Positions 1 to 64,000 of a DNA stretch of 64,000 nt are shown here, one piece after another. The position numbers and the translations under genes are program-made. The notes under the pieces were generated by a model. It was not told the DNA's origin. It did no database searches and saw only the letters and a program-made list of their open reading frames with translations. This DNA comes from Tannerellaceae bacterium (lineage in GTDB: Bacteria > Bacteroidota > Bacteroidia > Bacteroidales > Tannerellaceae), in contig JAIRPK010000056.1 in NCBI GenBank assembly GCA_031257015.1, positions 14,116 through 78,115 of the forward strand, in the 5' to 3' direction. Every line of letters begins with the position of its first letter. Positions within the stretch are counted from its first letter, which is position 1.

Positions 1-773
1 CGAGTTTTCAAGCCTTTCGCGTATAACCCCTTACGAGATCTAGGATGGCCTCCAGAAGCTCTCCCTTCTCCCCCCCCCATTGGATGATCTACAGGGTTCA
101 TTACAACGCCACGATTACGCGGACGCCGTCCAAGCCACCTAGAACGTCCGGCTTTTCCTGATTTTTCAAGAGCATGATCTGAGTTCCCCACACTTCCAAT
201 TGTAGCTTTGCATGCAGCTAAAACTTTTCGACTTTCCCCCGAAGGCATTCGAATAATCACATAATCTCCATCTCTAGACGTTAACTGTGCAAAACTTCCT
301 GCTGAGCGAACTAATTTGGCCCCTTGTCCAGGCCGCAATTCAATGTTGTGAACAATCGTCCCAATTGGAATATTTGCCATCGGCAACGAATTTCCTACTT
401 CAGGAGCGACATTGTCACCAGAAACTAGAACACTCCCAACTTCCAATCCATTAGGAGCGAGAATATAATTTTTCGTTCCGTCTGCATAATACAACAAAGC
501 TATACGAGATGTTCGATTTGGGTCGTATTCTATTGATTTAACTTTAGCAGGCACTCCATTTTTTTTTCTTTTAAAATCAATCATGCGATATTTCTGTTTA
601 TGGCCTCCACCAATATAACGCATCGTCATCTTACCAGTATTATTACGCCCTCCTGATTTTTTTTCCCCAACCACAAGAGATTTTTCAGGTTTATTTACGG
701 AGAGTTGACCCAAAAAGCCAATAACTTTATGTCGTTGCCCTGGTGTTGTGGGCTTTAATTTTTGTACTCCCAT
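1..773 (-). CDS. rplB: 50S ribosomal protein L2, 3' end runs off the window
   Basis: Hand translation from the ATG at 773 gives [17 protein letters not shown]..., the L2 N-terminus. It lies directly after rplW in S10 order. Missing from the ORF track because the stop is outside the window. Confidence 0.97.
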
Positions 774-779
774 TTTATT

Positions 780-1076
780 TTAGATATTACTAAAAAAATC
801 AATTGCATCTCCTATCTTTAATGTTACAATAGCTTTCTTTAAGGCTGCCTGTCTGCCACTAATAATACCAGACTTTGTATAGCGCCTTTTTTGTTTTCCT
901 TTATAGTTCATAGTGTTTACACTTTTTACAACAACATTATATAGCCCTTCTATAGCTTTTTTAATTTCTATTTTGGTGGCATCTGGAGAAACACAAAAAC
1001 CATAACGGTTTGCCATGTTTTCCGTTATAACAGTCTGCTTTTCTGTAACGATTGGTTTTAAAATAATTATATTCAT
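780..1076 (-). CDS. rplW: 50S ribosomal protein L23
   Basis: KPIVTEK and KKAIVTL motifs; S10 operon position. Confidence 0.97.
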   Translation of the reverse strand: MNIIILKPIVTEKQTVITENMANRYGFCVSPDATKIEIKKAIEGLYNVVVKSVNTMNYKGKQKRRYTKSGIISGRQAALKKAIVTLKIGDAIDFFSNI

Positions 1077-1082
1077 TAATAT

Positions 1083-1712
1083 TTATCTTTTAAACAGATT
1101 TTCGACAACGTCTACTGAACTCTCAGTAAGGATTAGATTAGCTGCCTCAAGTATTTTATAAGTATTTATATCAGATGCGACAACTACATTTACGTTCTTT
1201 AAATTGCGAGCAGATAAATATATAGTTTTGTTATTTTCTGCTAAAACAAGAAGAATTTTTTTTCTCTCCAACTGCATTATCTTAGCCATATTGGCAAACT
1301 CTTTTGTTTTTGGGATATCTCCTTGTATATCTTCAATCACTATAATAGCGTTTTCTTTAGCCTTATATGCTAAAGCAGACTTTCGAGCTAAACTTTTAAC
1401 TTTTTTATTCAATTTAAAACTATAATCTCTAGGCTTCGGGCCGAAAGCACGCCCTCCACCAATCAAAACGGGAGAATTTATATCACCTCTACGCGCTCCT
1501 CCTCCTCCTTTTTGTCGTATGAGTTTACGAGTACTTCCTGATACCTCGCTCCTCTCTTTTGACTTATGAGTTCCTTGGCGCCTATTTGCCATATATTGTT
1601 TTACATCCAAGTAAATAGCGTGATCATTAGGTTTTACATTAAATATTGCATCACTTAACGTAACCTTTCTGCCTGTATTCGTACCTTTTGTGTTTAATAC
1701 ATTCAATTCCAT
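1083..1712 (-). CDS. rplD: 50S ribosomal protein L4
   Basis: [32 protein letters not shown] motif and [10 protein letters not shown]. Confidence 0.98.
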
Positions 1713-2332
1713 TATTTTTCAATTAATAAGATTGAACCTTTATATCCTGGTACGGCACCCTTTACTAATAGAAGGTTGTGCTCTGGCATGATTTTAAGCA
1801 CTTCTAAGTTTTGAACTGTAACTCTCTTATTACCCATTTGCCCTGCCATGCGAGTCCCCTTAAAAACTTTGGCCGGATAAGAACAAGCGCCAATACTCCC
1901 TGGCGCACGTAACCGATTGTGCTGTCCATGAGTACTCTGCCCTACTCCACCAAAACCATGACGGCGAACAACTCCTTGAAATCCTTTCCCCTTTGATATT
2001 CCTATCACATCAACAAATAAAGTATCTTGCAAATAATCTACCATAATTAGCTCTCCTGCATTATACTCTTTTTCAAAATTTTTAAACTCTGCCAAATGTT
2101 TCTTACCTGTTGTTAGACCAGCCTTAGCAACATGCCCCAATTCAGCCTTTGTAGCATGCTGCTTTTTTCTATCCTTAAATCCAATTTGCAAAGCTTCATA
2201 TCCATCTTTTTCAAGTGTTTTAACTTGTATTACCGCACAAGGGCCAACTTCAATAACAGTGCATGGAAGCTTTTTTCCATCAGTACTGAATACGGACGTC
2301 ATTCCGATTTTTTTTCCTAATAATCCTGGCAT
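1712..2332 (-). CDS. rplC: 50S ribosomal protein L3
   Basis: [21 protein letters not shown] and MAGQMG motifs; TAATG overlap with rplD. Confidence 0.98.
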
Positions 2333-2348
2333 TCCTTAATATATATTT

Positions 2349-2654
2349 TTATACTTTTATTTCTACTTCAACGCCACTAGGCAATTCTAACTTCATCAAG
2401 GCATCGACAGTTTTAGCCGTAGAGCTGTAAATGTCGATCAACCGTTTATAAGAAGATAGTTCAAATTGCTCACGAGATTTTTTATTTACAAAGGTAGAAC
2501 GGTTCACAGTAAATATCCGCTTATGTGTAGGAAGAGGTATTGGACCACTCACTACTGCACCAGTCGTCTTTACTGTCTTAACGATCTTATCTGCCGACTT
2601 GTCTACTAATGAATAATCATAAGATTTTAATTTAATTCTAATCTTTTGGCTCAT
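2349..2654 (-). CDS. rpsJ: 30S ribosomal protein S10
   Basis: [16 protein letters not shown] and SREQFE motifs. Confidence 0.99.
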
Positions 2655-2803
2655 CTTGCTTTTATTTTCTTTATTTTATCTGCGAACGAGAAAGATATTA
2701 TTTCAACTTCCGCTTTTATTGAATTTTAAGGTACTTATATGCTCTCTGCAATGTAAATTACCATGCAATAACTTATGCAATTAACTATTGTTTTCATTAG
2801 AGA

Positions 2804-4933
2804 TCATTTTAACAAATCAATACGACCTTGTACTTCCGTTAATACTTGTTTAGCAACAGAATTGCTAACCTCTGCATAGTGAGAGAACTGCATAGAAGAC
2901 GTAGCACGACCGGATGTTATTGTACGTAATGTTGTAACATAACCAAATGTTTCTGCTAACGGAACCTTCGCTTTAACTATACGCGCTCCTGTACGGCTTG
3001 TTTCCATACCTTCCACTTGACCTCGACGTTTGTTTAGATCGCCAATAACATCTCCCATACTTTCTTCAGGTGTGACAACTTCTATTTTCATTATAGGCTC
3101 CATTAATGATGGACTAGCCTTTTCAGCAGCACTCTTGAAAGCTAATATAGCACAAATCTCAAACGAAAGTTGATCTGAGTCTACGGAATGAAAAGAACCG
3201 TCCAGCAACGTCACTTTCAGTTGATCTAATGGGAATCCTGCTAAAACTCCATTCTTCATCGCTTTTGTAAATCCTTTTTGCACTGATGGAATATATTCTT
3301 TGGGAATATTGCCTCCTTTCACTTCATCTACAAATTGAAGTTCACCCTCAAATCCTACATCAACTCGTTCTACTCGAACGATTATGTCGGCAAACTTACC
3401 ACGACCACCTGTTTGCTTTTTGTAAACCTCTCGATGTTCTACCGATTTTGTTATAGTTTCCTTATATGAGACTTGCGGACGTCCTTGGTTACATTCCACA
3501 TTAAATTCACGACGCAAACGATCTACTATGATTTCAAGGTGTAGTTCGCCCATGCCACTAATAACAGTTTGACCTGTTTCTTCATTTGTTTGAACACGGA
3601 ATGTTGGATCCTCTTCTGCTAGCTTAGACAGCCCTATGCCTAGCTTATCTAAATCTTTTTGAGTTTTAGGCTCTACTGCAAGTCCTATAACTGGTTCTGG
3701 GAAATCCATTGATTCTAGTGCTATAGGGTAATTTTCATCACAGAGAGTATCGCCGGTGCGAATGTCTTTAAAACCAACTCCTGCACCAATGTCACCACAA
3801 CCAATCATTTCCATCGGATTTTGCTTATTTGAGTGCATCTGGAAAAGACGCGATATCCGTTCCTTTTTACCAGAACGAGTATTTAACACATAGCTCCCTG
3901 CATTTAACTCACCTGAATAAATGCGAAAGAAACACAAACGTCCTACATATGGATCTGTTGCAATTTTAAACGCTAATGCTGTTAATGGTTCATCCGATTG
4001 AGGTTTTCGGATTATTACCTTTTCCGGAGAAGAAGGCAAAATACCTTCTATTGCCGGAGTGTCAATAGGACTTGGAAGATATGCACAAATCGCATCAAGT
4101 AAGGTTTGTACACCCTTGTTCTTGAATGAAGATCCGCAAATTATTGGATTTATCTGCATTGATAAAGTTCCTTTTCGAAGCGTCGCGTGAATTTCATCCT
4201 CACTTATGGAATCTATATCTTCAAGATATTTCTCCATGAAATGTTCGTCACATTCAGACAAGACTTCCAACATTTTGTCACGCCATTCGTCCGCTTCACT
4301 TCTTAATTCTGCTGGAATTTCACTTACTGTATATTCTGCCCCCATTGTTTCATCATGCCAATAAATGGCCTTCATACGAACCAAATCAATTACGCCCTTA
4401 AAGTTTTCTTCTGCGCCAATGGGAATTTGTATTGGACATACAGTTGCGCCAAGTATCTCTTTCATTTGGGAAACTACGTCAAAGTAGTTTGCTCCAGAAC
4501 GATCCATTTTGTTAATATATCCAATTCTTGGCACTCTGTATTTATCTGCTTGTCTCCAAACTGTTTCGGACTGCGGCTCAACTCCTCCGACAGCGCAAAA
4601 TGTAGCTACCGCTCCATCCAATATCCGTAACGAACGTTCCACCTCAACAGTAAAATCAACGTGCCCAGGAGTGTCAATTAGATTTACCTTATATTTATCA
4701 TTGTTATACGGCCAAAATGTTGTAGTTGCGGCAGATGTAATTGTTATACCACGTTCCTGTTCTTGTGCCATCCAATCCATCGTCGCAGCTCCATCATGAA
4801 CTTCTCCTATTTTATGAGTTATTCCGGTATAAAAAAGAATGCGTTCGGATGTAGTTGTCTTTCCTGCATCAATATGGGCCATAATGCCTATATTCCGCGT
4901 AAATTTTAGAAGGTCGTCGCTTTTTTTTGCCAT
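2804..4933 (-). CDS. fusA: Elongation factor G
   Basis: [28 protein letters not shown] and NKMD motifs; 709 aa; follows rpsG. Confidence 0.99.
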
Positions 4934-4952
4934 TTTTCTATTTCTTATCTAA

Positions 4953-5429
4953 TTAAAAACGAAAATGAGCAAATGCGCGATTAGCTTCTGCCATGCGATG
5001 CATGTCTTCTTTTCTTTTAAAAGCACCTCCCTGATTGTTAAACGCATCAAGAATTTCGGATGATAATTTGTCAGACATAGTCTTGCCGCCTCTTTTACGA
5101 GCGAAGATGATTAAATTTTTCATTGAAATAGATTCTTTCCTATCAGGGCGTATTTCAGTGGGCACTTGAAATGTTGCACCTCCAACACGACGAGACTTTA
5201 CTTCCACTTGAGGAGTTATATTGTCCAATGCAGACTTCCATATATCAAGGGCACTTTTTTCTTCGTTTGGCAATTTGCTCTTCACTGTGTTTAATGCGGT
5301 GTAGAAAATATCGTATGCAGTATTCTTCTTGCCGTCATACATTAAGTGATTAACGAACTTCGTTACTTTTATGTCTCCGTATATCGGATCCGGTAATATC
5401 TTCCTCTTCTGGGGTTTTGCTTTTCTCAT
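4953..5429 (-). CDS. rpsG: 30S ribosomal protein S7
   Basis: [12 protein letters not shown] and [13 protein letters not shown] motifs. Confidence 0.99.
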
Positions 5430-5547
5430 CTGTTTATCTTTGCTTTTAGTTGCCTTTTCTTCGTCTTCAACAATTGTTTAAATCGTTTACTCAACTTTTA
5501 TTTTTTGATGTTTATTTTTTTATCTTCAATCGAAGATTTTAATTTAT

Positions 5548-5958
5548 TTATTTCTTTTTCTTTACAGCTGCTGCTGGCGCTGCTCCAGCTTTAGGACGTT
5601 TTGCTCCATATTTGGAACGTCTTTGGGTACGTCCGTTTACACCTGCCGTATCCAATGTTCCACGTACTATGTGATAACGAACTCCGGGAAGGTCTTTTAC
5701 ACGACCACCACGAACTAAGACTATTGAGTGTTCTTGCAAATTGTGTCCCTCACCGGGTATGTAGGCATTGACTTCTTTTGTGTTTGTCAAACGAACCCTT
5801 GCTACTTTACGCATGGCTGAATTTGGCTTCTTGGGCGTCGTCGTATAGACCCGCACACATACGCCGCGCCGCTGCGGGCAAGCGTCTAAAGCCGGAGATT
5901 TCCCTTTGACGACCAAAGCTGTTCTTCCTTTTCTCACTAATTGCTGAATCGTAGGCAT
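5548..5958 (-). CDS. rpsL: 30S ribosomal protein S12
   Basis: [20 protein letters not shown] and [10 protein letters not shown] motifs. Confidence 0.99.
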
Positions 5959-6020
5959 ATTAAATTTTTATATTTATTTATATGTATTCTTTATTTTTAA
6001 TGCTTGTCAAAAACAGTGTG

Positions 6021-6051
6021 CAAAGATACTACTTATTCTCTAACTGCCAAA
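6021..6051 (-). promoter_or_regulatory. Bacteroidetes primary-sigma promoter of the str operon
   Basis: Minus strand reads TTTG (6051-6048), 19 nt, TATCTTTG (6028-6021), matching the -33/-7 consensus TTTG-N19-21-TAnnTTTG. A second TACCTTTG box lies at 6091-6098. Confidence 0.8.
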
Positions 6052-6995
6052 TAAATCGTTCTTTTTCACTCTTTTTTTCAAACGTGATGGCAAAGGTAGT
6101 TGCAAATATTTTATTACGCAAGTTCAGACGGCGAATTTGTCCTGTTCGTTGACTGGGGGACGTTTCCTGGAACTTTATTTTTCGTTCGTGGCGTATGGTT
6201 ACATGCCGGGGGAAGGGGATGCTCGGTTTTCTGTTTATGAAAACTGTTACTGAGAGTGTGATGTGAGATGGTTGGGGATGGTTATTTGCGGTTCCGGAGG
6301 GGGCGAAACTCTGTGCGCCGAGGTATATTTGTTACGGGGAGATGTGGGGAGAGGCGTTCGTTGATTACGGGCTTGTTTTTTGCCTGACGCGAGTGATTTG
6401 TATCAACTCAAGGGTGGGGATGCGAGTGGCTGCATGAACCGTTTGCTTTAATATTTGTGTTGCTTATGCTGAATGTTGCTTTACAGTTGCCGGCTTTGAT
6501 TATCCATGAAGCGAATTTGATGTTACGGATATATGTGGATTGTGTCCGAAGATTTCATAACATGCTCCGAGCTTCGATTTTGAAGTTTATTGCCTGGATT
6601 TAAATGAACACTAATGTATCGTTTTTCTTGTCTCTTTCATCTGGCTTGTTAATAAAGTTTTTTATGAAACAGTTCTATTCTTTTGCGGAACTGCGATGGG
6701 GACAAATCTCTCTTTAAATGTTTGGGGCGGTATTTGTATTAATATAAATGTATACTGGTCTTTCTGGAATGAATTTACGGGGATAAAGCGGGTGTGGAGT
6801 TTTTTTCTTTTTGCAGAGAACGGACAGTGGTTCGCGATTTTGTGTGTCCTGGAGAGGGTTCGCGTTCCTACTGTCCGTTCAATGGAGTTTTAATCTGTAT
6901 TTTAGTTTATCTGAGTTCTGGATAAGCAGGCAAATGTTTCTTCTGATTTTTTTGCTTGCGATGCTGTGAAAGCAAAAATTTGGTCTACGGCAGGT

Positions 6996-7121
6996 GAGTT
7001 TGATTCTCGGAGTGTCTCGTTTGATTCTCGGAGAATCAACGGTGATTCTCGGAGTGTCACGTTTGATGTTCGGAAGGTCATGCGAGATACTCCGGGGGGC
7101 ACGCTTGGGGGGTGGGACGTT
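6996..7121. repeat. 21-bp tandem repeat, 3 near-identical plus about 3 decayed units
   Basis: TGATTCTCGGAG at 7001, 7022 and 7043, with decayed copies in register at 7064, 7085 and 7106. Confidence 0.85.
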
Positions 7122-7223
7122 TCGGTTGAAGCCTGGAGATTTTTTGGAATATAATATGTAATCTCTTGCTTTTTTGTTTCTGCTGCATAAGTTTTCCAGA
7201 GCATTTTATTCAAGAATTATGTT

Positions 7224-7850
7224 TTAGGCCGGGTGTTGGGCGGCTAATACCAATTCGTTGATGCGGGTGATGACTTCGCGGACACTGGCGGAATCGACGG
7301 GAAGGTTCTCGATAAAGCTGCGTTTGAAGGAGAAGCCGAAATTGTAGCCGCCGCTGGTTTGAATCGTTATAAAGAAGCTTTTGTTGAAGCGGTACAGCGC
7401 CAGGCTTATTGTGCCGAGAAGTAGCAGGAAAACTCCCTGGGCGGGATTGGATGTGAGCATGATAATTCCGATGAATCCAAGCAGAATGGAGAGGAATATC
7501 CAACCGATTGGATTGTTGGCTCCGCATGATGTGGATGAGATTTTTTGCACTGGCGTGAGGGTGAGATGCTCGCCTGATGCACTGTTGGCGGAATAGTAGA
7601 TGCTGTCCTTTTTTACCAGTAGGCGATAGTAGTTGCCCAGTTTGAGTTTGGCTAATATCCATTGGATTAGTCCGGTTTTCCGGCCTTCGATTATGATGCG
7701 GTCGTCTCCGTCGGGCATGATTTGGAGTTTGCTTAGAGCCAGATGGACAGTGTTGCGGTTAAACAGGGATTTGATTACATAGATGGCGATAGCAAGGATG
7801 ATTATTCCGTATATGGCGGCGCTGCTATCTGAAGGTGAATTGTTAAACAT
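7224..7850 (-). CDS. Hypothetical membrane protein
   Basis: 208-aa ORF with an N-terminal hydrophobic segment and a central hydrophobic hairpin; no family recognised. Confidence 0.75.
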   Translation of the reverse strand: MFNNSPSDSSAAIYGIIILAIAIYVIKSLFNRNTVHLALSKLQIMPDGDDRIIIEGRKTGLIQWILAKLKLGNYYRLLVKKDSIYYSANSASGEHLTLTPVQKISSTSCGANNPIGWIFLSILLGFIGIIMLTSNPAQGVFLLLLGTISLALYRFNKSFFITIQTSGGYNFGFSFKRSFIENLPVDSASVREVITRINELVLAAQHPA

Positions 7851-8061
7851 GATACGTTGAATTTTAATTGTTTTTTTTTCTGCAAATGAATTTGTTCCTG
7901 CTCTTTCTTTAGTGTCGCGTGCTTCGGCTTTATTTACGACTTTTTTTATCTGTCAGGTTGGAAAGGGTATTGTTCTTCCTGCATATTTGTTGTGTCTTGT
8001 TTAAAATGGAATATCGCGAGGATAATCCGGAATTATGTCTCCTTAATCGTACTGTCAGAAA

Positions 8062-8204
8062 AAAACGGACGATTAAATTGACAATGATGCAAATATATAG
8101 ATAAAAACGAAGGAGGGGATTTTATCCTTTATTTTTAAGGCTTTGCAACCGTTTCAATTTTCTAGCCACCCGACCAAAATATTGTCAATTTAATCGTCCG
8201 TTTT
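8062..8204. repeat. Perfect 24-bp inverted repeat pair enclosing a 95-bp segment with a promoter box (candidate invertible promoter or MITE)
   Basis: AAAACGGACGATTAAATTGACAAT (8062-8085) is the exact reverse complement of ATTGTCAATTTAATCGTCCGTTTT (8181-8204). A minus-strand TATATTTG lies at 8090-8097. Confidence 0.9.
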
Positions 8205-8317
8205 CCCTGCCAGGGACAGTAAGAAAGACGCTTCCAATTAGCTTTAATTAAAATTCAATCCGTGTCAGTTTAAGCCGGAGTGTTCATGCGCAATTTTTAC
8301 TGCGAATGGGATAAACT

Positions 8318-8354
8318 CGCCCGACGCAGGATTATTTTATCCTGTGCCGGGGCG
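8318..8354 (-). terminator. Probable intrinsic terminator after meaB
   Basis: GC-rich imperfect hairpin (CGCCC..CAGGAT / ATCCTG..GGGCG) about 17 nt past the meaB stop, with a short T run. Confidence 0.5.
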
Positions 8355-8370
8355 GGTATGAGGAAACATT

Positions 8371-9462
8371 TTATTTAATGGTGGAGAGAAAGATGTCGAT
8401 TAGGCGCTTGGCTGCCACGAAGGAGCTGACGCGATTATCGAGCATCTGCCGTTCCGCGTTTTTTAGCTCGGCGGCGACGGAGGGGTTGTTGTAAAAAGAA
8501 TTGCGGAGAGCGTCGTGGATGCTTTCGTACATCCAGTATTTGGATTGCTCGCTGCGTTTGCGGAAGAAGCTGTTGTTTTGCTTCGTAAAAGAGATATAGT
8601 CATCAATCATTTTCCAAATTTCGTCGATGCCTAGCTTGTAGTAGCCGGAGTAGGTGAGGACAATGGGCTTCCATCCGGATTCGGGGGCGGGAAACAGGTG
8701 CAGGGCGTTGCGGAATTGCGAGGCTGCCATTCTCGCCTTTTCAATATTGTCACCGTCAGCTTTGTTGATGACTATTCCGTCGGCCATTTCCATTATTCCT
8801 CGTTTGATGCCTTGGAGTTCGTCTCCTGTACCTGCCAGTTGGATGAGGAGGAAGAAGTCAACCATGGAGTGGACTGCTGTTTCGCTTTGGCCTACTCCTA
8901 CTGTCTCGACGAAGATTGTATCGAAGCCGGCGGCCTCGCATAGAACAATAGTCTCACGAGTCTTGCGGGCAACGCCGCCCAATGAACCGGCAGAGGGTGA
9001 AGGGCGAATGAAGGCGTTCTTTGCTCTGGCAAGTTCTTCCATGCGGGTTTTGTCGCCAAGTATGCTGCCCTTGGTGCGTTCGCTGCTTGGATCGATGGCT
9101 AGAACGGCAAGCTTGCTGCCCTGATTGATGCGATACATGCCGAGGGCGTCAATGGATGTGCTTTTTCCTGCTCCGGGAACGCCGGTGATGCCAACGCGAA
9201 TGGAGCGGCCTGCATGGGGAAGGCAACGTTCAACTATTTCCTGGGCGATTTGCTGATGCTCGGCCTTTGAACTTTCTACAAGGGTTACGGCTTGGCTTAA
9301 CAGCGCGATATTGCCGTTCAGGATGCCTTCAGTATATTCAGCCGACGTGTATTCGCGCCTTGGTTGGCGCTTAACAAGATATGGGCTGACGGATGGTGCG
9401 CTGTGAACGCCCCGATTCACTTTGAGGCCTTTATATTGTTCATCGTTTTCGGGATGTATCAT
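8371..9462 (-). CDS. meaB: Methylmalonyl-CoA mutase-associated GTPase MeaB/ArgK
   Basis: GITGVPGAGKST, AIDPSS, ETVGVGQSE, DELQGIKRGIMEMAD and NKAD motifs. Confidence 0.95.
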   Translation of the reverse strand: MIHPENDEQYKGLKVNRGVHSAPSVSPYLVKRQPRREYTSAEYTEGILNGNIALLSQAVTLVESSKAEHQQIAQEIVERCLPHAGRSIRVGITGVPGAGKSTSIDALGMYRINQGSKLAVLAIDPSSERTKGSILGDKTRMEELARAKNAFIRPSPSAGSLGGVARKTRETIVLCEAAGFDTIFVETVGVGQSETAVHSMVDFFLLIQLAGTGDELQGIKRGIMEMADGIVINKADGDNIEKARMAASQFRNALHLFPAPESGWKPIVLTYSGYYKLGIDEIWKMIDDYISFTKQNNSFFRKRSEQSKYWMYESIHDALRNSFYNNPSVAAELKNAERQMLDNRVSSFVAAKRLIDIFLSTIK

Positions 9463-10598
9463 TTTTCGACGGTTACTTTGATGAGTTTAACTGGCTCATC
9501 GGGGAAGTTGGAGACGACGTATATATCGTCTGAAATTTCGGAGGTTATGTTTTTGGGGCGGATGCTGATTTTGTATTCAGCTGATGAACCGGGGGAAATT
9601 TCTCTCTTGTTTCCGGAAATCTCTACCAGCGGATTGTCGCAGGATATGCTGTATATAAGTAGTGCAGCCGTGCCACTATTAGTTATTTTCAGGGGGAGGG
9701 TGGATTTTTTTCCTGATTTGGACGGAGAGCCGGAACGTTGGTCGGAAATACGTCCGAAGCTTATGTGGGATGAGGAATATTGTGGCTGGGGCTTTTGCGT
9801 TCTGCCGGGAAGAGATAAGCGGGCATAGTTGTCAAGAATATTGGTACGGATGAGAATTAGGCTTTCAACCACTGTTCGTTTCTTGGCACTGTCGCTCTCC
9901 GCCAACAACGGGAAGCTTATCGAGGCACGACCGAGCTGGCCAATCTCGTCGGTACGCATGGAGAGAGTGATTTCTCCGTTTGCTCCGGGCAGGATTGTCG
10001 AGGGGGCGAGGTTGACGGAAAGGCCGGCGGGGAGTTTGCCGGTGCGGAGCTTGATGGGCGACAGTCCATCGTTCATGAATCGGATTGTGTCGCGGATGGT
10101 ATCGCCGGGGTAGGCGCTGGAGTGGGCTATGGTCATAGATTCTAGCTTGAGGCAGCCCAGGGAGTAGGGATAGACGAGGATGGGAAGAGCAGGCTCGTCG
10201 GGTTTCGGGGTGACGTTGCCCTTAATATATAATGTAAGCGGGCTGTTCCCTGCATTGGATGTTATCGACAGACTTTTGCGGAAGGGGCCGAGGCGCCCTT
10301 TGGAGTGATAGTTAATTTTTATCTCCGCTGTCGCTCCCGGCTCGACGGGAGTCTTCGGCCATTCGGGGCGGGCACATCCGCAGGAGGCGTAAATGTTGTT
10401 TATCAACAGCGGGGCTGTGCCTGTGTTTCTGATGGAGAACGTATGCGCGGCGCCTTCTTCTGATTCGGCTATTGTCCCGAAGTCGTATAATAACAAGTCC
10501 GCACTTATTTCGGCTGTTTTCCGGGTTTGCCCCTGGAGGGTTGCTATCGAAATAAGTGCGGACAAGATGAATGCCGCGATTGGCTGCATTTTTATCAT
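9459..10598 (-). CDS. DUF1573 multi-domain Ig-like protein
   Basis: DFGTI..F.I.NTG..PL.I..I.ASCGC..P.W pattern, repeated; upstream of meaB as in other Bacteroidales. Confidence 0.85.
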   Translation of the reverse strand: MIKMQPIAAFILSALISIATLQGQTRKTAEISADLLLYDFGTIAESEEGAAHTFSIRNTGTAPLLINNIYASCGCARPEWPKTPVEPGATAEIKINYHSKGRLGPFRKSLSITSNAGNSPLTLYIKGNVTPKPDEPALPILVYPYSLGCLKLESMTIAHSSAYPGDTIRDTIRFMNDGLSPIKLRTGKLPAGLSVNLAPSTILPGANGEITLSMRTDEIGQLGRASISFPLLAESDSAKKRTVVESLILIRTNILDNYARLSLPGRTQKPQPQYSSSHISFGRISDQRSGSPSKSGKKSTLPLKITNSGTAALLIYSISCDNPLVEISGNKREISPGSSAEYKISIRPKNITSEISDDIYVVSNFPDEPVKLIKVTVEK

Positions 10599-10613
10599 GC
10601 GGTTAGCCGTTTT

Positions 10614-11027
10614 CTATACGACGTTGCCTTTGATGATGATTGTCACAGACCCTCTTTTGCCGTTGCTCAAGACGTTGACTGTCTTGTTAAACGGGCCGGG
10701 GCGACCGGTTGGATCGTAGGTGACGGTAATGGAGCCTTTTCCGTTGGGGGCAATCGGTTCTTTCGACCATTCGGGCGTTGTACAGCCGCATGTCGGCAAA
10801 ACTCTTGTGATTACCAACGGGGCTTCGCCATTATTCTTTACCACGAAGATGTGGGTTACGGGGCCGGCGGATTCTTTTATGTCGCCGAAGTCATAGACTT
10901 CCTCATCAAGTGCAATTGCAGCAGCGGGTTCATTTGATGTTTGCGCTTTGGCTACATCCTGGGCTTTAGCCATGCTCGCTGTGAGCAATAGAGCCATAAA
11001 AATAAAAACAATCTGTTTCATCTTCAA
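10614..11027 (-). CDS. DUF1573 single-domain exported protein
   Basis: Signal peptide, then YDFGDI..F.VKNNG..PLVITRV..TCGCT.PEWSKEPIAP. Confidence 0.9.
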   Translation of the reverse strand: MKMKQIVFIFMALLLTASMAKAQDVAKAQTSNEPAAAIALDEEVYDFGDIKESAGPVTHIFVVKNNGEAPLVITRVLPTCGCTTPEWSKEPIAPNGKGSITVTYDPTGRPGPFNKTVNVLSNGKRGSVTIIIKGNVV

Positions 11028-11472
11028 TCTGTATTAATTGTTAATTTGTTAATGCTGCAAAGGTAATGATTTTGCAGGGAACTCCTATAATAATATTGCG
11101 CCGTTTGCCTCCGGAGCGAAATGGACTTTTGTGAACTTAATCATGATGGGCTTCTGCGGCGTTTCCTTCTGATGTTCTGCTGTTTTTGACGACTGTTGCG
11201 CCGGATTCTTCTTCAGGCAAAAGAGGTGGAAGCGTTTGGTGTCGGGTTGCTCTGTCCTCCGGCTTGATGAAATCGTCTCTATGCCTGATGCTTTTCTTGC
11301 CGGGAGAGGGAATATGGGTGCACAGAGGATTGTGGAGCAGAGGTGGAGCGCAGAGGCGAGGCGCGACAATGAGCTTTTCCTTTATGTAAGCGGGAGGGCG
11401 TAATGCTTCATTTTTGCGCAAAATTCAGCTGATTAGAGCTATACGGGAAGTAAAATGGTTATTTTTTGACTT

Positions 11473-11758
11473 TAAAATACTTATTTTACTGATTGTTTTA
11501 AGTTATAGTAAATGATATAGCTTAGTTTTATTGGTTGAATGAAACTATATTAATTGTTGTATATTCTTTTAATTGATTGAATATGCTTATACTAATTTTC
11601 ATGTCTTCATTTAAATTATAAAATGATACTGTGTATATTATAAAATACTTATTTAATCAATTTAATCTTCATATATGTAATAACTTATACTTGTTTAATT
11701 GGTTGAATAATATTTTATATAATGAAATATATTCATTCAACTGCAGGAATATGATTAT
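11473..11758. repeat. Decayed AT-rich duplication with exact 168-bp offset and an internal 42-bp motif phase
   Basis: TAAAATACTTATTT at 11473/11641, TTGGTTGAAT at 11531/11699, TATATTC at 11560/11728 and GAATATG at 11579/11747, each offset by 168. Confidence 0.7.
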
Positions 11759-12111
11759 GAAATTGACAGGAAGCAAAATCGCTGACAGGAATGGTTCGCG
11801 AGGACTATTGGGGATTGATTCTGAATATTGGAAGGCTCATGCGGGAAGGTGGGGAGCGTCCGGCGAAGGATGACGGCTTGCCGGGCATAAGCGGATGAAG
11901 AGGGAGGCGGCGGAACGACCGTAGTTGCTCTTAAAAAGATTGTATATTTGCCGCGGAGATTAAGGCCGTGTGGAGATGGAAACGGGAACGGAACCGAACG
12001 CATTAAACGAACTTTGACTGGCCTTTCTCAAACTAAAAAAACAAAGACAGATTCAACCGTTATGCAGATATTTATACATAATCATTTTAAGTTTTTTGAA
12101 CACAGACCGGC

Positions 12112-12729
12112 ATGAGAAAGTACCCTTCGTTATTATTGGAAAATGCGGTGAACGAGCTGGCGTCGCTTCCGGGCGTCGGGCGGCGAACGGCCTTGAGACT
12201 GGCATTGTACATGCTTAGGCGTGAGGAGGATTATACGGAGAAGTTCGCTGCGGCTTTGCTTGCTTTGCGCAGGGATATAAAATATTGCAAAGTATGCCAT
12301 AATATTTGCGACGAGGATGTTTGCGGAATATGTTCGGACGCGGGGCGAGACCGTTCGCTTATTTGTGTAGTGGAAAATATCAAGGAGATGATGGCGATCG
12401 AGAACACGGGACAGTTCAAAGGTCTTTACCATGTTCTGGGGGGTATCATTTCGCCAATCGACGGGGTCGGGCCGGGCGATTTGGAAATATCCAGCCTTGA
12501 ACAGCGAGCGGCGGAGGGATATATTAATGAAGTCATACTGGCTTTGAGCGCGACAATGGAGGGGGACACTACGAACTTCTACATTTATCGCAAACTTGCG
12601 CCGTTTAACGTCGCCGTGTCAATAATTGCTCGCGGCGTGTCTATCGGGGACGAGATTGAATATGCGGATGAAATAACGCTGGGACGGTCGATTCAGCATC
12701 GCGTCCCTTTTGGAATAACTGAAAACTGA
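12112..12729 (+). CDS. recR: Recombination mediator RecR
   Basis: [13 protein letters not shown] helix-hairpin-helix, C4 zinc finger CKVC..C..C, Toprim [10 protein letters not shown] and [15 protein letters not shown]. Confidence 0.98.
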
Positions 12730-12730
12730 C

Positions 12731-13900
12731 ATGAAAGATACAGATGAAAAGCACTGGCCGATGTTGCTTTCTGTCGTCATCGTTACTTATAATGTTAAGC
12801 TTTTTCTTGAACAATGTCTGACTTCAGTCCAATGGGCTATATGGGGAATTGAGGCGGAGGTGATCGTCATCGACAATAATTCGGAGGACGGTTCAGAGGA
12901 GTATATCCGCCAGCGTTTCCCTTTCGTGCATTATGTTTTTAATGCGGAAAACCGAGGGTTTGCATCTGCAAATAATCAGGCTTTCCGAATGTGCACGGGG
13001 AAGTATATATTGATGCTTAATCCGGATACTGTTCTTGGCGAAAACGTTTTGAAGGATGTCGTTAACTTTATGGAGATGCACCCTGAGGCCGGAGCGGCGG
13101 GTGTTAAGATGCTTGATGCTCACGGGCAGTTTCTTCCGGAAAGCAAGCGGGGATTTCCTACACCGTGGGCTTCGTTTTGCAAACTGTTTGGACTGGCGAC
13201 ATTGTTTCCGGGATTGCGACTGTTTGCGAAGTATAATTTGTTGTACCTAAGTAAGAATGAAGTTCACGAGGTTGATGTTCTTGCGGGGGCGTTCATGTTT
13301 ATGCGGAGGGAGGCGCTGGCGAAGGCGGGGCAGCTGGACGAATCGTTCTTCATGTACGGCGAGGATATTGACTTGTCTTACCGCCTGAAGAAGGCGGGGT
13401 ATGTCAATTATTATCTGCCTTATCCTATTCTTCATTACAAAGGGGAAAGCAGCAAGCAGGGAACGGCGGCTTACATACAAAACTTTTACGGTGCGATGCT
13501 GCTTTTCTTCAATAAATATTATCCCAATTCGAGTTCGCTGATTCGCCGGCTAATCGGAATGGCCATCAAAATAAAAACCAAACAGGCCGAACGGAAGCTT
13601 ATGCACCGGAAAGCATTGCCCAAGCGAAGAAAACCCAGGTTGTTTCTGCTAATCTGCTTGAGGAGCGAAATTCCTCTGCTGAAGAAAATTTGTCAAAATC
13701 GCTTCGGCGACATTGAGAGGTTTGACTATGCTTTCAACGAAAACGTCAAGGAACAGATTGGGGAATATACCGACATTGTGTTCGCCTTCCCCAGCTTTGA
13801 CTTTAACAAGCTAATGGAATACATGAACGTCGGAGTCAAGGGCTTTACTTTTCACATATATAACTCATACAGCGAGCAATTAATCTCACCAAGCAAATAA
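12731..13900 (+). CDS. Glycosyltransferase family 2
   Basis: SVVIVTYN, VIDNNSED, GFASANN, LNPDT and FMYGEDID motifs. Confidence 0.92.
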   Translation: MKDTDEKHWPMLLSVVIVTYNVKLFLEQCLTSVQWAIWGIEAEVIVIDNNSEDGSEEYIRQRFPFVHYVFNAENRGFASANNQAFRMCTGKYILMLNPDTVLGENVLKDVVNFMEMHPEAGAAGVKMLDAHGQFLPESKRGFPTPWASFCKLFGLATLFPGLRLFAKYNLLYLSKNEVHEVDVLAGAFMFMRREALAKAGQLDESFFMYGEDIDLSYRLKKAGYVNYYLPYPILHYKGESSKQGTAAYIQNFYGAMLLFFNKYYPNSSSLIRRLIGMAIKIKTKQAERKLMHRKALPKRRKPRLFLLICLRSEIPLLKKICQNRFGDIERFDYAFNENVKEQIGEYTDIVFAFPSFDFNKLMEYMNVGVKGFTFHIYNSYSEQLISPSK

Positions 13901-13910
13901 AACCGATGCT

Positions 13911-14498
13911 ATGATGCTGGAAAATAATAATATCAGGCTGCGTGCCCTTGAGCCGGAAGACATTGAGTTTCTTTATGTCTGGGAAAACGATACGTCGATA
14001 TGGAATGTTGGCGACACTGTCTCACCTCTCTCTCGGCACATCCTCCGCAGTCATATTGCCAATGCCGGCATCAGCATATATGAGACGAAACAAATGCGGC
14101 TCATAGCCGAAAGCAAATCAACTGGGAATGCCTTGGGCATCATTGACCTTTACGACTTTGATTTTCATCACCGGAAAGCTGCCGTCGGCATCCTGATCTC
14201 AACATCTTCTCGGCGGAGGGGAGTCGGTAGGGAGGCGCTCAATATGCTGGCCGAGTATGCTTTTTCTTATCTGAAGCTTCATCAATTATATGCTTACATA
14301 CCTGCCGGGAATAATGCTAGCCTGGCCTTGTTCCGAAGCTGCGGGTTTGAGGCAACGATAGTCCTGCGCGAATGGATCTCGACTACGAATGGGTTTGAGG
14401 ATATTGTTGTTGCCCAAAAAATAAACCAGTCTGACGAGCAGAATAAGAAACGGAAAAGCTGGAAGGCCTGGATGGGTTTGGGCTTCGGCAAGAAATAA
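13911..14498 (+). CDS. GNAT N-acetyltransferase (RimJ/RimL-like)
   Basis: IRLRALEPED, RRRGVGREAL acetyl-CoA motif and NNASLALFRSCGF. Confidence 0.9.
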   Translation: MMLENNNIRLRALEPEDIEFLYVWENDTSIWNVGDTVSPLSRHILRSHIANAGISIYETKQMRLIAESKSTGNALGIIDLYDFDFHHRKAAVGILISTSSRRRGVGREALNMLAEYAFSYLKLHQLYAYIPAGNNASLALFRSCGFEATIVLREWISTTNGFEDIVVAQKINQSDEQNKKRKSWKAWMGLGFGKK

Positions 14499-14536
14499 AT
14501 AACTCCGTATAAATTAACGATTATCTGAAAAAAGAC

Positions 14537-16795
14537 ATGGATTTTTTGAATCATTTGAACAAGAGTCAGCAGGAGGCCGTCCTTTATATCGACGGCCCCG
14601 CTTTAGTTATCGCCGGTGCAGGGTCGGGGAAGACAAGGGTGCTTACCTACAAGATTGCTTACCTGCTTGCCCAAGGATGGTCGCCGTACAATATTCTTGC
14701 GTTAACTTTCACCAACAAGGCAGCAAGGGAAATGAAAGAACGAATCTCAACTCTTGCCGAACCGAGGCAGGCAAGAGCACTGTGGATGGGGACGTTTCAC
14801 TCAATATTCTCACGTATTCTCAGGAAAGAATGTGCACGCCTCGGCTATCCTGCAGACTTTACCATCTACGACAGCGATGACTCCAAAAGCCTCATCAGAA
14901 CAATAATAAAAGAAATGAGTCTCGACGAAAAGCTATATCGTTCAGGAGCAGTACAAAGCCGTATCTCGCAAGCCAAGAATGCTCTGGTTACGAGCGAATC
15001 ATATGGGCGCAACAAGGAGATTATGGATCAAGACATGCGCTCGAAAATGCCTTATATCCGTGATATTTATGTGAGGTACCAGGCGAGATGCTATCAGGCT
15101 GGAGCTATGGACTTCGATGACTTGCTTTTGCAAACTAATATCCTGTTCCGTGACCATCCGGACGTACTTAATGATTACGGAAATATCTTCCGATACATAC
15201 TTGTGGATGAGTATCAGGATACGAACTTTGCACAGTATCTCATTGTGCAGAAGCTGGCACAGAAGCATAATCGACTTTGTGTCGTCGGAGATGATGCACA
15301 AAGTATTTACTCGTTCAGAGGAGCGAATATTGATAATATCCTGAAGTTTAAGAACCAGCATCCGGACTGCAAAATCTTCAAGCTCGAACACAACTACCGC
15401 TCTACGCAAAACATCGTGAACATCGCCAACAGTCTTATATCCAAAAACAGTAATCAAATACATAAAAAAGTATATTCCGAAAAAGAAGAGGGTGCGAAGA
15501 TAAAACTGCTCGCGGCGTACTCCGACCATGAGGAAGCCTACACCGTAGGGGCAAAGATTATTGAGCTTCGCATGTTCAACAGCGGGAAGTTCGCCTATCG
15601 CGACTTCGCCGTACTGTACAGAACCAACGCACAGTCACGAGTTCTTGAAGAGGCTTTCCGAAAAAGAAGCATCCCTTACCGGGTTTACGGCGGCATGTCC
15701 TTTTATCAACGGAAAGAAGTTAAAGACGTTATGGCTTATCTACGACTTACCGTCAATCCAGACGACGAGGAGGCGCTAAAGCGTATTATTAACTTTCCGG
15801 CAAGGGGCATAGGCGAAACAACTATCGGAAAACTCTCCGCTGCCGCTGCGGCAAACAATGTGAGTATCCGGAGCATCCTAAACACGCAAAATCCTCTCGC
15901 TCCTACGCTCAACAAAGGGACTTGGAACAAGCTGGCGGCCTTTAACCGCATGTTGGAACGATTTGCTGACTTGAACAGGAAGACGCCGCTAAATTCGCTC
16001 GTCGAGGTCATTATTAATGAAAGCGGTTTGGCACAAGAATTTGCAAAGGATGACTCGGTCGAGAATCAAAGCAGACGGGAGAATGTTCAGGAGCTTGTCA
16101 AAAGCGTACAGGACTATGCAGATGCACGTCTCGAAGAAGACGGCGCCTCAAATGTAACTCTGTCCGATTATCTCTCTGAAGTAGCGCTTTACACTGACCA
16201 GGATAATGAGGCGCAGGACAGCGACAAAGTAATGATGATGACCGTTCATGCGTCAAAAGGATTGGAGTTCAAGAATGTCTTAATCACCGGACTTGAAGAA
16301 GAACTCTTTCCATCCTCACGCTCAAGAACAGACCCGAAGGCCATAGAAGAGGAGCGTCGGCTTTTCTATGTTGCTATAACAAGAGCGCAGGAGAATTGTA
16401 TCCTGACTTACGCTCAGAACAGATTTCACAACGGAATGTCAGGCAATTGCCGACCAAGCAGGTTCCTCGCCGACCTCGACCCTGCCTTCCTGGACATCGC
16501 CGGCGACAACCGTGCAGAAAGCCGTCTAACGAATGTAATGCACTCGCAATCAACATGGAAATATGAATCACGACCGATGGGAACAACTCATACCGCAGAG
16601 GCTCGAAACGATAGTTATAAGCATGTTAATGTATCAGAACTGCAAGTGGGTATGGATGTCATACACGAAAGATTCGGAAATGGAACGATCGTTGAACTGT
16701 CTATTGCTCCGGGCAATGAAAGCGCAACGATCGATTTCGGCGACTTCGGCGTTAAACGCCTAATCTTAAAGTTCGCCTACCTTAGAATACCATAA
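14537..16795 (+). CDS. pcrA: UvrD/PcrA ATP-dependent DNA helicase
   Basis: AGAGSGKT, TFTNKAA, VDEYQDTN, VGDDAQSIYSFRGA, TVHASKGLEF and EERRLFYVAITRA motifs. Confidence 0.95.
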   Translation: MDFLNHLNKSQQEAVLYIDGPALVIAGAGSGKTRVLTYKIAYLLAQGWSPYNILALTFTNKAAREMKERISTLAEPRQARALWMGTFHSIFSRILRKECARLGYPADFTIYDSDDSKSLIRTIIKEMSLDEKLYRSGAVQSRISQAKNALVTSESYGRNKEIMDQDMRSKMPYIRDIYVRYQARCYQAGAMDFDDLLLQTNILFRDHPDVLNDYGNIFRYILVDEYQDTNFAQYLIVQKLAQKHNRLCVVGDDAQSIYSFRGANIDNILKFKNQHPDCKIFKLEHNYRSTQNIVNIANSLISKNSNQIHKKVYSEKEEGAKIKLLAAYSDHEEAYTVGAKIIELRMFNSGKFAYRDFAVLYRTNAQSRVLEEAFRKRSIPYRVYGGMSFYQRKEVKDVMAYLRLTVNPDDEEALKRIINFPARGIGETTIGKLSAAAAANNVSIRSILNTQNPLAPTLNKGTWNKLAAFNRMLERFADLNRKTPLNSLVEVIINESGLAQEFAKDDSVENQSRRENVQELVKSVQDYADARLEEDGASNVTLSDYLSEVALYTDQDNEAQDSDKVMMMTVHASKGLEFKNVLITGLEEELFPSSRSRTDPKAIEEERRLFYVAITRAQENCILTYAQNRFHNGMSGNCRPSRFLADLDPAFLDIAGDNRAESRLTNVMHSQSTWKYESRPMGTTHTAEARNDSYKHVNVSELQVGMDVIHERFGNGTIVELSIAPGNESATIDFGDFGVKRLILKFAYLRIP

Positions 16796-17487
16796 CGGAA
16801 AACGGGCGTCGATGCCCAACTTATCACTGACGAATCACTGTTAAATTGGCGCACGTAGCATATCCTGAAAAAGAGACTGTCTGTCTCTCGTGCGCTAAGC
16901 CCGCCAAGATTAAAGGCATTTGCCATTGTGACGGGTTGCGTCGCCTGTGTCGATGACTGGGGATAAACTCTTAGAAAAAGATCATATACGCCGCCAGTCG
17001 AAGCACGGCTTAAATCGCAGGACAATTCAAAAGCGAGGGGCAGGCTGTCTGCTTTATGACCTGTCAGAAGGAAGAATCGGTCGCGAATAAAAGCATTGAA
17101 ATCATACACGGCGGAAATCGTTCGCTCTCCGTGAATGGCTGTTGTCGTATCCGTAAGCGAGGGCTTCAATGACGACGATGGAACTGACGTCATACGCTTA
17201 ATGTCCACTGCAAGGTGATCTTTTACGCGACCTGAATCCAGATTGTCCGCAGCACCGCGATCATACGTGAAGTCAACTATTACGCAATCGCCGTCCAATA
17301 CGGACGACAGCCCCGAACGAGTGTACAATATATCTCCACCTTTAACGCAAACAAACGTACTGTCGTCGCGCAACATAACTACTCCCGGATAATTCCCCAA
17401 ACTTACTTTCTCGTTCCCTCCGTCCAGGCAGGATGCCAGCGCCATTGCCGACGCTACCAAAAGAATGTATGTAATGATTCTCTTCAT
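16777..17487 (-). CDS. Lipoprotein, NigD-like
   Basis: Lipobox ALASC, OB-like N-terminal segment (G..V.VDFTY) and size fit NigD-like proteins; the family call is tentative. Confidence 0.55.
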   Translation of the reverse strand: MKRIITYILLVASAMALASCLDGGNEKVSLGNYPGVVMLRDDSTFVCVKGGDILYTRSGLSSVLDGDCVIVDFTYDRGAADNLDSGRVKDHLAVDIKRMTSVPSSSLKPSLTDTTTAIHGERTISAVYDFNAFIRDRFFLLTGHKADSLPLAFELSCDLSRASTGGVYDLFLRVYPQSSTQATQPVTMANAFNLGGLSARETDSLFFRICYVRQFNSDSSVISWASTPVFRYGILR

Positions 17488-17589
17488 CTGCTTAATTATT
17501 AATTTGTTTAGATGGTAAAGTTAATAAATAGTACGATTATCGTGCGGCTACTGCCTTGATGGCGCGACCTGACGCATGTTTGCCCTGCG

Positions 17590-19347
17590 CTACTCCGACT
17601 TTTTTATGATTAAGCGAAGTTCCTCCAGCTGCGATTTGTCGATCTCCGAGGGGGCATCAATCATGACGTCTCGACCGGAGGTGTTTTTAGGGAAGGCTAT
17701 ACAGTCGCGGATGGAATCAAGACCGGCAAAGAGCGATACCCAGCGATCCAGACCGTAGGCAATGCCTCCATGGGGAGGAGCGCCGTAAGTAAAGGCGTTG
17801 GTAAGGAAGCCGAAGCGAGACTGAGCTTCCTCCGCCGTGAAGCCAAGCAATTGGAACATTCGGCTTTGCAGGGCGCTGTCGTGGATTCGGATGGAACCAC
17901 CACCCACTTCGACGCCGTTGATGACCATATCGTAGGCATTGGCGCTCACAGAGCCTGGCGACGTCTCCAGCAAGGGAATATGCTCCGGCTTCGGGGAGGT
18001 GAAGGGGTGGTGCATGGCGTAAAAGCGTCCGTCCTCCTCGCTCCATTCCAGCAGAGGGAAATCTATTACCCAAAGGCAGGCAAACCGGTTCTTGTCGCGA
18101 AGTCCAAGACGGGTTCCCATCTCCAAACGAAGCTCGCTCAATTGCTTTCGGGTCTTCATCACGTCGGGGCCGGACAGAATCAGAATGAGATCGCCAGGGG
18201 AGGCGTCGAAGGCGGCTTTCATCTTCTGAAGAATGTCTTGAGAATAGAACTTGTCAACCGTGGATTTAACTGTGCCGTCAGCCTCTACGCGGGCATAGAC
18301 CAAACCTTTGGCACCTATCTGCGGACGCTTGACATATTCAGTCAGCTCGTCCATCTGCTTGCGGGTGTATCCTGCTGCGCCGGCTGCACATATTCCGCCT
18401 ATGTAGGCGGCCTCGTCGAAGAGGGCGAAGCCGTGCCCCTTCAAAATGCTATCCAACTCGACGAACTGCATCCCGAATCGAATGTCGGGCTTGTCGCTTC
18501 CGTAGAGCTTCATCGCTTCTGCCCATGTAATGCGCGGAAACGGCTCGGTTATCTCTATATCGCGGATGCTCTTAAACAAATGTTTGGCCATGCCCTCGAA
18601 AAGGGTTAGCACATCGTCCTGCTCGACGAAGCTCATCTCGCAGTCTATCTGCGTAAACTCCGGCTGGCGGTCGGCACGCAAATCTTCGTCGCGGAAACAT
18701 TTCACAATCTGAAAGTAACGGTCGAAGCCTGATACCATAAGCAGCTGCTTGAACGTCTGGGGCGATTGCGGCAAGGCATAGAACTGACCCGGATTCATGC
18801 GGGACGGAACAACGAAGTCTCTTGCTCCCTCCGGAGTGGAACTGATCAATACCGGCGTTTCAACTTCCATAAATCCCTTGCCGTCAAGGTAGCGCCGAAC
18901 TTCGATCGTCATCCGGTGGCGCAGCTCGAGGTTTGAACGGACTGCATTACGGCGAAGATCCAGATAGCGGTATTTCATCCGAAGGTCATCGCCTCCATCG
19001 GTATCGTCCTCTATCGTAAACGGCGGCGTGGCGGCTACGTTCAGCACGTCGAGGGCTGTTACTGTTATTTCAATCTCCCCTGTGGGCAGATGCGCGTTTT
19101 TGTTCGAGCGCTCGGCAACGATGCCAGTCGCCCGGATGACATATTCGCGCCCCAAACGGTTGGCTCGCTCGCACAGCTCCGCATCCGTATCATTATTAAA
19201 AACCAATTGCGTGAGGCCGTAACGATCACGCAAATCGACGAAAGTCATCCCTCCCATCCGGCGGGTTCTCTGCACCCAGCCTGCCAGCGTCACGGTCTTT
19301 CCCGCATCTGCCTGACGCAACTCTCCACAAGTATTCGTTCTATACAT
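17590..19347 (-). CDS. aspS: Aspartate--tRNA ligase
   Basis: [42 protein letters not shown] and [12 protein letters not shown] motifs. Confidence 0.98.
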
Positions 19348-19565
19348 ATATAATATAATGAGTGATTTTATTTGCCCGCGAAGGTAGATAAAATTTCATT
19401 GCTGCCCGTCGCCGGCAAAAGCGCCTCTTGCGCCAACAACTGAATCAATGTTGCATCCTACCAATGCAGAGCGTTACACATATACGGGGAATTTCCGAAA
19501 TTGTTCTTTACCTGTGCATAGTCGGAAAAATGCACATTCCCGAAAAGATGGGACTTTTTCATACA

Positions 19566-19965
19566 TGCAAATTGTTCTTGTTCAAAACAGGAAGCTTTTG
19601 CATCATTACAAATCGCTCCTGTTCAAAACATGAGGCGTTTGCATCGTTGCAAATCGTTCATGTTCAAAACAGGAGGCGTTTGCATCGTTGCAAATCGCTC
19701 TTGTTCAAAACATGGAGCGTTTGCATCGTTGCAAATCGCTCTTGTTCAAAACAGGAGGCGTTTGCATAGTTGCAAATCGTTCATGTTCAAAACATGGAGC
19801 TTTTGCATCGTTGCAAATCGTTCATGTTCAAAACATGGAGCTTTTGCATCGTTGCAAATTGTCCATGTTCAAAACAGGAAGCTTTTGCATCGTTGCAAAT
19901 TGTTCCTGTTCAAAACAGGAGGCGTTTGCATAGTTGCAAATTGCTCCTGTTCAAAACAGGGGCTT
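19566..19965. repeat. 41-bp palindromic tandem array, 10 units (last partial)
   Basis: Units start at 19566, 19607 ... 19935. Consensus TGCAAATCGYTCHTGTTCAAAACAKGRRGCKTTTGCATCGT; no unique spacers. Confidence 0.95.
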
Positions 19966-20066
19966 CCAAAATCTATGCGAAAGCTGCAATACGCAAGCAG
20001 GGGTTGGACTTTTTACATATACGGTGCGCCAACGAAAATTCGATTCCGGCGGAAATATGCCTGAGA

Positions 20067-21377
20067 CTAAGGGAAGCGGAGGGAGAAGGTTGTCTCACAC
20101 GCCGCGCCGTTGAGCGTCAGGCTGCCACCATGCAGACGCATGATTTGTCGAGAGATGGACAGGCCGATGCCGCTGCCGCCTTCCTTGGTGGAGAAGAAGG
20201 GAATGAAGATTTGCGAGGATATTTCCGGAGGGATGCCGGGGCCGTTGTCGGAGATGTCGATGGTTATTGAATCGTCGGCGTGGCAGAGGGCTTTGATTTG
20301 GACATGTCCGTCGCTGCGGGTGTTGCCTACGGCTTCGATGGCGTTTTTTACAACGTTGAGAAGGACTTGAGTGATGAGATTTTCGTCGGCGTGCAAGATA
20401 AGATTGGGGGGCTGGATGTCGATTTGAATCTTGATGGAAGGGTATTGACTTTGGGACATCGACAAGTGTTTGATTCGTTCAATGAAGGGGGCGACCTCGA
20501 AAAGTGTGGGACTGGGAGTCGGGATGTGCGTGAAGCGGCGATAGGAATTGACGAAGGCTATAAGGCTGCGACCGGTGGCACGGATGATTTCCAGGCCTTT
20601 GCGGATCTCTCCGGTGTCGCCGTCGTCCAGCGCCAGCAGTGTAGAACTCAGGGATGCTATGGGGGTGACGGCGTTCATGATTTCGTGCGTAAGGACACGG
20701 GTGAGGCGTATCCATGCGTCCAGTTCTTTTTCGTCGAGTTCGCGGTTAATATCGTTGATGGCTAGTATGCGGACGCGGTTGTCGTGGAGGGAGATGGCGG
20801 CAGCGCGGACGGAAAGGTGGACGGTGTGCAGCCCGTTGCTGAAGGTTGTTTGTTGCTTGCTGCCGGCAGGGATGGAGGACAGTATTTCGTAAAGGCTTTC
20901 ATCGACGCGGCGCAGCTGTCTGCAATGGGTGAGAACGGACAGACCGAGAAGGCGGAGCGCTTCATTGTTGATTTGGACGATGACGCCGATTTCGTCGATG
21001 ACGATAATGCCGGTGCTGACGCTGTTCATTATCAGTTCGTAGTATTTCTCCTTTTGAATGGCTTCCAGCTTGACCTGGTGGAGGATATGAGTGATACGGT
21101 TGAGGGATTGGTTGACAAGGCGGTCAGCCGAAAGGGGACTTGCATCGGGAAACTTTACGGTATGGTCGGAATTTTCTACGGCGTCAAGTATAAAGGCGAT
21201 CTTGGAGGCATTACGCTTGTAGATGCCTGTCAATTGCCGGACAGAATAGAGCATGGCGGGAAGGATAATAACACCGGCCATCCATTCGCGGGAACAGAAG
21301 GCTATGGTTGCGCCGGAGGTCGCGAGGATGAGGAGAAGGAGCTGAAGGTACAGATTGCGATGCAGCTTGTTGAACAC
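20067..21377 (-). CDS. Sensor histidine kinase (short 2-TM N-terminus, PAS-like region, HisKA, HATPase)
   Basis: H-box LTHEIMNAVTP, N-box NVVKNAIEA, DNGPGI and GSGIGL. Start reassigned to the GTG at 21377, 1 nt after the regulator stop. Confidence 0.93.
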   Translation of the reverse strand: MFNKLHRNLYLQLLLLILATSGATIAFCSREWMAGVIILPAMLYSVRQLTGIYKRNASKIAFILDAVENSDHTVKFPDASPLSADRLVNQSLNRITHILHQVKLEAIQKEKYYELIMNSVSTGIIVIDEIGVIVQINNEALRLLGLSVLTHCRQLRRVDESLYEILSSIPAGSKQQTTFSNGLHTVHLSVRAAAISLHDNRVRILAINDINRELDEKELDAWIRLTRVLTHEIMNAVTPIASLSSTLLALDDGDTGEIRKGLEIIRATGRSLIAFVNSYRRFTHIPTPSPTLFEVAPFIERIKHLSMSQSQYPSIKIQIDIQPPNLILHADENLITQVLLNVVKNAIEAVGNTRSDGHVQIKALCHADDSITIDISDNGPGIPPEISSQIFIPFFSTKEGGSGIGLSISRQIMRLHGGSLTLNGAACETTFSLRFP

Positions 21378-21378
21378 G

Positions 21379-22719
21379 CTAGATGCCGAATCGTTTGAGC
21401 TTGTTGTACAGCGTCTGCCGGGAGATGCCAAGGCGGGAGGCGACGAGGGTCAGATTGCCGTCGCACTGGTTTATTGCTTCCTTAATCATTCGGTATTCCA
21501 TTTCTTCGAGCGTCGTTATGGTGGTGTCGGCTTGCTGAGCGGCAACCGGGCGACGGAGGGGAAGGTCAAAGTGAGAGGCGAGGAGAGTGTCGCCATCGGC
21601 AATGATGACGGCTTTCTCTATTGCGTGCTGGAGTTCACGAACGTTGCCTCCCCAAACGTGGGATTTGAGTTTCTCGCCTGCTTCTTCGTCTATCCTGACT
21701 ATGGGCTTGTGATAGGCGGCGGCATAGCGTTGCATGAAAAGCTCGGCAAAGGGAAGTATGTCTTCCGGACGCTTGCGCAATGGTGGTATTTCGATTTGTA
21801 TGGTATTTATGCGGTAAAGAAGGTCTTCGCGAAAGCGGGATTCGGCGACCATTTCGCCCAAGTCTTTATTCGTTGCGCAAATGAGGCGTATGTCAACGGG
21901 GATGGGAACATTGGAACCTATCCGGGTGATGCTGCGGCTTTGAAGGGCGCTTAGCAGTTTTGCCTGAAGGTGATAAGGGAGGTTGCCGATTTCGTCAAGG
22001 AAGAGCGTACCTGTATGCGCAGCCTCAAACTTGCCTGCACGGTCGGAACGAGCATCTGTAAAGGCGCCTTTAACATGACCGAACAGTTCGCTTTCAAACA
22101 GGCTTTCGGCTATTGCGCCTGAGTCAATGGTTATCAACGGATGGTGGGAACGGGATGAAATGGCGTGTATCTCCTGCGCAAGCATCTCTTTGCCGGTGCC
22201 GTTCTCGCCGGTGATGAGAATGTTGGCTTCCGTGCGGGAGACTTTCTCTATCAGGGGGCGCTGCCCAAGCATTGTTTCGGAGAAGCCCCAAAAGAAGCGT
22301 CCCTGGACTTTGCTGTTAGCTCCGCTATGATGTTGGGGAGGGGTGATGCACTTCTTGAGGACGGAGACTAACTGTTCGTTGTCGTATGGTTTTACCACGA
22401 AGTCAAAGGCGCCTTCCTTTATGCCTCGAACGGCAAGACTTATGTCGGCGTAGGCTGTGAAAAGGACTACGCGGACGGACGGACGGGCTTTCTTTATCTC
22501 CGATAGCCAGTAAAGGCCTTCATTCCCGGAATTAATGCCTGCCGAAAAGTTCATGTCAAGCAATACGGCATCAACCTTCTCTTCACGAAGGGTTTTCATA
22601 ATCAACTGCGGGGAGGCTACTGTCAGCACTTTGGAAAAGTGAACTTCAAGCAGCATCCTCGCAGCGGACAGGATTGCCCTATTGTCATCGACAATTAAAA
22701 CAATGCCTTTCTTTTTCAT
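21379..22719 (-). CDS. Sigma-54-dependent response regulator (REC-AAA+-Fis HTH)
   Basis: LIVDD and LLDMNF receiver, GENGTGKE, ELFGHVKGAFTDA, TLFLDEIG, FREDLLYRIN, GNVRELQH and HTH GISRQTLYNKL. Confidence 0.96.
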   Translation of the reverse strand: MKKKGIVLIVDDNRAILSAARMLLEVHFSKVLTVASPQLIMKTLREEKVDAVLLDMNFSAGINSGNEGLYWLSEIKKARPSVRVVLFTAYADISLAVRGIKEGAFDFVVKPYDNEQLVSVLKKCITPPQHHSGANSKVQGRFFWGFSETMLGQRPLIEKVSRTEANILITGENGTGKEMLAQEIHAISSRSHHPLITIDSGAIAESLFESELFGHVKGAFTDARSDRAGKFEAAHTGTLFLDEIGNLPYHLQAKLLSALQSRSITRIGSNVPIPVDIRLICATNKDLGEMVAESRFREDLLYRINTIQIEIPPLRKRPEDILPFAELFMQRYAAAYHKPIVRIDEEAGEKLKSHVWGGNVRELQHAIEKAVIIADGDTLLASHFDLPLRRPVAAQQADTTITTLEEMEYRMIKEAINQCDGNLTLVASRLGISRQTLYNKLKRFGI

Positions 22720-25619
22720 TAATATCCGAAGATCTCCTCCTGTGACAGTATCTGGACTGGACCTATTTTCTTCAAGGCTTCAATGTTCAAATCTTTTATG
22801 TCGCCTAATATATAATAGGTGTAGGGACGTGATTTGACATATTTCTGCTGAAAGGCCTTGACGTCGTCAAGCGTAAAGGAGTGTACGGCGGCATACATGG
22901 CTTTGCGGCTGTCTTCATTGTAGCCCATGCGCTTCTCGTTGAGGTAATAGAACAACAAGTCGGAGCGGAGAATACGAGTGGTGCGGATATTTGACAGTAT
23001 CTCATCCTTGGCAAGCTCAAAGGACTTGGGAGATTCGGGCATGTTGTCCAGTATGTCGATAAAGGCGGCTATGGCGTCGGCCATCTTGTCGTTCTGTGTC
23101 GCTATTGTCGCGCGGAGGATATACGGACGCTCCGGACGATAGGGACGCTGGAAACCGGCGTCTGCCGAATAGGCCAGGCCACGAGCCTCACGCATTTCCT
23201 GGAAGACAATCGAGTTCATGCTGCCTCCGAAATATGCGTTGTACATCGAGCGGATGGCTTCCAGCGACTGGTCAAAGGCGGCATTTCTGTTTGACATTCC
23301 CAAATATATCTGCTTCGCATCATACTGTGCAAGATAAACCTTGTTCTCCGCAGTCTCAAGGATAGGAAACTCTTGAGGGGAAGGAACAGGGCGAAGCGAC
23401 TCGCCAACGACGTGCATCTCATTGATTTTGGCAAGGATTTCCTTCTCGGACAGAGGGCCGTAATAAAGGATTGTATGTTCGATATTCTTCAGGTCTTTCG
23501 TCCGATTGGTCATCTCCTCCGGATTCACCGCCTTGAGTTCTTCCGCGCTGAGGATGTTCGTGAACGATGACTTGGGGCCGAAAACCGCATATTGGCGAAG
23601 AGCGTTGAAACATGCGTTCTGATTCAGCTTTGCATCCGAACGGGACTTTAAAATGTCGGCGACGAGGTTATTATATGTCGCTTCGTCGGTCTTCGCATCG
23701 TTCAGTCGCTCTTCCAAGAGTTCCATTGCACGCTCGAAGTTGTCGCTCAATCCGCTCACATATACATATACTCTCTCATCCGTGGCCTGAACGCCAAAGG
23801 AGCAGGCAAGGGAGTACAGTTCGCTCTTAATCTCCTCTGCCGTCTTGGTCGATGTTCCAAGATAGTCGAGGTAGGTGAAGGCCGTACCAAGCGCCTTGTC
23901 GTTATTGTTCCCCATGTCGAATACGTAATAGAGGTTGAACAGCGGATTGAGAGAGTTCTTCTTGTACAGAATAGGGATGTTCTGCTTCGCAACCAGGCGG
24001 GACATGTCCTTCTCATAATCTGCAAAAACAGGCTCTATCGGGGCTGCCTTACTGGCCTTGATCTGTGCAAGGAACTCGCTCTCGCTGTCGCGATTGGCGG
24101 AGATGGGGGTAATCACTGGCTTGTCGATCTTTTTATTGTCGGGCTGCCCCTCGCGCTTGTAAATAACGACGTGGTTCTCTGTCAGATGCTTGTTGCAGAA
24201 GTCAACAATGTCCTGCTTTGTTAGCTTGGCCAGCTCGTCGATCTTTGCAACCTCGTCTTTCCAGGCCGTACCATTGATGAACGAGTAAAGCATAACATTT
24301 GCCGCATAGGCATACTCCTGGGATTCGAAGTATTTCTCCAAACGGAAATTGTTAATCACAGACGACAGCAATTTTTCGTCAAATTCTCCCTTCTTGAGCA
24401 TCTCAACCTGGCTAAGCAAAAGATCTTTCACCTCTTCCAAAGTCTGACCCTGCTTGGGCCGCCCCAAGAGAATGAAGACCGAATAGTCCGACAAGTCGTA
24501 TATGCCGCTCATTGCGCTCAGAGTCTTCTGCTTCTGGACAAGGTTGAGATCAATCAGGCCTGCATCGCCGTTGTTCAGCATGTAGTTAACCAACTGGAGT
24601 GTGGCAACCTCCTTCGTTCCACTGCCGAGGAAAGGAAAGCCAATGCCGACGCTCGAGGCTTCGAGGCCGATGACCTCCTTCTCAACCGGAGCAGGAAGTG
24701 GTGTCTCGGCAGAGTACTCAAACTTGGGAACTTCCTTTGACTGCAGCTTGCCGAAATGTTTGTCGATGATGGCAATCGTCTTGTCCGGGTCAAGGTCGCC
24801 AACCATAATGATGGCCATGTTATTCGGCACATAGTAAGTGTCGAAATAACGCTTGATGTTCGTAATCGACGGATTCTTCAAATTATCCTGTGAGCCTAGA
24901 ACCGTCTGACGCCCGTAGGGATGATTCGGGAAAAGAACGGAGAACATCGTTTCAAACATTTTATTCTGGTCCCGCGTGAGATACATGTTATACTCCTCGT
25001 AAACCGTCTCTAGCTCCGTGTGGAAAAGACGCAACACAGGGTCAGAGAAACGCTCGGACTGAACAACTGCCCAGTTCTCAATCTCGTTAGTCGGAATGTC
25101 CTCGGTATAGGCAGTCATGTCGTAGGACGTAAAAGCGTTCGTCCCCTTGGCGCCAATCGCGCTCATGAGCTTGTCGTACTCATTTGGGATGGCAATTTTC
25201 GAGGCAACTTGCGAGATGCTGTCAATACGTGCGTAAATGGCTTTCCTCTCATCATCGTCAGTCGTTTTTCTGTATATCTCGAACAACGCCTCGATTTCGT
25301 CCAGCAATGGCTTCTCGGCAGCATAGTCTGACGTACCAAAATGTGACGTGCCCTTGAACATCAAGTGTTCAAAATAATGCGCCAAACCGGTCGTCTCTGC
25401 CGGATCATTCTTCGCACCAACGCGAACGCCAACAAATGTCTGGATGCGCGGCTTATCCCTGTTGACCGACAGATAAACCTTCAACCCGTTGTCCAAGGTA
25501 TAGATGCGAGTCTTCAAGGGATCGCCGGAAACACTCTCATAAGCATATTTCGACGCCGGATTGCAGGCGGCAATTAACAGCATCAAGGCTAGTGACAAAA
25601 ACAAATACAAATGTTTCAT
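22719..25619 (-). CDS. M16 (insulinase/pitrilysin) zinc peptidase, lipoprotein
   Basis: Inverted zinc motif HYFEHLMFKG, TNAFTS and lipobox IAAC. Start moved to the ATG at 25619 (MKHLYLF), supported by a TACATTTG box at 25652-25659. Confidence 0.93.
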   Translation of the reverse strand: MKHLYLFLSLALMLLIAACNPASKYAYESVSGDPLKTRIYTLDNGLKVYLSVNRDKPRIQTFVGVRVGAKNDPAETTGLAHYFEHLMFKGTSHFGTSDYAAEKPLLDEIEALFEIYRKTTDDDERKAIYARIDSISQVASKIAIPNEYDKLMSAIGAKGTNAFTSYDMTAYTEDIPTNEIENWAVVQSERFSDPVLRLFHTELETVYEEYNMYLTRDQNKMFETMFSVLFPNHPYGRQTVLGSQDNLKNPSITNIKRYFDTYYVPNNMAIIMVGDLDPDKTIAIIDKHFGKLQSKEVPKFEYSAETPLPAPVEKEVIGLEASSVGIGFPFLGSGTKEVATLQLVNYMLNNGDAGLIDLNLVQKQKTLSAMSGIYDLSDYSVFILLGRPKQGQTLEEVKDLLLSQVEMLKKGEFDEKLLSSVINNFRLEKYFESQEYAYAANVMLYSFINGTAWKDEVAKIDELAKLTKQDIVDFCNKHLTENHVVIYKREGQPDNKKIDKPVITPISANRDSESEFLAQIKASKAAPIEPVFADYEKDMSRLVAKQNIPILYKKNSLNPLFNLYYVFDMGNNNDKALGTAFTYLDYLGTSTKTAEEIKSELYSLACSFGVQATDERVYVYVSGLSDNFERAMELLEERLNDAKTDEATYNNLVADILKSRSDAKLNQNACFNALRQYAVFGPKSSFTNILSAEELKAVNPEEMTNRTKDLKNIEHTILYYGPLSEKEILAKINEMHVVGESLRPVPSPQEFPILETAENKVYLAQYDAKQIYLGMSNRNAAFDQSLEAIRSMYNAYFGGSMNSIVFQEMREARGLAYSADAGFQRPYRPERPYILRATIATQNDKMADAIAAFIDILDNMPESPKSFELAKDEILSNIRTTRILRSDLLFYYLNEKRMGYNEDSRKAMYAAVHSFTLDDVKAFQQKYVKSRPYTYYILGDIKDLNIEALKKIGPVQILSQEEIFGY

Positions 25620-26125
25620 AATCAGTTTATATTTTATTATTGATAATGCTCCAAATGTAAGGCTAAATTTAATTAAAAAGCCCATCTTCAAAAAAATAAT
25701 CACAATCATCAAGGTTGCATCCTAAAACAACTACATAACTGTCTCTCACACTATCCAGAAACGGCACGGCATCTAACGAAATATTTCCGTCTTCTCCAGC
25801 CATCTGTTGCCCACCTCAAAAAAAAGAAACTTGTCAATAACGGTACTAGAGGAGAAACATCATTTCCCCAACTGCTATGGTGCCCACCTACCAGGCTGTC
25901 GCCCATCACGACTGTTTGCATGAGGATGCAAACAAAGCAGAATGAAATGCCAACACATTGCCAGATGGTTCATTTGGCTAATTTTTTTCGACTACATATT
26001 AATGGCTGACAAGAGGGAGGACGTAAAAACGTTGTTAAGACTCGCTCAAGAAAAATTATGTATTATTGTGATTTTTTTACAGTTTTAATTTTGAAATCCC
26101 GAATAAAAAAGGCAAAATTTGTCCA

Positions 26126-27382
26126 ATGATATTAATAGGCGCAATCTTATCTTCAATTTTCTTTTTGATAATGCGCATTTTTTTACAATTATATAAGAGT
26201 ATGAATACCAGGTTTATTTACATCGGACTTCTAACGGTCATGTTCCCGCTGGCCGAAATAAGCGGGCAAACAAACGGCGAGGCTGTGGAAACAGACAAGA
26301 AAGAGCTATTAATCGCAGATAAGGATGACAGACGCCCCAACGTTGCGCTGGAAATGGTTGAAAGCATGGAGATAACACTCAATGAGGCGGAGGAAGACTT
26401 GCTTTTTCCAGCAGAAGGTATTTATGGAGAAAATTGGGATAACCATTCCGTTGCACCATATCGCGTAGGTATGAATGGGCTGAACTTCCCAGATTCGTTC
26501 ATGATTAGCTTCGCGTCGTTTACCATGCCGGTAAAGAGCGACTCAATTAAAGTAACGTCGCCCTATGGCCCCAGACGACGGAGAATGCACCGCGGCATTG
26601 ACCTGAAAGTCCAGGTCGGGGATACTATTTATGCCGCCTTTGACGGGAGAGTCCGCATATGCAGCTTTGAACGCCGCGGTTATGGAAACTACCTGGTAAT
26701 CAGACATACCAATGGTATCGAAACCGTTTACGGACATTTATCCAAGAGCCTCGTTAAAGTAAACGCTGTGGTGAGAGCCGGCGAGCCAATAGCGCTCGGT
26801 GGCAACACAGGACGGTCCACTGGCTCCCATCTGCACTTTGAAACCCGCTTCCTGGGGCAGGCTATCAATCCGGCGGATGTAATCGACTTTGATGCACAGG
26901 AACCGCACAAAGACTTCTACACTTTTCGCAATATAAAGATCAACGACCATTATACGAATTCTTATACAGCCACCGATGAGCAATTCATCTATCACACCGT
27001 CAAAGCCGGCGAAAACTTATCATCAATAGCTACTCGCTACAAAACAACAGTCGGTGAGCTGCGCAAACTGAACGGCCTCACAGCATCCACACAAATACGC
27101 GTAGGGCTACCGCTCAAATGTCGATTGAAAAAAAACACTTCTGATACCCCACCTACTCCCAATGGTGAAACGGTGGTGGACAAGGTTGTAACAGCGGAGC
27201 ACGTTACAGTCCAATCTGCCCCAACAGACACATCTTCACCTGTCTATTACAGAATAAAGGAAGGTGACAACCTTGCAAGTGTCGCCTCCAAGCATGGAAT
27301 GACGGTTGAAAAACTCTGTCGGCTGAACAACATTTCCAGCACTACAATATTAAAGAGCGGAGCTACGCTACGCTGCATGTAG
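26126..27382 (+). CDS. M23 metallopeptidase with two LysM domains
   Basis: HRGIDL (HxxxD), STGSHLHFE (HxH), HTVKAGENLSSIA and YRIKEGDNLASVA. The true start may be slightly downstream. Confidence 0.92.
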   Translation: MILIGAILSSIFFLIMRIFLQLYKSMNTRFIYIGLLTVMFPLAEISGQTNGEAVETDKKELLIADKDDRRPNVALEMVESMEITLNEAEEDLLFPAEGIYGENWDNHSVAPYRVGMNGLNFPDSFMISFASFTMPVKSDSIKVTSPYGPRRRRMHRGIDLKVQVGDTIYAAFDGRVRICSFERRGYGNYLVIRHTNGIETVYGHLSKSLVKVNAVVRAGEPIALGGNTGRSTGSHLHFETRFLGQAINPADVIDFDAQEPHKDFYTFRNIKINDHYTNSYTATDEQFIYHTVKAGENLSSIATRYKTTVGELRKLNGLTASTQIRVGLPLKCRLKKNTSDTPPTPNGETVVDKVVTAEHVTVQSAPTDTSSPVYYRIKEGDNLASVASKHGMTVEKLCRLNNISSTTILKSGATLRCM

Positions 27383-27389
27383 CTGCAGG

Positions 27390-27938
27390 ATGCGAATGGT
27401 TCTTCTGCATGCCTGCTGTGCTCCATGCTCTTCGGCTGTTATTGAAAACATGCTCACAGATAGTATTATACCTGTTATTTATTATTATAATCCGAACATT
27501 TTTCCGCTAGAGGAGTATCAGCGGCGTAGAGACGAATGTCAGCGGTACGCGCAGTTGTTCAATTTAGATTTTATTGAAGGCCAATACAACCATGATTCAT
27601 GGTTAGCTAGTATTTCCAACTTGGAAAACGAACCGGAGAGGGGCCTGCGTTGTCGTAAGTGTATAGCGCTTCGTCTGTTGCTCACCGCAAAAAGAGCGTC
27701 GGAAATGGGAATAAGCGAAATTGCCTCCTCGCTAGGTTCATCACGATGGAAAGACTGCAATCAAATAGCGGAAGGAGGTCGTCAAGCCGCTCAAATGTTC
27801 AGTGTAACATTCTTCGACAAAAATTGGAGGACGGAGGAACTCAGCCGGCGACGGCGAATATTACTTATGGAAAATCAATTTTATAATCAAAATTATTGCG
27901 GATGCGAATTTAGCACCCGCCCCCTGTCGAAAGGGTAA
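27390..27938 (+). CDS. queH: Epoxyqueuosine reductase QueH (DUF208)
   Basis: LLHACCAPCS, YNPNI, C..C...RL and QNYCGCEFS motifs. Confidence 0.88.
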   Translation: MRMVLLHACCAPCSSAVIENMLTDSIIPVIYYYNPNIFPLEEYQRRRDECQRYAQLFNLDFIEGQYNHDSWLASISNLENEPERGLRCRKCIALRLLLTAKRASEMGISEIASSLGSSRWKDCNQIAEGGRQAAQMFSVTFFDKNWRTEELSRRRRILLMENQFYNQNYCGCEFSTRPLSKG

Positions 27939-29025
27939 TAACCACGTACTCTGACCAGGTACCGATGCGGAATTTTCCGCCCCAAATTCCAATACCGGAG
28001 GAAACGTATATGTGAGAGCCTCCTTTCTTGGTATATCCGTAAGATTTCTCGAAAATTAATCTTGTAACCATGGAAACTGGCCAAATTTGACCATTGTGCG
28101 TATGACCGGAAATTTGCAGATCTACGCCGTTTTGCACGGCATCTTCCAAATGGTAAGGCTGATGATCCAGCAATAGAACGGGTTTGCTTCTGTCGATGCC
28201 TGCTGTAAGTTCAGATAGTTTTTTTCGTTTGGGATTCGAACGATCGTCACGTCCGATAATGTAAAATGCTTCATCTATGAAGCAGGCAGTGTCTCTCAAC
28301 AAAGTAATGCCTGCCGATTTAAAAAATTCTACACTCTTTGCAAGGTTGCCCAAGTATTCGTGATTGCCTACGACGCCGTAAATGCCGTATTTGGATTCGA
28401 TCTTCTTGAAAGATTCTGCGAAATTCTGTTCAAATAGTGGTCTGACATTGTTGTCCACCACATCACCAACAATGAAGACAATGTCCGGTTTTTCGGCATT
28501 GACAAGCGGAAGCCAGCTTTCCAACTCTTTTTTGCCGATGCCGTAGCCAAGGTGGAGGTCGCTTAACGCCACGATCTTTAGAACTCCCAAATTTCCCGCA
28601 GGCTTGGCTATTTCCAAGTTGAGGACTAACCTTTTCTTAATTCGGTATCTAAAATATCCGTAGCTGAATACTAATACAAACGCAATGGACAGTACCGACA
28701 CACCTCCCCATCCCTCAGACAGCATCCAACTCGCTGGCGCAAAGTGGAAGACCCTCAATAGTTCCAATGTAAGGAAGGACAACAACAAATACAAAAATAT
28801 CATCAACCAGGATGTCCCCACCCGATAAGCAACAGCCCCCACTGACAGTGGCAACACATCTCTAAAAATGAAGACCGCAAAAAACGCAGCCAACATAAGT
28901 GCAGCCACGACAACAACTGCAACCCGCAAAACCACGGAGGGAATCATGCCCCATAAGCGAGATAAAACAAAATAATGACCACTGCCGAGAAGCAGGGCCA
29001 TTATTACAATAAATGTTATGCGCAT
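27910..29025 (-). CDS. Membrane-anchored metallophosphoesterase
   Basis: N-terminal TM helices, SDLH, GDVVD, GNHE and SGHTHNGQ motifs. Confidence 0.92.
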   Translation of the reverse strand: MRITFIVIMALLLGSGHYFVLSRLWGMIPSVVLRVAVVVVAALMLAAFFAVFIFRDVLPLSVGAVAYRVGTSWLMIFLYLLLSFLTLELLRVFHFAPASWMLSEGWGGVSVLSIAFVLVFSYGYFRYRIKKRLVLNLEIAKPAGNLGVLKIVALSDLHLGYGIGKKELESWLPLVNAEKPDIVFIVGDVVDNNVRPLFEQNFAESFKKIESKYGIYGVVGNHEYLGNLAKSVEFFKSAGITLLRDTACFIDEAFYIIGRDDRSNPKRKKLSELTAGIDRSKPVLLLDHQPYHLEDAVQNGVDLQISGHTHNGQIWPVSMVTRLIFEKSYGYTKKGGSHIYVSSGIGIWGGKFRIGTWSEYVVITLSTGGGC

Positions 29026-29028
29026 GGC

Positions 29029-30117
29029 TTAATTCTTGTAATCTTTAACGAAACGAGTGTTGAGTTCTTCGACAAACTCCCGAATCTGTTGCTCGTTACT
29101 CTTTCGACAGATTAGCAGATTGTTTCCGGATTGCGCCACGATATAATCATGCAGCCCCTCAATGACGACTAGACGTTCAGGATCGTCAATGGCGACCAAA
29201 TTGCCGGAGGCTTCGTAGAACAGAGCCTTGCTGTTTTTCATTAATGCGTTGTCGCGCCCGTCTTTCGTCTTTGCATGTTCGTAAACCGCCCCCCACGAGC
29301 CAAGGTCTGTCCAGCCGAAATCCACGCACATGACATAGCGATTATCCGCATGTTCCATGATACCTCTGTCAATGGAAATATTCGGGCAACGCTGGAAATT
29401 TTCACGAATAAAGTTGTCTTCTTCAGGCGTATTAAAGAGTTCTTTTCCAGGCTCGAAGCAGTTAAATATTTCGGGCAGATGTTTTTCAAATGCTTGCAAG
29501 ATGGAGTTAACATTCCACAGGAAAAGACCTGAGTTCCAGAAAAATTCGCCGCTTTCGAACATGACCTTTGCAAGTTCAATGTCTGGTTTTTCAATAAACG
29601 TCTTCACTTTCGCGAAAACACAGTCCTTATCGTCTCTGCTTTGAATATAGCCGTAGCCTGTCTCTGCACGGCTGGGCTTGATTCCCAAAGTGACAAGGGC
29701 AGATTTATTCCTTACGAAATCAAGCCCCTGCATGATGTTGTCAAGAAAGACCTCCTCTTTTTCAATCCAATGATCGGAAGGAGCAACCACTATATTTGCT
29801 TTGGGATTGCATGCCCTGATATGGTAAGAAGCGTAAGCGATGCACGGCGCCGTGTTCAAGCGTGCGGGTTCAAGAAGGATATTAGCTTCTGGTAACATGG
29901 GGAGTTGTTCCCTGACAAGGGCTGAATATTTAACATTTGTAACGATGTAAATATTTTCCACCGGGATTATTTTCGAAAAACGATCAAATGTCATTTGAAT
30001 CAGTGAACGTCCGTCATCAAAAAAGTCCAGGAACTGTTTAGGATATTCTTCCTTACTGAAGGGCCAGAATCGGCTGCCGATTCCTCCACCCATTATAACA
30101 CAAAAATTGTCGCTCAT
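29029..30117 (-). CDS. manC: Mannose-1-phosphate guanylyltransferase
   Basis: GGIGSRFWP..PKQFL, EPARLNTAPCI, APSDH, ETGYGYI, WNSGLF and WTDLGSW motifs. Confidence 0.92.
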   Translation of the reverse strand: MSDNFCVIMGGGIGSRFWPFSKEEYPKQFLDFFDDGRSLIQMTFDRFSKIIPVENIYIVTNVKYSALVREQLPMLPEANILLEPARLNTAPCIAYASYHIRACNPKANIVVAPSDHWIEKEEVFLDNIMQGLDFVRNKSALVTLGIKPSRAETGYGYIQSRDDKDCVFAKVKTFIEKPDIELAKVMFESGEFFWNSGLFLWNVNSILQAFEKHLPEIFNCFEPGKELFNTPEEDNFIRENFQRCPNISIDRGIMEHADNRYVMCVDFGWTDLGSWGAVYEHAKTKDGRDNALMKNSKALFYEASGNLVAIDDPERLVVIEGLHDYIVAQSGNNLLICRKSNEQQIREFVEELNTRFVKDYKN

Positions 30118-30527
30118 GTTTTATTATTTTGATTTGTTTCTAAAACGGATAAAAGCGATTTTTATTTCATTGTTGACATTTCTTCAAATATGTTTTAATG
30201 ACGACGAGAAGTGGAACAGCAAGCGCAATAAATAAATATGCTTTAAAACAATGCGTTTTTTAAGAATAAATATTGGGCTTTTATATTTGATAATAAAAAT
30301 GCTGTTGCGACATAAAAGTGGGCTAGATATTAGAAATAAAAAATGACAAATATTAGTTACATATGGAGAATAAATATCGTTTTAATAATTATTTTTTATT
30401 CAGTAGCTTTGCATTATCGCTTATAGAAAATTTATTCTTATATACAGGATAAAATGCTTGTTAAAATAATTGTTCTTAAAGAATAATATTTTATCTGTTG
30501 AATATTCGATTGAATATTCGGAAACAA

Positions 30528-31652
30528 TTATAACAGATGCTTATAAACATCCATTAACCGGCTGGCTATTATTCCAGGAGCGAATTGTTCGGCATGGAGC
30601 CGCCCTTCCATTTTCATTCGCGAAGCAAGGGCGGGAGTGTTCAGGACAGCTTGAATGTGGGCCGCGAATTGCCAGCTATCGTCGGGATCGGCGTACAAAG
30701 AGGCGGGGCCGCCGGTCTCTTCCAAGCAGGAACCTGTGGCAGTAATAACCGGAACATTGGACACAAGGGCTTCGAGGACTGGGATTCCAAAGCCTTCGTA
30801 GCGCGACGGATAAACAAAAACTTCTGCCATTTGATAAAAGACTGGAAGCTCATCATGCGAAACGGCGGGACATATTTTGATGCGCTCATGAAGAGATTTT
30901 TCTTTAATATAGCTCATCACTTGAGTAAAATAATGAGTGGGGCGGCCTATGACTACGAGATCTATGTCTGTGCGGTTTAGATTGTGGAATGCACGTACAA
31001 GGGTAAGGAGGTTTTTTCGTTCTTCAATTGTCCCGACATAAAGAATGTAGGGGGCATTAAGGTCGTATTTACGTCTAACGCTATATTTCTGTTTTTCTGT
31101 TACTTCTCGATAGAAAATGGGGTTGCAGCCTTGATAAACAACGTCAATTTTATCTTCGCTGATTTCCCAATAATTGACAATATCTTGCTTGGTTTGGCGG
31201 CTGGCAGCTATGATACGGTCGGCTTCACGGCAGGAATTTCTGTATTTACAGGAATAAAGGAAGCGATCGGTTGCTCTATATGTCTGAGGATAACGTAGAT
31301 AGATAAGATCGTGAATGGTAACAACCGAAGGAATGTGGCGCCGCCCAATTCTTAGCGGGAGTTCATTGCTGAGGCCGTGATACAAATCTATTTTATCCCT
31401 GCAAAGGTCGCCGATGATGCCGAAACTGCGCCAAAGTGAGGGGAAGAGTGGCCTGGAACTAGGGTAACGGAAATGTATGGACGAATAGCCTTGCAACTGC
31501 GAATAGAGACTTTCCTGCCCACAATCAATGGAATAAAGATAGTACTCGTTTCCGGAACAATTCGCGGCGAGAGCGGCGAGAACAAACCGAGCATAATTGC
31601 CCAAGCCAGTCGGATTATGTGTTATTCGTTTTGCATCGAAACCGATTCGCAT
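30528..31652 (-). CDS. Glycosyltransferase family 4
   Basis: GLGNYAR, VVTIHDL, YVGTIEERKN and YPSRYEGFGIPVLEAL motifs. Confidence 0.93.
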   Translation of the reverse strand: MRIGFDAKRITHNPTGLGNYARFVLAALAANCSGNEYYLYSIDCGQESLYSQLQGYSSIHFRYPSSRPLFPSLWRSFGIIGDLCRDKIDLYHGLSNELPLRIGRRHIPSVVTIHDLIYLRYPQTYRATDRFLYSCKYRNSCREADRIIAASRQTKQDIVNYWEISEDKIDVVYQGCNPIFYREVTEKQKYSVRRKYDLNAPYILYVGTIEERKNLLTLVRAFHNLNRTDIDLVVIGRPTHYFTQVMSYIKEKSLHERIKICPAVSHDELPVFYQMAEVFVYPSRYEGFGIPVLEALVSNVPVITATGSCLEETGGPASLYADPDDSWQFAAHIQAVLNTPALASRMKMEGRLHAEQFAPGIIASRLMDVYKHLL

Positions 31653-31852
31653 TATTTAAACTTGTGATTTTTAAAATGATTTTGTATTATAAAAGAATAT
31701 AAAACTCGCTTTAATATTTAAATAAAAATAGCGATTCAAACTTCATGAATTTTCATAATATACATAAAAAAACAGTACGTTATTTCTTGTCACAGTAATC
31801 ATTAATGAATGGCTTGCGTCTAATACTTCCTTTTTCGCGCCTTAGCTATACG

Positions 31853-32188
31853 TCAGGCTTCTCCCTTAATGCCGCCCATGGGAGGAATGAAGCGTTCCAA
31901 GTTAATATAACCGCTGGCTTCTTCATATTTGCCGATATTTTCCTCCAATGCGTATAACAATCGCTTCGCATTTTCGGGAGTGAGAATAACTCGGCTCTGC
32001 ACCTTTGCCTTGGAAACATTGGGTACCAAGCGAATAAAGTCGATTACAAATTCAGATGTGGAATGAGTAATTACTGACAGATTTGCATAAATACCTTGAG
32101 CTACATCATCCGGCAATTCAATTTGAATTTCATGCACTGGCGAAACTTTGTTCTTATCAATATTGTTATTGTCCATGTTATATATCAA
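31853..32188 (-). CDS. DUF3467 protein
   Basis: IELPDDVAQGIYANL.VITHS.SEFVIDF and SRVILTPENAKRLL motifs. Confidence 0.88.
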   Translation of the reverse strand: MIYNMDNNNIDKNKVSPVHEIQIELPDDVAQGIYANLSVITHSTSEFVIDFIRLVPNVSKAKVQSRVILTPENAKRLLYALEENIGKYEEASGYINLERFIPPMGGIKGEA

Positions 32189-32318
32189 TTATGTTTTTAA
32201 ATTATTTACAAATATAGTTTATTTTTCAGGCTATCTCTAATATATTTATATTCTTATAAAATAGAAGATTCACAAAGCGAAAAAACATGAACACACACAA
32301 AGTATATAAACAGATTTT

Positions 32319-34157
32319 TCATCTCTTTACTACCTTTATACTCCTGGCTTCATTACCCATATCCGCCTCTAAAATATAAACCCCGGAAGGAAGATGACCG
32401 ACATGTATATTTATCGTGCTCTCCGCAGTTGTGTATGTAAAACGAGCGATTGTTCTTCCGCCCATATCCGTGATTTTAATGCTGCGAATTGCCTCATTTT
32501 TAACTGTGCGCACGTGAATATTTTCTCCGGAAATAGCGGCTATTAGCTCGACGGTGTTCTTATTTACTTTTTTCGTGCCAGTTGAGAAGGCAAGGCTGAG
32601 TTCTGCGTTTTTTTGCCCGCGGACTTTTTTCCAGTCGTGTCCATCAGGCTTATAATACATTTGCAAATTGTCGCCATCTACCCAATCATTAATGACATAC
32701 GGGCCTAAGTCCTCTTCAGAACGGGCAATGCCGGCTTCTATCGTATATTGTATGGAATCAAGCATCGCCTTTTTATTCCCTGCCTTGTCGAAAATAAAAA
32801 AGCCTATCGCGCCATTGAAATCCCTCATGCCGTAATCAGCTATGAATGAAAAGTTTAAGGTGAACGGCTCGCCTTTTTGAATAGGACTGTTTACAAATAA
32901 ACCTGTCGTCTCGTAAGTCTCATATTCATAAAAAAACAGTTCATTATCAATGAAGGAACCCTCAACGGCTCTTTTCAGACCGAGAACAGCGTCGTGATTA
33001 TACGAATAGCCAGAGCCGGGCATACTTTCTGCCGGATTGAGAGCGTCCAGAATATAAAACCCATTGGCCGTCCCGCTCCAACCCCAATTGACATGGTAAT
33101 AGCTTTTTCCAGTGCTCCGGTTCCTGGCAAATCCGTCAAGGAGGAACTGATGCCCCTCGGTGCCATCTTCCGTCAAACCTCCGTAGAGAACCAGCCGACC
33201 GGCGGTTAATTCCGCCTGCAATGCGTTGTCCCACTCGTCAAAATTGTAAAGTTCGCGCCATGCCAAATGCAAGCTTTTATCATACCCAAATGTGTTAACA
33301 AGCGCATTTACAGCGTCCCATTCGGTTGCACCGCTTGCCTCCGCACTATAATCCATGCGAACCATCGCCCCGCAGTGGAAAAGCAAAGTGGATACCGCCG
33401 TTGCCTGCGCAGAGGTGTAAAGATTTACATTATTTGACCTCGTGTAGGCATCCAGCATATCGTCCCAAGCGTAGGCCGTATTGAAATTCACGCTAACCGG
33501 AATCCGTTTATCTTTTGTCGTATAACTAACATGTCCCGAAGCCTTTTCAGGCCATCCGTAATACTTCATGGCGATGCCCATTGACGTGGCGACGCAACCA
33601 ACCAGAGAGCGGGAACGACCGTCGCGGGGACAAAGTTCGTTAAACGGCTCTGCCTGGTCCCATTTGGCGGTGGGAAGGAGGGTAACTGTTTCCAATTGGC
33701 TATCAGCCAGGAGGTTAGCAGAAGAAAAAGCCTGCCATTCCAGTAGCCTCTTTTCAGAAGCAACTGCGCCCGCGGCGATGGCCGACGAGATGTTTTTTTC
33801 ATAGCCAGAAAGCCATCGGCTAAGGTTTTCAGGCATATTATGAGCGGAAAAACTACCCTCGGCAGCATATCCGAGTATGGGGGAAGCAACGTCGTCAGCA
33901 GCGACGATGACAAATCCCGCATTGTCGCCGGTATTATAAATGTAAAAAAGAGGTATTTCTTCCGAAGGCTGGAGCGGTTGGACTTTCAAAACGGCGGTAT
34001 AAACCAAATTAACGGATGCGCTCCTTAATACGCCGCCATTCGCCGCAAAAGCCATAGCTATTTCCCTCGCTTTAGCCACATCCACCTGTTTTGCCTTTAC
34101 TAAAAAGATGTTTGATACTATTAAAAAAAGAATAAATGTATATGTCTTTATTTTCAT
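32319..34157 (-). CDS. C10 (streptopain/PrtT-like) cysteine protease with Spi-type prodomain and T9SS C-terminal domain
   Basis: GFVIVAADD prodomain, catalytic GCVAT and GHQF, HVNWGW.G..NGFY, C-terminal LPSGVYIL...KVVKR. Start set at the ATG at 34157 because the upstream TTG overlaps a TAACTTTG box at 34185-34192. Confidence 0.92.
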   Translation of the reverse strand: MKIKTYTFILFLIVSNIFLVKAKQVDVAKAREIAMAFAANGGVLRSASVNLVYTAVLKVQPLQPSEEIPLFYIYNTGDNAGFVIVAADDVASPILGYAAEGSFSAHNMPENLSRWLSGYEKNISSAIAAGAVASEKRLLEWQAFSSANLLADSQLETVTLLPTAKWDQAEPFNELCPRDGRSRSLVGCVATSMGIAMKYYGWPEKASGHVSYTTKDKRIPVSVNFNTAYAWDDMLDAYTRSNNVNLYTSAQATAVSTLLFHCGAMVRMDYSAEASGATEWDAVNALVNTFGYDKSLHLAWRELYNFDEWDNALQAELTAGRLVLYGGLTEDGTEGHQFLLDGFARNRSTGKSYYHVNWGWSGTANGFYILDALNPAESMPGSGYSYNHDAVLGLKRAVEGSFIDNELFFYEYETYETTGLFVNSPIQKGEPFTLNFSFIADYGMRDFNGAIGFFIFDKAGNKKAMLDSIQYTIEAGIARSEEDLGPYVINDWVDGDNLQMYYKPDGHDWKKVRGQKNAELSLAFSTGTKKVNKNTVELIAAISGENIHVRTVKNEAIRSIKITDMGGRTIARFTYTTAESTINIHVGHLPSGVYILEADMGNEARSIKVVKR

Positions 34158-34515
34158 ATAAATTAATTTGTTAAAGAGAATATGCAAAGTTAAGAAAATC
34201 CACTAAATGAAATGATTTTTGTCAAAACCGAAAATCCTATAAGCCCTCAATTATTATTCCTTTGCAAAGGCTACTTTTTAGCGCACAGAATTTTAATCTC
34301 ACCCACCCAGCAAAACCATCCTGATTTTGCAAAACTCTCAATTATCCATCCTAAATTCGCTTAAAGAAAGAACTGTCACTACGGAAATGTCTAATACCCT
34401 CATGGAAAAGCGAACTGCCTCCCTGGCCAATCTCCCAAATCCAGTATCAAAAGCCCAAACCAGCATTGGGAAGCCTTTATCCCTCTTTTTCAATCACGAT
34501 TTCATCGCAGAAAAA

Positions 34516-34830
34516 CCTGAAGTTTCCGCGGAAAAATCCAAAATTTCCATGGGAATGTCTGAAATTTCCACGAAAAAATTCAAAATTCCCGCGGAGATTC
34601 CCAAAATCCCCATGGAAAAATCGGAGATTTCCACGGAGATTCCTGAAATTCCCGTGGAAAAATCCAAAATCTCCGCGGGGACGACTGAAATTTCCGCGGG
34701 GAAATTCAAAATTCCCACGGAAATGGTTGAATATGATGCGGGGATAGTTGAAATATTTGTGAGGATGGTTAAAATTACCACTGAGATTGCCGAAATATTT
34801 ATGTGGATGGGCAAAATATTCAAGAGCAAG
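34516..34830. repeat. Degenerate 21-bp tandem array (10 conserved plus about 5 decayed units)
   Basis: Units such as CCTGAAGTTTCCGCGGAAAAA, TCCAAAATTTCCATGGGAATG and ACTGAAATTTCCGCGGGGAAA in strict 21-bp register from 34516. Confidence 0.88.
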
Positions 34831-35022
34831 GCCTAAATCGCCGCGAGGAAGTCCTGTGTTTCCGTGAAAATGGTCGAACTATCTATGTTGGCACCCGAAT
34901 ATAAAGTTTTCGGATAGAATGTGGAATTGCAGAAGCGATGGCGTTTTTCCCGGCGCAGGAATAGTGGTTTCGTGGGATGTTGAACAGTAGCGGAGATGCC
35001 AAAGGCGGCATATATTAATGAG

Positions 35023-35068
35023 AAAAGAGAGGCGCGGGCGGGGTTCCCACTTTCGCGCTTCTCTTTTT
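35023..35068 (-). terminator. Intrinsic terminator of the oxidoreductase-DUF1097 operon
   Basis: AAAAGAGAGGCGCG / CGCGCTTCTCTTTT inverted repeat with a minus-strand T tail. Confidence 0.7.
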
Positions 35069-35147
35069 AAATTTAAGAACTGTGATATGATAATTTAGAA
35101 TTGCATACGGCTGGCGGAGAATGATGAGTTCGTGGCTCGCCGATGTT

Positions 35148-35663
35148 TTATTTTTCCAGCTTTTTGGACAGGATGCCTTTACCTGTGATCGTTATCCAGC
35201 CGAAGAGGAGGCCGATGAAGCCGTAGATGATTTCTACGCAGGCGGCGGTGCCGAAAGTGGCGTCGGGGACGTAGGTCATTATCCCAAAGTAGCAGCCGGA
35301 AGCGACGAACATTGCGGGAATGAGGTCAACCCATGGTACTTTTTCCAAGTAAAGGACGATGAAGACAACGATAAACACGGCTATGGGGACGGACAGGAAT
35401 GGCATTGCCGCGAACAGATCGGCGATGAGGATGATGCCAACGGAGAATGTGACGCCGATGACGTAGCCGATGGCGGCGCGGATGCCTCCTTTTCCGGTGC
35501 AGCCTGAAAAGAAGTACACTGCCCATGCCACGAAGGCGATGTATGTGAAACCTTTTTCGCTGCCGATGGGCATGAGGGGCTTGAGTAGCTGATCGATGAC
35601 GACGATGATGAAGGCGAGGGCGGCAGTGTAGGCTGAGCCTGCTGCGAACGATAGCTTTTTCAT
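35148..35663 (-). CDS. DUF1097 membrane protein
   Basis: Multi-TM 171-aa ORF with YIAFVAWAVYFFSG and IPAMFVASGCYFG. Confidence 0.8.
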   Translation of the reverse strand: MKKLSFAAGSAYTAALAFIIVVIDQLLKPLMPIGSEKGFTYIAFVAWAVYFFSGCTGKGGIRAAIGYVIGVTFSVGIILIADLFAAMPFLSVPIAVFIVVFIVLYLEKVPWVDLIPAMFVASGCYFGIMTYVPDATFGTAACVEIIYGFIGLLFGWITITGKGILSKKLEK

Positions 35664-35683
35664 GTGGATATATTAATTAAAGG

Positions 35684-36973
35684 TTATCCGAGTTTCCATG
35701 GTTTGCGGACGAAACCGGAGCGAAGTTTGTTGGCTTCGCTGTCGTTCTCGAACTCTTCCTTGACTGGGTTCCAGTGCAGGGGGCGTTGGAGTTCGTAGCA
35801 GATATTGGCGAGGAGGCAAACGGTCGTTGTGCGATGTCCGATCTCGGCGGTGGAGATGGGTTGCTGGCGGGTCTTAATGCAGTCAAGCCAATTGCGGTAG
35901 TGATCGTTGCTTTCGTAGAGTTTTATTTCGCTGTCTGCAAACTTGTGGGTGAGGAGGTTGGATGGCATAGCTTCCAGATACTCACGGCTGATGTCCAACA
36001 TGCCTTTGGTTCCGATGAAGCGTACGCCTGCACCACGTCCGAAGCTTTCGTGTGTCATGACGATGCCGTTGTCGTAAACGAAGGTGAGGTGCTTATGGTC
36101 TTTGTCAGGCGGATAGACAGCAACAGGGCCGCTGTCGTCTTTGCCTAACGCCCATTGGGCTATGTCGAACATGTGCGCCCCCCAGTCGGCGGTCATCCCG
36201 TTGCCGTATTCTTTGTAGTTGCGCCAGTTCGGATAGACATCACGCTCGATAGGGGGAGCCAGTTCGGAGTTAAATTCGTTGTACACGGCTGGGCCTACCC
36301 ACATGTCCCAATTGATGCTGTTGACGTTCTTTTCGGGCTTGAGGTCGTATTTTACAGGCGGAGGCCCAACATCGACTTTGACTTCGCGGATTTCGCCCAA
36401 GTGCCCGTTGCGGACGAGTTGGCAGGCGATACGGAAGTTTTTCCACGAGCGTTGCATGTTGCCTGTTTGATTGATGCGACCGTATTGCTCGATGGCTTTG
36501 ACCATGAGGCGGCCTTCTTCGATGCTGTGCGCGTAAGGCTTCTCGCAGTAAACATCCTTGCCTGCCTTGGCGGCTTCGATGACGTTGATTGCGTGCCAGT
36601 GGTCGGGAGTGGCAATGACGACGGCGTCGATGTCTTTATTGGCTAGAAGTTCGCGGAAGTCACCGTATAGTTTTAGTCCTTTGGCGAACATGTTTCGCTT
36701 GGCATATTCCCCTTCGGTTATTTCCTTGAAAAGGTCCAGTTTGGCAGGATATACGTCACTGCCGGCAATGACGCGAGCACGGCGTGCAAATTCGGTAAGG
36801 AGATAACGCCCTTGCTTACCTGTGCCAATAAAGCCGAGGGTGATTTCGTCGCTTGGAGCTGTATAACCTATACCGCCTAATACGTGGCGTGGAACGATGG
36901 TCAGGGCGGCAGCGGCCATCATGCCTTTACCGATGAATTGTCGTCTTGACAATGAAGTTTTTGATTTTCTCAT
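35684..36973 (-). CDS. Tat-exported Gfo/Idh/MocA oxidoreductase
   Basis: SRRQF twin-arginine signal, GFIGTGKQG, IATPDHWH, DVYCEKP and DWGAHMFD motifs. Confidence 0.93.
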   Translation of the reverse strand: MRKSKTSLSRRQFIGKGMMAAAALTIVPRHVLGGIGYTAPSDEITLGFIGTGKQGRYLLTEFARRARVIAGSDVYPAKLDLFKEITEGEYAKRNMFAKGLKLYGDFRELLANKDIDAVVIATPDHWHAINVIEAAKAGKDVYCEKPYAHSIEEGRLMVKAIEQYGRINQTGNMQRSWKNFRIACQLVRNGHLGEIREVKVDVGPPPVKYDLKPEKNVNSINWDMWVGPAVYNEFNSELAPPIERDVYPNWRNYKEYGNGMTADWGAHMFDIAQWALGKDDSGPVAVYPPDKDHKHLTFVYDNGIVMTHESFGRGAGVRFIGTKGMLDISREYLEAMPSNLLTHKFADSEIKLYESNDHYRNWLDCIKTRQQPISTAEIGHRTTTVCLLANICYELQRPLHWNPVKEEFENDSEANKLRSGFVRKPWKLG

Positions 36974-38286
36974 GATTTAATATTTAATGAGATTTGTAAA
37001 TATTTGTATTATGTTCGCAAATATATGCTTTTTCCTGATAATTATATATCCTCAGGTAGTAGCTCTGTGGATTTCCCAGCTATAATTCCGTACACGATAT
37101 TATTAGTCATGGTTTGGAATAAGTCATAAAAGAACAGGAGTAATATTAAATATTTTATTATAACTGAAAGATGCTGTATATTGACGATTTATGCAAAGAA
37201 GTTGCATAAGAGCCGGAAAGATGTCAAACGATTCAGCATGACGGGAAAAAGCGAAAAATCCGCTTTGTCAAAATAAAAAACTGGAGGACAATAAAGAAGA
37301 CTTTCCTTCTGAAATTGATTAGTATTTGAAAGAGAAACAGGCATAAAAAACAACATGTAAATTCGTTTAATTACTTGTAATAACAGGATATTGTGATAAA
37401 AAATATGATTTACAACGAATTGAAAAATATCTATCAAATCGAATATTTCTAATCGAAATGTACTCTCAATTTTCTGATGACTGATGGATGTCTCGCTGTT
37501 CAAAAAATCTTCGATGAGAGATATTTTTAAATTTGTGTGTGAAGCTCCTCTGCTCTGCGGTCTTTATTTTATTAAATTCACGATGTGGAAATATTAAATC
37601 CGGTCATTGCGTTTGCTGTCCATAACAGAACTTTATGACCGTTCGCAGATTGGAAAATTACTGTGGCTTAGGCTTAATTATCATTAGCCCTATTTTAAAC
37701 AGTGTAAAAACGAATTCCTCACGAACATTTTATAATATCTTCGGAAAACGGAATTAAAAAACGCAGTTATAACGTAGTAAAAATGATGGTATAAAGAGAA
37801 GTTCGCCCAATAATGTATGACAGAGACGGGTATTACATACATGGAAGCACAGCTATATCCCCTGATACATCATTTCGATCGTAGAAATCAGTATGTACAA
37901 ACGAAATACATGTGTCTGGCAGCTAACGAGGCGCTTATGCAGCGCGTCTTAAACGCACGCTCATGGAAAATTATCTACAATATTGCCATCCGAAAAGTTT
38001 CCCAGCTTTGAAGAAAACGGCCTGCCTTATTTGATGATGGCAGAAACTCAACTATAGAATCACATCAATGAAAAGACAGGATTAGAGATTGTAGACAGGA
38101 ATTTCTTACAACTTAATTTGTTTGCATTGCATGAGAAAGATAGAGCACTTGCAGAATGAACCTGTTTTTATATCTTTGCATCCATAATTAAATCTTATGC
38201 AAAAGATTAACGAGGAGCCTGGTTTGAAGTTTGATGCTGCCGGCATAATATAAATTATAAAACAAATAATTATTAATAACAATCCC

Positions 38287-38919
38287 ATGTATAAATTAAA
38301 AAACTCAGTAGAACAAATCGGAAAGTTTTTACGCGAAATTTCCATAGTTGTGATAGGTATTGCCATTACGTTGTCGGCAAGTTATTGGATAACGCAGTGT
38401 GCCGAAAAAAGAGATTTATCTCTTTACCTGAACGCGATCAGGCTGGAATTGGAAGATAACATAAAAGAACTTGACAGAGAAGCAGAATATTTGGAGGATT
38501 GGGAAAATTATGCCATCTATTTAGCATTGCAAGATAGAAAAACATTAAATCCGGACAGCATACGCACAGAGGCATACCCTGGCTTGGGCTATATTGAAAC
38601 GGCTGTTTTTCAAACAAGTGCTTTTGAGATGTTTAAAGCTTCGGGATACATGCGTTTAATGGGCGATAAAGAGTTATTGCAATCTATATGGAAAGCATAT
38701 ATTGAACTGGAAAAATGCAGACTGTCCATTGATTTTTATTTTGAGTTGAAAAAAGTGCAATGCTTAAAAGAAAACCAATTGAAACTGGAAGGAAAACTGG
38801 TATCCATACCCTTATATGACTTTTTTGTAACATATATAAATACAGGAGCGATGGACGAATGTCAAAAGATTTCAAAGTATTTAAAGGGAATGGTGACAAG
38901 ACTAGAACAGAATAAATGA
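38287..38919 (+). CDS. Hypothetical protein with one N-terminal TM helix (DUF6090-like)
   Basis: REISIVVIGIAITL followed by a helical L..EL..N region; family call tentative. Confidence 0.65.
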   Translation: MYKLKNSVEQIGKFLREISIVVIGIAITLSASYWITQCAEKRDLSLYLNAIRLELEDNIKELDREAEYLEDWENYAIYLALQDRKTLNPDSIRTEAYPGLGYIETAVFQTSAFEMFKASGYMRLMGDKELLQSIWKAYIELEKCRLSIDFYFELKKVQCLKENQLKLEGKLVSIPLYDFFVTYINTGAMDECQKISKYLKGMVTRLEQNK

Positions 38920-39071
38920 TTGTCACGAAATGTTTAAACAAATATTTGCCGGTTTTCAACATAAGCAAATTCATGAGCAAAAAAAATAAAGGATGACATT
39001 GCGAAAATAGTTTTAATACAGGGATTTACTGATGAAGCGTTTTTTCATACCTTTGCGCCCATAAATTAATT

Positions 39072-40874
39072 ATGATGCAAAAGATTAGGAATATAGCTAT
39101 AATTGCCCATGTCGATCATGGGAAAACGACGTTGGTGGATAAAATGCTGCTGGCGGGGAAACTTTTCAGAGAAGGACATGACGAGTTGGACCAATTCCTT
39201 GACAGCAATGATTTGGAACGCGAGCGCGGTATAACAATTCTTTCCAAGAATGTGTCTATTCGATACAAGGAACATAAAATAAACATAATAGATACGCCTG
39301 GACATGCCGATTTCGGCGGCGAAGTTGAGCGTGTTTTGAACATGGCAGACGGTTGCCTGCTGCTTGTGGATGCTTTTGAAGGGCCGATGCCGCAAACGAG
39401 ATTCGTGCTGCAAAAAGCCATCCAGCTGGGATTGAAACCAATCGTGGTAATTAATAAGGTGGATAAGCCGAATTGCCGTCCAGCCGAAGTGCAAGAGATG
39501 GTATTCGACCTCATGTTTAACCTGAACGCAACTGAAGAACAACTGGACTTCCCCACCGTGTTCGGCTCGGCAAAACAGGGATGGATGTCAACAGACCGCC
39601 TCAATCCTTCAGATAACATATTCCCACTACTTGACGCTATCATTGAACATATTCCTGCGCCAGATTATAATGAAGGGGCGGCGCAAATGCTTATCACTTC
39701 GCTGGACTACTCAAAGTATGTCGGGCGAATAGCTGTCGGGCGTGTCCATCGCGGAGAAATTAAAGAGGGGCAGGACATCATACTTTGCAAACGCGACGGC
39801 ACAATGGCGAAATCCAGAATTAAGGAAGTAAACGTCTTTGAAGGTTTGGGGAGAGCCAAAGTCGGAAGCGCATTGTCGGGAGATATATGTGCGCTGATCG
39901 GTATAGAAAACTTTGAAATCGGAGAAACTGTTTGCGATGCCGCTACACCGGAAGCATTGCCGTCAATCGACATTGACGAACCTACTATGTCTATGCTGTT
40001 CACAATTAATAATTCGCCTTTCTTCGGCAAAGAAGGCAAGTTCGTCACCTCTCGGCATATTCATGACCGCTTGCAGAAAGAACTGGATAAAAACCTTGCT
40101 CTGCGCATTGAACCAGGCGCTTCGGCCGATTCGTGGCTTGTTTTTGGCAGAGGCGTACTGCATCTTTCAATCCTGATAGAAACAATGAGACGCGAAGGCT
40201 ATGAACTACAAGTCGGACAGCCGCAAGTAATCATAAAGGAGATCAATGGCCAAAAGTGCGAACCGGTCGAACAGCTCATAATAAACCTCAACGAAGACGC
40301 TTCCAGCCGAATCATTGACATCGTAACGCGGAGACGCGGCGAAATGACTGTCATGGAAAGCCGCGGAGACCGTATGCACCTGGAATTTGTAATCCCTTCG
40401 AGAGGTATTATAGGTCTGAATAACGCTGTTCTTACCGCCTCTGCCGGTGAAGCTGTCATCTCACATCGCTTCCTTGAATTTCAGCCTTTCAAGGGAGACA
40501 TGGAGAGGAGGCAGAACGGTTCAATCATTGCGATGGAAACAGGCACGGCTTTCGCTTACGCACTGAACAATTTGCAATCGCGTGGACGATTCTTCATTTC
40601 TCCCCAAGAGGAAATCTATGCAGGACAGGTCGTCGGTGAACATGCTAAAGAAGGAGATCTGGTTGTTAACGTAACAAAGTCGAAGAAACTAACCAATATG
40701 CGGGCTTCAGGCTCGGATGACAAAGTTGCACTCGCGCCACCTGTTGTCTTTAGTCTTGAGGATGCACTGGAATATATCAAGGCGGATGAATATGTTGAAA
40801 TAACGCCGCAAGCCATAAGAATGAGAAAAATAATCCTTGACGAAAACGAGAGAAAGCGAAAGGCTAGAACTTGA
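39072..40874 (+). CDS. typA: Translational GTPase TypA/BipA
   Basis: RNIAIIAHVDHGKTT, ERERGITI, DTPGHADFGGEVER, GRGVLHL and KKLTNMRASGSD; TACCTTTG promoter box at 39048-39055. Confidence 0.98.
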   Translation: MMQKIRNIAIIAHVDHGKTTLVDKMLLAGKLFREGHDELDQFLDSNDLERERGITILSKNVSIRYKEHKINIIDTPGHADFGGEVERVLNMADGCLLLVDAFEGPMPQTRFVLQKAIQLGLKPIVVINKVDKPNCRPAEVQEMVFDLMFNLNATEEQLDFPTVFGSAKQGWMSTDRLNPSDNIFPLLDAIIEHIPAPDYNEGAAQMLITSLDYSKYVGRIAVGRVHRGEIKEGQDIILCKRDGTMAKSRIKEVNVFEGLGRAKVGSALSGDICALIGIENFEIGETVCDAATPEALPSIDIDEPTMSMLFTINNSPFFGKEGKFVTSRHIHDRLQKELDKNLALRIEPGASADSWLVFGRGVLHLSILIETMRREGYELQVGQPQVIIKEINGQKCEPVEQLIINLNEDASSRIIDIVTRRRGEMTVMESRGDRMHLEFVIPSRGIIGLNNAVLTASAGEAVISHRFLEFQPFKGDMERRQNGSIIAMETGTAFAYALNNLQSRGRFFISPQEEIYAGQVVGEHAKEGDLVVNVTKSKKLTNMRASGSDDKVALAPPVVFSLEDALEYIKADEYVEITPQAIRMRKIILDENERKRKART

Positions 40875-40899
40875 ACTAAAGCTGAGAACAGGTATAAAC

Positions 40900-40939
40900 A
40901 AAAAAAACTCCAAGGCAAATATCTCCTTGGAGTTTTTTT
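40900..40939. terminator. Bidirectional intrinsic terminator between typA and the pilin cluster
   Basis: AAAAAAACTCCAAGG-N9-CCTTGGAGTTTTTTT perfect stem. Confidence 0.9.
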
Positions 40940-40961
40940 GTTTCGTCTTTATGCGAGTTGT

Positions 40962-42596
40962 TTATTTTTTAAGCTCAACATCGACTGTATCCCACGGAAG
41001 GATTTGAACGGTGGCCGTTGCATGAGTGTCGCCAGAACCGGAAGGCGTAGATTGAATCCTGTCCAAATCCTCAAGACACGGTGCGCCTATATATCCAAAG
41101 CTCGTAATAGTCCCGCGGTATTGCTTGTTGCGAAGGAGACCTCCGTCAGCGTTGCCGGATATGTCGAAGCGGTAATAGCATATGTAATTTTCGTATTTAT
41201 AAATCTTATGGCGTTTAGGTTCATAGCTTGACGTATATCCATCGGAGCTGCCGTCGTTCTCAAGGAAATAAACCACGCTCTTGGCCAAGTCCTCTGTTTG
41301 GTAGAATTTGAAGAAATCAAGGTAAGTACGATTCAACATAATACTGTCTCTTTTCAGAATGTCCGGAAGATTACGTATCCTGCCTGAGCCAGGAACATTT
41401 TCAACGTCATAATTAGAATTAAAATCAATATAATATGCCTCTGGAAAAAGAGTGGAGCTATAAGTGACAGCATTGACTATATGTGCAGTATTATCGAATG
41501 AGACAGACGTAACTTGCGCACCTGGCAATTGAGGCTTGAATCTGGCCTTGACAACAATATAAGTGCTATTCCCAACTTCGTCTAAAACATTCTCAGGAAC
41601 ATAATAATAATCAGAGGGCGTCGCTGACGATAAACTCTTTAAAGGAATATTTATCTCGGAGCTGTCGCCGTTCGACCACCAGAACGGTTTGTATGTCGCT
41701 ATTTCAGAGAGATCCAAGCCAGCAAGCGCATCGTGAAATGGAACCAGCGGTTTACTGTTTGCATCCGTATTTTTAAATAACGCCACAGCCCTGTTCTGGT
41801 TCCTGACGCCCCAATACAAATCGTCCAGGGTGCCACAATATTTTACAACAGACGAAGTCCATTTACTGCTAAAAGTTCCGCCTGAGTATCCTGTTATTGT
41901 CACCTTCGCAACCGTCCTTTGCAAATCAATAGAGAAATGATTCTTCGTCGAATCGGAGCCGGACTGCGATTCTTCTGAAGATATGTTCGGACGGACAATG
42001 CGAAGACTCGAACTATCCGACTGTGAATTACTGAAGACCATGTAAGGCGTAGTCATGTCGGAATAGTCCAGCGAGGAGAGCGGCGCAGGAGAGGAAGATA
42101 AGGCAGGACGGCCGAAGTCTATCTCGTGAAGAAAGAGTTTTCCGGCGCTGCTCGCGGTCTTGCTGGCGACCAGCTTGTCAAGCGTGAGGCCTTTCTGGTT
42201 GCCGAAGCGCCATGATTTGTTGTGTTCGTTGGCGAGGACAAAGATCCTTTTGGTTCCGGAAGTTAGCGGAACGGTAGCGGTTTGGTTGCCGGTGGTGAGA
42301 ACCGTGGTATCGACCTCGCATGTCCCGTTGTTGGCGCTGGTGTGAGAGTAAATCATCAGGCGCACACTCTTGATGGAATCCTTCTCGGCGGCGTCGCTTG
42401 TTAGCGGGGCCTTGGTTGAGCCTGTGACGGCGAAGTTGAAGGTGGCGTAAGTTACGTCCCTGGGGCTTTCAGTCTCATTTTCGGATAAACCGGCGGGGAC
42501 TTCCTTTACTGCGCACCCGGACAAGATTGCGGCGACGGTGGCCGCGAACAAAATAGTTGAATAGCTTTTCATTTTCTTATTATTAAAAAAGTTCAT
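40962..42596 (-). CDS. Type V pilus Mfa1/FimA-like pilin, paralog 5 (lipoprotein)
   Basis: Lipobox LSGC, STKAPL, RLMIY and KRIFVLAN N-domain, LQRTVAKV, YYRFDI..LRNKQY.G.I, Pro-containing tail and ILPWDTVDVELKK. Confidence 0.85.
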   Translation of the reverse strand: MNFFNNKKMKSYSTILFAATVAAILSGCAVKEVPAGLSENETESPRDVTYATFNFAVTGSTKAPLTSDAAEKDSIKSVRLMIYSHTSANNGTCEVDTTVLTTGNQTATVPLTSGTKRIFVLANEHNKSWRFGNQKGLTLDKLVASKTASSAGKLFLHEIDFGRPALSSSPAPLSSLDYSDMTTPYMVFSNSQSDSSSLRIVRPNISSEESQSGSDSTKNHFSIDLQRTVAKVTITGYSGGTFSSKWTSSVVKYCGTLDDLYWGVRNQNRAVALFKNTDANSKPLVPFHDALAGLDLSEIATYKPFWWSNGDSSEINIPLKSLSSATPSDYYYVPENVLDEVGNSTYIVVKARFKPQLPGAQVTSVSFDNTAHIVNAVTYSSTLFPEAYYIDFNSNYDVENVPGSGRIRNLPDILKRDSIMLNRTYLDFFKFYQTEDLAKSVVYFLENDGSSDGYTSSYEPKRHKIYKYENYICYYRFDISGNADGGLLRNKQYRGTITSFGYIGAPCLEDLDRIQSTPSGSGDTHATATVQILPWDTVDVELKK

Positions 42597-42653
42597 ATTG
42601 GATATTTATTCTTATTGTAACTGTTCGTTAAGCCTTGCGGTGTTCTGTTACAT

Positions 42654-44270
42654 TCATCGGGCGTAACGGTTGATTCGCGGAGAGTGTCGCATGATTCTCG
42701 AAGAATCGGCTGATGTGCCGGCGTTCTCTTCCACAGTTTCCCAAGGCAGGATTCGGAGGCTGACGACAGCTTTGGGAGCTACTTTGGGAGCGGCGTAAAT
42801 ATTATCAAGGTCGGTAAGCCGGGGCGCTCCCAAATCGGTAAATTCCGTAATGGTTCCACGGTATTGCCGGTTGCGAATTATGCCGCCCTCGGCATTGTCG
42901 GACATGTCGAAGCGGTAGTAGCATACTCCGTTTTCGTATGTATCTATTTTCAGTATCTCCGGCTCATAGTTTGACAAATAGCCGGCATCGCTGTTTTTAT
43001 GCTCAAGGATATAGCTCACGCGCTTTGCATCATATATATTGCTGAAAAGGGAGCCGGGGGAAGATGACGGGGCGTTAAAGATTGTTTCGTCGATGAGCCT
43101 CCTGTCGAGAGCAGCTTTATAGGCCTCCGGGTTAAGGCGATGGAAAGTCATCGGCACGCGGTATGACATTAGCGTCACATCCAGCTTGCCTATTGCAACG
43201 TCAAACGTCGCGCTGCGGATAACCGTCATGTCTGCCGGAGTAAATTCCGCCTTGACGGCAATGTAAGTGCTGTTTCTCTCCTCGTCATAAACATTCTCCG
43301 GCACATAGTAATACTCCGGCAGCGAATCCACATCGGCCACCGGGATGTTTATCTCCCTACCCGTGAGATCATTCTTCCACCAGAAGACTTTGTAGAGGTC
43401 TGTCCACTCAGGATTATAACCCTCTGTGATGTTGTAAAACGGGGGCTGGAGCTTGCCGTTCACGTCCGTACTTCTGAACAGAGCCACTGCACGGCTTTGA
43501 TTCCTTACTCCCCAGTATATTTCACCGAACGTTCCGGCGATGCTTTCTGCGGAAGCGATTTCAGAACCGGAGGAATTGAACATGGTTACTTTCGCAAGCG
43601 TTCTTTGCAGCTCAATTGTAAAGCGGTTCGTCGTCGAATCTGCCTGTTCGTCCTGCGATGCTTCTGCGGATATGTCCGGATGCAAATTCCTCAAGCTCGA
43701 CGAATCTGACTGAGCATTGCTGAACACCATATAAGGCAAGGCCATGTCTGTATAATCCAGCGACACGAGGGGGAGCAGGTACAGCGACGCTCCGAAATCC
43801 GGCGTCCCGAAATCTATTTCGTGCAGGAACAATTTCCCGCCGCCGGCCATGGTTCGGGAGTCCAGCAGTTGAAGCAGGCTTTGACCTTTCTGGTTCGCGA
43901 AGCGCCAGGTCTTGTCATGCTCATTGGCGACGACGAATATGCGCTTGGCGCCGACGGTTACGAGAACGGTGGCTGACGCTGAATCGGAGGCCATAATGGT
44001 GGTGTCAACCTCGCAAAGGCCGAGATTGCCTGCCTTATGGGCGTATATCATTAATCGAAAGCTTTTAATTGAATCTTTTTCGCCGGCGTTGCCGACCAAG
44101 GCGGCTTTGGTGGCTCCTTCAACGGCGAAATCGAATGTTGCGAAGGTTAATGCCGGAGCAGGCTCGACTGTTTCTTCTTCCCATATAACCGGAACTTCCC
44201 TGACGGCGCAGCCCGACAAAATTACAGCTGCAATTGCAGCCGCGAACAGGGGTGTTAGATGGATATTCAT
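42654..44270 (-). CDS. Type V pilus Mfa1/FimA-like pilin, paralog 4, altered and extended C-terminus
   Basis: LSGC, ATKAAL, KRIFVVAN, LQRTLAKV, YYRFDM..IRNRQY; ends ILPWETVEENAGTSADSSRIMRHSPRINRYAR. Confidence 0.85.
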   Translation of the reverse strand: MNIHLTPLFAAAIAAVILSGCAVREVPVIWEEETVEPAPALTFATFDFAVEGATKAALVGNAGEKDSIKSFRLMIYAHKAGNLGLCEVDTTIMASDSASATVLVTVGAKRIFVVANEHDKTWRFANQKGQSLLQLLDSRTMAGGGKLFLHEIDFGTPDFGASLYLLPLVSLDYTDMALPYMVFSNAQSDSSSLRNLHPDISAEASQDEQADSTTNRFTIELQRTLAKVTMFNSSGSEIASAESIAGTFGEIYWGVRNQSRAVALFRSTDVNGKLQPPFYNITEGYNPEWTDLYKVFWWKNDLTGREINIPVADVDSLPEYYYVPENVYDEERNSTYIAVKAEFTPADMTVIRSATFDVAIGKLDVTLMSYRVPMTFHRLNPEAYKAALDRRLIDETIFNAPSSSPGSLFSNIYDAKRVSYILEHKNSDAGYLSNYEPEILKIDTYENGVCYYRFDMSDNAEGGIIRNRQYRGTITEFTDLGAPRLTDLDNIYAAPKVAPKAVVSLRILPWETVEENAGTSADSSRIMRHSPRINRYAR

Positions 44271-44379
44271 TGATTCATTTGAATTTAATCTTTTTATTCT
44301 TCAAAAACAATCGGGCTTTTACGGCTCGACCTTTAATTGCGAATTGTCAGCGATAAGAGAGGCTCGACGGACAACGGCA

Positions 44380-44387
44380 CAAATGTA
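44380..44387 (-). promoter_or_regulatory. -7 promoter box for pilin unit 2
   Basis: Minus strand TACATTTG followed by TGCCGTTG; same context as the box at 50353-50360. Confidence 0.7.
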
Positions 44388-44626
44388 GGGATAAAAACGG
44401 GCGCATCATACTGTTCTTATCTTTTCCCTGAAGCCTCTATTGCATAAACAGGCCATGTTTAACAATGCTTTCCTGCGCCATGATACTGCTGAAACCGACT
44501 GTTAACCAGAGTTATTCCGGGCGGGGGCGATTAGTTTCGCGCATGTTTTTTTTCTTGTTCCAGAACAGGTATAATTCATTTTGCTTGAAGCTATGAGTTC
44601 CATTTTTAAGCTTTCATGTATGCCAT

Positions 44627-45098
44627 GACATCTTCCGAAGATGTCTTGACATGTGGCGAACGTCTCTAAACATGTAATGAACGTCTTTAAAGACGTGACG
44701 AACGTCTCTAGACATGTAAAGAACGTCTTTAAAGACGTAACGAACGTCTCTAGACCTGTAATGAACGTCTTTAATGACGTGATGAACGTCTCTAGACATG
44801 TAATGAACGTCTTTAAAGACGTGACGAACGTCTCTAGACATGTAATGAACGTCTTTAAAGACGTGGCGAACGTCTCTAGACATGTAATGAACGTCTTTAA
44901 AGACGTAACGAACGTCTCTAGACATGTAATGAACGTCTTTAAAGACGTAATGAACGTCTCTAAAGACGTGGCGAACGTCTCTAGACATGTAATGAACGTC
45001 TTTAAAGCCGTAACGAACGTCTCTAGACATGTGGCGAACGTCTTTAAAGACGTGACGAACGTCTCTAGACATGTAATGAACGTCTTTAAAAAAGTTCG
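44627..45098. repeat. 21-bp tandem array, 21 units, mostly alternating A/B (42-bp higher order), palindromic
   Basis: GAACGTC every 21 bp from 44658 to 45078. A = GAACGTCTCTAGACATGTAAT, B = GAACGTCTTTAAAGACGTGAC. Confidence 0.97.
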
Positions 45099-45196
45099 AT
45101 GCTTCCTTAAAACAGAAAATAGATGCTCCGGTCTTTTGTTTTGGCCATCTGATGAGGCGCAAGGCAAAGGCTGCGTCTTAATCCTCTCCGCCGCAT

Positions 45197-45233
45197 AAAA
45201 AAACAGAGACGCGCCGTTCGTTGCGCGTCTCTA
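45197..45233 (-). terminator. Intrinsic terminator of pilin unit 1
   Basis: Minus strand AGAGACGCGC-N8-GCGCGTCTCT followed by GTTTTTTT. Confidence 0.85.
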
Positions 45234-45339
45234 TCCCTTGAGTCTAAACGTTGGGAGTAAGGGGCTGCCGGTTGTGCGGCTCGCCCTTTATCCCATGATT
45301 CTTTACCGTAGCATCTACATACGGTCTTTGTGCTTCCGA

Positions 45340-46929
45340 TTATTTCTTCAGCTCGACATCAACTATCACCCACGGCAATATCTCTACGGTAGCCGTGGCA
45401 TGGGTGCCGGCCGGCCCGCCTTCAGGCGTGGTTTTGAAATCGTCGAGGAGGGAAAGCCTGGGCAGACCGATGCCGCGAAAATTGGTTATCCGTCCACGGT
45501 ATTGCTTGTTACGCAACAGGCCGCCGTCTTTGTTGTCCGCTATGTCGAAGCGGTAATAGCATGTGCCGCCTTCATACGTTTCTATCTTTAGTCTGATTGG
45601 CTTATAATCGGCCTGATAACCGACAGCGGTGCCTTGTTCGAGGAAATAAATTAAGCGCCTGGCAATATCCTTGGTGGGGAATGTGGCTTTTTTATGAAGT
45701 TGTCCATTGAATGCGCTCTCGTCAATCGTCAAATTGGCGGCTTCCTCAGTTTCTGGTGGATAATCATAATTGACGCTGTAATATGTCACACCCTTGTCAA
45801 TATTCTTATAGCTGGTGCCGGTTATCTTATGCGAAGCCTCATCAACGGTAAAACCTGTAACTACAACATTTGGTTTGAAATTGGCCTTAACCACAATGTA
45901 GGTGCTATTCCCTGCCTTATCATAAAGATTCTCCGGAACATAATAATTCGACGAAACAGAGTTTCCGAGAGGTATGTTTATTTCCGCTCCGGATTCATCG
46001 CCTGCCCACCAGTACGGATTGTAGATCGACCAGTCCGTATCGTCCAAACCATCCAGTACGTTGAGGAACGGTGGCTGCACCTTGCCGCTCCCGTCAACAA
46101 GCTTGAATATGGAAATAGCCCGGCTCTGGTTCCTTACGCCCCAGTAGGTGTCTGACAACGCTCCATCTTCGTGGCGCTGACCGGTTCCAGTACTATAACT
46201 TGTAGTATAAATACCCACTTTAGCGACTGTCCGTTGCAGAACCATCCTGAAATGATTGGAGCGTTCCGTTGCGGTATCGGCTTGCGACTGTGCGAGAGTG
46301 ATGTCCGGCAGGATTTCAAACAGGTTAGGCCATTCCGCTGTTGCACTGGTTGGTAAAGCAGCCTGTGCATTGCTGAAAATCATATCGGGCGTTGCGATGC
46401 TGGAGTAGTCCAGGGATGTTAGAGGCTCGGCCGTCCCGGCGCTCAGGGCTGGTTCTCCGAAATTAATATCGTGCAGGGCGAGTTTTCCTCCGCTGGCGGC
46501 TGTCCGTTCTTCCAGCAACTTGGAGAGGGCATTGCCTTTCTGGTTGGGAATACGCCAGCTCTTGCTGTAATCGTTTGCGATTACAAGAATGTATTTCCAC
46601 CCGGATTCGAGAGAGAGGGCGGCGGATTCGCTATCGTTGGTCATGATGGTGGTATCAATCTCGCATGAGCCGGTTGAGTTGCTCAGGCGTTTGTATATCA
46701 TCAATCGTATGCTCTTGATGGAATCTTTCTCGGCGGCATCACCGGCTAACGGGGCCTTGGTGACTCCATCGACGGAAAATGAGAACGTGGCGTAGCTTGG
46801 AACGCCGGCTGACGGGGTTTCTTCTTCTTCAAAAGCGACAGGCGCTTCCTTGACTGCACAGCTTGACAGCATTGTGGCGGCGATAGTGGCAGCGAAAACA
46901 GATAATAGATGTTTAGTCATTCTTTTCAT
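45340..46929 (-). CDS. Type V pilus Mfa1/FimA-like pilin, paralog 3
   Basis: LSSC, VTKAPL, LQRTVAKV, YWGVRNQSRA, YYRFDI..LLRNKQY and ILPWVIVDVELKK. Confidence 0.85.
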   Translation of the reverse strand: MKRMTKHLLSVFAATIAATMLSSCAVKEAPVAFEEEETPSAGVPSYATFSFSVDGVTKAPLAGDAAEKDSIKSIRLMIYKRLSNSTGSCEIDTTIMTNDSESAALSLESGWKYILVIANDYSKSWRIPNQKGNALSKLLEERTAASGGKLALHDINFGEPALSAGTAEPLTSLDYSSIATPDMIFSNAQAALPTSATAEWPNLFEILPDITLAQSQADTATERSNHFRMVLQRTVAKVGIYTTSYSTGTGQRHEDGALSDTYWGVRNQSRAISIFKLVDGSGKVQPPFLNVLDGLDDTDWSIYNPYWWAGDESGAEINIPLGNSVSSNYYVPENLYDKAGNSTYIVVKANFKPNVVVTGFTVDEASHKITGTSYKNIDKGVTYYSVNYDYPPETEEAANLTIDESAFNGQLHKKATFPTKDIARRLIYFLEQGTAVGYQADYKPIRLKIETYEGGTCYYRFDIADNKDGGLLRNKQYRGRITNFRGIGLPRLSLLDDFKTTPEGGPAGTHATATVEILPWVIVDVELKK

Positions 46930-46961
46930 TGTGTGAAATAGTTTTTATTATTAATATTAAA

Positions 46962-48518
46962 TTACTTTAGGTCAACAGTAACTGTCTCCCACGGCAATAT
47001 CAGTATGGTTGCGCTTGCATGTGTCGAGCTTTGAGCAACCGTCGGGATTTCGTCAAGTTCGTCAGGCCTGGAGAATCCCAGTTTAGTGAACTCCGTTATC
47101 CTTCCAAGATATTGTTTGTTGCGCAGCAAGCCTCCGTCGGTATTGTCGGAGATGTTGAAGCGATAGTAGCAGACGCCGTTAGTATAGGTATCAATTTTTA
47201 GTTTCTCAGGAGTATAGCCGGCTGTCCACAATGCAGGGCTACCGGAATGTTCAAGCATGCAGGCAATCAGTGTTGCATCGTCCTGTTTGGCAAAAACCAG
47301 TCCTTCGATGTCGGAATATGAGCCGAGAGAGGAGTAATTCACGCCGGATGAGGCTAACGATGCAGGATTAATGCGGTAGAATGTTGCGGGGGCAGTTGTC
47401 GTGCCTTTCTCAATCGAGGTAATACTCTGGACAACTCCGTCTTCCTCGTCGTAAGCAATCGACTTGACCAGATTATTGGCTGCCGGGATGAATGAAGCCT
47501 TTGCTGCAATGTAGGTGCTGTTACCCATGGTTCCGAACACATTCTCCGGGACATAATAGTATCTCTCCTCATCGCCTTCGGCGTTCACCGTAAGGTTTAT
47601 CTCCACGCCCGTCTGGTCGCCCGTCCACCAGTATGGCTTATAGATCGTAACATTAGTGAGGTCGAGGCCTGCCAGGACGTTGTAGAGAGGTGAGCGAACC
47701 TTTCCGTCTGCTCCTGTTTCCTTAAACAGAGCTACTGCCCGGTTCTGGTTCCTTACGCCCCAGAATAGATTGCTCAGACCTCCACTCAGAGATTCTGCAT
47801 TAATGTTCATCGAGGCGGCTACATTATTGACGGTAACTTTCGCAACAACTCTCTGCACTGGGATTGTGAAATGATTCTTCGACGCATCGGCTGTTTCGCT
47901 CTGGGATTCCTCCAGCGAGATGTCCGGCAGAACCGTAAAGATGCTCGACGACGTTGCCTGCGAATTGCAAAAGACCATTTTGGGTGTCACAATGCTGGAA
48001 TAGTTTAACGCTGTAAGTGCTGCGGGCGGCGTCCCTGCCAGTAGAGGCGTTCCGAAATCAATCTCATGCAGGAAGAGTTTGTTTCCGCTTGTCTCCGTCT
48101 TTGTCCCAATCAAATCCGTTAACGCTCGTCCTACTTGTCCTGATAGAAATGAGTTCACGCCTGGTTCGTTAGCAATCACGAAGATGCGCTTTGCTCCTGG
48201 GCTGACTTTTAGCGATGACGTCCTTGTGGAAGTAGTCGTAAGATTTGTATCAATCTCACAGATGCCGGAATTATCCCCTGCGTGAGCGTAAATCAGCAAG
48301 CGGATTTTTGCAATATCGCTCGTCTCGTTCTCGTCACTCGTAAGAGGAGCCTTGGTTTCTCCCTCAATGTTGACGTCAAGCGTCATATAGGTGGCATCAC
48401 TTGTCGGTTCAGGAGTTTCTTCCTCAATAGAAACGGGAGTTTCCTTAACCGAACAACTCGATAGAAAAGCAGCAGCTACGGCTGCAAACAAAAAAGAAAG
48501 CAGATTTTTTTTCATCAT
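46962..48518 (-). CDS. Type V pilus Mfa1/FimA-like pilin, paralog 2
   Basis: LSSC, ETKAPL, KRIFVIAN, VQRVVAKV, YYRFNI..LLRNKQY and ILPWETVTVDLK. Confidence 0.85.
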   Translation of the reverse strand: MMKKNLLSFLFAAVAAAFLSSCSVKETPVSIEEETPEPTSDATYMTLDVNIEGETKAPLTSDENETSDIAKIRLLIYAHAGDNSGICEIDTNLTTTSTRTSSLKVSPGAKRIFVIANEPGVNSFLSGQVGRALTDLIGTKTETSGNKLFLHEIDFGTPLLAGTPPAALTALNYSSIVTPKMVFCNSQATSSSIFTVLPDISLEESQSETADASKNHFTIPVQRVVAKVTVNNVAASMNINAESLSGGLSNLFWGVRNQNRAVALFKETGADGKVRSPLYNVLAGLDLTNVTIYKPYWWTGDQTGVEINLTVNAEGDEERYYYVPENVFGTMGNSTYIAAKASFIPAANNLVKSIAYDEEDGVVQSITSIEKGTTTAPATFYRINPASLASSGVNYSSLGSYSDIEGLVFAKQDDATLIACMLEHSGSPALWTAGYTPEKLKIDTYTNGVCYYRFNISDNTDGGLLRNKQYLGRITEFTKLGFSRPDELDEIPTVAQSSTHASATILILPWETVTVDLK

Positions 48519-48699
48519 TTGAATTTAATAGATATGTTTATGTATAGCGCGGACTTGTTATAAATGTTCTCTTAAGCCTTGAGATGCCAGGCACCACATT
48601 GCGGAACTTCAACGTCATGCGTCTCTCCACAAGAAATAGCCATTCTGCCTCAAAAGTCTAATCGAAAAAGAACAATCTTTAGGAGTCCGTTAGTATTTG

Positions 48700-50238
48700 T
48701 CATTTTAAGTCCAGTACCAGCGTATCCCAGGACATAATCTGCACCCCGGACGCTCCCTGTCTCCCACCGATAGACATCGGCTTAATCTCGTCAAGCAGTT
48801 CTATCCGTGCAGCTCCCACTCCTCCAAAGGAGGTAATCTTCCCTCGATACTGTTTATTGCGCAGCAGCCCTCCGTCGGCATTGTTCGATATGTCAAAGCG
48901 ATAGTATGAAATGCCGTTCTCGTGCGTTTCAATCTTCAGCCTCACCGGTTCATAGCCTGCAGGATAAGACGAAATGTCGCCGTCATGCTCAAGGAAATAG
49001 GCAACGCGCCTTGCTTCCTCGATATTCGTAAACGGCTGCCCGACGGCAATCAAATTATTGAGCCGGAAAAGATCAATCGTTATAGCGGATGCTTCCTCCG
49101 TTTCTGGCGAAGCATTATAATTAATGGTATAGTAAGTCTGATGTGCAGGAAGCCTTAGCGTCTCAACGTCCGAAACTGTCCCCTTGTCTTCGTTAAAAAA
49201 AACTCTGTCAATGCAGTATGCCGGTTTGAAATTCGCCTTGACCACAATATAGGTACTGTTCCCCGTGCTGCCATAAACATTCTCCGGGACATAATAATAA
49301 TTCGCCACTGATGCTCCCAGATCCATTGGGATGTTCACATCCTCGCCTGCCACATCGCCCGTCCACCAGTACGGTTTATAGTCCGAAATATCTGAAGGCC
49401 ACGACAAGTCGAAGAACGGCGGACTCACCCTGCCTCCTTCGACAGTCTTGCGGAATAGCGCTACTGCCCTGTTCTGATTCCTTACACCCCAGTAGAGGTC
49501 ATCATAATCTCCGCTGATATAATCGTTCTCCGTATAATTCAAGTTCGCAGCACAGAAAACCGTCACCTTCGCCACAGCCCTTTGCATACTAATCCTGAAA
49601 TGATTCTTCAACGAATCCCCCGGACTGTTCAGCGTTTCCTCCTGCGACACATTCGGAAGCACTGTGCGAATGCTCGCCGAATCCGCTTGCGAATTACTAA
49701 AGACCATATAAGGTTTAACAAGGTCAGAATAGTCCACCGACGTAAGCGGCTCAATAAGCTCTGAGCTGCTAAGAGCTGGCGTTCCGAAATCAATCTCATG
49801 CAAGAACAAATGACCACCCCTTGCGGGATTTTTGTCAATAATCATCTCCCTCAGGCTATGCCCCTTCTGGTTCGGGATGCGCCAGGACTTGTCGTGCTCG
49901 TTGGCAATAACGAAAATGCGCTTCTCTCCTGGACTGACCGGGATAGCCACAGAAGCGGTCATATATGTGGTGTCCACTTCGCAAACACCATCATTCCCGG
50001 TTGTATGCTCATATATCATCATGCGTGTGCTAAGGAGCGATTCAGACTCGTCAGCGTCGCTCGTCATCGAAGTCTTGGAAGTTCCTGCAACGGAGAAGCT
50101 GAACGTAGCGTAGGTAACATCCTTCGCAGACACATCTCCTTCTCCCGCCCATCCAACGAGAGTTTCCTTCACCGTACAACTTGACAAAACCGCAACTGCA
50201 ACGGTAGCCTTAAGCAAATAGGTTAGATAGAATTTCAT
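48700..50238 (-). CDS. Type V pilus Mfa1/FimA-like pilin, paralog 1
   Basis: LSSC, TSKTSM, KRIFVIAN, MQRAVAKV, YYRFDI..LLRNKQY and IMSWDTLVLDLK. Confidence 0.85.
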   Translation of the reverse strand: MKFYLTYLLKATVAVAVLSSCTVKETLVGWAGEGDVSAKDVTYATFSFSVAGTSKTSMTSDADESESLLSTRMMIYEHTTGNDGVCEVDTTYMTASVAIPVSPGEKRIFVIANEHDKSWRIPNQKGHSLREMIIDKNPARGGHLFLHEIDFGTPALSSSELIEPLTSVDYSDLVKPYMVFSNSQADSASIRTVLPNVSQEETLNSPGDSLKNHFRISMQRAVAKVTVFCAANLNYTENDYISGDYDDLYWGVRNQNRAVALFRKTVEGGRVSPPFFDLSWPSDISDYKPYWWTGDVAGEDVNIPMDLGASVANYYYVPENVYGSTGNSTYIVVKANFKPAYCIDRVFFNEDKGTVSDVETLRLPAHQTYYTINYNASPETEEASAITIDLFRLNNLIAVGQPFTNIEEARRVAYFLEHDGDISSYPAGYEPVRLKIETHENGISYYRFDISNNADGGLLRNKQYRGKITSFGGVGAARIELLDEIKPMSIGGRQGASGVQIMSWDTLVLDLK

Positions 50239-50352
50239 TTTTCATTTGAATTTAACAGAAATTTATACATTTCAAAACAAATCGGCTCTTTTCAACGCAG
50301 CCTTTACTTTTCAACTCTGCCTGCTGAATTTGATTATCATCAAGCAACGGCG

Positions 50353-50360
50353 CAAAATTA
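50353..50360 (-). promoter_or_regulatory. -7 promoter box for pilin unit 1
   Basis: Minus strand TAATTTTG followed by CGCCGTTG, about 115 nt upstream of the start codon. Confidence 0.7.
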
Positions 50361-50807
50361 GGAGAAAAAATAACTCTTAATACATTTTTTCATGGAAATT
50401 TTCGTTGAATTTGTCAAGCCTCTAATAATCAGCAATTAATTTATACCTCATTTAATATAAGGCGATTAGCCTCTTTTTATCCCACAACACTTTTGTAACA
50501 GTTTCGCTATGATTGCTATGTAAATCAACCTCTTATTAAGACATTCTTGTCATTCCTCGCAACATTAAATATCCTCCTATGAAAAATCTCATGATACTCC
50601 CTGCACCAGCTATTAATATGCCCGTTGAGCAACCAGAATTTTAATACTACAAAAAAAAGCTTATCACTCACTGCAAAATAATCATACAGTCACTCCAACA
50701 AATTCGATGTTAATGTTTACATTTTTTACCTTAGTGCTAAAAATGAAAATGAAAAGACCTGATTTTTTATAAAAAAACTATATTTGCGGATTGATAATAA
50801 ACAAGAA

Positions 50808-51353
50808 ATGGACAGCCTGGAAATCATAAACAGACATTATTCGAATAACCCTAAAGCCAAGGAATTGGTCATTGAGCATGGCCGCGACGTGGCCCGTAAA
50901 GCTCTCGATATTATATGCCGTCGTCCAGATCTCTGCGTAGACCCCATATTTATCAAACACGCCGCCGTTATCCATGACATAGGTATCATATTCTGTAATG
51001 CCCCTGAATTTTACTGTTTCGGTGAAGCCAACTACATTTGCCACGGCTACCTTGGTTCCCAGGTTGTATCCAGAGAAGGCTTCCCTGCATACGCTCTCAT
51101 CTGCGAGCGCCATACTGGCACAGGCATTACCGTCGAGGAAATCCTCCGGCGTAATCTTCCCATCCCCTGCCGAGAAATGCTACCCGTAACAATCGAAGAA
51201 AAGCTGATATGCTACGCAGACAAATTCTTCAGCAAAGGTAATATCGGCAAGGAACGCTCTCTCGCCAAAGTCCGTGAGAAAATCGCCAAGCACGGCGAGG
51301 ACGCCATCCTACGCTTCGAACAATTGCACAACTTATTTGAAGGCATTGCCTAA
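50808..51353 (+). CDS. HD/HDIG-domain phosphohydrolase
   Basis: H...V, IHDIG, HGYLG, ERHTGTG and YADKF motifs. Start set at the ATG at 50808 because the TTG at 50784 lies inside a TATATTTG box (50779-50786). Confidence 0.9.
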   Translation: MDSLEIINRHYSNNPKAKELVIEHGRDVARKALDIICRRPDLCVDPIFIKHAAVIHDIGIIFCNAPEFYCFGEANYICHGYLGSQVVSREGFPAYALICERHTGTGITVEEILRRNLPIPCREMLPVTIEEKLICYADKFFSKGNIGKERSLAKVREKIAKHGEDAILRFEQLHNLFEGIA

Positions 51354-51599
51354 AAAATCAGCCTCCTCAATGCCACCTTATGCTGGGAATTTAAGCCTCT
51401 ATCGCCGGTTCCTATCTTCATCATAAGTATCCTAACGCAACTCATAAGAGCAGATAAAGGCGCCTTCCCATGACCCTCAACCAAAGGTGCAGGACTGCCA
51501 GAAAAGTAGTTGTGATGTACTCGAATATCAAATTTATTATATCTTTGTGCCCGCAAATGAATATAATCAAATATAAACAATTCAAAATAGAATAAATAG

Positions 51600-53747
51600 A
51601 TGGCTACGCTTGAAAAAATCAGGAATAAAGCCGGGCTTCTCGTCGGAATAGTGGGAGTAGCCCTGTTTGCTTTTATAATAGGTGACTTTCTCAATTCTGG
51701 ATCAACCTTTTTCAGACAGAATCAAGAGAACGTACTGGTTGTCAATGGAACGCGCATCCCATTTCAGGAATATCAAAGACGTATAGACGAGATGGAACAG
51801 GTCGCCGAACTTCAGATGGGGCGCAATGCCCTTCCGGAAGAATATCGCACCCAGATCCGACAAAACGTTTACAATACCTCCGTTGAGGAACTCCTCCTTG
51901 CCGAGGAACTCGACAAGTTGGGAATGGCTGTCACGGCTGACGAAATCTTTGACATGATGCAGGGTGAGAACATCTCCCCGATGTTGATGCAAAACCAGAT
52001 GTTTCTCAACTCAGAAACCGGGGCATTCGACAAAAACGGGCTCCTGAATTTCCTCAAAATGACGGACGAAGAGGCAATCATGAACGCGCCAGCCGAACAA
52101 CAGGCGCAATTAGTACAGCTTCGCACGCTGCGGCTATATCTGGAGAAAATGATAAAGCTCCAAAGGCAGGAACAGAAATTCATCACCCTGCTGTCCAAAG
52201 CAATCTCCACGAATAAGGTCGACGCTAGAAACTCCTTCGATGCTCAAGCTACAAATTCGGACATCATATATGTTATGCAGCCCTACGCTTCAATCCCCGA
52301 TTCTTCAATCTCCGTGAATAAATCAGAAATAGAAAAACTCTACAACCAAAGGAAGAACGCCTACAAGCAGGCCGAAGCGAAAGTTATTAAATATATCATG
52401 GTTAACATTGCTGCAAGCCAGGAGGATTATGACAAAGCAAAGCAGGAAATCAACCTAATCAAAAACGAACTGGCAGAATTAACGAGCAACATAAAAGATT
52501 TCGTCGCCGACTACTCTGACGTTCCGTATGAAGATGTATTCCGCTCGACAGTCGGCATGGATGAAGACTTGAAGCAATTTGTAACTACATCCGATATTGG
52601 CGACATCCACGGCCCGTTCCTAGACCAAACAGCCGTACCACGTTATAGGCTCTTTAAGCTGATCGATAAAACTTTCGCTCCGGACTCCGTCTATGTTTGC
52701 CACATTATGCTCCCGAACGACGGGCACGAAACCATACTCGCAGACAGTCTGCTGGAGGCGCTGAAAAAAGGCTCTTCTTTTGCAGAGCTTGCCGCAGTTC
52801 ATTCTATTGACCGCAACTCATCTTCCAATTCAGGTGAGATGGGCTGGATGACTGAAGAAATAGCCCTGAGCGTAGTTAGCGAGGAATTCAACACAGCGGT
52901 TTTCTCCGCCCGCCAGAACGAACCTTTTAAGTTCAAATCCTTACAGGGTACACATATATTAAAAGTAACGGCCCGCACCACTAACATTCATAAATACAAG
53001 GTCGCTGTGATAGACAAGAGTGTCAATCCAAGCTCAAAAACATACGGAGACTTGTATAACAATCTTAATAAGTTTATATCGAGGAACAGAGATATTAATA
53101 AATTGGATACCGCCGCGCAGAACGCCGGCTTAACGATATTCTCGAACGTATCAGTATCGATGACGGACGAAATGGTTGCCGCTATACCCCAATCCCGCCG
53201 GATCGTGCGCTGGGTATTTGAACACAAGGGTGGTGATATATCCGAAATATTCGACTGCGACTCCAAACACTTTGTTGTAGCAGCAGTACAAGGCTCTGTC
53301 CGCAAAGGCTTCCGCTCAATCTCTTCAATGGAGGATGCTTTGAAGGCGGAACTAATCGCCAAAAAGAAAGGCGAATTAATCGCCAATGATTTGAAATCTA
53401 AAAAACTGACAACGCTGGAGGCTTATGCCCGAACAATGAATGCCCAAGTTGATTCGGTGAAGTTTATCAACTTCAATACGCCCCGTATAACGAATATTGG
53501 TATCGAGCCCAAGTTGAACGCACTGACAACCTTAGCGCCGCTCAACACTGTCAGCTCTCCGGTAGCCGGAAACAATGGAGTCTATGTATTTGAAGTCTTT
53601 AATCGGGCAAACAACGGTATGACCTACGACGAAAGAATGCAGATGGAGATGAACAACGCAGGGAATATGTACAAATACGGTTATCAGTCCATGCAATTAT
53701 TGATTAATAATGCCAACATCGAAGATAACCGTCTCCGTTTCTATTAA
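51600..53747 (+). CDS. SurA-N/PpiD-like membrane-anchored peptidyl-prolyl isomerase
   Basis: MATLEKIRNKAGLLVGIVGVALFAFIIGD, VCHIML, FAELAAVHSID and GEMGW rotamase motifs; TATCTTTG box at 51540-51547. Confidence 0.9.
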   Translation: MATLEKIRNKAGLLVGIVGVALFAFIIGDFLNSGSTFFRQNQENVLVVNGTRIPFQEYQRRIDEMEQVAELQMGRNALPEEYRTQIRQNVYNTSVEELLLAEELDKLGMAVTADEIFDMMQGENISPMLMQNQMFLNSETGAFDKNGLLNFLKMTDEEAIMNAPAEQQAQLVQLRTLRLYLEKMIKLQRQEQKFITLLSKAISTNKVDARNSFDAQATNSDIIYVMQPYASIPDSSISVNKSEIEKLYNQRKNAYKQAEAKVIKYIMVNIAASQEDYDKAKQEINLIKNELAELTSNIKDFVADYSDVPYEDVFRSTVGMDEDLKQFVTTSDIGDIHGPFLDQTAVPRYRLFKLIDKTFAPDSVYVCHIMLPNDGHETILADSLLEALKKGSSFAELAAVHSIDRNSSSNSGEMGWMTEEIALSVVSEEFNTAVFSARQNEPFKFKSLQGTHILKVTARTTNIHKYKVAVIDKSVNPSSKTYGDLYNNLNKFISRNRDINKLDTAAQNAGLTIFSNVSVSMTDEMVAAIPQSRRIVRWVFEHKGGDISEIFDCDSKHFVVAAVQGSVRKGFRSISSMEDALKAELIAKKKGELIANDLKSKKLTTLEAYARTMNAQVDSVKFINFNTPRITNIGIEPKLNALTTLAPLNTVSSPVAGNNGVYVFEVFNRANNGMTYDERMQMEMNNAGNMYKYGYQSMQLLINNANIEDNRLRFY

Positions 53748-53757
53748 GATATAAAAG

Positions 53758-54780
53758 GTGACAATCAAACAAAAACTGTTAGGAATGACATTGGCGGAGC
53801 TACGCGACGTAGCCGCTAAGGCAGAACTCCCTTCTTATGCAGCTGAGCAGATCGCCGACTGGTTGTATAATAAAAAAATTAGTTCCATAGAGGAGATGAC
53901 CAACCTCTCCGCCGCTAAACGCGCATGGTTGGGGAAGCATTATGAAATTGGCCGTTCACTACCGACTTCTTCTGCGGCATCGGCTGATGGCACGCTCAAA
54001 TACACATTCTCGGCCGCTGGCTCATGCATAGAAACTGTCGTTATTCCTTCCAAAGATCGCTCTACCTTGTGTGTCTCTTCCCAAGTGGGCTGCAAAATGA
54101 GTTGCGTATTTTGCATGACCGGGAGACAAGGCTTCACGGCCAACTTGTCAGCTGCTGACATTATCAATCAATTATTGTCAGTCCCAGAATCCGATAGTTT
54201 AACCAATATCGTATTCATGGGCATGGGCGAGCCATTCGATAACACGAATGCCGTAATGAATGCGCTTGACATATTGACAGGAACATACGGGCTGGGCTGG
54301 AGTCCCAAACGTATAACGGTATCGACAATTGGCGCTCGCGGGCTGAAACGCTTCCTGTCCGAGAGTTCTTGCCACTTGGCTGTCAGCCTCCATGCAGCAA
54401 ATTCGAATGACCGCTATTCCCTCGTACCATACGAAAAGGCCGTTCCGATACGGCAAGTCATAGCATTAATTAATCAATATGACTTTCGCCACCAACGGAG
54501 GGTATCTTTTGAATACATTGTCTTCAAGGGCGTTAATGACAGTCCTCAGCAAGCTATTGAGCTGGCAACAATGCTCCGAAATGTACCATGCAGAATAAAC
54601 CTCATCTGCTACCATCCCATTCCAGACAGTCATTTGGAAGGGGCTGAACTTCACAAGATTGAACAATTCCGTGACATTTTGAGTAGAAGAGGTCTGGTGT
54701 GTACCATCCGGACTTCAAGAGGCGAAGATATTGCTGCTGCTTGTGGTATGCTCTCTTCGGCAAAGAAACAATCTGCTTAG
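53758..54780 (+). CDS. rlmN: 23S rRNA (adenine2503-C2) methyltransferase RlmN
   Basis: CVSSQVGCKMSCVFCMTG radical SAM motif, MGMGEP, AVSLHA and GEDIAAACGML. Confidence 0.95.
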   Translation: MTIKQKLLGMTLAELRDVAAKAELPSYAAEQIADWLYNKKISSIEEMTNLSAAKRAWLGKHYEIGRSLPTSSAASADGTLKYTFSAAGSCIETVVIPSKDRSTLCVSSQVGCKMSCVFCMTGRQGFTANLSAADIINQLLSVPESDSLTNIVFMGMGEPFDNTNAVMNALDILTGTYGLGWSPKRITVSTIGARGLKRFLSESSCHLAVSLHAANSNDRYSLVPYEKAVPIRQVIALINQYDFRHQRRVSFEYIVFKGVNDSPQQAIELATMLRNVPCRINLICYHPIPDSHLEGAELHKIEQFRDILSRRGLVCTIRTSRGEDIAAACGMLSSAKKQSA

Positions 54781-54817
54781 AGTAGCATTAAAATGATAAA
54801 GAATAACAGGTTGTCCA

Positions 54818-54850
54818 TAAATAGCCTCTTGAAATTCAAGAGGCTATTTA
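54818..54850. terminator. Terminator hairpin after rlmN; insertion landmark of the intron
   Basis: Perfect inverted repeat TAAATAGCCTCTTGAA-A-TTCAAGAGGCTATTTA. Confidence 0.85.
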
Positions 54851-54856
54851 GTTTAA

Positions 54857-55691
54857 CTGCGCAAGCATGCCAACCCACTTGCTGGTTCAAGTCCAATACG
54901 GAGGTCGGTAGTTACCAACCGTTGGCCCAAAGCAAGGGTGTCCGTAGCGATGCGGAATCTGAAGGAAGCCGGCGGCAAAGTCCTGAACTGAGAACACGAA
55001 CGACATAAGACATGTTCCGCCGGACGAGTTTGCTTAACAGAACGAAGTCCAATAACTACCCGGAGGCGGTGGATGTAAATGTCGCAGTTACATGGGATGT
55101 AGCTGAAAAGTTGTCTTACCTTGGGAGGTCTCACGGACGTGCATAAGGCATATCCAGAAGCTCAGAGTAAAGCTTGCCGGGAGAAGTCAGCAGAAGCAAT
55201 AGTAATACGGACACAAGCCCGCGGAGCGAAAGAAAGCATGAAACGGGACTCTTACAAAGTATGAAGGGCTGAAACTTATCAAAAGGAGAAGATAATGAAG
55301 CTACCTTATGCAGGGAAGAAAGCAGAAAATATAGAAAGATAGCTACCGTCAGAAGGTCAGGTCGGAAACCAGCAGATATGACGAAGCGCATACTTGCGTT
55401 GGGAGTGACTGAAAACACCCTCATGGAAGTGCATTTTACGGAAGAACATCTGTGTTGGGGCGCATACTTGCGCCGTCGAACCTTAATCTTGCATACAGGC
55501 AAGTGAAACGCTACAGAGGAACGTATGGCGTGGACAAAATGGATACGGATGCCTTGCTGCCGTATCTTCTTGAGCATAAGGAAAGCCTGGCAGCATCTCT
55601 TTATTCAGGGACATACCGTCCCAATCCTGTTCGTCAAGTAGAGATACTCATTCAGCAGGCAATCAATCAGGTATTATCGCCCATATATGAA
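54857..55691 (+). mobile_element. Decayed, 3'-truncated class IIC group II intron with RT/maturase pseudogene
   Basis: Starts 6 nt after a terminator hairpin, the IIC target preference. The ORF remnant from the ATG at 55308 reads MQGRKQKI*KDSY..., with frameshifts, then ILAPSNLNLAYRQVK..GVDKM..YRPNPVRQVEI and LIQQAINQVLSPIYE. The LGIP..DR segment is missing and no domain V/VI was seen. Confidence 0.88.
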
Positions 55692-56137
55692 ATGGGTGCG
55701 TCCATGATTATCAAACAAGTCTCCGATAATTGAATCCGCATACGGATTGTAGTCGCCAATGAACGTATTCGGCAGTACGACTTTCCAAACCTCCCCCTGA
55801 TCGCGTTCACAGCCCGTGATTCGTTCCTAACCTTTTATCTCAACACGCTCCCCCCGGCGCGGCGCGATAAATAATCCGCCCGGCATCGTTCTCGCCTCCG
55901 CGCGGAGGATTAATCCATTCCCTGTAAACTCCGGCATGAACGGTAATAACGTCTCCGGCGTATGCTACGTTTGCCGCACAGGCTGATTGTTCTGAAAGGT
56001 GCGCTTCCCGAACCGCTTACACTGTCATTTCCCTTGACGGGAACATGATCTCCCCCGGCTCCGGCAGCCATGGACAATAAGGCCGCCATACTGCTTGTCA
56101 ACACTGTTCTTTTGATTGTTCGTGCAATTGATTTCAT
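55692..56137 (-). pseudogene. Truncated pseudogene of an exported DUF1565/right-handed beta-helix protein
   Basis: Hand translation gives KGNDSVSGSGSAPFRTIS, a frameshift, AGDVITVHAGVYREWINPPRGG..RIIYRAAPGERVEIKG*E..VWKVVLPNTFIGDYNPY..IGDLFDNHGRTH, then it breaks off at the intron remnant. Confidence 0.75.
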
Positions 56138-56261
56138 CCTGTCGCATAAAGTGATTTGTTTATGGCTCCCGATTCTCTGCCTTCAATTTCCGGAATCCTT
56201 TATTTTATGGTTTAGAATATAAAGTGTGGTTGATGGTTAAATTCTCATTCCGATTGCCCTC

Positions 56262-57740
56262 TCAATTCCCTGTTAAAAATGTTTGCGCTGCATAATCGTA
56301 CAGGGCGACGCTGCGGATGTTGAAATAGTATGTCCAATACTTGTGCATCTCGGCGATGAGCTTGATCTTGGCCTCGTCTTTTGAGCGGCGTGCATCGTTG
56401 AGGTCGAGCACGTTTATGTTTCCGGTCATGAACGTTTCGATGGAAGCGGCGTAGCGCCTGGAGGCAATGCGGTCGGCCTGCATGGCAATGTCCAGCTGCG
56501 CGGCCTGGTTGTTGAAGTTTTCGACGAGGAGGAAGATGCTGGCGTCAAAGGTCATCTGTTCCTGCCTGGCCTGTGCGATGAGCGCCTCGCGGTTGGATTC
56601 GGCAACGCGCACCTTGCCCTTGCGCTTGCCCCAGTCGAGGATGGGGATGCTGAGGCCGATCTCGACGATTTGGTTTCCGCTCAGGCGGTTGTAGGCTGCG
56701 GAGGGAAGGGGATCCTTTCCGGTATACCCGACGGAAGCGTAAAGGTCAACGCTTCGCTGTTCGCCTTTGGCAGCGGCAACGGAATAGTCCGCCTCGATCT
56801 GCCGCCGGAGGATGTTTTTGGAGAATGAGTTGTTGCTGACGGCCTTGTCAAGGACGTCGCGATAGTCTATGCGAAGCGATGGAACTGCGGCGGGCGCGAG
56901 CGGTTCTATCGTGATGCTGTCGGCGATGCCGAGGAAGGAGCCGAGGCGGAACCGAGCGGCGTTGAGCGTCGATTGAGCTTCAGTGACCGTCCCACGTGCC
57001 TGGAGGGCATTAAGTTCCAGTTGCATCAGCTCGCTTTCGGAGATGTAGCCAAGCCGTCGTTTCTCGGCAGCTATGTAGTGCAGCCGATTGGCATTGTCGC
57101 TGTTCAGCAGGGCTATGTCGAGATTCTCGCGTGACTGAAGGAGGTTGAAGAAAAGCGAAAGGGCTGCAAGGGCGACCTCCTCCATGTTTTCGGCAAATGT
57201 TGACTGTGCCTCACGATATTTCAGCGGCTCGATTCGGCGTTTCCATTTCTGATGATTGGTTCCGAAGACCGGCTGGACGAGGGTCAGGCTCAATGGTATG
57301 CTCATGTATTCGTTCCTTGACCCGATGCCGAGCTGGCGCGTGAAGTCGAGCGACGAGGCGAGGGTTATCTTTCCTCCGGTGAGTGCAATGTTCTGTTCGA
57401 CAGACATTCGTCCGCTCAGTCCGAGCCGGTTTTCATGCGCGTAAGTGTATGTGCCGTCTGATTGTCGATAGAGGCTGTAACGGTTGCTGTACGCCGGCAA
57501 TGTTCCGTTGAAGCTGATTTCCGGCAGCTGGTCGGCCTTGTGTGTCCGATGCTCCCAGTAAGCCGTTTTCAGTCGGTTGACCGCTACGGCTGCATCTGCC
57601 GATTGTGATTTTGCCAGGCGTATGGTTTCGTCCAGCGACAGTTTCAGGGTATCTTCCTGCGCCAAGACGGGCATGTCGATGAATAGAAGGAGAGCGGCGG
57701 CAGCCCGGAGGACAGACCTGTATGTATATGATGATTTCAT
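56262..57740 (-). CDS. TolC-family outer membrane efflux protein
   Basis: Signal peptide, LSLDETIRLA, LPEISF, QPVFG and LSIPILDWG repeats; 492 aa. Confidence 0.92.
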   Translation of the reverse strand: MKSSYTYRSVLRAAAALLLFIDMPVLAQEDTLKLSLDETIRLAKSQSADAAVAVNRLKTAYWEHRTHKADQLPEISFNGTLPAYSNRYSLYRQSDGTYTYAHENRLGLSGRMSVEQNIALTGGKITLASSLDFTRQLGIGSRNEYMSIPLSLTLVQPVFGTNHQKWKRRIEPLKYREAQSTFAENMEEVALAALSLFFNLLQSRENLDIALLNSDNANRLHYIAAEKRRLGYISESELMQLELNALQARGTVTEAQSTLNAARFRLGSFLGIADSITIEPLAPAAVPSLRIDYRDVLDKAVSNNSFSKNILRRQIEADYSVAAAKGEQRSVDLYASVGYTGKDPLPSAAYNRLSGNQIVEIGLSIPILDWGKRKGKVRVAESNREALIAQARQEQMTFDASIFLLVENFNNQAAQLDIAMQADRIASRRYAASIETFMTGNINVLDLNDARRSKDEAKIKLIAEMHKYWTYYFNIRSVALYDYAAQTFLTGN

Positions 57741-57943
57741 GATTCACGAATTGTTTTCGGTTCTCTGTTTTTAGTTTTCAGTTATTCGTAACGGGTTGAG
57801 GATGGAGATGACGGAATGGAGATGCCTCCGCTTTGCTCCAAATCGGGATGCGGGAATTGAAAATAAATAATGATGCTTCGCGCCTGCTTAACGGTGAATC
57901 AATCGGCTTCATGCTCTGCTTCCCGCTCTTTATTTTCAATCCA

Positions 57944-58246
57944 TCCGGAATCCCGAAAGTATTTTTCCTTGCGTCGGGAAGAATTTCCGGAATCCCGAAA
58001 GTATTTTTCCTGACGTCGGGAAGCTTTTCTGAATCCCGAAAGTATTTTTCCTGATGTCGGGAAGCTTTTCTGAACCCCGAAAGTATTTTTCCTGACGTCG
58101 GAAAGCTTTTCTGAACCCCGAAAGTATTTTTCCTGACGTCGGGAAGCTTTTCTGAATCCCGAAAGCTTTTTTCCTGACGTCGGGAAGCTTTTCTGAACCC
58201 CGAAAGCTTCCCGACGCCGGTAAAAATACTTTCGGGGTTTCGGAAA
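57944..58246. repeat. 41-bp tandem array (6 units plus a partial one) ending in an inverted unit
   Basis: CCCGAAAG at 57952, 57994, 58035, 58076, 58117, 58158 and 58199. Unit CTGAAYCCCGAAAGTATTTTTCCTGACGTCGGGAAGCTTTT; 58201-58246 is a reverse-complement unit. Confidence 0.95.
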
Positions 58247-58263
58247 TGCTTGTCTGTTTCGAT

Positions 58264-59544
58264 TTATTCGTATCGCAGTGCATCAGCGGCTTGCATCGAG
58301 GCGGCGCTTCTTGCCGGGAGCCATATTGCGATGGCAACGACGGCGGCCATGGCGCTCAGCGAGATGATGTTTACGATTATGAATCGTGCAAGGGGTCTGT
58401 CCGGCAGATATGTTTCCGGCAGGAGTTCTTCTCTGCCCATGGTTTCGATCAGTCCGGCGTTGAAGAGGTTGGCCTCGATGAGCATGGCGGGTATTGCGGC
58501 GATGAGGAGAAGGATGAGGCCTTCGAGGATGAATTGCCTTCTGATGGCGAGCTGCGATGCTCCGAGGGCTTTGCGGATGCCCGTTTCTTCTCTCCGCTTG
58601 TTGACGCGATACCAGAATGTGCCTGTTACGCAGAGAAGGATGTTGACGAGGAGGAAGATCATGAGGAAGATTCGCAGCCTGATGTCGTTCGGCAGTCCGT
58701 AAGTGGCGTTGACTTCTTGGGCGAAGGCTTTCATGGATGTCATTTTCTTGAAATAGTAGTTGCCGAAGCGGAAGTTGTCCTGCATTTCCTTGCGGAAGGC
58801 GTCGATGAAGGCTGGTGCGGATGATGTTAGCCTGACGGCGATTTCGGCGTTCGAGATGTTGCTCGTGTCGAGGTTTTCGGGGAAATAGACGGTGAAGTCC
58901 GGTCGGCGATAGTCGAAGCGCTTCGTGTCGTCAATGATTCCGACTATGCGCCATTCTCCGGCGCTGTTGCTGTTGCCTTTCCATAGCGTCTGACCGACTG
59001 TGGCTTTGAGCGCTTTGGCTACCGAGCGGCAGATGATGATGGGGTGTGCGCCGCCGAGGTCATAATTTCTGACGGAGGCTTGCGAGCTTCCTAAATCTGT
59101 CGTATGTCCGAAGACGCGGAAGTAATCGCCTGTGGCGTCAAATGTTATCATTCTGGGATAGATTATTTTCAGCGTATCCGAGGGGTTCAGGAAGCCGGAT
59201 GCGCTCACGCCGCTGCTGCCGGGCAGAGACCAGTAGTTGGTTGATACGACGGCTTCGACGCCGGGATAGTTTTTCAGCCGGTCGAGTATGCGCCGGTGGT
59301 TTTCAAGGCGTGCTGTTGCCGTGGCTTCTTCGGGGCGGTATTCCGGAGCCTGTTCGGGATATTCTCCGACAGTGATTTGCCATGCGTTGTCAATATTGCG
59401 GCAGTTCGGTATGGAGAGATTGTATTTGAGGACAAAGAAGTAGTCTGTCATGAACCAGACGAGGGCGAAGACGAGGGTCAGCTCGATGATGAGCCAGAGG
59501 TTGCTGCGCCGGCGGTTCCATATTTGTGTGATGAGTGTTTTCAT
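58264..59544 (-). CDS. ABC transporter permease (MacB/FtsX-like)
   Basis: N-terminal TM, large periplasmic domain, IVGIIDD and RREETGIRKALGA. Confidence 0.9.
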   Translation of the reverse strand: MKTLITQIWNRRRSNLWLIIELTLVFALVWFMTDYFFVLKYNLSIPNCRNIDNAWQITVGEYPEQAPEYRPEEATATARLENHRRILDRLKNYPGVEAVVSTNYWSLPGSSGVSASGFLNPSDTLKIIYPRMITFDATGDYFRVFGHTTDLGSSQASVRNYDLGGAHPIIICRSVAKALKATVGQTLWKGNSNSAGEWRIVGIIDDTKRFDYRRPDFTVYFPENLDTSNISNAEIAVRLTSSAPAFIDAFRKEMQDNFRFGNYYFKKMTSMKAFAQEVNATYGLPNDIRLRIFLMIFLLVNILLCVTGTFWYRVNKRREETGIRKALGASQLAIRRQFILEGLILLLIAAIPAMLIEANLFNAGLIETMGREELLPETYLPDRPLARFIIVNIISLSAMAAVVAIAIWLPARSAASMQAADALRYE

Positions 59545-59593
59545 TTGCTGTGATGGTTGTTTGTTTACTGGATGATATTCATGTTCATTTCTT

Positions 59594-60892
59594 TTAGTTT
59601 TCTGTCGGGTTGAGCGAATAAACGATAGGTCGCCGTGCTGCTCTCCAGGCCGGAATGAATGCCGACAGGAGGTTCAGGAGGATACATACGGCCAGTGCGA
59701 TTGAAAATACCGGCAGGTTGATGAGCATTGAGGGCGATATGGCTGTATCAACGCCTTCCGGGGGGATATTGCCGAAGTTGCTTCCCGTCTGCATAATCCA
59801 GTTGCGACCGAGGATGATGATTATGTATGAGAAGATGAGGCCGAGGGCGCCTCCGAACGCGGTGAATACCAGATTTTCGGTCAGCACTTGTCGGATGATA
59901 TTTCCGGCCGGCGCACCGAAGGCCCGGCGCACTCCCATTTCTTCCATCCTTCTTTCCATCCTCGATTCGGTCATTCCGGAGAGGCTGACAGCCGGGACAA
60001 GGAGGAGGATGAAGAATATGAGTGTGTATTGGATGATGATTTTCGTAAAGTCCGGAGCATGGTTGCCGCCTAGCCTGAAGGTCGATTGCCATTGGCTGTC
60101 GGGCTGGCCGACGATGCTGAACTCTGCCTTGAGAGTTTGATTGTATTTGGATACGTTTTCCAGTATTGTTTGTTTAATCTTCGGGATGTCGGATGCTGTC
60201 CGGGCGAGGATACAGGCCTGATATGCGCCTAGGGTTTTCTCCGGAGCGGCGGCGTGCTCCCAGTTCGGGAGGACGGTATAAGGAAGATAGATATGCGCGA
60301 AGGTTCTCTCGGTTATGAACGAGGCGTCCCTGACGATGCCGCAGATGCGGAAGTTCCGGAAATTCATGCTGACTTCCCGCCCGACGACGTCTGTTGTCCC
60401 GAAGATTTTGTTTGCCAGCGAGCGGGTTATAACGGCAACCGGCAGGCTTGAACGGAAGTCTTCCTTGGTGAACGGTTTGCCCTCGATGTAGTGGAAGGGG
60501 AAGACGGTCCAGAAATTGTCGTCGATATATTTGACGGTGACTGGCGGCTGCTCCTTGCTGTTCGGGAGCTGGATGTAGCATCCGTCGTTCCATGTTTGAT
60601 GGATGGCGGTTATAGCCTCGACGTTTTCAATGTTGTTGAAACATGTTTCGATGGTGTGGAGAGCGAGTGAGGAGGCATAAAATCCTCCATCGGCGGCTTT
60701 TTCCGTTCCGCTTTTGACGAGAAGCATACGGCTGCGGTTCGTCTCCGGATATATATCCGCAATCTTGAGGTAGAAGACGATGGAGAGAGACATGACCATA
60801 GTGATCGAGAGTCCGGTTCCGATGATGTAGATAGAGCTGAACAGTCTTTCTTGCCTGATTATGTTCAAAGCCTGTGTTATGGACTTTTTCAT
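59594..60892 (-). CDS. ABC transporter permease (MacB/FtsX-like)
   Basis: SSIYIIGTGLSI, VAVITRSLANKIFG and RMEEMGVRRAFGA. Confidence 0.92.
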   Translation of the reverse strand: MKKSITQALNIIRQERLFSSIYIIGTGLSITMVMSLSIVFYLKIADIYPETNRSRMLLVKSGTEKAADGGFYASSLALHTIETCFNNIENVEAITAIHQTWNDGCYIQLPNSKEQPPVTVKYIDDNFWTVFPFHYIEGKPFTKEDFRSSLPVAVITRSLANKIFGTTDVVGREVSMNFRNFRICGIVRDASFITERTFAHIYLPYTVLPNWEHAAAPEKTLGAYQACILARTASDIPKIKQTILENVSKYNQTLKAEFSIVGQPDSQWQSTFRLGGNHAPDFTKIIIQYTLIFFILLLVPAVSLSGMTESRMERRMEEMGVRRAFGAPAGNIIRQVLTENLVFTAFGGALGLIFSYIIIILGRNWIMQTGSNFGNIPPEGVDTAISPSMLINLPVFSIALAVCILLNLLSAFIPAWRAARRPIVYSLNPTEN

Positions 60893-60897
60893 GTGCG

Positions 60898-61563
60898 TTA
60901 AGATATTTGTCGTCCGTCGAAGAAACGGATGGTGCGGTCGGTCAGTTTCGCTTGCGCTTCATTATGCGTAACCATGACGATGGTTTTCCCGTCCTCCCGG
61001 TTCAGCTTGTGGAGCATGTCCATGACTTCGTTCCCCATCTTGCTGTCGAGGTTTCCGGTCGGCTCGTCGGCCAGGATGATACCCGGATTGCCGATGATAG
61101 CTCTTGCGATGGCTACTCTCTGGCATTGCCCGCCTGAAAGTTGTGTCGGGAAATGTTTCATGCGATGGGAGAGACCTACTTTCTCAAGGACTTCCTGTGC
61201 AATTCGCCTGCGCGTTGAAGAAGGTGTTTTGCGGTAGAGAAGCGGAAGCTCTACGTTATCAAGAACGTTGAGCGAATTAATCAGATGAAAGCTTTGGAAG
61301 ACGAATCCCAGTTCCTTATTGCGAAACGACGCCTGTTGCTTATCGTTCATGCCCTCGGTTGAGACGCCGTTGATTTCCAGCTTGCCGGTCGTAGGGCGGT
61401 CGAGCAGGCCGATGATGTTGAGGAGCGTTGATTTTCCACATCCGGAAGGCCCCATGATGGAGAGGAACTCTCCGGCTGGGACTTCGATATTAACATTCTC
61501 TAATGCAACCGTTTCTATGTCCTTAGTGTAATAGACTTTTTCCAGGCGAGATAATTTGATCAT
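60898..61563 (-). CDS. ABC transporter ATP-binding protein (MacB/LolD-like)
   Basis: GPSGCGKST, LSGGQCQR, LADEPTGNLDS and MVTH motifs. Confidence 0.97.
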   Translation of the reverse strand: MIKLSRLEKVYYTKDIETVALENVNIEVPAGEFLSIMGPSGCGKSTLLNIIGLLDRPTTGKLEINGVSTEGMNDKQQASFRNKELGFVFQSFHLINSLNVLDNVELPLLYRKTPSSTRRRIAQEVLEKVGLSHRMKHFPTQLSGGQCQRVAIARAIIGNPGIILADEPTGNLDSKMGNEVMDMLHKLNREDGKTIVMVTHNEAQAKLTDRTIRFFDGRQIS

Positions 61564-61716
61564 GATTGTAATTATTTAAAATTGTTGATGCTGTTTATGA
61601 TTCTGTTTGATTTTGACAGTGAAGATTTGAGTATGTACGCGAACATGTGGCGACGAGTGGGGGATTTGGCAGATAGATCTTGCCCGCGACTGAATGAGAA
61701 ACGGAGTATCCAATTC

Positions 61717-62970
61717 TTATTCATAGCCGGTTAATTTCAGCGTTGCCGTATTTTTGAAATTCTCCATGTCGGAGACTACAACTTCATCGCCGGCAATAAG
61801 ACCGCTGACAATTTCAACATATTCAAAATTGCTGTCGCCCAGCATGACCTTCCGCTTGATGAGTTCCTTGTTGCTGACGACAAACAGTTCATATTCGCCT
61901 CGCCCGGTATAATATGAGGCGTTCGCGATACGCAACACGTCCTCCTTGATGGCGTTCATAACATAAACGTCCGTCTTCAGTCCTGAGCGCAGCCGCGGGT
62001 GATTATCTTCCTTGAGTTGAACGCTGAAGGCGATGACGCCGTTCTTGGACAGTGGCGTAACGTCGCTAACAGTGCCGGACAGATTCTCTCCGCTAAGCCG
62101 AACGACTGTCCGACATCCGACAGAAATGCGATCGCCGTAACTATCGGCTATCTCTCCCTCAATCTTGAAGTGCGAAAGGTCTGAAACTATCGCCACGCGG
62201 CTGCCTTGTTGCACCTGCGCCCCGATCTCGTTGTTGACATAAGTAAGGATGGCTTTGCGGGGGGAGCGGATTTGCGCGTCTTTCAGCGTTCGGCGAGTTT
62301 CGGACAGGCTTTTTCTGAAAATGTTCAGCTCCAGTTCTTTCACCTTAACATCGGCCTCTGCCAGCTCCAGCTCATTCAAATATTTCTGCTCATCTTCTAC
62401 AAGCTGGAGCCTGGCTACGTTCGCGCTAAATTCAGCCTGACGAACCTTGTCCGTTGTCCCAGCGCCAAGACTGTCGAGATAGCGCTCGTTGCGTAGCTCA
62501 ACTTCCTTCCTGTTTAGCTCCATGCGGGAAACTTTCAGGCGCATGTCCATCTCGGAGAGTTTGCTTCGGCTGGCGAGACGCAATTGTTCGAGCTGTAATA
62601 CTTTCATCTGCTCCTCATCGAGCAGCTTCCGGTAGCCGGTCTCTGCCGTTTGGAGATCGAGCTTTAGAATCGCGTCGCCGGTTTCGACCATGTCGCCGCC
62701 TTTCTTATAAACCTCAATGATACGCGACTGGATAGGTGAATTGACAATCTCTTCAAAGGCCGGAACAACTTTGCCCGAAGCATTTACTGAAATCTCGATC
62801 GTTCCTCTGTCTACAACGGACAACCGCAGGTCCTTCCGGCTGATGCTCGGCTGCATTATAGAGATAAGCAACCGGATGACGAGCGTCAGCGCCACCACTG
62901 CGGATAGGCATTTGATAATTTGCAGATGCAAAGCTTTTCTCTTTTGTTCCTTGGGTATAACTCTGTCCAT
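61717..62970 (-). CDS. Periplasmic adaptor (HlyD/MacA-like)
   Basis: N-terminal TM, ASGKVVP, VETGDAILKL, coiled-coil hairpin, IRSP and GLIAGDEVV. Confidence 0.92.
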   Translation of the reverse strand: MDRVIPKEQKRKALHLQIIKCLSAVVALTLVIRLLISIMQPSISRKDLRLSVVDRGTIEISVNASGKVVPAFEEIVNSPIQSRIIEVYKKGGDMVETGDAILKLDLQTAETGYRKLLDEEQMKVLQLEQLRLASRSKLSEMDMRLKVSRMELNRKEVELRNERYLDSLGAGTTDKVRQAEFSANVARLQLVEDEQKYLNELELAEADVKVKELELNIFRKSLSETRRTLKDAQIRSPRKAILTYVNNEIGAQVQQGSRVAIVSDLSHFKIEGEIADSYGDRISVGCRTVVRLSGENLSGTVSDVTPLSKNGVIAFSVQLKEDNHPRLRSGLKTDVYVMNAIKEDVLRIANASYYTGRGEYELFVVSNKELIKRKVMLGDSNFEYVEIVSGLIAGDEVVVSDMENFKNTATLKLTGYE

Positions 62971-63025
62971 ATTAATCTTTTTGTTGCGTTGACATTCAAA
63001 ATTGCCTTCATTTTGAAGCGCGGAG

Positions 63026-63040
63026 GCAATTGATATGCCA
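63026..63040 (-). promoter_or_regulatory. Sigma-54 -24/-12 promoter of the export operon
   Basis: Minus strand TGGCATATCAATTGC has GG-N10-GC spacing and lies 56 nt upstream of the adaptor ATG. Confidence 0.8.
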
Positions 63041-63083
63041 AAATATTAAACCGTTGATTAACAGAGGAGGCTGGCATACCATC

Positions 63084-63121
63084 CGTTCGTTTCCGAACAC
63101 TCCTGTCCGCTTTTCCGAACA
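63084..63121. promoter_or_regulatory. Candidate enhancer (activator) sites
   Basis: CGTTCG-N4-CGAACA (63084-63099) and TGTCCG-N6-CGAACA (63104-63121); the CGAACA halves are 22 bp apart. Confidence 0.5.
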
Positions 63122-63196
63122 CATCAGGCAATTCATAGCGATTCTTACTCGCTGTTTTCGCCGTTGCGCAGGTAACGGTGAATGAGCGATAACACT

Positions 63197-63292
63197 ATCG
63201 CTACGGACACCCTTGCCTTCGGCTAACGGTTGGTAACTACCGACCTCCGTATTGGACTTGAACCAACAAGTGGGTTGGCATGCTTGGCGAAC
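63197..63292 (-). mobile_element. 96-nt 5' fragment of the same IIC group II intron
   Basis: Minus strand GTTCGCCAAGCATGCCAACCCAC...GTAGCGAT matches 54857-54951 with about 7 differences (hand alignment) and begins at the foot of a terminator hairpin. Confidence 0.88.
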
Positions 63293-63335
63293 AATGAAAA
63301 CGCCCTCTGCGTAATGGCAGAGGGCGTTTTCATTG
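63292..63335 (-). terminator. Intrinsic terminator after the edge gene
   Basis: Perfect 19-bp stem CAATGAAAACGCCCTCTGC / GCAGAGGGCGTTTTCATTG with a 6-nt loop. Confidence 0.88.
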
Positions 63336-63355
63336 TATTTGCAGTTGCTTTCGTA

Positions 63356-64000
63356 TCAGGGCCTGCGAACGCATCTGGCAAAGAGTTTGCCCTTAGTGTA
63401 TTGGGAAGCGTTAATGTTTTTATGCACATAAAAGCTCGTGTTCACAAAACCATTGGAGCCGTTTCCGATATAGTACGCGGCTACTCGCGTATCATAAGTA
63501 TTGATTATGGATGAAGTCCAGTAAATGTTTTTTATGTTACTGTTGTCGCTGTTGATGTTTGGGCCACCGTAATCAACATTGTTCAGCATTAGAATTTCAG
63601 CTGAATCGGGATATAGCTTGGACCACTCAAGCATCTGCTTCATCTCGTCTATTGTCGGCAATCGCCATCTTCTGCCATAAGGATAGGGAGCGGTTTTATC
63701 CGGGACTTGGTTTACGTTCCCTCCGTGATACATTGTACAGCTGTTCGGGCGGAGCTGGTCAGTAGTGCTAGCATCTATTTTCCCCATATATTCATACCAT
63801 GTGCATCCCGGATTCTGGTCTTCCGGCCATACTTCAAAGCCGAAGGTGCCGATTAAGAACGGAAGTCCTCCGTTAAGGTCTTTGTAGTATTTATCTCCGG
63901 TTTCATCCTGGAAGACGAGCTTTATTGTTCCTGCTTTGAGACTCGAATCTAGCCGGTAGTCCTTAAGAGTAAATTCGACGGAGTCCTTTTTAAGTATTCC
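63356..64000 (-). CDS. C-terminal part of a protein ending in a C-type-lectin-like (DUF1566/Lcl/Fib_succ_major-type) domain; 5' end off the window
   Basis: The frame is open to base 64000 (hand translation GILKKDSVEF...). WRLPTIDEM, IYWTSS and terminal ARCVRRP motifs are present. Confidence 0.7.
   Translation of the reverse strand, partial: GILKKDSVEFTLKDYRLDSSLKAGTIKLVFQDETGDKYYKDLNGGLPFLIGTFGFEVWPEDQNPGCTWYEYMGKIDASTTDQLRPNSCTMYHGGNVNQVPDKTAPYPYGRRWRLPTIDEMKQMLEWSKLYPDSAEILMLNNVDYGGPNINSDNSNIKNIYWTSSIINTYDTRVAAYYIGNGSNGFVNTSFYVHKNINASQYTKGKLFARCVRRP

Follow-up and report, generated by a model that had tools for sequence, protein, structure and literature searches.

Six intergenic tandem-repeat arrays as probable members of several mutually unrelated dispersed families in a termite-gut Bacteroidales genome

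How can six tandem arrays with unrelated units share nearly the same repeat step within one stretch of DNA? A preliminary description of the window (the whole 64-kb stretch analyzed here) proposed either amplification of local sequence at a fixed step or selection for helically phased platforms that bind dimeric proteins. Based on the results below, we conclude that the six arrays (A1–A6) are probably members of several mutually unrelated dispersed repeat families of a termite-gut Bacteroidales genome (Tannerellaceae/Dysgonomonadaceae-like).

Tandem repeats were located with TRF, and a lag autocorrelation of the whole window served as the second method. Together they confirmed all six arrays at the places described (Table 1). 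TRF found A1, A3, A4, A5 and A6 and did not report A2 at period 42. The unbiased scan (lags 7–109) gave A1–A6 as the only tandem-periodic regions of the window, with periods of 21, 41 or 42 in six of six, and one further, marginal match at lag 66 inside a gene. All the arrays are intergenic, as had been stated, each falling between ORFs; the neighboring genes are both on the minus strand for five arrays and form a divergent pair for A2. The units were said to be unalignable, and indeed blastn-short of the six arrays, flanks included, against one another gave no cross-match at E<0.05, while 33 unit consensi shared no more k-mers than shuffles did. Independent Logan assemblies from three to four runs enter every array and accumulate on its units, which means that the arrays are not assembly artefacts.

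Table 1. Arrays and transcription-terminator-like features in the window.
Feature	Position	Strand	Description
A1	6998..7081	.	four 21-bp units (GTTTGATTCTCGGAGTGTCAC); TRF 6998-7074, 21 bp x3.7; lags 21/42
A2	11446..11739	.	decayed, AT-rich, period 42, higher order 84/168
A3	19566..19960	.	41 bp x9.6, 89% match (TRF)
A4	34432..34900	.	21/42-bp array; lags 21/42/63
A5	44611..45093	.	TRF core 44653-45085, 42 bp x10.3, 90%
A6	57948..58251	.	six direct 41-bp units, dyad TTCCTGACGTCGGGAA; TRF 57948-58206, 41 x6.3, 93%
Bidirectional intrinsic-terminator-like hairpin	35023..35067	.	inverted repeat, AAAAGAGAGGCGCG...CGCGCTTCTCTTTT
Canonical intrinsic terminator	45197..45232	-	stem AGAGACGCGC/GCGCGTCTCT, then U7; read from sequence

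Of the four A1 units in the window, just one contains the complete 19-bp palindrome, TTGATTCTC-G-GAGAATCAA. A2 carries the recurring motif ATTGRTTGAAT, with a lag-scan identity of 0.55–0.57 at lags 42/84/168 (z=6.7 at lag 42), and is flanked by two divergent promoters, that of a DUF1573 gene (-) and that of recR (+), with -7 boxes around it at 11065(-) and 11943(+). The unit of A3, found between the 3′ end of a histidine kinase gene (20067) and the start of aspS (19347), is a near-palindrome with two dyad centers (TTTGCA-TCGT-TGCAAA and TGTT-CAA-AACA). A4 is located upstream of the gene for a C10 peptidase that carries a T9SS sorting domain, and its core (34516–34725; TRF 21/42/63, about 70%) has a unit of approximately TTTCCGCGGAAAAATCCAAAA. 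In A5, 21-bp subunits of two kinds alternate to give the 42-bp unit; their dyads are ACGTCT-CTAG-ACAT and ACGTCTTTAAAGACGT, with invariant arms and a variable spacer. This array lies mid-way among five tandem Mfa1/fimbrillin paralogues (Pfam/NCBIfam). A6, the only array inside an operon (macB/tolC-type efflux), lies between FtsX (58264–59544) and OEP (56262–57740). Its end cap (58203–58251) is one inverted unit, which pairs with 57979–58027 as a 49-nt inverted repeat, 88% complementary; the array at locus L011 also has an inverted cap unit. Decayed edges, reported earlier for most arrays, were seen in register at A4 (both sides), A5 (one decayed unit at 44611–44652) and A1.

The cause of the repetition acts on DNA and not on protein, in keeping with the DNA/RNA-level cause argued for earlier, since 41, 22 and 23 bp are not divisible by three, unit variation follows no codon-phase pattern and stops occur in most frames. 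It is hardly credible that the 21/42-bp arrays encode heptad-repeat proteins or that the arrays arose in assembly. A length of 21 bp does equal seven codons, long ORFs run across A4 and A5, and there are weak coiled-coil-type Pfam matches below the cut-off. However, these ORFs begin at the edge of the array, with several frames open, the unit variation has no third-position excess, and the 41-, 22- and 23-bp arrays cannot stay in frame; as for an artefact, the same kind of arrays is present in independent assemblies and in other contigs.

All five families tested (A1, A3, A4, A5 and A6) recur elsewhere at same-genome depth and with different flanks. In the Logan data, unit k-mer depth was 2–170 times flank depth, these copy numbers being k-mer depths in metagenome unitigs, to which co-abundant relatives could contribute. 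The highest values belong to the A1 family, with a depth of up to 2230 versus 12–13 in the flanks (~170 times; 119 contigs); at its other loci, the spacing of 21–22 or 42–43 bp is kept while the spacer letters differ. A1 is a small cluster of this very abundant dispersed palindromic repeat. Depths reached 440–668 versus 15 for A3 units, with many other flanks, up to 1657 versus 16 for A5, also with other flanks, and up to 800 versus 20 for A6. In two samples, other long Logan contigs of matching depth end in 85–90% identical units and have different flanks; A4 units at this identity are present on at least four other long contigs of matching depth, and units ~85% identical to those of A6 stand at the ends of further long contigs. 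The A3 family (37/41 consensus identity) also makes up a 41/82-bp array in the MAG contig JAIRPX010000341.1, at a non-syntenic locus with unrelated flanks. No conserved leader or tail was found in the flanks of A3 and locus L002, which are unrelated, or at the loose contig ends of the A3, A5 and A6 families, which differ.

Because the units of these five families are found at other loci, they are not amplified local sequence. The origin suggested earlier, in which each site's own sequence is multiplied at a fixed step by hairpin-primed slippage, rolling-circle or RT-type amplification, agrees with the unrelated units of different arrays and with edges that decay in register. Moreover, template switching at hairpins gives palindromes that are perfect through the center, as established for quasi-palindrome correction, and such palindromes are present here. 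We nevertheless regard this origin as improbable and largely refuted, given that 5/5 tested unit types occur at other loci, A3 also in another MAG. No RT, HUH, primase-polymerase or NAP gene, all proposed as partners, was found in the window, where the group II intron signal is limited to one fragment with no ORF, 3 kb away from A6.

The repeat step was analyzed in 1.40 Mb comprising the window and relatives. When non-coding arrays with periods of 18 bp or more were counted once each, 28 of 29 had periods of 20–24, 41 or 42 bp (binomial P ~2e-29 versus a uniform distribution over 18–100), which supports a shared quantized period far beyond chance. Other periods are detectable, since arrays inside long ORFs also have 12, 15, 27 and 51 bp, to which the lag scan adds 54 and 99 bp. 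The step of ~21–24 or 41–42 bp thus reaches beyond the window genome into relatives. Peaks had been expected at 20–21 and 41–42; the periods fell at 20–24 and 41–42, and the modal period in relatives is 22. The claim of strict helical phasing was too strong: one relative has 23–24-bp arrays and no arrays of 31–32 or 52–53 bp were found in the 1.40 Mb, and both the 23–24-bp periods and the absence of 31–32-bp arrays speak against it.

Five of the six units had been credited with a dyad core. This holds in part, as the full A1 dyad is rare within its own array and A2 has no significant dyad versus shuffles, but 10 of 25 unit consensi have dyads at p<=0.05 versus shuffles (~60% of units have no significant dyad). 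Dyad symmetry is therefore enriched and not universal. The half-site geometries include AGGAAAC-N4-GTTTCC, TTTGCA-N4-TGCAAA, CTGCAA-N5/6-TTGCAG and ACGTCT-N2/4-AGACGT.

The comparison of orthologous loci proposed earlier revealed both empty sites and copy-number alleles, and it should be noted that filled and empty sites, alleles and arm conservation all come from relatives and not from the window organism. In the close relative L088, the A6 site in the syntenic operon is an 87-bp spacer with no array, and six 23/24-bp arrays are located at other sites; in L088, blocks of TACATGCACATGTA... give way to blocks of GGCATGTACATGCC... without loss of register, the arms changing symmetrically. Two unrelated 42-bp arrays lie side by side in L003, the nearest relative by TypA. 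In human-gut relatives, some contigs have no array at the site upstream of ahcY, and in others three unrelated 21–22-bp arrays occupy it, one of which has whole-unit alleles of 4, 2 and 1 units in contigs that are 97–99% identical. Between orthologous arrays, the dyad arms are conserved at 50/52 positions (96%) versus 21/36 (58%) for center plus spacer, about 92% for adjacent coding DNA and 46–77% for flanks. Arms that are more conserved than coding DNA point to selection or biased conversion.

Based on these results, we consider it probable (about 0.6) that the arrays are non-coding, DNA-level minisatellites of several unrelated dispersed palindromic families, which become established in spacers and turn over by slippage and recombination. 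In most arrays, the unit has two conserved dyad arms of ~6–8 bp, with centers about one helical turn apart, and a variable center and spacer. A few units would settle in the sole tolerant DNA, namely the stretch from the terminator of one gene to the promoter of the next. Subsequently, the array would grow or shrink by whole units through replication slippage or unequal recombination, be homogenized blockwise and decay at its edges. The step of 21–24 bp (mode 22), or 41–42 for doublet units, would be a trait of such repeats across Bacteroidales. It may be set by the geometry of a dyad recognizer, with the footprint of a single dimer, or a single hairpin and its linker, for every ~two turns, and then inherited, as unit-wise recombination would keep the period while the sequence turns over; exact helical phasing probably does not underlie it. 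The route of units to new sites, the recognizer and the reason for the value of the period are parts of the pathway that we infer. Simple period inheritance does not account for doublets at 41–42 instead of 44–46, or for arms outdoing coding DNA in conservation.

The arm conservation also keeps alive the idea of dimeric-protein platforms, which overlaps with the explanation above. Each unit would then be an operator-like inverted repeat, with dimers ~two turns apart on one face of the DNA, serving upstream of promoters as insulators, nucleoid-organizing or regulatory sites. The half-site geometry of the dyads (e.g., TTTGCA-N4-TGCAAA), arms that are invariant within arrays and conserved between species, the spacer length kept at A1-family loci despite different letters, the threefold independent filling of the ahcY-upstream site, and array ends ~150–350 bp ahead of the start or -7 box of the downstream gene are all consistent with such a role. 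It is nonetheless rather unlikely: a large set of cognate proteins would be required for so many unrelated sequences (at least five in the window and about 30 in the sample), the arrays have no DNA-binding gene next to them, and ~60% of units have no significant dyad. In addition, close strains differ in unit number and related species have empty sites, and 23–24 bp is off-phase, with no 3- or 5-turn arrays. Multiplied sites of an invertase or Tsr-type site-specific recombinase are a much fainter possibility. A5, among its fimbrillin genes, holds AGACGTTCGT six times versus 0.43 expected, a sequence that would fit the Mpi inverted-repeat core ARACGTWCGT. Both A6 and L011 have inverted cap units. 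Tandem multiplication of such sites is reported beside an invertible promoter in B. fragilis, with multiple IR copies between promoter and operon (PMC4747536). However, there is no recombinase gene in the window and no promoter between inverted copies, arrays are also found upstream of housekeeping genes (aspS, the rpsL operon and ahcY), and "opposite strand" joints are expected from palindromic units anyway.

A role in RNA, with tandem hairpins as terminators/insulators, REP-like 3′-end stabilizers or type III antitoxin-like processed RNAs, is suggested by the strong folding of A3 (z -6.5/-6.1), A6 (+ strand, -4.1), A4 (- strand, -4.0) and A1 (+ strand, -3.2). Furthermore, in a cultured relative, the RNA depth of the upstream gene drops from 56–250 to 4–6 at the array edge; some copies of the BrickBuilt element of P. 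gingivalis are transcribed (PMC4596501). This role appears quite improbable all the same. Canonical terminators precede A4 and A5, and Bacteroidetes promoter -7 boxes also lie outside these two arrays: the bidirectional hairpin (Table 1) separates A4 from its upstream gene (35148–35663, -), and the terminator near A5 belongs to the upstream fimbrillin gene and stands between that gene and the array. The folding of A5 and A2 is no stronger than that of shuffles, internal stem positions of A3 and L002 lose pairing, the arms are conserved in sequence with no covariation, the arrays match no Rfam family, no toxN-like gene lies downstream, and no RNA run contains the window. Over the array of the cultured relative, RNA contigs have a depth of 4–6, versus 56–970 on the flanking genes.

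The preliminary interpretation is thus partly supported: the arrays are real, unrelated, quantized and formed at the DNA level, whereas local amplification, helical phasing and the view that no known family compares with them did not hold. The minisatellite families share several features with REP/BIME elements of Enterobacteria and Pseudomonas, which are associated with RAYT transposases: short imperfect palindromes whose stems are conserved and whose loops vary, many copies (A1 family), strictly extragenic location, regular clusters and the coexistence of several classes that a genome can have. Unlike them, the arrays have no evident GTAG/GTGG head motif; they are mostly direct with a fixed step of 21–24 or 41–42 bp, whereas BIMEs have alternating orientation and defined linkers, and canonical terminators precede A4 and A5, whereas REPs are usually transcribed in 3′ UTRs. 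MIRU and other bacterial VNTRs are likewise dispersed intergenic tandem families of tens of bp with whole-unit strain alleles. However, MIRU periods are about 46–101 bp, and MIRU lie in operons and carry small ORFs overlapping the flanking stop/start codons, in contrast to quantized arrays flanked by terminators/promoters with stops in most frames. Direct repeats of ~22/~43 bp, with a dyad in the ~43, are also found in iterons (22 bp, R6K or pPS10) and F sopC (12 x 43 bp with an inverted repeat), where dimers or monomers of one protein bind one DNA face. The arrays differ from these in their chromosomal housekeeping context with no nearby rep or par gene, in the many unrelated units in one replicon, in strain copy-number variation and in empty sites in some relatives.

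By layout and period, the closest known elements appear to be BrickBuilt and MITEPgRS of P. gingivalis, also of the order Bacteroidales. BrickBuilt has 23-nt units with dyad symmetry at 19 intergenic loci, differs in copy number between strains and is preceded by a terminator; MITEPgRS/MITE464 contains the 41-nt tandem "Repeat C", which is intergenic, dispersed and dyad-symmetric, and the genome of strain W83 is noted to have tandem repeats with lengths of 41, 23 and 22 nt (PMC4596501, PMC2575886). Common to these elements and the arrays are intergenic dispersal (about 10–20 loci per family in P. gingivalis), spacerless head-to-tail units, dyad symmetry, long predicted stem-loops, an upstream gene's terminator before the element and copy number that varies by strain. 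Like the families here, BrickBuilt and MITEPgRS have no common sequence, with periods of 23 and 41 nt. A search for IS5-type TIRs gave matches at chance level, and neither a mobilizing gene nor terminal inverted repeats, a leader or tail, or duplicated target sites were found; with no IS5-type TIRs and no conserved leader or tail detected, the arrays differ from the P. gingivalis elements. The periods of 21, 41 and 42 bp, the larger number of families per genome (at least five in 64 kb) and the density of ~3% of the window versus 0.44% of the P. gingivalis genome also set them apart. The neighboring genes are again of similar kinds, including aminoacyl-tRNA synthetase, C10 and M16 peptidase, efflux and T9SS cargo genes (PMC4596501, PMC2575886).

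Tandem Repeats Finder (TRF) recovered five of the six tandem arrays of the window (A1 and A3–A6), and A2, too decayed for this program, was evident from its identity at regular lags (see the table). An unbiased scan for lags of 7–109 across the 64 kb (240-bp windows, cut-off z > 5) found exactly A1–A6, every one at a lag of 21, 41 or 42, together with a single marginal lag-66 signal within a gene. When printed in register, the units abut without unique spacers, and homogeneous cores are accompanied by decayed, in-register edges in A4 (34432–34900), A5 (one unit, 44611–44652) and A1. The arrays and their flanks showed no similarity to each other (blastn-short, E < 0.05), and the 33 unit consensi from the window and its relatives shared no more 5- or 6-mers than did shuffles; GACAC, considered as a motif common to the families, was lost against the same control. 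The existence of six sequence-unrelated arrays at these places, asserted in the preliminary description, was therefore confirmed and extended. The claim of five dyad cores held in part: 10 of 25 unit consensi were more symmetric than 95% of shuffles (1.25 expected), so that dyad symmetry is enriched, not universal, while just a single unit out of the four in A1 has the complete palindrome and A2 lacks a significant dyad. In the window, the columns that do not vary within an array are those of the dyad arms. No solitary copies of the unit cores were found elsewhere in the window. At the end of A6, one inverted unit (58203–58251) caps the direct units, giving a 49-nt, 88% complementary hairpin or a pair of arms resembling terminal inverted repeats (TIRs). 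Likewise, a single inverted unit caps a direct-unit array in comparison locus L011 (~7060–7110), resulting in long hairpin- or TIR-like arms.

Coordinates of the arrays and associated features (A1–A6, fimbrillin genes and terminators in the window; L-numbers are comparison loci; depths are from Logan metagenome assemblies)
Feature	Location	Strand	Description
A1	6998–7074		TRF, 21 bp × 3.7; unit depth up to 2230, flank depth 12–13
A2	~11.45–11.74 kb		identity 0.55–0.57 at lags 42, 84 and 168
A3	19566–19960		TRF, 41 bp × 9.6, 89% match; unit depth 440–668, flank depth 15
A4 (core)	34516–34725		TRF, 21/42/63 bp; unit depth 30–68, flank depth 15.6
A5	44653–45085		TRF, 42 bp × 10.3, 90% match; unit depth up to 1657, flank depth 16
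A6	57948–58206		TRF, 41 bp × 6.3, 93% match; unit depth up to 800, flank depth 20
Mfa1/fimbrillin-family paralogues (five in tandem)	40962–42596, 42654–44270, 45340–46929, 46962–48518, 48700–50238	−	
Terminator	35023–35067		canonical hairpin and U-tract, between the upstream gene and A4
Terminator	45197–45232		canonical hairpin and U-tract, between the upstream gene and A5
L088 arrays	1320–1940, 6343–6496, 12880–13057		23–24 bp
ahcY-upstream arrays	L008 7017–7096, L013 6946–7030, L011 7013–7061		21–22 bp
ahcY-upstream array 1			22 bp, TTACTGCAAC..TTGCAGTA
ahcY-upstream array 2			22 bp, AGGAAAC-N4-GTTTCC
ahcY-upstream array 3			21 bp, TTCGACAACGTCGTGTATATA; inverted copy as cap, like A6
ahcY array with 4/2/1-unit alleles	L024 5264–5355; same site in L018, L028, L041, L057 and L022		22 bp

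The window is an ordinary Bacteroidales chromosome from a termite-gut metagenome. It carries rpsL/rpsG/fusA, recR, a uvrD-like gene, aspS, typA, a sigma-54 two-component pair, genes for M16 and M23 peptidases and for a C10 peptidase that bears a T9SS sorting domain, a macB/tolC-type efflux operon, a ppiD-like gene, rlmN and meaB. Its TypA shares no more than 90% identity with any other recorded sequence, the named relatives being Tannerellaceae MAGs and Parabacteroides. Genes for transposases, recombinases, reverse transcriptases, HUH enzymes and nucleoid proteins were absent from the 64 kb, including those kinds (RT, HUH and nucleoid-associated proteins) that the preliminary description had suggested looking for in array-rich genomes. 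All six arrays are intergenic; five lie between two minus-strand genes and A2 lies between divergent promoters, while A5 is placed exactly between the second and third of five fimbrillin paralogues. Bacteroidetes −7 boxes (TAnnTTTG) adjoin the downstream genes and are absent from every array; promoters within the units were rejected on this basis. Given the terminators preceding A4 and A5 and the −7 boxes outside the arrays, at least these two occupy the spacer from a terminator to the next promoter. The 3′ side of rlmN bears a match to group II intron domains D1–D4 (54941–55107, plus strand, 115 bits, E 6e-23), followed by a weaker fragment (55164–55269). No reverse-transcriptase ORF follows the match on the plus strand; the element is either an intron lacking an ORF or what remains of one.

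The periods were examined in 1.40 Mb in total, comprising 80 TypA-anchored metagenome loci and loci of the nearest relatives. Synteny at the TypA-anchored loci was gone even at 90% identity, and these loci therefore supplied an independent sample of periods. Once rows had been merged, orthologous duplicates dropped and arrays within long ORFs put aside, there remained 31 unique non-coding arrays of 2.5 copies or more. Their base periods were 11 bp (1 array), 14 bp (1), 21 bp (4), 22 bp (8), 23 bp (4), 24 bp (3), 41 bp (3), 42 bp (6) and 81 bp (1, tandem tRNA genes). Thus, among the 29 arrays whose period was 18 bp or more, 28 fell within {20–24, 41, 42} (binomial P ~2e-29 against a uniform distribution over 18–100). 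ORF-internal arrays also had periods of 12, 15, 27 and 51 bp, and the lag scan added 54 and 99 bp, so the method was able to see other periods. The period histogram suggested in the preliminary description thus gives a base step of 21–24 bp (mode 22) and a second class at 41–42 bp. No arrays occurred at 25–40 bp or at three or five helical turns, so that helical phasing is unlikely to be the only rule; the description of the arrays as helically phased in the preliminary description is too strong, since arrays of 23–24 bp exist and a 31–32-bp class is missing. The nearest TypA relative (L003, 90% identity) carries two abutting, unrelated 42-bp arrays with 84- and 126-bp higher orders (8974–9668), ~330 bp upstream of typA, where the window has no array. 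L088, a contig from the same sample as the window, contains the efflux operon in synteny; its six arrays have periods of 23 or 24 bp, and higher orders of 46 and 69 bp.

To follow the units outside the window, Logan unitigs of the metagenome runs holding this genome were mapped on each array, and unit and flank depths were compared. In many Logan contigs, units 85–90% identical to those of A1, A3, A4, A5 and A6 ran into different unique flanks. Several of these contigs were long (1.3–22 kb) and had depths matching the window genome (11–21 in sample X1 and 4–6 in sample X2); the multi-locus evidence consists of metagenome unitigs, not a closed genome. At other loci of the A1 family, the spacing of 21–22 or 42–43 bp was kept and the spacer letters differed. 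Among 185,579 species genomes, the A3 unit was found in one other array (41/82 bp × 8.4), in the Dysgonomonadaceae MAG contig JAIRPX010000341.1, where the unit consensus was identical at 37 of 41 positions and the flanks were unrelated. The units are dispersed families and not local sequence, so the amplification of local sequence suggested earlier does not account for A1, A3, A4, A5 or A6. An exact search of IMG/VR with the A3, A5 and A6 unit patterns gave no match, and a viral origin was rejected on this basis. One Logan contig in X2 (depth 8, just 21 nt on its shorter side) joins position 6950 to 7162, leaving out 211 bp including A1. It may represent a thinly supported empty-site allele.

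The search of orthologous loci for empty sites and unit-number alleles was fruitful in relatives. The site of A6 is empty in L088, with a spacer of 87 bp. Within an L088 array, TACATGCACATGTA-ACATACCGT units switch in register to GGCATGTACATGCC-AGACACCAT units; from the TACATGCACATGTA to the GGCATGTACATGCC core the arms change symmetrically, and the period, phase and ACACC spacer are kept. The spacer upstream of ahcY is essentially absent in three human-gut Parabacteroides-like contigs (L021, L016 and L066), where the stop codon of the upstream gene lies ~12 nt from the ahcY −7 box. In other lineages, this spacer is filled by three mutually unrelated arrays located before the conserved ahcY promoter. 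Array 1 has four, two or one units among contigs with flanks 97–99% identical; it is a ready-made VNTR, and the species is probably culturable. For array 2, two species share 50 of 52 arm positions and 21 of 36 positions of the centre and spacer, with flanks 77% and 46% identical and adjacent coding DNA ~92% identical.

The closest described elements, which the preliminary description had missed in naming no known family, are the minisatellite MITEs of P. gingivalis (PMC4596501, PMC2575886). BrickBuilt has dyad-symmetric 23-nt units in 1–23 copies at 19 intergenic loci, with a terminator before the element and a copy number changing from strain to strain, and MITEPgRS/MITE464 comprises up to 14 tandem 41-nt repeats (PMC4596501, PMC2575886). 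Both were classed as MITEs on the strength of their IS5-type TIRs together with a leader and a tail (PMC4596501, PMC2575886). The arrays studied here (21, 41 and 42 bp) are likewise intergenic head-to-tail repeats of the same two period classes, and metagenome unitigs place one unit family at many loci for A1, A3, A4, A5 and A6, as in BrickBuilt and MITEPgRS. As to the strain-to-strain variation of BrickBuilt, 4, 2 and 1 units were seen in a relative's array; the data for the window arrays themselves are short-read unitigs. Unlike the P. gingivalis elements, no conserved non-repeat leader or tail was found in the one full comparison (A3 against the flanks of L002, the other A3-family locus), and the loose-end consensi at other Logan loci of A3, A5 and A6 differed between loci. 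IS5-family TIRs (GAGACC..TTGCA / TGCAA..GGTCTC, one mismatch) gave two matches in the window against 1.9 expected, none paired around an array; an inverted-repeat scan of the window returned only unit-derived inverted copies. No target-site duplication was found. The window arrays work like the BrickBuilt/MITEPgRS kind and, as TIRs and leader/tail segments were not found, are at most candidate members of it.

REP/BIME and MIRU are looser analogues. As in REP/BIME, an abundant extragenic imperfect palindrome of 20–40 bp is present (for the A1 family, a depth of up to 2230 versus 12–13), its arms conserved like their stem and its centre or spacer variable like their loop; neither a Y1 transposase (RAYT) within the window nor a consistent GTAG/GTGG head in the units was found. 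MIRUs lie inside operons, with small ORFs over the stop and start codons of their neighbours, whereas A4 and A5 are bordered by terminators and −7 boxes, most frames are interrupted by stops and A6 alone is within an operon. Iterons and sopC have the same geometry as the window arrays and a different context: an iteron or centromere array adjoins its cognate rep or par gene at a replicon origin or partition locus, and the neighbours here are rpsL, recR, aspS, the C10 peptidase gene, fimbrillin genes and efflux genes. A CRISPR array is rejected because the units lack unique spacers and the window lacks cas genes, and a type III toxin–antitoxin system (toxI-like, ToxN/AbiQ) because the downstream genes encode AspS, a peptidase, a fimbrillin and an OEP. 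The same holds for a Bacteroidales inverton, as the inverted copies neither contain nor enclose a −7 box and the window has no recombinase gene. The A5 units contain AGACGTTCGT six times (44698–45064, minus strand), significantly more than the 0.43 expected, which fits ARACGTWCGT, presumably the core of the inverted repeats used by the Mpi invertase of B. fragilis. In L039, an array (19890–19954) contains AGACGTACGT.

That 41-bp arrays cannot be in-frame repeats was borne out, and the same applies to 22 and 23 bp; the variation of the 21-bp units in A4 and A5 showed no codon-phase pattern and stops occurred in most frames, so coding heptads were rejected. With Rfam 15, no array reached a gathering score, and only chance-level matches to hairpin families appeared at E ≤ 1; the intron fragment at 54941–55107 was the only real match in the window. 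Two-unit segments folded better than shuffles in A3 (z −6.5/−6.1), A6 (plus strand, −4.1), A4 (minus strand, −4.0) and A1 (plus strand, −3.2), and no better in A5 and A2. Hairpin covariation in the A3 family (A3 and L002) was rejected, as internal stem positions are frequently unpaired. No RNA runs containing the window were found. In a cultured relative with a 22-bp × 4 array, the RNA contig depth was 4–6 on the array against 56–970 on the flanking genes in two runs; in a third run, the array was spanned by an RNA contig of the upstream gene, and in a fourth no contig was present there.

Based on the above results, the arrays are most likely dispersed palindromic minisatellite families, and the interpretation in the preliminary description as a whole is partly supported. 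We suggest that a unit would comprise two conserved arms about one turn apart with a variable centre and spacer, and that units would establish in tolerated spacers. The arrays would then gain and lose whole units, homogenise in blocks and decay at their edges. The period would be inherited while the sequence drifts, because unit-wise recombination preserves it. From the conservation and constant spacing of the arms, we favour their recognition by a dimeric protein, whether one that binds or an enzyme that mobilises the units; TIRs, leader/tail segments, target duplications and a mobilising gene were not found at the arrays (window; A3 versus L002 flanks). Less probably, the arrays would be a purely functional platform, a view weakened by the number of mutually unrelated units, by alleles differing in copy number, by sites that are empty and by the 23–24-bp arrays, which are off phase.

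Arrays of dispersed palindromic minisatellites are a variant of an already known, poorly understood kind. To our knowledge, P. gingivalis is the one member of the Bacteroidales from which dispersed minisatellites have been described, one family at a time. Our data suggest that the latter are one instance of a wider rule, at least in Tannerellaceae/Dysgonomonadaceae-like genomes, including Parabacteroides-like contigs from the human gut: a step of ~21–24 or 41–42 bp is common to many unrelated families, the arms of the dyads change more slowly than coding sequence does, and the same terminator–promoter spacers are colonised repeatedly. What appears to be new is this generalisation, i.e., many unrelated families, one quantised step and arm conservation above the coding level. 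It is experimentally tractable in cultured Parabacteroides and offers a testable handle on the mechanism of recognition or mobilisation. A bolder and rather improbable proposal is that the step is set by a protein of Bacteroidales: an undescribed paralogous or structure-specific family, perhaps of mobilising enzymes or of proteins of the nucleoid type, would sit as dimers on the dyad units at intervals of about 21–22 bp, seeding, maintaining and symmetrising the arrays. If so, the period and dyad geometry would be conserved while the sequence turns over completely, as in a bacterial counterpart of satellite DNA with a protein-set period, and arrays placed before promoters, among them that of the highly expressed ahcY, could serve as insulators or organisers.

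In practical terms, the arrays explain why assemblies of these MAGs break repeatedly, and their whole-unit VNTRs can serve as markers to type strains of gut Bacteroidales. For this genome, short-read unitigs stop at arrays (L001 in A3; L006 53 bp past FtsX, at A6), which makes these repeats a systematic cause of MAG fragmentation in the clade. Short repeats of 7/14 bp (AATTGTCAACTGTC / TTGACAA), unrelated to the 21–22-bp arrays, were also observed in human-gut contigs near ahcY (L008 5362–5485, L039 ~7030–7060 and ~9 other loci).

Follow-up and report, generated by a model that had tools for sequence, protein, structure and literature searches.

A probable invertible promoter between meaB and an uncharacterised membrane-protein gene in a termite-gut Tannerellaceae bacterium

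Positions 8062-8204 of the DNA analysed here, a 64-kb stretch that we call the window, most probably form an invertible promoter, that is, a phase-variation switch or inverton. The first-pass annotation had proposed this reading, and we found support for it in a metagenome contig that carries a flipped junction, in two homologous elements that stand in the opposite state, and in the lack of dispersed copies. In the model that we favour, a recombinase encoded elsewhere would swap strands within two 24-bp repeats and flip the 95-bp segment between them. A promoter at the edge of the segment would initiate transcription inside the adjoining repeat arm and direct it outward. The orientation found in the window would be the ON state, in which a 233-nt leader and the gene for a 208-aa membrane protein are transcribed. 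In the flipped, OFF state, the promoter box would move to plus-strand positions 8169-8176 and face the likely terminator hairpin of meaB, and the 208-aa gene would be left with no consensus promoter.

Inverted repeats and the predicted promoter

The left arm (8062-8085, AAAACGGACGATTAAATTGACAAT), proximal to the target gene, and the right arm (8181-8204), proximal to meaB, are each 24 nt long, 100% complementary to each other and spaced by 95 nt. With up to 3 mismatches tolerated, the arm 24-mer has 2 sites only in 64 kb, and the same search gave a match in 0 of 100 dinucleotide-preserving shuffles. The perfect 24-bp inverted repeats around 95 bp noted at first pass are thereby confirmed, and they are unique in the window. 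Their proposed outward extension with mismatches was also found, in the pairing of ACTGTC (8051-8056) with GACAGT (8215-8220) across an asymmetric bulge. The element is intergenic, located between meaB and the 208-aa gene, both of which are on the minus strand; inverted repeats around a short intergenic segment, the arrangement by which an inverton is recognised, are therefore present at 8062-8204.

A MITE that had transposed into the gap between meaB and the 208-aa gene would likewise have inverted repeats at the ends of a short, non-coding body, and a direct match of 6/7 (CTGTCAG / CTGCCAG) is located 3 and 2 nt outside the arms. This origin nevertheless appears exceedingly improbable to us. 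No target-site duplication abuts the arms, whose flanks (...cagaaa and ccctgc...) contain no direct repeat, and there are no further copies in the window. Beyond the window, no real copies were found in genome and metagenome collections or in viral contigs. The inner 19-mer of the arm had two single-arm matches when one genome per species was searched (185,579 species), both in unrelated DNA and attributable to chance on inspection, and two single-arm matches among 241 million metagenome records, again in unrelated DNA and by chance; the degenerate site pattern had no match in viral contigs. In addition, the bodies of three related elements (that of the window and those of L011 and L001, described below) are unrelated apart from the promoter box, and a MITE would not give a flipped junction at a fixed site. 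As far as the searched genome, metagenome and viral collections reach, a MITE is excluded. Many dispersed copies with target-site duplications, which the first-pass annotation had named as the observation that would speak for a MITE, were looked for and not found.

Several other repeats and structures in the vicinity were considered. A perfect 13-nt inverted repeat at 7857-7869 and 8246-8258 (TTGAATTTTAATT / AATTAAAATTCAA) encloses the intergenic region including the switch; it is at or near chance level and was rejected as a real feature, and there was no sign of a second inversion at these positions, where contigs of the metagenome X1 (introduced below) are unbroken. A third repeat-like copy at 8031-8050 (75%) was set aside as well, being at or near chance level with no X1 contig break. 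The possibility that the element is an intrinsic terminator was also rejected: the stem is A+T-rich, the loop is 95 nt long, and a terminator scan made no call there. Farther away, a perfect 16-nt inverted repeat with a spacer of 35 nt lies at 10497-10563, inside the 5' end of a DUF1573 gene.

The invertible segment (8086-8180) contains a predicted promoter. The plus strand has caaatata at 8090-8097, and its reverse complement TATATTTG gives a Bacteroidetes-type -7 box on the minus strand (8097-8090), 4 nt from the left arm and facing the 208-aa gene. The -7 consensus is TAnnTTTG (PMC4747536). Between 7800 and 8400 this is the sole TAnnTTTG on either strand, a relaxed search of the minus strand of the same region with TAnnTTTN gave no further match, and the chance expectation for the consensus is ~0.07 per 95 nt, two strands. 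Homologous elements carry their box in the same position. In the window as a whole, 25 of the 45 TAnnTTTG boxes are intergenic, although intergenic DNA makes up 18% of the sequence, and many boxes precede a gene start by 17-160 nt and are correctly oriented towards it (among them those of rpsL, bipA, surA and the fimbrillin genes). Therefore, this genome uses the Bacteroidetes -7 consensus, and the predicted box at 8097-8090 supplies what an inverton should hold, a host-type promoter inside the segment that faces a gene.

TTTG is absent at the -33 spacing from this box. A GTTTTT is located 5 nt upstream of it and recurs at several other likely promoters of the window, and a sigma-70 scan was uninformative for the phylum Bacteroidota. 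On the basis of the box, promoter activity is predicted, with a transcription start at ~8082-8085, inside the left arm. A search for RNA runs that contain the organism gave none. The first-pass annotation had placed the -7 box at the same minus-strand position, 4 nt from the left repeat and facing 7224-7850, had seen no second TAnnTTTG between 8085 and 7850, and had reported no canonical -33 TTTG at the usual spacing; our searches agree with it on all of these.

From the switch to the start codon, a long 5' leader (7851-8061, minus strand) contains no other consensus promoter and belongs to no Rfam family, the Rfam search of 5900-8500 having given no match. On the other side of the element, meaB (8371-9462, minus strand; PF03308, E=3.6e-104) encodes the methylmalonyl-CoA mutase-associated GTPase and marks a conserved synteny edge. 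A hairpin after meaB had been noted at first pass, and we located there a G+C-rich, stable stem-loop (~8315-8357, minus strand) that lies 14 nt past the stop codon and is followed by UUUAU. Its region has a z-score of -3.7. The stem-loop is a likely terminator, and it likely insulates the switch from meaB read-through.

A flipped junction in metagenome contigs

Words of the locus were found in 6 public runs, the best of which, X1 (SRR14710896 according to the Logan contig record), is a termite-gut metagenome that contains 98% of the sampled words. The evidence on orientation comes from assembled Logan contigs, not raw reads, and the flipped junction comes from one sample. At the element, one X1 contig ends at 8085, a 149-nt contig spans 8056-8204, and a third begins at 8175; their overlaps are exactly 30 nt, which is k-1 at the k=31 used for Logan contigs. 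A 24-nt repeat by itself cannot branch a k=31 graph. Since the repeat is too short to cause the break at node 8056-8085, that 30-mer must have two continuations in the reads.

The second continuation was found in a 36-nt X1 contig of depth 2.9, of which letters 1-30 equal 8175-8204 on the plus strand and letters 7-36 equal 8056-8085 on the minus strand. It reads CAAAAT, the right arm and TTTCTG, or, on the other strand, CAGAAA, the left arm and ATTTTG. The contig thus joins the left flank, the inverted repeat and the reverse-complemented far end of the segment, which makes it the left junction of the flipped form. Together with the contig breaks at 8085 and 8175, it supports an invertible segment at 8086-8180, between the arms. 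Neighbouring contigs have a depth of 12.2-13.3 versus 2.9 for the flipped-junction contig, and the flipped left junction is present in roughly a fifth of the molecules.

The right flipped junction (the reverse complement of 8086-8091 followed by 8181-8210) was not among the X1 contigs. Sampling loss at a depth of ~3, where low-count words are dropped, is a plausible reason, and one to which we would give a chance of about a fifth by our own estimate; an artefact of fold-back or template switching at an inverted repeat would likewise yield a one-sided junction. In X2, a second sample with the locus, at depth 2.9, the window orientation alone was seen, and X3-X6 cover the locus too thinly to show orientation.

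These contigs bear on the possibility that the element never inverts and instead has a static role, structural or protein-binding (as a cruciform, operator pair or processing stem); the 36-nt contig would then be a library artefact. Such an element would fit the finding of a single flipped junction out of two, at depth 2.9 and in one sample, and it would also fit the fold of the element, whose single strand forms a very stable 24-bp stem (z = -7.2). However, about 1/5 of the local depth far exceeds, in our own judgement, what fold-back or template-switch artefacts usually reach, and, as a rough control, other perfect short inverted repeats at 54818-54850 and 63291-63336 lie inside unbroken X1 contigs. 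A 95-nt loop is also unlike a terminator, and a static element leaves unexplained both the opposite orientation in two homologues and the promoter that always abuts an arm. Hence, we regard a static element as very unlikely.

Alternatively, the inversion could be real without being an active switch: strains that live together could differ in a fixed orientation, or the element could be a relic that has lost its recombinase. Metagenome data look the same whether one clone switches or strains of fixed orientation coexist, and the presence of a single orientation in X2 and the lack of a recombinase in the window would both suit such a history. Against it, the arms are still identical at 24/24 positions, and those of the homologues at 38/39 and 29/31, as might be expected if recombination homogenises them. 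Moreover, the site is common to at least three to five loci, and this implies that they are served by one enzyme that still functions. We therefore hold a fixed or relic inversion to be improbable, and we infer that an active promoter switch is still operating within one strain. From a practical point of view, breaks of k-mer contigs at short inverted repeats can expose both orientations without raw reads.

Related elements, the recombination site and its enzyme

The nearest relatives of the window's MeaB, at 75-85% identity, come from termite-gut MAGs of Tannerellaceae and 'Bacteroidia bacterium', and from Parabacteroides species. The closest, 85% identical, is encoded in L011, a termite-gut relative with the same DUF1573-DUF1573-meaB order. 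In the corresponding position after meaB, L011 carries an 88-bp segment flanked by 39-nt arms (97% complementary, 38/39), and a susC/susD pair follows 262 nt downstream; each arm is the palindrome TTGTCAATTTAAA-GGAACG-TTTAAATTGACAA. The sole TAnnTTTG of the 1-kb intergenic region (TACCTTTG) is located 0 nt from the meaB-proximal arm and faces away from susC; as assembled, the element is thus in the OFF state, the reverse of that in the window. As a side observation, dense imperfect palindromes with arms up to 72 nt lie between meaB and the inverton of this genome (L011:5060-5240). In six further meaB relatives (L012-L017), no element was found after meaB, and the meaB end is a synteny break where different cargo was placed.

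The second related element was found in L001, a termite-gut Bacteroidia genome that had been retrieved for its homologue of the 208-aa protein. Its 31-nt arms (94% complementary, 29/31) surround 148 bp, and TATATTTG is located 1 nt from an arm and faces away from the downstream genes, which again corresponds to the opposite, OFF state; no other TAnnTTTG box occurs in the 2 kb around the element. We do not claim that the L001 homologue of the 208-aa protein is under this switch, as the homologue is separated from the inverton-proximal gene by a strong terminator. An array of 42-nt units, similar to the arrays of the window described below, is located between the L001 inverton and the first downstream gene (L001:2500-2800).

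All 6 arms from the window, L011 and L001 align on ATTGTCAAWTTAAWSG-NN-CGT. Additional contigs from X1, X3 and X5 (161-166 nt) and from X2 (51 nt) contain the arm and box region with 3-4 mismatches and with different flanks, and in the X2 contig TAGCTTTG occurs at an equal distance from the arm; further loci of this kind thus exist in these communities. The site in the 161-166-nt contigs of X1, X3 and X5 is fully palindromic, ATTGTCAATTTATACG-GA-CGATTAAATTGACAAT; all of these contigs, that of X2 included, were observed only as pieces matching window positions 8059-8098.

This alignment suggests a site of two inverted half-sites that meet at a central dinucleotide, GA in the window and AA/TT in L011 and L001. 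In the left arm (8062-8085), the putative crossover centre would be GA at 8068-8069, next to the well-conserved inner half-site CGATTAAATTGACAAT, and in the right arm (8181-8204) it would be TC at 8197-8198. Comparison with the fully palindromic L011 site points to a degenerate outer half-site on each side, at 8051-8058 for the left site (ACTGTCAG, cf. ATTGTCAA) and at 8213-8220 for the right site (GGGACAGT, cf. TTGACAAT). A half-site search of the window with 3 mismatches returned counts at chance level.

As for the enzyme, the first-pass annotation had reported no recombinase in the window, and this held when its 49 ORFs were scanned, which cover 8 kb on the upstream side of the switch and 56 kb on the downstream side: resolvase and integrase domains were found in none of them, and PF00239-type proteins are absent from the 64 kb. 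Likewise, no recombinase was found within 4-5 kb of the L011 and L001 elements. Since none is encoded in the window or near the relatives, the enzyme would have to act in trans. A candidate would be an Mpi-like serine invertase that cuts at the central dinucleotide, GA at 8068-8069 and TC at 8197-8198. The inverted-repeat consensus of the Mpi regulon, ARACGTWCGT, resembles the ACG-NN-CGT core found here, and the match to it would be 8/10 in the window (AAACGGACGA), 9/10 in L011 (AAACGTTCCT) and 10/10 in L001 (AAACGTTCGT). We lean only somewhat towards a serine invertase and consider a tyrosine recombinase somewhat less probable. The 95-bp spacer is short for synapsis, which would need DNA bending.

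Together, the window locus, L011 and L001 define a recombination-site family, ATTGTCAAWTTAAWSG-NN-CGT, with which the complete regulon, and the invertase behind it, could be sought in termite-gut genomes. A far-reaching extension of these findings would be a regulon of promoter invertons in termite-gut Tannerellaceae, served by one Mpi-like master serine invertase that acts on a 34-bp crossover site of two half-sites, with the good half-site inside or outside the flipped segment. In such a regulon, recombinase occupancy would be coupled mechanically to promoter use, because transcription would start inside the crossover site, and the 208-aa PH-like protein would be a phase-variable envelope factor in phage/host interaction. 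We offer this picture as speculation and think it rather unlikely to hold as a whole.

The target protein, the wider window and known switches

The target gene (7224-7850, minus strand) encodes a 208-aa membrane protein of an uncharacterised family. It had been labelled an uncharacterised membrane protein at first pass, and the label fits our results: the protein has no Pfam, NCBIfam or PADLOC match, and transmembrane helices are present in its model. In the AlphaFold model (mean pLDDT 79.7), an N-terminal transmembrane helix and a beta-rich domain precede a transmembrane helical hairpin, which is followed by two strands and a helix. A fold search gave weak PH-like matches only, none with E below 0.001. 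The protein is a small envelope protein. Fourteen close relatives were found, each of them in a termite-gut or related metagenome, and a profile search extended the family to 983 cluster representatives at E-values up to 0.001; among the family members tested, no Pfam family covers the 208-aa region.

No inverted repeat was found upstream of the distant homologues in L002, L003 and L008, which indicates that phase variation belongs to the locus and not to the family. In L002, the homologue lies 87 nt downstream of a gene for a CARF-PD-DExK (Card1-like) nuclease (L002:2793-4606; PADLOC E=8e-141), a hint that part of the family may act together with defence signalling by cyclic oligonucleotides. 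Phase-variable expression would be the first functional handle on this widespread, unannotated family of small membrane proteins.

Several features of the wider window were recorded in addition. Between the 208-aa gene and rpsL, 1.27 kb (5959-7223) gave no convincing ORF, Pfam or Rfam match; the plus-strand GC skew of this region is +0.2 to +0.4, and a 21-nt repeat in 3.7 copies (6998-7074) contains a small palindrome, GAGAATCA...TGATTCTC. Five FimA/fimbrillin-like genes (512-544 aa) with paralogous ends occupy 40962-50238. An X1 contig joins 45562 to 46712 and 49272 in this cluster, probably on account of shared paralogous sequence, and no inverted-repeat switch was seen there. An intergenic tandem array of 41-42-nt units in 10.3 copies (44653-45085) lies in the same cluster; a spurious 173-aa ORF overlaps it, and its X1 depth is 191 versus 16. 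Another array of 41-42-nt units, in 6.3 copies plus one inverted (57948-58206), is located between a gene for an outer-membrane efflux protein and genes for FtsX-type permeases. A gene at 32319-34157 encodes a C10-family cysteine peptidase that carries a Spi-type inhibitor domain at its N terminus and ends in a sorting tail for type IX secretion, and appears ordinary for the phylum.

Human-gut Bacteroidales vary their surface mainly by promoter inversion, a mechanism that is ordinary for the order; what is new here is the termite-gut habitat and the target gene. In the literature searched, we found no description of promoter inversion in termite-gut Bacteroidales, and the two terms co-occur only in unrelated work. 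The features that set the element apart are its habitat, its small size and a site family that links at least three loci.

Among known systems, fimS of Escherichia coli (FimB/FimE) is similar in being an invertible promoter with ON/OFF control of a surface component. The two differ in repeat length (9 bp in fimS), segment size (314 bp), recombinases (tyrosine enzymes encoded next to fimS) and promoter type (sigma-70). The enterobacterial Hin/hix and phage Mu Gin/gix systems offer a likeness in half-site layout: hix is a 12-2-12 site, in which two imperfect inverted half-sites surround a central dinucleotide, and the layout here would be 15/16-2-15/16, fully palindromic in L011. Unlike the window segment, which is 95 bp long with no gene inside, these systems invert about 1-3 kb that includes the invertase gene and a Fis-bound enhancer.

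Further parallels are found in Bacteroides fragilis, whose master invertases Mpi, Tsr0667 and Tsr19 act on distant promoters (PMC4747536). Tsr19 (BF2766) is a single recombinase that flips a local and a distant promoter, IVp-I and IVp-II (PMC4747536). An inverton may adjoin housekeeping genes without affecting them, as IVp-II does beside groES/EL, whose expression is unaffected (PMC4747536), and the window switch likewise follows meaB. In contrast to the window switch, which has no recombinase nearby, Tsr19 is a tyrosine recombinase encoded beside one of its targets, and the site centre in the window would be 2 bp rather than 6-8 bp.

The Mpi system of B. fragilis is comparable in layout: the promoters under its control, at capsular polysaccharide loci and others, are short intergenic segments with 19-30-bp inverted repeats and a Bacteroides -7 box inside. 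Mpi itself is a serine recombinase that inverts 13 regions (PMC4747536). The window switch differs in its host, a termite-gut Tannerellaceae-like organism, and in its shorter segment of 95 bp. Instead of capsule operons with UpxY/UpxZ, the genes targeted here code for a small PH-like membrane protein and for a SusC/D pair, and no mpi-like gene was seen in the 64-kb window. What the window switch would have in common with the Mpi system is its likely organisation, in which one recombinase encoded elsewhere would serve many loci with a common inverted-repeat core.

Follow-up and report, generated by a model that had tools for sequence, protein, structure and literature searches.

Five tandem, diverged Mfa1-family stalk pilin genes without neighbouring anchor or tip genes in a termite-gut Tannerellaceae bacterium

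Type V pili are the chief adhesive fibres of Bacteroidales, and their mechanism is known almost wholly from two Porphyromonas gingivalis operons. In a termite-gut Bacteroidales bacterium of the family Tannerellaceae, five co-oriented pilin genes stand in tandem, and the question that they raise is how such stalk-like proteins might work without anchor and tip genes beside them. The stretch of DNA analysed here (the window) is 64,000 nucleotides long. A first-pass annotation had described five tandem ORFs of 512–544 amino acids (aa) at 40962–50238; we found them at exactly these coordinates, all on the minus strand, as follows (bits and E-values are for the NF038041 profile).

48700..50238, minus strand: P5, stalk-type pilin paralog, 512 aa, gene 1 of predicted unit A; 98.6 bits, E 4.9e-28; lipobox Cys21, loop Lys55, C-terminus ...GVQIMSWDTLVLDLK
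46962..48518, minus strand: P4, stalk-type pilin paralog, 518 aa; 145.3 bits; lipobox Cys22, loop Lys56, C-terminus ...ILILPWETVTVDLK
45340..46929, minus strand: P3, stalk-type pilin paralog, 529 aa, 32 nt from P4 and final gene of predicted unit A; 105.6 bits, E 3.8e-30; lipobox Cys24, loop Lys58, C-terminus ...VEILPWVIVDVELKK
42654..44270, minus strand: P2, pilin paralog, 538 aa, gene 1 of predicted unit B; 91.7 bits, E 5.8e-26; Cys21 and Lys55 both normal, 28-aa tail after Trp510, ETVEENAGTSADSSRIMRHSPRINRYAR
40962..42596, minus strand: P1, stalk-type pilin paralog, 544-aa ORF; 127.5 bits; C-terminus ...VQILPWDTVDVELKK

All five genes are full length, each with its own start codon and signal peptide, and are thus intact, as the annotation had it. 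For P1 the second ATG, at 42572, is the more likely start and gives a protein of 536 aa, the NCBI form. A lipobox, L-S-[GS]-C, follows the hydrophobic N-terminus in every copy (Cys20–24; Cys28 in the 544-aa P1), and by this motif the five are predicted lipoproteins. The locus is single-copy, with a k-mer depth equal to that of its flanks; it was seen in termite-gut runs from three studies, and the genes are intact across several strains and samples. Among 22 listed strain SNPs, a crude count gave 12 synonymous and 10 non-synonymous changes. Pairwise amino-acid identity among the copies is 43–50%, at which synonymous sites are saturated and dN/dS between paralogs is uninformative.

To what family do these proteins belong? 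An HMM search matched NF038041, the Mfa1 family, over the full length of all five (E 6e-26 down to 1e-42), bearing out the proposed Mfa1-like identity. The curated cut-off of 130 bits was exceeded by P4 alone, with P1, P2, P3 and P5 below it. The same search gave no Mfa2 (PF08842) match in P1–P5 at E ≤ 1, and anchor pilins measure ∼300–350 aa as against 512–544 aa here. AlphaFold models (P4, pLDDT 81.6; P2, pLDDT 80.9; pTM 0.79) showed two beta-sandwich (transthyretin-like) domains, and the same fold is inferred for P1, P3 and P5 because they share 43–50% identity with the modelled copies. Foldseek placed Mfa1, 4jrf and FimA as best matches of both models, each with probability 1.00. Both matched the Mfa1 stalk (5nf3/5nf2) and BACOVA_01548 (4jrf) at E 1e-13 to 1e-16, the top hits of P4 being 5nf3 (E 6e-16) and 4jrf (E 1e-14). 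Matches to Mfa3 (∼2e-8 to 3e-8), to Mfa2 (5nfi, 1e-4 to 6e-4) and, for P4, to Mfa4 (2e-4) were weaker. Profile searches against the PDB required a 50-sequence family profile, which matched 4jrf over its full length (E 1e-23) and Mfa1 (E 1e-13); a profile of the five sequences gave no match. Several of the PDB structural relatives are labelled merely 'putative cell adhesion protein'.

Both models thus have the pilin fold, with Mfa1 the best match, and no copy is of the anchor type. A tip pilin would combine this fold with the absence of C-terminal donor strands, and four of the copies carry the donor motif. In P4 an anchor strand (43–51) is followed by a low-pLDDT loop that carries Lys56; this beta1–beta2 loop is of low pLDDT in the P2 model as well. 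Residues 495–508 of P4 have pLDDT <50; with the C-terminal strands placed at such low confidence, the models are weak evidence as to the donor strands. Together, these data support the assignment of P1–P5 as Mfa1-family, stalk-type type V pilins.

The annotation had further described an identical motif scaffold (HEIDFG.P.L, FSN.Q, WGVRNQ.RA, YYVPEN, YYRFDI..RN.QY, ILPW) and a segment between KA.F.P and YYRF that differs greatly from copy to copy. The scaffold is real, 'identical' being a slight overstatement: P3 has LHDINFG, P4 has FCNSQ and YYRFNI, P2 has YYRFDM, and P5 has IMSW for ILPW. The hypervariable block is equally real; over P4 residues ∼352–411 mean pairwise identity falls to 0.13–0.21, compared with 0.64–0.76 in the conserved cores, and the alignment supports a concentration of variation in this one block of the C-terminal domain. 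The lipobox Cys, the anchor strand and the loop Lys (Lys54–58) are retained in all five copies. That Lys aligns with the R of 'GTRA' in 4jrf, a position occupied by K or R in 48 of 50 family members. The C-terminal region ranks among the best-conserved parts of the proteins: P1, P3, P4 and P5 end in ..[IV].I[LM][PS]W plus 8–9 residues in which hydrophobic positions alternate, as in Mfa1, and a tail of 8–11 residues past the invariant Trp is found in 46 of 50 family members.

The exception within the array is P2, which the annotation had not singled out. Its 28-residue tail is polar and Arg-rich, a type seen in only 1 of the 50 family members, and residues 512–538 have pLDDT <50 and are predicted to be disordered, with no final beta-C strand. 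A frameshift was rejected as the cause, as no alternative reading frame restores the canonical ending. Despite its tail, the fold of P2 is still best matched by Mfa1; the protein is tip-like in one respect, keeping beta14 without a canonical beta-C, yet its sequence and fold make it a stalk paralog. As P2 lacks the canonical C-terminal donor-strand end, the five copies are not equivalent. P2 is probably unable to donate normally and, having lost this end, may act instead as a distal cap or as a non-polymerising surface protein.

To place the array in its surroundings, we searched the rest of the window and the intergenic regions. No other ORF in the 64 kb matches the family HMM and none has PF08842, confirming that anchor and tip genes are absent from the window; nor did we find there the conventional arrangement of a stalk gene beside an Mfa2/FimB anchor and accessory or tip genes. 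The flanking genes are housekeeping genes, with the locus lying between typA and an HD-domain/ppiD/rlmN block. No Lys-specific protease was found, the sole nearby T9SS protease being of family C10. The following elements accompany the genes.

50353..50360, minus strand: candidate promoter TAATTTTG, then CGCCGTTG, 115 nt before the P5 start codon
50241..50255, minus strand: leader TTAAATTCAAATGAA, a 15-mer directly ahead of the P5 start
45195..45239, minus strand: intrinsic terminator past P3, a 17-bp GC-rich hairpin plus U7, -25 kcal/mol
44594..45116, no strand assigned: tandem repeat array, ∼25 units of 21 bp in two alternating variants, 42-bp period
44380..44387, minus strand: candidate promoter TACATTTG, then TGCCGTTG, 110 nt before the P2 start codon
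40896..40943, no strand assigned: terminator between P1 and typA, a perfect inverted repeat of 15 nt flanked on either side by A/T runs, -21.6 kcal/mol

These signals predict two transcription units, P5-P4-P3 (A) and P2-P1 (B). TAnnTTTG fits the Bacteroidetes -7 promoter consensus and occurs once in the 545 nt upstream of P5 (TAATTTTG) and once in the 1069 nt between P3 and P2 (TACATTTG); the two upstream regions can be aligned with each other. The leader TTAAATTCAAATGAA recurs before P2 (44274–44288) and, with one mismatch, before P4 (48514–48528), three matches where 0.01 would be expected, and it also precedes the stalk genes in conventional operons of relatives. The hairpin at 45195..45239 is predicted to close unit A, and 40896..40943 is a bidirectional terminator common to P1 and the convergent typA/bipA. 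Between the terminator of unit A and the promoter of unit B lies the 21-bp array, in which a 16-nt palindrome, ACGTCTTTAAAGACGT, stands every 42 bp (11 matches versus 0.02 expected). The array is a neighbour that may be linked to the pilin system, a candidate only. Rfam searches of the intergenic regions gave only sub-threshold matches, caused by palindromes, and three ORFs through the array (44502–45167, 44614–45162 and 44653–45198) were judged by-products of the stop-free repeat.

How did the array arise? P1–P5 and a tandem pair from another Tannerellaceae MAG (LBH04_10260/10265) form one clade with 100% bootstrap, adjoining the solo genes P0008 and P0009; P1 is nearest to the pair, at 59–62% identity. 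The paralog expansion that the annotation proposed is old and lineage-specific. A history of pairwise duplication (P4-P3 and P2-P1 pairs) is unsupported, as branching within the clade is star-like (bootstrap ≤0.28). Relatives occur in two contexts. In some loci (L003/L004, L012/L013 and L001) a solo gene lies within housekeeping genes, and two MAGs keep solo orthologues at the same syntenic site among housekeeping genes; in others (L002, L006/L007, L009 and L014) the order is that of a conventional operon, DUF3575-DUF3868-stalk-Mfa2-two large proteins-AraC. One genome, GCA_025999635.1, has both a conventional operon (stalk P0007, L002) and a solo copy (P0008, L003), and the sample with the window locus, SRR14710896 (L010, L005), also has conventional operons L007 (P0010) and L014 (P0014). 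Relatives of the clade are few, a search of 1.84 billion cluster representatives giving 35 proteins at E ≤ 1e-30. Word-indexed homologue searches returned almost solely the window proteins and the LBH04 pair, a scan of GTDB representatives one locus, and two JGI metagenome scans none and one distant operon, respectively.

Comparison with known systems places the array within this landscape. Mfa1, the stalk of the P. gingivalis Mfa pilus (5NF2/5NF3), belongs to the same HMM family, and no structure matches better. In common with the window copies it has the lipoprotein signal, anchor strand, basic loop residue, two beta-sandwich domains and, P2 apart, a C-terminal ..LPW followed by ∼9 donor-strand residues (PMC13655056). 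Differences are an identity of only 13–15% in structural alignment, a loop Arg where Lys stands here, and a gene setting, the mfa1-5 cluster, that supplies anchor Mfa2 and accessory Mfa3-5; the five stalk genes of the window have no such neighbours. BACOVA_01548 of Bacteroides ovatus (4JRF), a structural-genomics target known from its structure alone, gave the full-length profile match and is a top structural match, with a GTRA loop against ETKA here and ..NPW plus a tail at its C-terminus. This protein was the template for modelling Ffp1 (PGN_1808), the 'third' P. gingivalis fimbrillin (PMC5351860, PMC11316588), and no other solved structure comes closer to the window family in sequence. Ffp1 is a ∼50-kDa lipoprotein pilin with no identified accessory gene (PMC5351860, PMC11316588) and is processed after Lys55 (PMC5351860), where Lys54–58 are the candidates here. 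The likeness is one of description, in stand-alone genes, Lys54–58 and the 4jrf match (E 1e-23). Ffp1 has been described as single-copy and restricted to Porphyromonas, the only genus in which profile matches at a threshold of E 1e-100 were reported (PMC11316588), whereas the window family also occurs in Mfa2-containing operons. Those termite-gut Bacteroidales operons (L002, L006/L007, L009, L014) hold the nearest stalks outside the orphan clade (30–38% identity), with the same 15-nt leader ahead of the start codon. They differ in DUF3575 and DUF3868 genes upstream, in genes for Mfa2 (PF08842), a ∼450-aa protein and an ∼800–930-aa protein downstream, and in flanking AraC regulators, all of which the window locus lacks. 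In Porphyromonas macacae, type V pilus genes are tandem-duplicated and diverged to ∼53% identity (PMC11316588); there whole mfa loci (stalk, anchor and tips) were duplicated twice, and here the stalk gene alone, five times.

We consider it fairly probable that the locus is an ancient five-fold expansion of an orphan stalk pilin, giving accessory-free, Ffp1-like filaments with a distinct exposed C-terminal lobe on each copy; the same moderate confidence, given to this explanation as a whole, covers its descent from the stalk gene of a conventional DUF3575-DUF3868-stalk-Mfa2-tip-tip operon. For the transcription, cleavage, polymerisation and function of P1–P5 we infer the following course. A stalk gene with its 15-nt translation leader would have been copied from an operon into the housekeeping region between typA and HD-domain/ppiD/rlmN, and would have expanded in tandem to five in a termite-gut Tannerellaceae lineage. 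Each product would be exported as a lipoprotein and held at the outer membrane through its lipidated beta1 anchor strand, until a Lys/Arg-specific surface protease cleaved the beta1–beta2 loop at the conserved Lys (residues 54–58). The C-terminal donor strands of the next subunit (..THA.ATV.ILPW plus 8–9 residues) could then occupy the emptied groove. Such a filament would have no dedicated anchor or tip, the last-added, still-lipidated subunit serving as its tether. Ffp1 has been proposed to assemble in this way, as recombinant Mfa1 does in vitro. As the polymerisation interface would be common and the exposed lobe near-wholly different, the filaments would differ in binding or antigenic surface.

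The first-pass annotation had instead proposed alternative or mixed stalk subunits that receive an Mfa2-type anchor and tips from a conventional operon elsewhere in the genome. The coexistence of operon stalk and solo copy in GCA_025999635.1, the two operons of the subfamily (L007, L014) in SRR14710896 together with the window locus, and the start-codon leader common to operon stalk genes and P5, P4 and P2 all speak for this. However, what ties the SRR14710896 operons to the window is a shared metagenome. The P0010 operon piece has a GC content of 0.40 versus 0.46 and, in X1, a k-mer depth of 7.7 versus 16 for the window (an indirect value, from a contig touching the shared leader). The window copies are only 30–33% identical to those operon stalks, with a different last strand, and the syntenic solo orthologues in two MAGs suggest independent function. 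Polymerisation itself needs no anchors or tips: recombinant Mfa1 polymerises after RgpB cleavage, its last residue being essential (PMC13655056), and Ffp1, cut after Lys55, forms filaments with no accessory proteins identified (PMC5351860, PMC11316588). By analogy, anchor and tip proteins would not be mechanistically required here, so 'encoded elsewhere' is not the sole option. We do not think it the most economical one, and regard it as rather unlikely. It is decidedly improbable, in our estimate, that the five form a minimal pilus system of stalk duplicates, in which P1, P3, P4 and P5, their donor strands near-identical, co-polymerise into mosaic filaments and P2 is recruited as cap. P2 would then accept a donor strand, having lost its own, a tip function evolved from a stalk gene, and the palindromic 21/42-bp array before P2-P1 could set the ratio of cap to stalk.

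Could the copies have ceased to be pilus subunits, keeping the pilin fold but acting as monomeric, lipid-anchored adhesins or binding proteins of the cell surface? Accessory genes are absent, four of the five copies score under the NCBIfam cut-off, P2 shows that decay of the donor end is possible, and several structural relatives in the PDB are named only as putative cell adhesion proteins. Nevertheless, P1, P3, P4 and P5 have preserved, despite 50–57% divergence, the features that serve strand exchange only, namely the basic loop residue and a tail of fixed length in which hydrophobic residues alternate, and conservation in the C-terminal region is among the highest; we hold this reading to be improbable. 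Tandem diverged copies with one hypervariable block also recall a variation system, either an expressed gene with silent cassettes (pilE/pilS-like) or an invertible-promoter switch, and phase-variable Mfa1-type fimbriae are known in Phocaeicola vulgatus (PMC12940148). Yet every copy has a start codon, a signal peptide and full length, and DNA identity between copies is at most ∼80% over ≤130 nt, which gives no indication of recent gene conversion. No promoter-flanking inverted repeats were found around 50239–50783 or 44271–44500, no recombinase gene among the window genes scanned, and no joints or inversions in the contigs of four runs, except in one contig from another locus. A variation system is thus largely refuted, and we rate it as extremely improbable.

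Overall, the locus is an unusual gene arrangement inside a well-known adhesin family, with no new kind of system or mechanism. It forms with its solo relatives a small clade of stalk pilins that left the operon. Orphan stalk genes persist for long among housekeeping genes and in one lineage have multiplied to five diverged copies. If the orphan stalk pilins do polymerise alone, accessory-free filaments of the Ffp1 type would extend beyond Porphyromonas, the array would be a natural experiment on which residues of the strand-exchange interface are fixed and which are free, and P2 would represent a naturally occurring copy whose donor end is defective. As to termite-gut ecology, the array suggests that an uncultured Tannerellaceae lineage has diversified its surfaces for attachment.

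The five pilin genes P1–P5 lie co-oriented on the minus strand at exactly the coordinates of the first-pass annotation, which had been made by a model from the sequence only, with P5 transcribed first, followed by P4, P3, P2 and P1.

40962-42596, minus strand: P1, open reading frame of 544 aa
42654-44270, minus strand: P2, open reading frame of 538 aa
44594-45116: tandem array of ~25 units of 21 bp, two alternating variants, 42-bp period
45340-46929, minus strand: P3, open reading frame of 529 aa
46962-48518, minus strand: P4, open reading frame of 518 aa
48700-50238, minus strand: P5, open reading frame of 512 aa
Beside P1, convergent with it: typA/bipA, a housekeeping neighbour
Other side of the array: a 189-aa gene without a Pfam match, then a ppiD-like gene, then rlmN

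The second ATG is the more probable start of P1, giving 536 aa as in the NCBI form. The five proteins are 43–50% identical in pairwise comparison, and each begins with a hydrophobic segment that ends in L-S-[GS]-C. The motif scaffold that the annotation had called identical was found in all five, but with small deviations (LHDINFG in P3; FCNSQ and YYRFNI in P4; YYRFDM in P2; IMSW in P5). Sliding-window analysis likewise recovered the strongly variable block described between conserved cores: pairwise identity averaged 0.13–0.21 across P4 residues ~352–411 and 0.64–0.76 in the cores on both sides. The locus is real and single-copy, as its k-mer depth of 16 in termite-gut metagenome run X1 equals that of its flanks, and it was also present in runs of two further studies with a few SNPs and no disruptions. 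A crude count of 22 of the listed strain SNPs (12 synonymous, 10 non-synonymous, zero stop codons) suggests purifying selection on the array, on the basis of those 22 only.

All five proteins were covered end to end by NCBIfam NF038041 ('Mfa1 family fimbria major subunit'; E 6e-26 to 3.5e-42), the curated cut-off of which (130) was passed by P4 alone (145 bits), with P1 just under at 127.5. Among the Pfam models that the annotation had named as a check, P_gingi_FimA and Fimbrillin_C matched P1–P5 weakly, and Mfa2 had zero matches among them. AlphaFold models of P4 and P2, built on an alignment of 50 sequences that an exhaustive profile search had supplied, are both confident (pLDDT 81.6 for P4 and 80.9 for P2; pTM 0.79), and each has two beta-rich domains. 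Foldseek searches of the PDB with these models placed the Porphyromonas gingivalis stalk pilin Mfa1 (5nf3/5nf2) and BACOVA_01548 of Bacteroides ovatus (4jrf) at the top (E 1e-13 to 6e-16), with FimA ranking lower; matches to the adaptor Mfa3 (~2e-8 to 3e-8), the anchor Mfa2 (1e-4 to 6e-4) and the tip Mfa4 (2e-4, P4 model) were weaker. At the sequence level, the pilin-family profile aligned with the whole of 4jrf (E 1e-23) and with Mfa1 as three pieces (E 1e-13). These results assign the fold to the large, Mfa1-like stalk class of type V pilins, and none of P1–P5 is an anchor. The family is small: the exhaustive search of 1.84 billion cluster representatives recovered 235 proteins (E<=1e-3), of which 35 reached E<=1e-30.

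The annotation's observation that the array lacks a recognisable anchor or tip gene held throughout the 64-kb window, where the family HMM matched only P1–P5 among 218 stop-to-stop open frames of at least 80 aa. No Mfa2, DUF3575/DUF3868, AraC regulator or recombinase was found among the window genes scanned, and farther out lie ribosomal proteins, EF-G, aspS, uvrD and other housekeeping genes. A C10 (streptopain-like) peptidase of 622 aa (32319-34187, minus strand), a secreted cysteine protease that combines a Spi-type inhibitor propeptide with a T9SS C-terminal sorting domain, is encoded ~7 kb from the array; it is not known to cut specifically at Lys or Arg. Just past rlmN, Rfam detected a full-model group-II-D1D4-3 intron RNA (54941-55107, plus strand, 115 bits); no plus-strand ORF of at least 150 aa was listed in the next ~1.1 kb and no D5-D6 match was seen; it is a candidate for a degraded group II intron or one devoid of an ORF. 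EF-G of the window is 85–90% identical to proteins of Tannerellaceae MAGs, Parabacteroides, Macellibacteroides and Massilibacteroides, and a collection of 15 billion proteins contained no relative more than 90% identical to its EF-G, AspRS or TypA/BipA. The host, found in termite-gut and other gut metagenomes of three studies, is therefore an undescribed, poorly sampled Tannerellaceae lineage from the termite gut.

Two transcription units, P5-P4-P3 and P2-P1, are predicted from promoter motifs, terminator-like structures and short gaps. TAnnTTTG, the Bacteroidetes -7 promoter consensus, occurs exactly once in the 545 nt upstream of P5, 115 nt before the start codon, and exactly once in the 1069-nt P3-P2 interval, 110 nt before the P2 start codon; both copies are followed by [CT]GCCGTTG, and the two upstream regions can be aligned. 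P3 is followed by a GC-rich hairpin of 17 bp with a U7 run (-25 kcal/mol), and the interval from P1 to typA contains a perfect 15-nt inverted repeat with A/T runs on both sides. The gaps P4-P3 and P2-P1 measure 32 and 57 nt; the P5-P4 gap (181 nt) lacks a promoter motif as well as a clear terminator. The 21-bp tandem array sits between the P3 terminator and the promoter-like motif of P2, and carries a perfect 16-nt palindrome, ACGTCTTTAAAGACGT, every 42 bp (11 matches versus 0.02 expected). Short-read assemblies are interrupted at this array, where the k-mer depth climbs from 16 to ~214, and loose contig ends are a hint that variant copies exist in other sequence surroundings. Rfam gave nothing above threshold for this array, and ORFs across it look like by-products.

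Directly 5' of the start codons of P5 (50241-50255), P4 (48514-48528) and P2 (44274-44288) is a 15-nt leader, TTAAATTCAAATGAA, which P3 and P1 lack and which contains an ATG a few bases 5' of the annotated start. The same leader stands before the stalk gene in conventional operons from a number of termite-gut Bacteroidales (L002 ~9990, L006 ~3990, L007 ~140, L009 ~9990). A contig in metagenome runs X1 and X2 touching 50233-50255 and 44278-44298 joins leader-like pieces and runs into MKKYSKFFAIAA.., the start of P0010, which is the stalk gene of operon L007. Its depth reaches roughly half the value of the window locus (7.7 versus 16 in X1, 3.2 versus ~5 in X2), and it may come from a related population instead of the window genome.

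Relatives beyond the nearest ones occur in two settings. The conventional operons that include the stalk genes P0007, P0010, P0012 and P0014 run DUF3575, DUF3868, stalk, Mfa2 (PF08842), a ~430-530-aa protein and a ~770-930-aa protein, with AraC regulators adjacent. In contrast to these, P0008, P0009 and the L001 gene stand solo amid housekeeping genes; the site of P0009 in one MAG is syntenic with that of L001 in another. Solo sister-group pilins (L012 10001-11563, L001 345-1907) lie upstream of nitronate monooxygenase-like and M3 peptidase genes in two MAGs, and in L012 and L013 a 106-aa ORF comes right after the solo pilin stop codon. The nearest proteins outside the window are the adjacent LBH04_10260 and LBH04_10265 of another Tannerellaceae MAG (74% identical mutually, 59–62% to P1). 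A neighbour-joining tree united P1–P5 and this pair in one clade (100% bootstrap) with star-like branching within, the solo genes as closest outgroup, and the pair as sister to P1 (100%). By this tree, the five-way split predates the separation of the two organisms. As the leader is common to operon stalk genes and P5, P4 and P2, the most economical history is that a stalk gene left an operon with its leader, became an orphan and, in this lineage, gave rise to five copies, which then diverged.

Mfa1-type stalk pilins require a lipidated Cys, an N-terminal anchor strand, a protease-cut beta1-beta2 loop (at Arg49 in Mfa1) and the C-terminal donor strands beta14 and beta-C, and removing just the last residue of Mfa1 abolishes pili (PMC13655056). 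In P1–P5 a loop modelled with low confidence comes after the anchor strand (residues 43-51 of P4) and carries Lys54-58; of 50 family members, 25 have K and 23 have R at this position, which aligns with the Arg of 'GTRA' in 4jrf. The tail past an invariant Trp has 8–11 residues in 46 of the 50, and those of P1 (DTVDVELKK), P3 (VIVDVELKK), P4 (ETVTVDLK) and P5 (DTLVLDLK) belong to a region aligning with Mfa1 ..VTVLPWKVHSYEV. These four are thus predicted from sequence to retain all features needed by a stalk subunit. P2, in contrast, carries 28 polar, Arg-rich residues beyond Trp510 (ETVEENAGTSADSSRIMRHSPRINRYAR; window 42654-42740, the 3' end of the gene), the sole such case among 50 relatives; they lack an alternating hydrophobic pattern and are predicted to be disordered (pLDDT <50, no strand). 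P2 retains its acceptor side and has probably lost a working donor end. No frame change restores the family ending. Two strain SNPs fall inside this tail, one synonymous and one Ile-to-Thr.

How might such proteins assemble? Type V assembly needs neither usher nor chaperone. Recombinant Mfa1 polymerises after its loop is cut by RgpB (PMC13655056), and the P. gingivalis orphan fimbrillin PGN_1808/Ffp1, modelled on BACOVA_01548 and cleaved after Lys55, forms filaments of 2–3 nm by 200–400 nm with no identified accessory component (PMC5351860, PMC11316588). The window proteins resemble Ffp1 in Lys position, relationship to BACOVA_01548 and orphan state, and by this analogy accessory-free filament formation would be their most likely mechanism. 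Each subunit would be exported as a lipoprotein and cleaved at the loop Lys by a putative Lys/Arg-specific surface protease; donor strands would then fill the groove of the preceding subunit, and the newest, still-lipidated subunit would hold the fibre on the membrane. P2 would be confined to the distal end or not polymerise.

The first-pass annotation, whose observation is borne out and whose interpretation finds partial support, had instead supposed that anchors and tips come from elsewhere; its stalk-type assignment stands, and this supply is possible. One MAG does contain an operon together with a solo copy, and the sample with the window locus also contains two conventional operons, a sample-level link. 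The one depth estimate obtained for these operons amounts to roughly half the window-locus value, and the GC content is lower than at the window locus. That P1–P5 are monomeric surface adhesins is a weakened reading, because four copies retain features that serve assembly only and P2 illustrates how their decay looks. A silent-cassette or invertible-promoter system at the array is essentially excluded.

Overall, this is a type V stalk-pilin locus, a known kind, and orphan pilins (Ffp1) have already been described; what is unusual is the architecture of five diverged stalk genes and nothing else, and the small orphan clade related to operon stalks. In P. macacae whole mfa loci are tandemly duplicated (PMC11316588), whereas this array comprises stalk genes only, in five copies, for which the literature searched, limited in extent, contained no description. 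Conservation of the N-terminal anchor strand and the C-terminal donor region, together with a lobe of the C-terminal domain that is almost unrelated between copies, is consistent with an interface common to the copies and exposed surfaces particular to each paralog. Because P1, P3 and P4 have nearly the same donor strands, mixed filaments are conceivable.

Follow-up and report, generated by a model that had tools for sequence, protein, structure and literature searches.

The 21-unit tandem array located between two pilin transcription units of a Tannerellaceae bacterium is, with a probability of roughly 0.6, a non-coding and species-specific minisatellite that is dispersed among intergenic spacers without a MITE scaffold, and that can be regarded as bacterial satellite DNA. 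Taken by itself, the pilin locus is ordinary, being neither a pilin switch nor the source of a new protein. The genome around it is one in which nearly all tandem loci, amounting to 3.6% of the sequence, are satellite-like, with a unit of 21-23 bp or a double of this length, and the pilin array belongs among the dispersed Bacteroidales intergenic minisatellites, here in a form that lacks a MITE frame.

The window, by which we mean the whole 64,000-nucleotide stretch of DNA that was analysed, corresponds to positions 14116-78115 of contig C55 in a 3.12-Mb assembly of 73 contigs. This assembly is a MAG with 93% completeness, and by its TypA sequence the organism belongs to Tannerellaceae, close to Parabacteroides and to termite-gut MAGs. 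Positions 40962-50238 of the window carry five tandem, diverged genes for FimA/Mfa-like type V pilins (512-544 aa), all on the minus strand; a further close pilin paralogue is present elsewhere in the genome (C28:3965-5521). The array and the elements that surround it are as follows.

42654-44270, minus strand: downstream FimA/Mfa-like type V pilin gene, 538 aa, with the lipoprotein signal LSGC and a Fimbrillin_C match of 27.5 bits
44387-44380, minus strand: candidate Bacteroidetes-type -7 promoter box TACATTTG, a pattern match only
44616-44657, no strand: decayed edge units, among them a 19-bp flank palindrome and a degenerate A-type unit
44658-45098, no strand: the tandem array itself, 21 units strictly phased at 21 bp, with a 42-bp higher-order repeat
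45197-45232, minus strand: intrinsic terminator of the 529-aa pilin unit, a GC-rich hairpin followed by a U-tract
45340-46929, minus strand: upstream FimA/Mfa-like pilin gene, 529 aa, which closes the upstream unit

The terminator hairpin, at about 45205-45232, has a predicted folding energy of -26.3 kcal/mol (z -4.09), and none of 200 shuffled sequences folds as well. The candidate TACATTTG box, a motif that shows no overall enrichment in the window, resides about 110 bp upstream of the start of the 538-aa pilin gene. Another -7 box at 50353-50360 (minus strand) probably serves the first pilin unit. Because the array begins about 100 bp past the terminator and ends about 230 bp ahead of the candidate promoter, it occupies the space between two transcription units, which is the location that the original prediction had assigned to it.

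Tandem Repeats Finder (TRF) reports the pilin-spacer array as a single call at 44653-45085, with a period of 42, 10.3 copies, 90% matches and a score of 544. Specifically, the hexamer ACGTCT occurs 21 times across 44660-45080, and all 20 intervals between successive copies are exactly 21 bp. Two unit types alternate along the array, A (GAACGTCTCTAGACATGTAAT) and B (GAACGTCTTTAAAGACGTGAC); the motifs TCTAGA and ACATGT are found in the A units, and seven B units contain the perfect 16-bp palindrome ACGTCTTTAAAGACGT. The one break in the alternation spans units 13 and 14 (44932-44973), a B unit and then a B-like hybrid. These results agree with the original prediction, which had described a 21-unit A/B array with a 42-bp higher-order repeat, a BB slip near 44931-44972, the palindrome in B and the two short motifs in A. 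The same prediction called the array near-perfect; the repeat is real, but this wording is generous, given that related arrays elsewhere in the genome are more homogeneous.

All 21 units are direct copies in one register, and none is inverted. The units abut each other, and only a 3-nt linker differs between them, in a handful of transition variants. A CRISPR array was rejected on these grounds, since there are no unique spacers between the repeats. The count of 21 units derives from one metagenome assembly, and the public k=31 Logan contigs of four samples break within the array.

The two edges of the array differ in character. On the right, the array stops abruptly inside a B core, with the last unit cut after TTTAAA. 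On the left, the flank palindrome GACATCTT-CCG-AAGATGTC at 44627-44645 is predicted to form a hairpin of -15.2 kcal/mol. The same CCG-centred palindrome borders a related array (C25:84162) as well as an array of the CTCCGAG family, linking the families through old edge units. Furthermore, the array flanks retain an excess of identity at lags of 21 and 42, which marks them as decayed units. The array was proposed to be a young, expanding element. Compared with the rest of its family it is in fact rather diverged (C41:33973 is the closest relative) and its edge units have decayed, so that youth is not supported; expansion is, in the sense that the sequence in this spacer between two pilin units is a tandem repeat of the expanding and contracting kind.

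Other loci that carry the repeat were indeed found. The family to which the pilin-spacer array belongs comprises 18 arrays with 304 units in this genome, such that the array has 17 sisters, and a search of the same genome revealed no solo units. Likeness to the sister arrays is confined to 44616-45098. Only one of the 18 arrays has a flank with any similarity to that of another; the family has neither leader nor tail, and its arrays end at no consistent unit phase. Several sub-families have a 42-bp higher-order repeat in common across loci, and some arrays at separate loci are as alike as units inside one array, which points to recent copying between spacers. One sister array lies just outside the window, some 3 kb past its right end (C55:81297-81651, 8.5 copies of 42 bp, 95% matches). 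It occupies a divergent spacer bordered by the genes for asparagine synthase and for a 403-aa lipoprotein without a Pfam match, and its units are nearly identical to those of the array at C49:27635.

Three open reading frames (ORFs) span the array, as had been noted in the original prediction.

44502-45167, minus strand: 221-aa ORF with LKTFITC/LETFVTS heptads, reading LKTFITCLETFVTS; a by-product of the stop-free 42-nt unit, not a gene
44614-45162, minus strand: 182-aa ORF, reading FKDVHYMSRDVRH; judged non-coding
44653-45198, plus strand: 181-aa ORF with NVFKDVT/NVSRHVM repeats; judged non-coding

The presence of three long ORFs with heptad-like periodicity could be taken to mean that one of them encodes a heptad or coiled-coil protein, and the plus-strand frame is open in 13 of the 18 family arrays. 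We regard a coding repeat as scarcely credible, however. The chance that a given frame of a 42-nt unit contains no stop codon is (61/64)^14 = 0.51, so three open frames of six is the number expected by chance; the original prediction had itself noted that open frames are partly expected from low complexity. The 221-aa frame and the 182-aa frame are each open in four of the 18 family arrays and closed in the other 14. The openness of the plus-strand frame is explained by its codons, since only two of 14 (AAA and AGA) are one step from a stop, both of these would require an A>T transversion, and the observed unit variation consists mostly of transitions.

Other measures lead to the same view. 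The positional entropy of the variable positions shows no 3-base periodicity and no third-position excess (0.76 versus 0.63 bits), and Pfam searches with the ORFs returned only sub-threshold coiled-coil or low-complexity noise. Moreover, many sister families have periods of 22, 23, 41 or 43 bp, which are not multiples of three, and no reading frame could be held through them. The three ORFs are by-products of the repeat and the array is non-coding. The suggestion of a de novo coiled-coil peptide is not supported, in view of the mostly closed 221-aa frame, the missing codon periodicity and the sister periods that are indivisible by three. Annotation pipelines should leave the three ORFs uncalled.

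A second proposal made for this locus was that the array tunes the downstream pilin unit through its copy number or through cruciform extrusion. Its distance of about 230 bp upstream of the candidate promoter would suit such a role, as would the B unit, which is a perfect AT-centred palindrome, and the strong predicted folding of single strands (z about -5, equal on both strands). We nevertheless consider a locus-specific tuner unlikely. The genes downstream of the 18 family arrays include those for GlyRS, PheS, PRPP synthetase, asparagine synthase, a CysK-like enzyme, a short-chain dehydrogenase (SDR) and a PhoU-like protein. These are unrelated housekeeping genes that form no regulon, and nothing about them points to a pilin-specific role. 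Arrays of all families occur in 20-35% of long spacers, convergent ones without a promoter included, and the roughly 370 arrays in the genome are found whatever the orientation of the neighbouring genes. No promoter motif was found in the repeat unit, and arms of 8 bp are short for stable cruciform formation.

The dyad symmetry on which a cruciform would depend is also not maintained in the family. The palindrome is perfect in only 45 of the 304 units. Furthermore, the one-sided variant ACATCTTTAAAGACGT is present in 40 units, and the compensated form ACATCTTTAAAGATGT in three, a ratio of about 13:1. This excess of one-sided changes indicates that the dyad is inherited and not actively maintained, and selection for it is not supported. 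The original prediction drew attention to paired changes that keep the dyad; these are genuine in the flank unit, but they are not the rule across the family.

The folding data could alternatively be read at the level of RNA, with the array transcribed as a string of hairpins that stabilize or terminate a transcript, or that give rise by processing to small RNAs about 21 nt long. Either strand folds strongly, and the unit length resembles the sizes of small RNAs. Such an element seems improbable to us, because folding is equal on the two strands and the orientation of arrays relative to genes is unconstrained. In addition, the pilin-spacer array follows a strong terminator and precedes the next promoter, its hairpins lack a U-tract, and the best match to an Rfam covariance model scored 28.5 bits against a threshold of 100.

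The dispersal of the family in 18 copies raises the question of whether a transposase moved it, either as a BrickBuilt-type MITE or by REP/RAYT-like mobilization of the palindromic unit. There is a precedent for the former in Porphyromonas gingivalis (PMC4596501), and two other families in the present genome have conserved, non-repetitive flanks. For the pilin-array family we judge this origin very improbable. Similarity stops at the array itself, and no IS5-like terminal inverted repeat (of the GAGACCTTTGCA type, with at most two mismatches) exists within 4 kb of it. The inconsistent phase of the array ends and the lack of solo units in the genome likewise count against mobilization. The Y1/RAYT transposase domain PF01797 is absent from all three array-rich genomes (the present genome G000, a MAG that is 93% complete, and its congeners G001 and G012), whereas the array-poor G004 and G009 do have it, and REP/RAYT mobilization was rejected accordingly.

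The two families with conserved flanks are fam0 (32 of 47 arrays) and fam12 (8 of 8 arrays), and the shared flanks extend 230-350 bp with 77-97% identity. Representatives of fam0 are located at C36:26914, C7:13055, C12:11141, C56:7901 and C18:10145, among other sites. From this comparison, both families look like composite elements of the BrickBuilt type, unlike the family of the pilin array. Among the protein-coding genes of the MAG, no proliferating transposase family is visible. The only multi-copy mobile-element protein family is a group II intron-like reverse transcriptase with about three copies, some of them fragmentary (for example C19:14910-15842 and C72:50286-50621).

Intergenic tandem repeats of similar dimensions have been described in P. 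gingivalis, where repeats of 23 nt (BrickBuilt), 41 nt (PgRS) and 22 nt are reported to be species-specific and found beside housekeeping genes (PMC4596501). By our comparison, the known elements closest to the pilin array appear to be BrickBuilt (23 nt) and PgRS (41 nt) of this species. Like the arrays reported here, BrickBuilt belongs to the Bacteroidales and consists of imperfect, head-to-tail units of 21-23 nt without spacers, which mix conserved and variable positions; its copies, about 19 in number, are dispersed, always intergenic, species-specific and often adjacent to housekeeping genes such as those for tRNA synthetases (Klein et al. 2015, PMC4596501). The family described here similarly has 21-bp intergenic units without spacers in 18 dispersed arrays. 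Two differences are evident. BrickBuilt is one family that makes up 0.44% of the P. gingivalis genome (PMC4596501), as compared with about 20 families and roughly 370 arrays in a genome with 3.6% of its length in tandem loci. Also, the MITE scaffold of BrickBuilt is missing from the pilin-array family, which has neither conserved flanks nor terminal inverted repeats.

A comparison with PgRS gives a similar result. MITE464/PgRS consists of 41-nt tandem direct repeats (cited in PMC4596501), and it shares with the pilin array a tandem period of 41-42 bp within dispersed intergenic elements; the window also contains 41-bp arrays. PgRS repeats reside inside a MITE with terminal inverted repeats, whereas the 42 bp of the pilin array represent two diverged 21-bp units with no MITE frame. 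Within the window, four more arrays of like design occur at 6998-7074 (21 bp, 3.7 copies), 19566-19960 (41 bp, 9.6 copies), 34516-34725 (21/42 bp, 5-10 copies) and 57948-58206 (41 bp, 6.3 copies), and their unit sequences are unrelated to one another and to those of the pilin-spacer array.

The scale of the phenomenon is apparent when TRF is applied to the entire assembly. This search recovered 402 tandem loci covering 112 kb, of which 373 show a minimal period of 21-23, 41-43, 63 or 83-84 bp. Periods of 10-11 or 31-32 bp are essentially absent, which indicates that the quantum is about 21-23 bp and its doubles, and not any whole number of helical turns. Several contigs start with tandem arrays (C12:1, C17:1, C32:1, C63:1, C51:212 and C67:353); arrays evidently break the assembly, and the figure of about 370 is for this reason a lower bound.

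The arrays are creatures of the spacers. In 322 of the 373 arrays, overlap with gene proxies (ORFs of at least 100 aa, which are not a curated annotation) is below 10%. Typically an array is in the middle of its spacer, with the upstream stop a median 181 bp away and the next start a median 211 bp away. Density differs little with gene arrangement, at 0.61 per kb of spacer between tandem, 0.68 between divergent and 0.48 between convergent gene pairs. An array is present in 20-35% of all spacers of at least 100 bp, and most families show no constraint on how their arrays are oriented towards the genes.

The arrays fall into about 20 sequence families. For most pairs of families, the resemblance does not exceed that between shuffled units; distant relationships are modestly in excess, and a TC-C-GA dyad centre links a few families. 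Given these random-level distances, common descent of all families was rejected as the cause of the shared period. Universal dyad symmetry is not supported either, because family dyad scores range from 3 to 8 of 8 around a null mean of 4.7; the pilin-array family is the strongest, and several families have no dyad. In several families, core positions are more conserved than linkers or loops.

We favour the interpretation that these arrays, including the one at the pilin locus, are satellite DNA that would expand and spread without a transposase. As with tandem repeats in general, the number of units would change through slipped-strand mispairing and unequal recombination. The same processes may homogenize the interior of an array and leave decayed units at its edges. 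Variants would probably move from spacer to spacer when related arrays that already existed undergo ectopic recombination or gene conversion, and not by a transposase. Arrays might persist where harm is smallest, in the stretch that separates a terminator from the promoter after it. If the downstream pilin unit is affected, whether by extra spacing or by local DNA structure, this would on our interpretation be incidental and not evolved control. Loss of repair genes was rejected as a cause of expansion, since MutS and SbcD are present in all genomes.

Other bacterial repeats offer only partial parallels. REP/BIME-2 elements and REPIN-RAYT systems of Proteobacteria are, like the repeats described here, short palindromic intergenic units that number in the hundreds per genome, are species-specific, are located between transcription units, and sometimes occur in clusters with two types alternating. 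In contrast to REP units, which alternate in orientation, the pilin-array units are all direct and phased; no RAYT (Y1) gene is present in the genome, and several sister families are non-palindromic. The MIRU/VNTR loci of Mycobacterium tuberculosis and the BOX elements (boxB) of Streptococcus pneumoniae are dispersed intergenic minisatellites with a variable unit number. MIRUs are located inside operons and overlap stop and start codons, and BOX elements end in boxA and boxC. Unlike the arrays described here, these elements have units of 45-100 bp and follow no 21-23 bp rule.

Geometry of a related kind is known from plasmids, where iterons have a spacing of about 22 bp and the sopC centromere of the F plasmid consists of 12 repeats of 43 bp, each with a 16-bp palindrome. 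These systems share with the pilin array direct repeats at two or four helical turns, each carrying a palindrome of the size that a dimer would bind. No rep or parA/parB genes occur near the pilin-spacer array, where the neighbours are pilin genes, and searches of plasmid and phage records found no similarity to the family. Both a plasmid or phage origin and a role as plasmid iterons or a partition centromere were rejected on these grounds, together with the 18 chromosomal copies beside housekeeping genes.

Searches of other genomes confine the pilin-array family to this species. It was not found in 40 relatives, sampled at 60-200 kb each and including 21 species of the same genus, nor among 185,579 species representatives. 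JGI metagenomes gave no match for the flank or the family pattern. The pilin-array locus itself is found in termite-gut and other gut metagenome runs, and four samples contain array-specific variants at single-copy depth.

Although array sequences are private to a species, arrays of the same unit lengths occur in congeners and in P. gingivalis. Two MAGs of the same genus, G001 and G012, are as array-rich as the present genome (13.7 and 9.0 loci per 100 kb, respectively). Their arrays have periods of 21, 23 and 42 bp, and unit sequences wholly different from those reported here. In the large genomes G004 and G009, also of this genus, short arrays number about three per 100 kb, and most have period 22. 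Arrays are scarce in other Bacteroidales families, and periods of 21-23 and 42-43 bp recur among the few that these contain. The congeners are too diverged for array positions to be compared, as synteny is lost.

A narrow rule of unit length that holds across unrelated sequences and species is not what a purely neutral model predicts, and it hints at a protein or a structural 'ruler'. Likewise, the contrast between conserved core and linker within families could reflect the constraint of a binding site. It also speaks against the neutral view that, in the pilin-array family, none of the 18 arrays is in a convergent spacer (p ~0.07). Extending this idea, we can tentatively imagine a lineage-wide Bacteroidales ruler of about 21-23 bp, either an abundant DNA-binding protein or a repeat-generating mechanism, that sets the unit length whatever the sequence. 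In host-restricted lineages such as termite-gut Tannerellaceae, phased arrays in a quarter to a third of all spacers would then serve as protein-bound insulators, the pilin array being one. We hold this scheme to be doubtful, though far from negligible.

The main rival to the satellite interpretation is that units are bound by a dimeric DNA-binding or nucleoid-associated protein, which we rate as a possibility of the same limited order. A spacing of 21-23 bp, or two helical turns, would put the sites on one face of the DNA, and the resulting nucleoprotein block would insulate transcription units or organize the chromosome. Strict 21-bp phasing, a 16-bp palindromic core with a variable 5-bp linker (and the similar division of core from linker or loop in several other families), like unit lengths in unrelated sequences and species, the placement of arrays between terminator and promoter, and the likeness to iteron spacing and the 43-bp sopC repeats are all consistent with such architecture. 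However, about 20 unrelated unit sequences would need either many specific proteins or one that reads DNA shape. Several families lack any dyad, and within the pilin-array family perfect palindromes are the minority and one-sided changes dominate. Helical phasing alone is also insufficient, in that periods of one or three turns are absent.

HU-HIG proteins were considered as readers of the arrays and rejected. Strong copies number four in G000, none in G001 and two in G012, versus 26 and 18 in array-poor G004 and G009. Nor are they adjacent to arrays, as only one of the four HU-HIG genes in G000 has an array upstream, in a genome of which 55% is within 2.5 kb of an array.

In practical terms, arrays of this kind interrupt assemblies built from short reads and give rise to spurious ORFs in MAGs. 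In the literature, descriptions of them are limited to a few elements of P. gingivalis. Should the length rule reflect a protein or a mechanism, it would represent a new aspect of Bacteroidales chromosome biology. Within the genus, array abundance runs opposite to genome size, with genomes of 2.7-3.1 Mb being array-rich and those of 4.4-5.4 Mb array-poor, and it runs opposite also to the copy number of HU-HIG and Y1-transposase genes.
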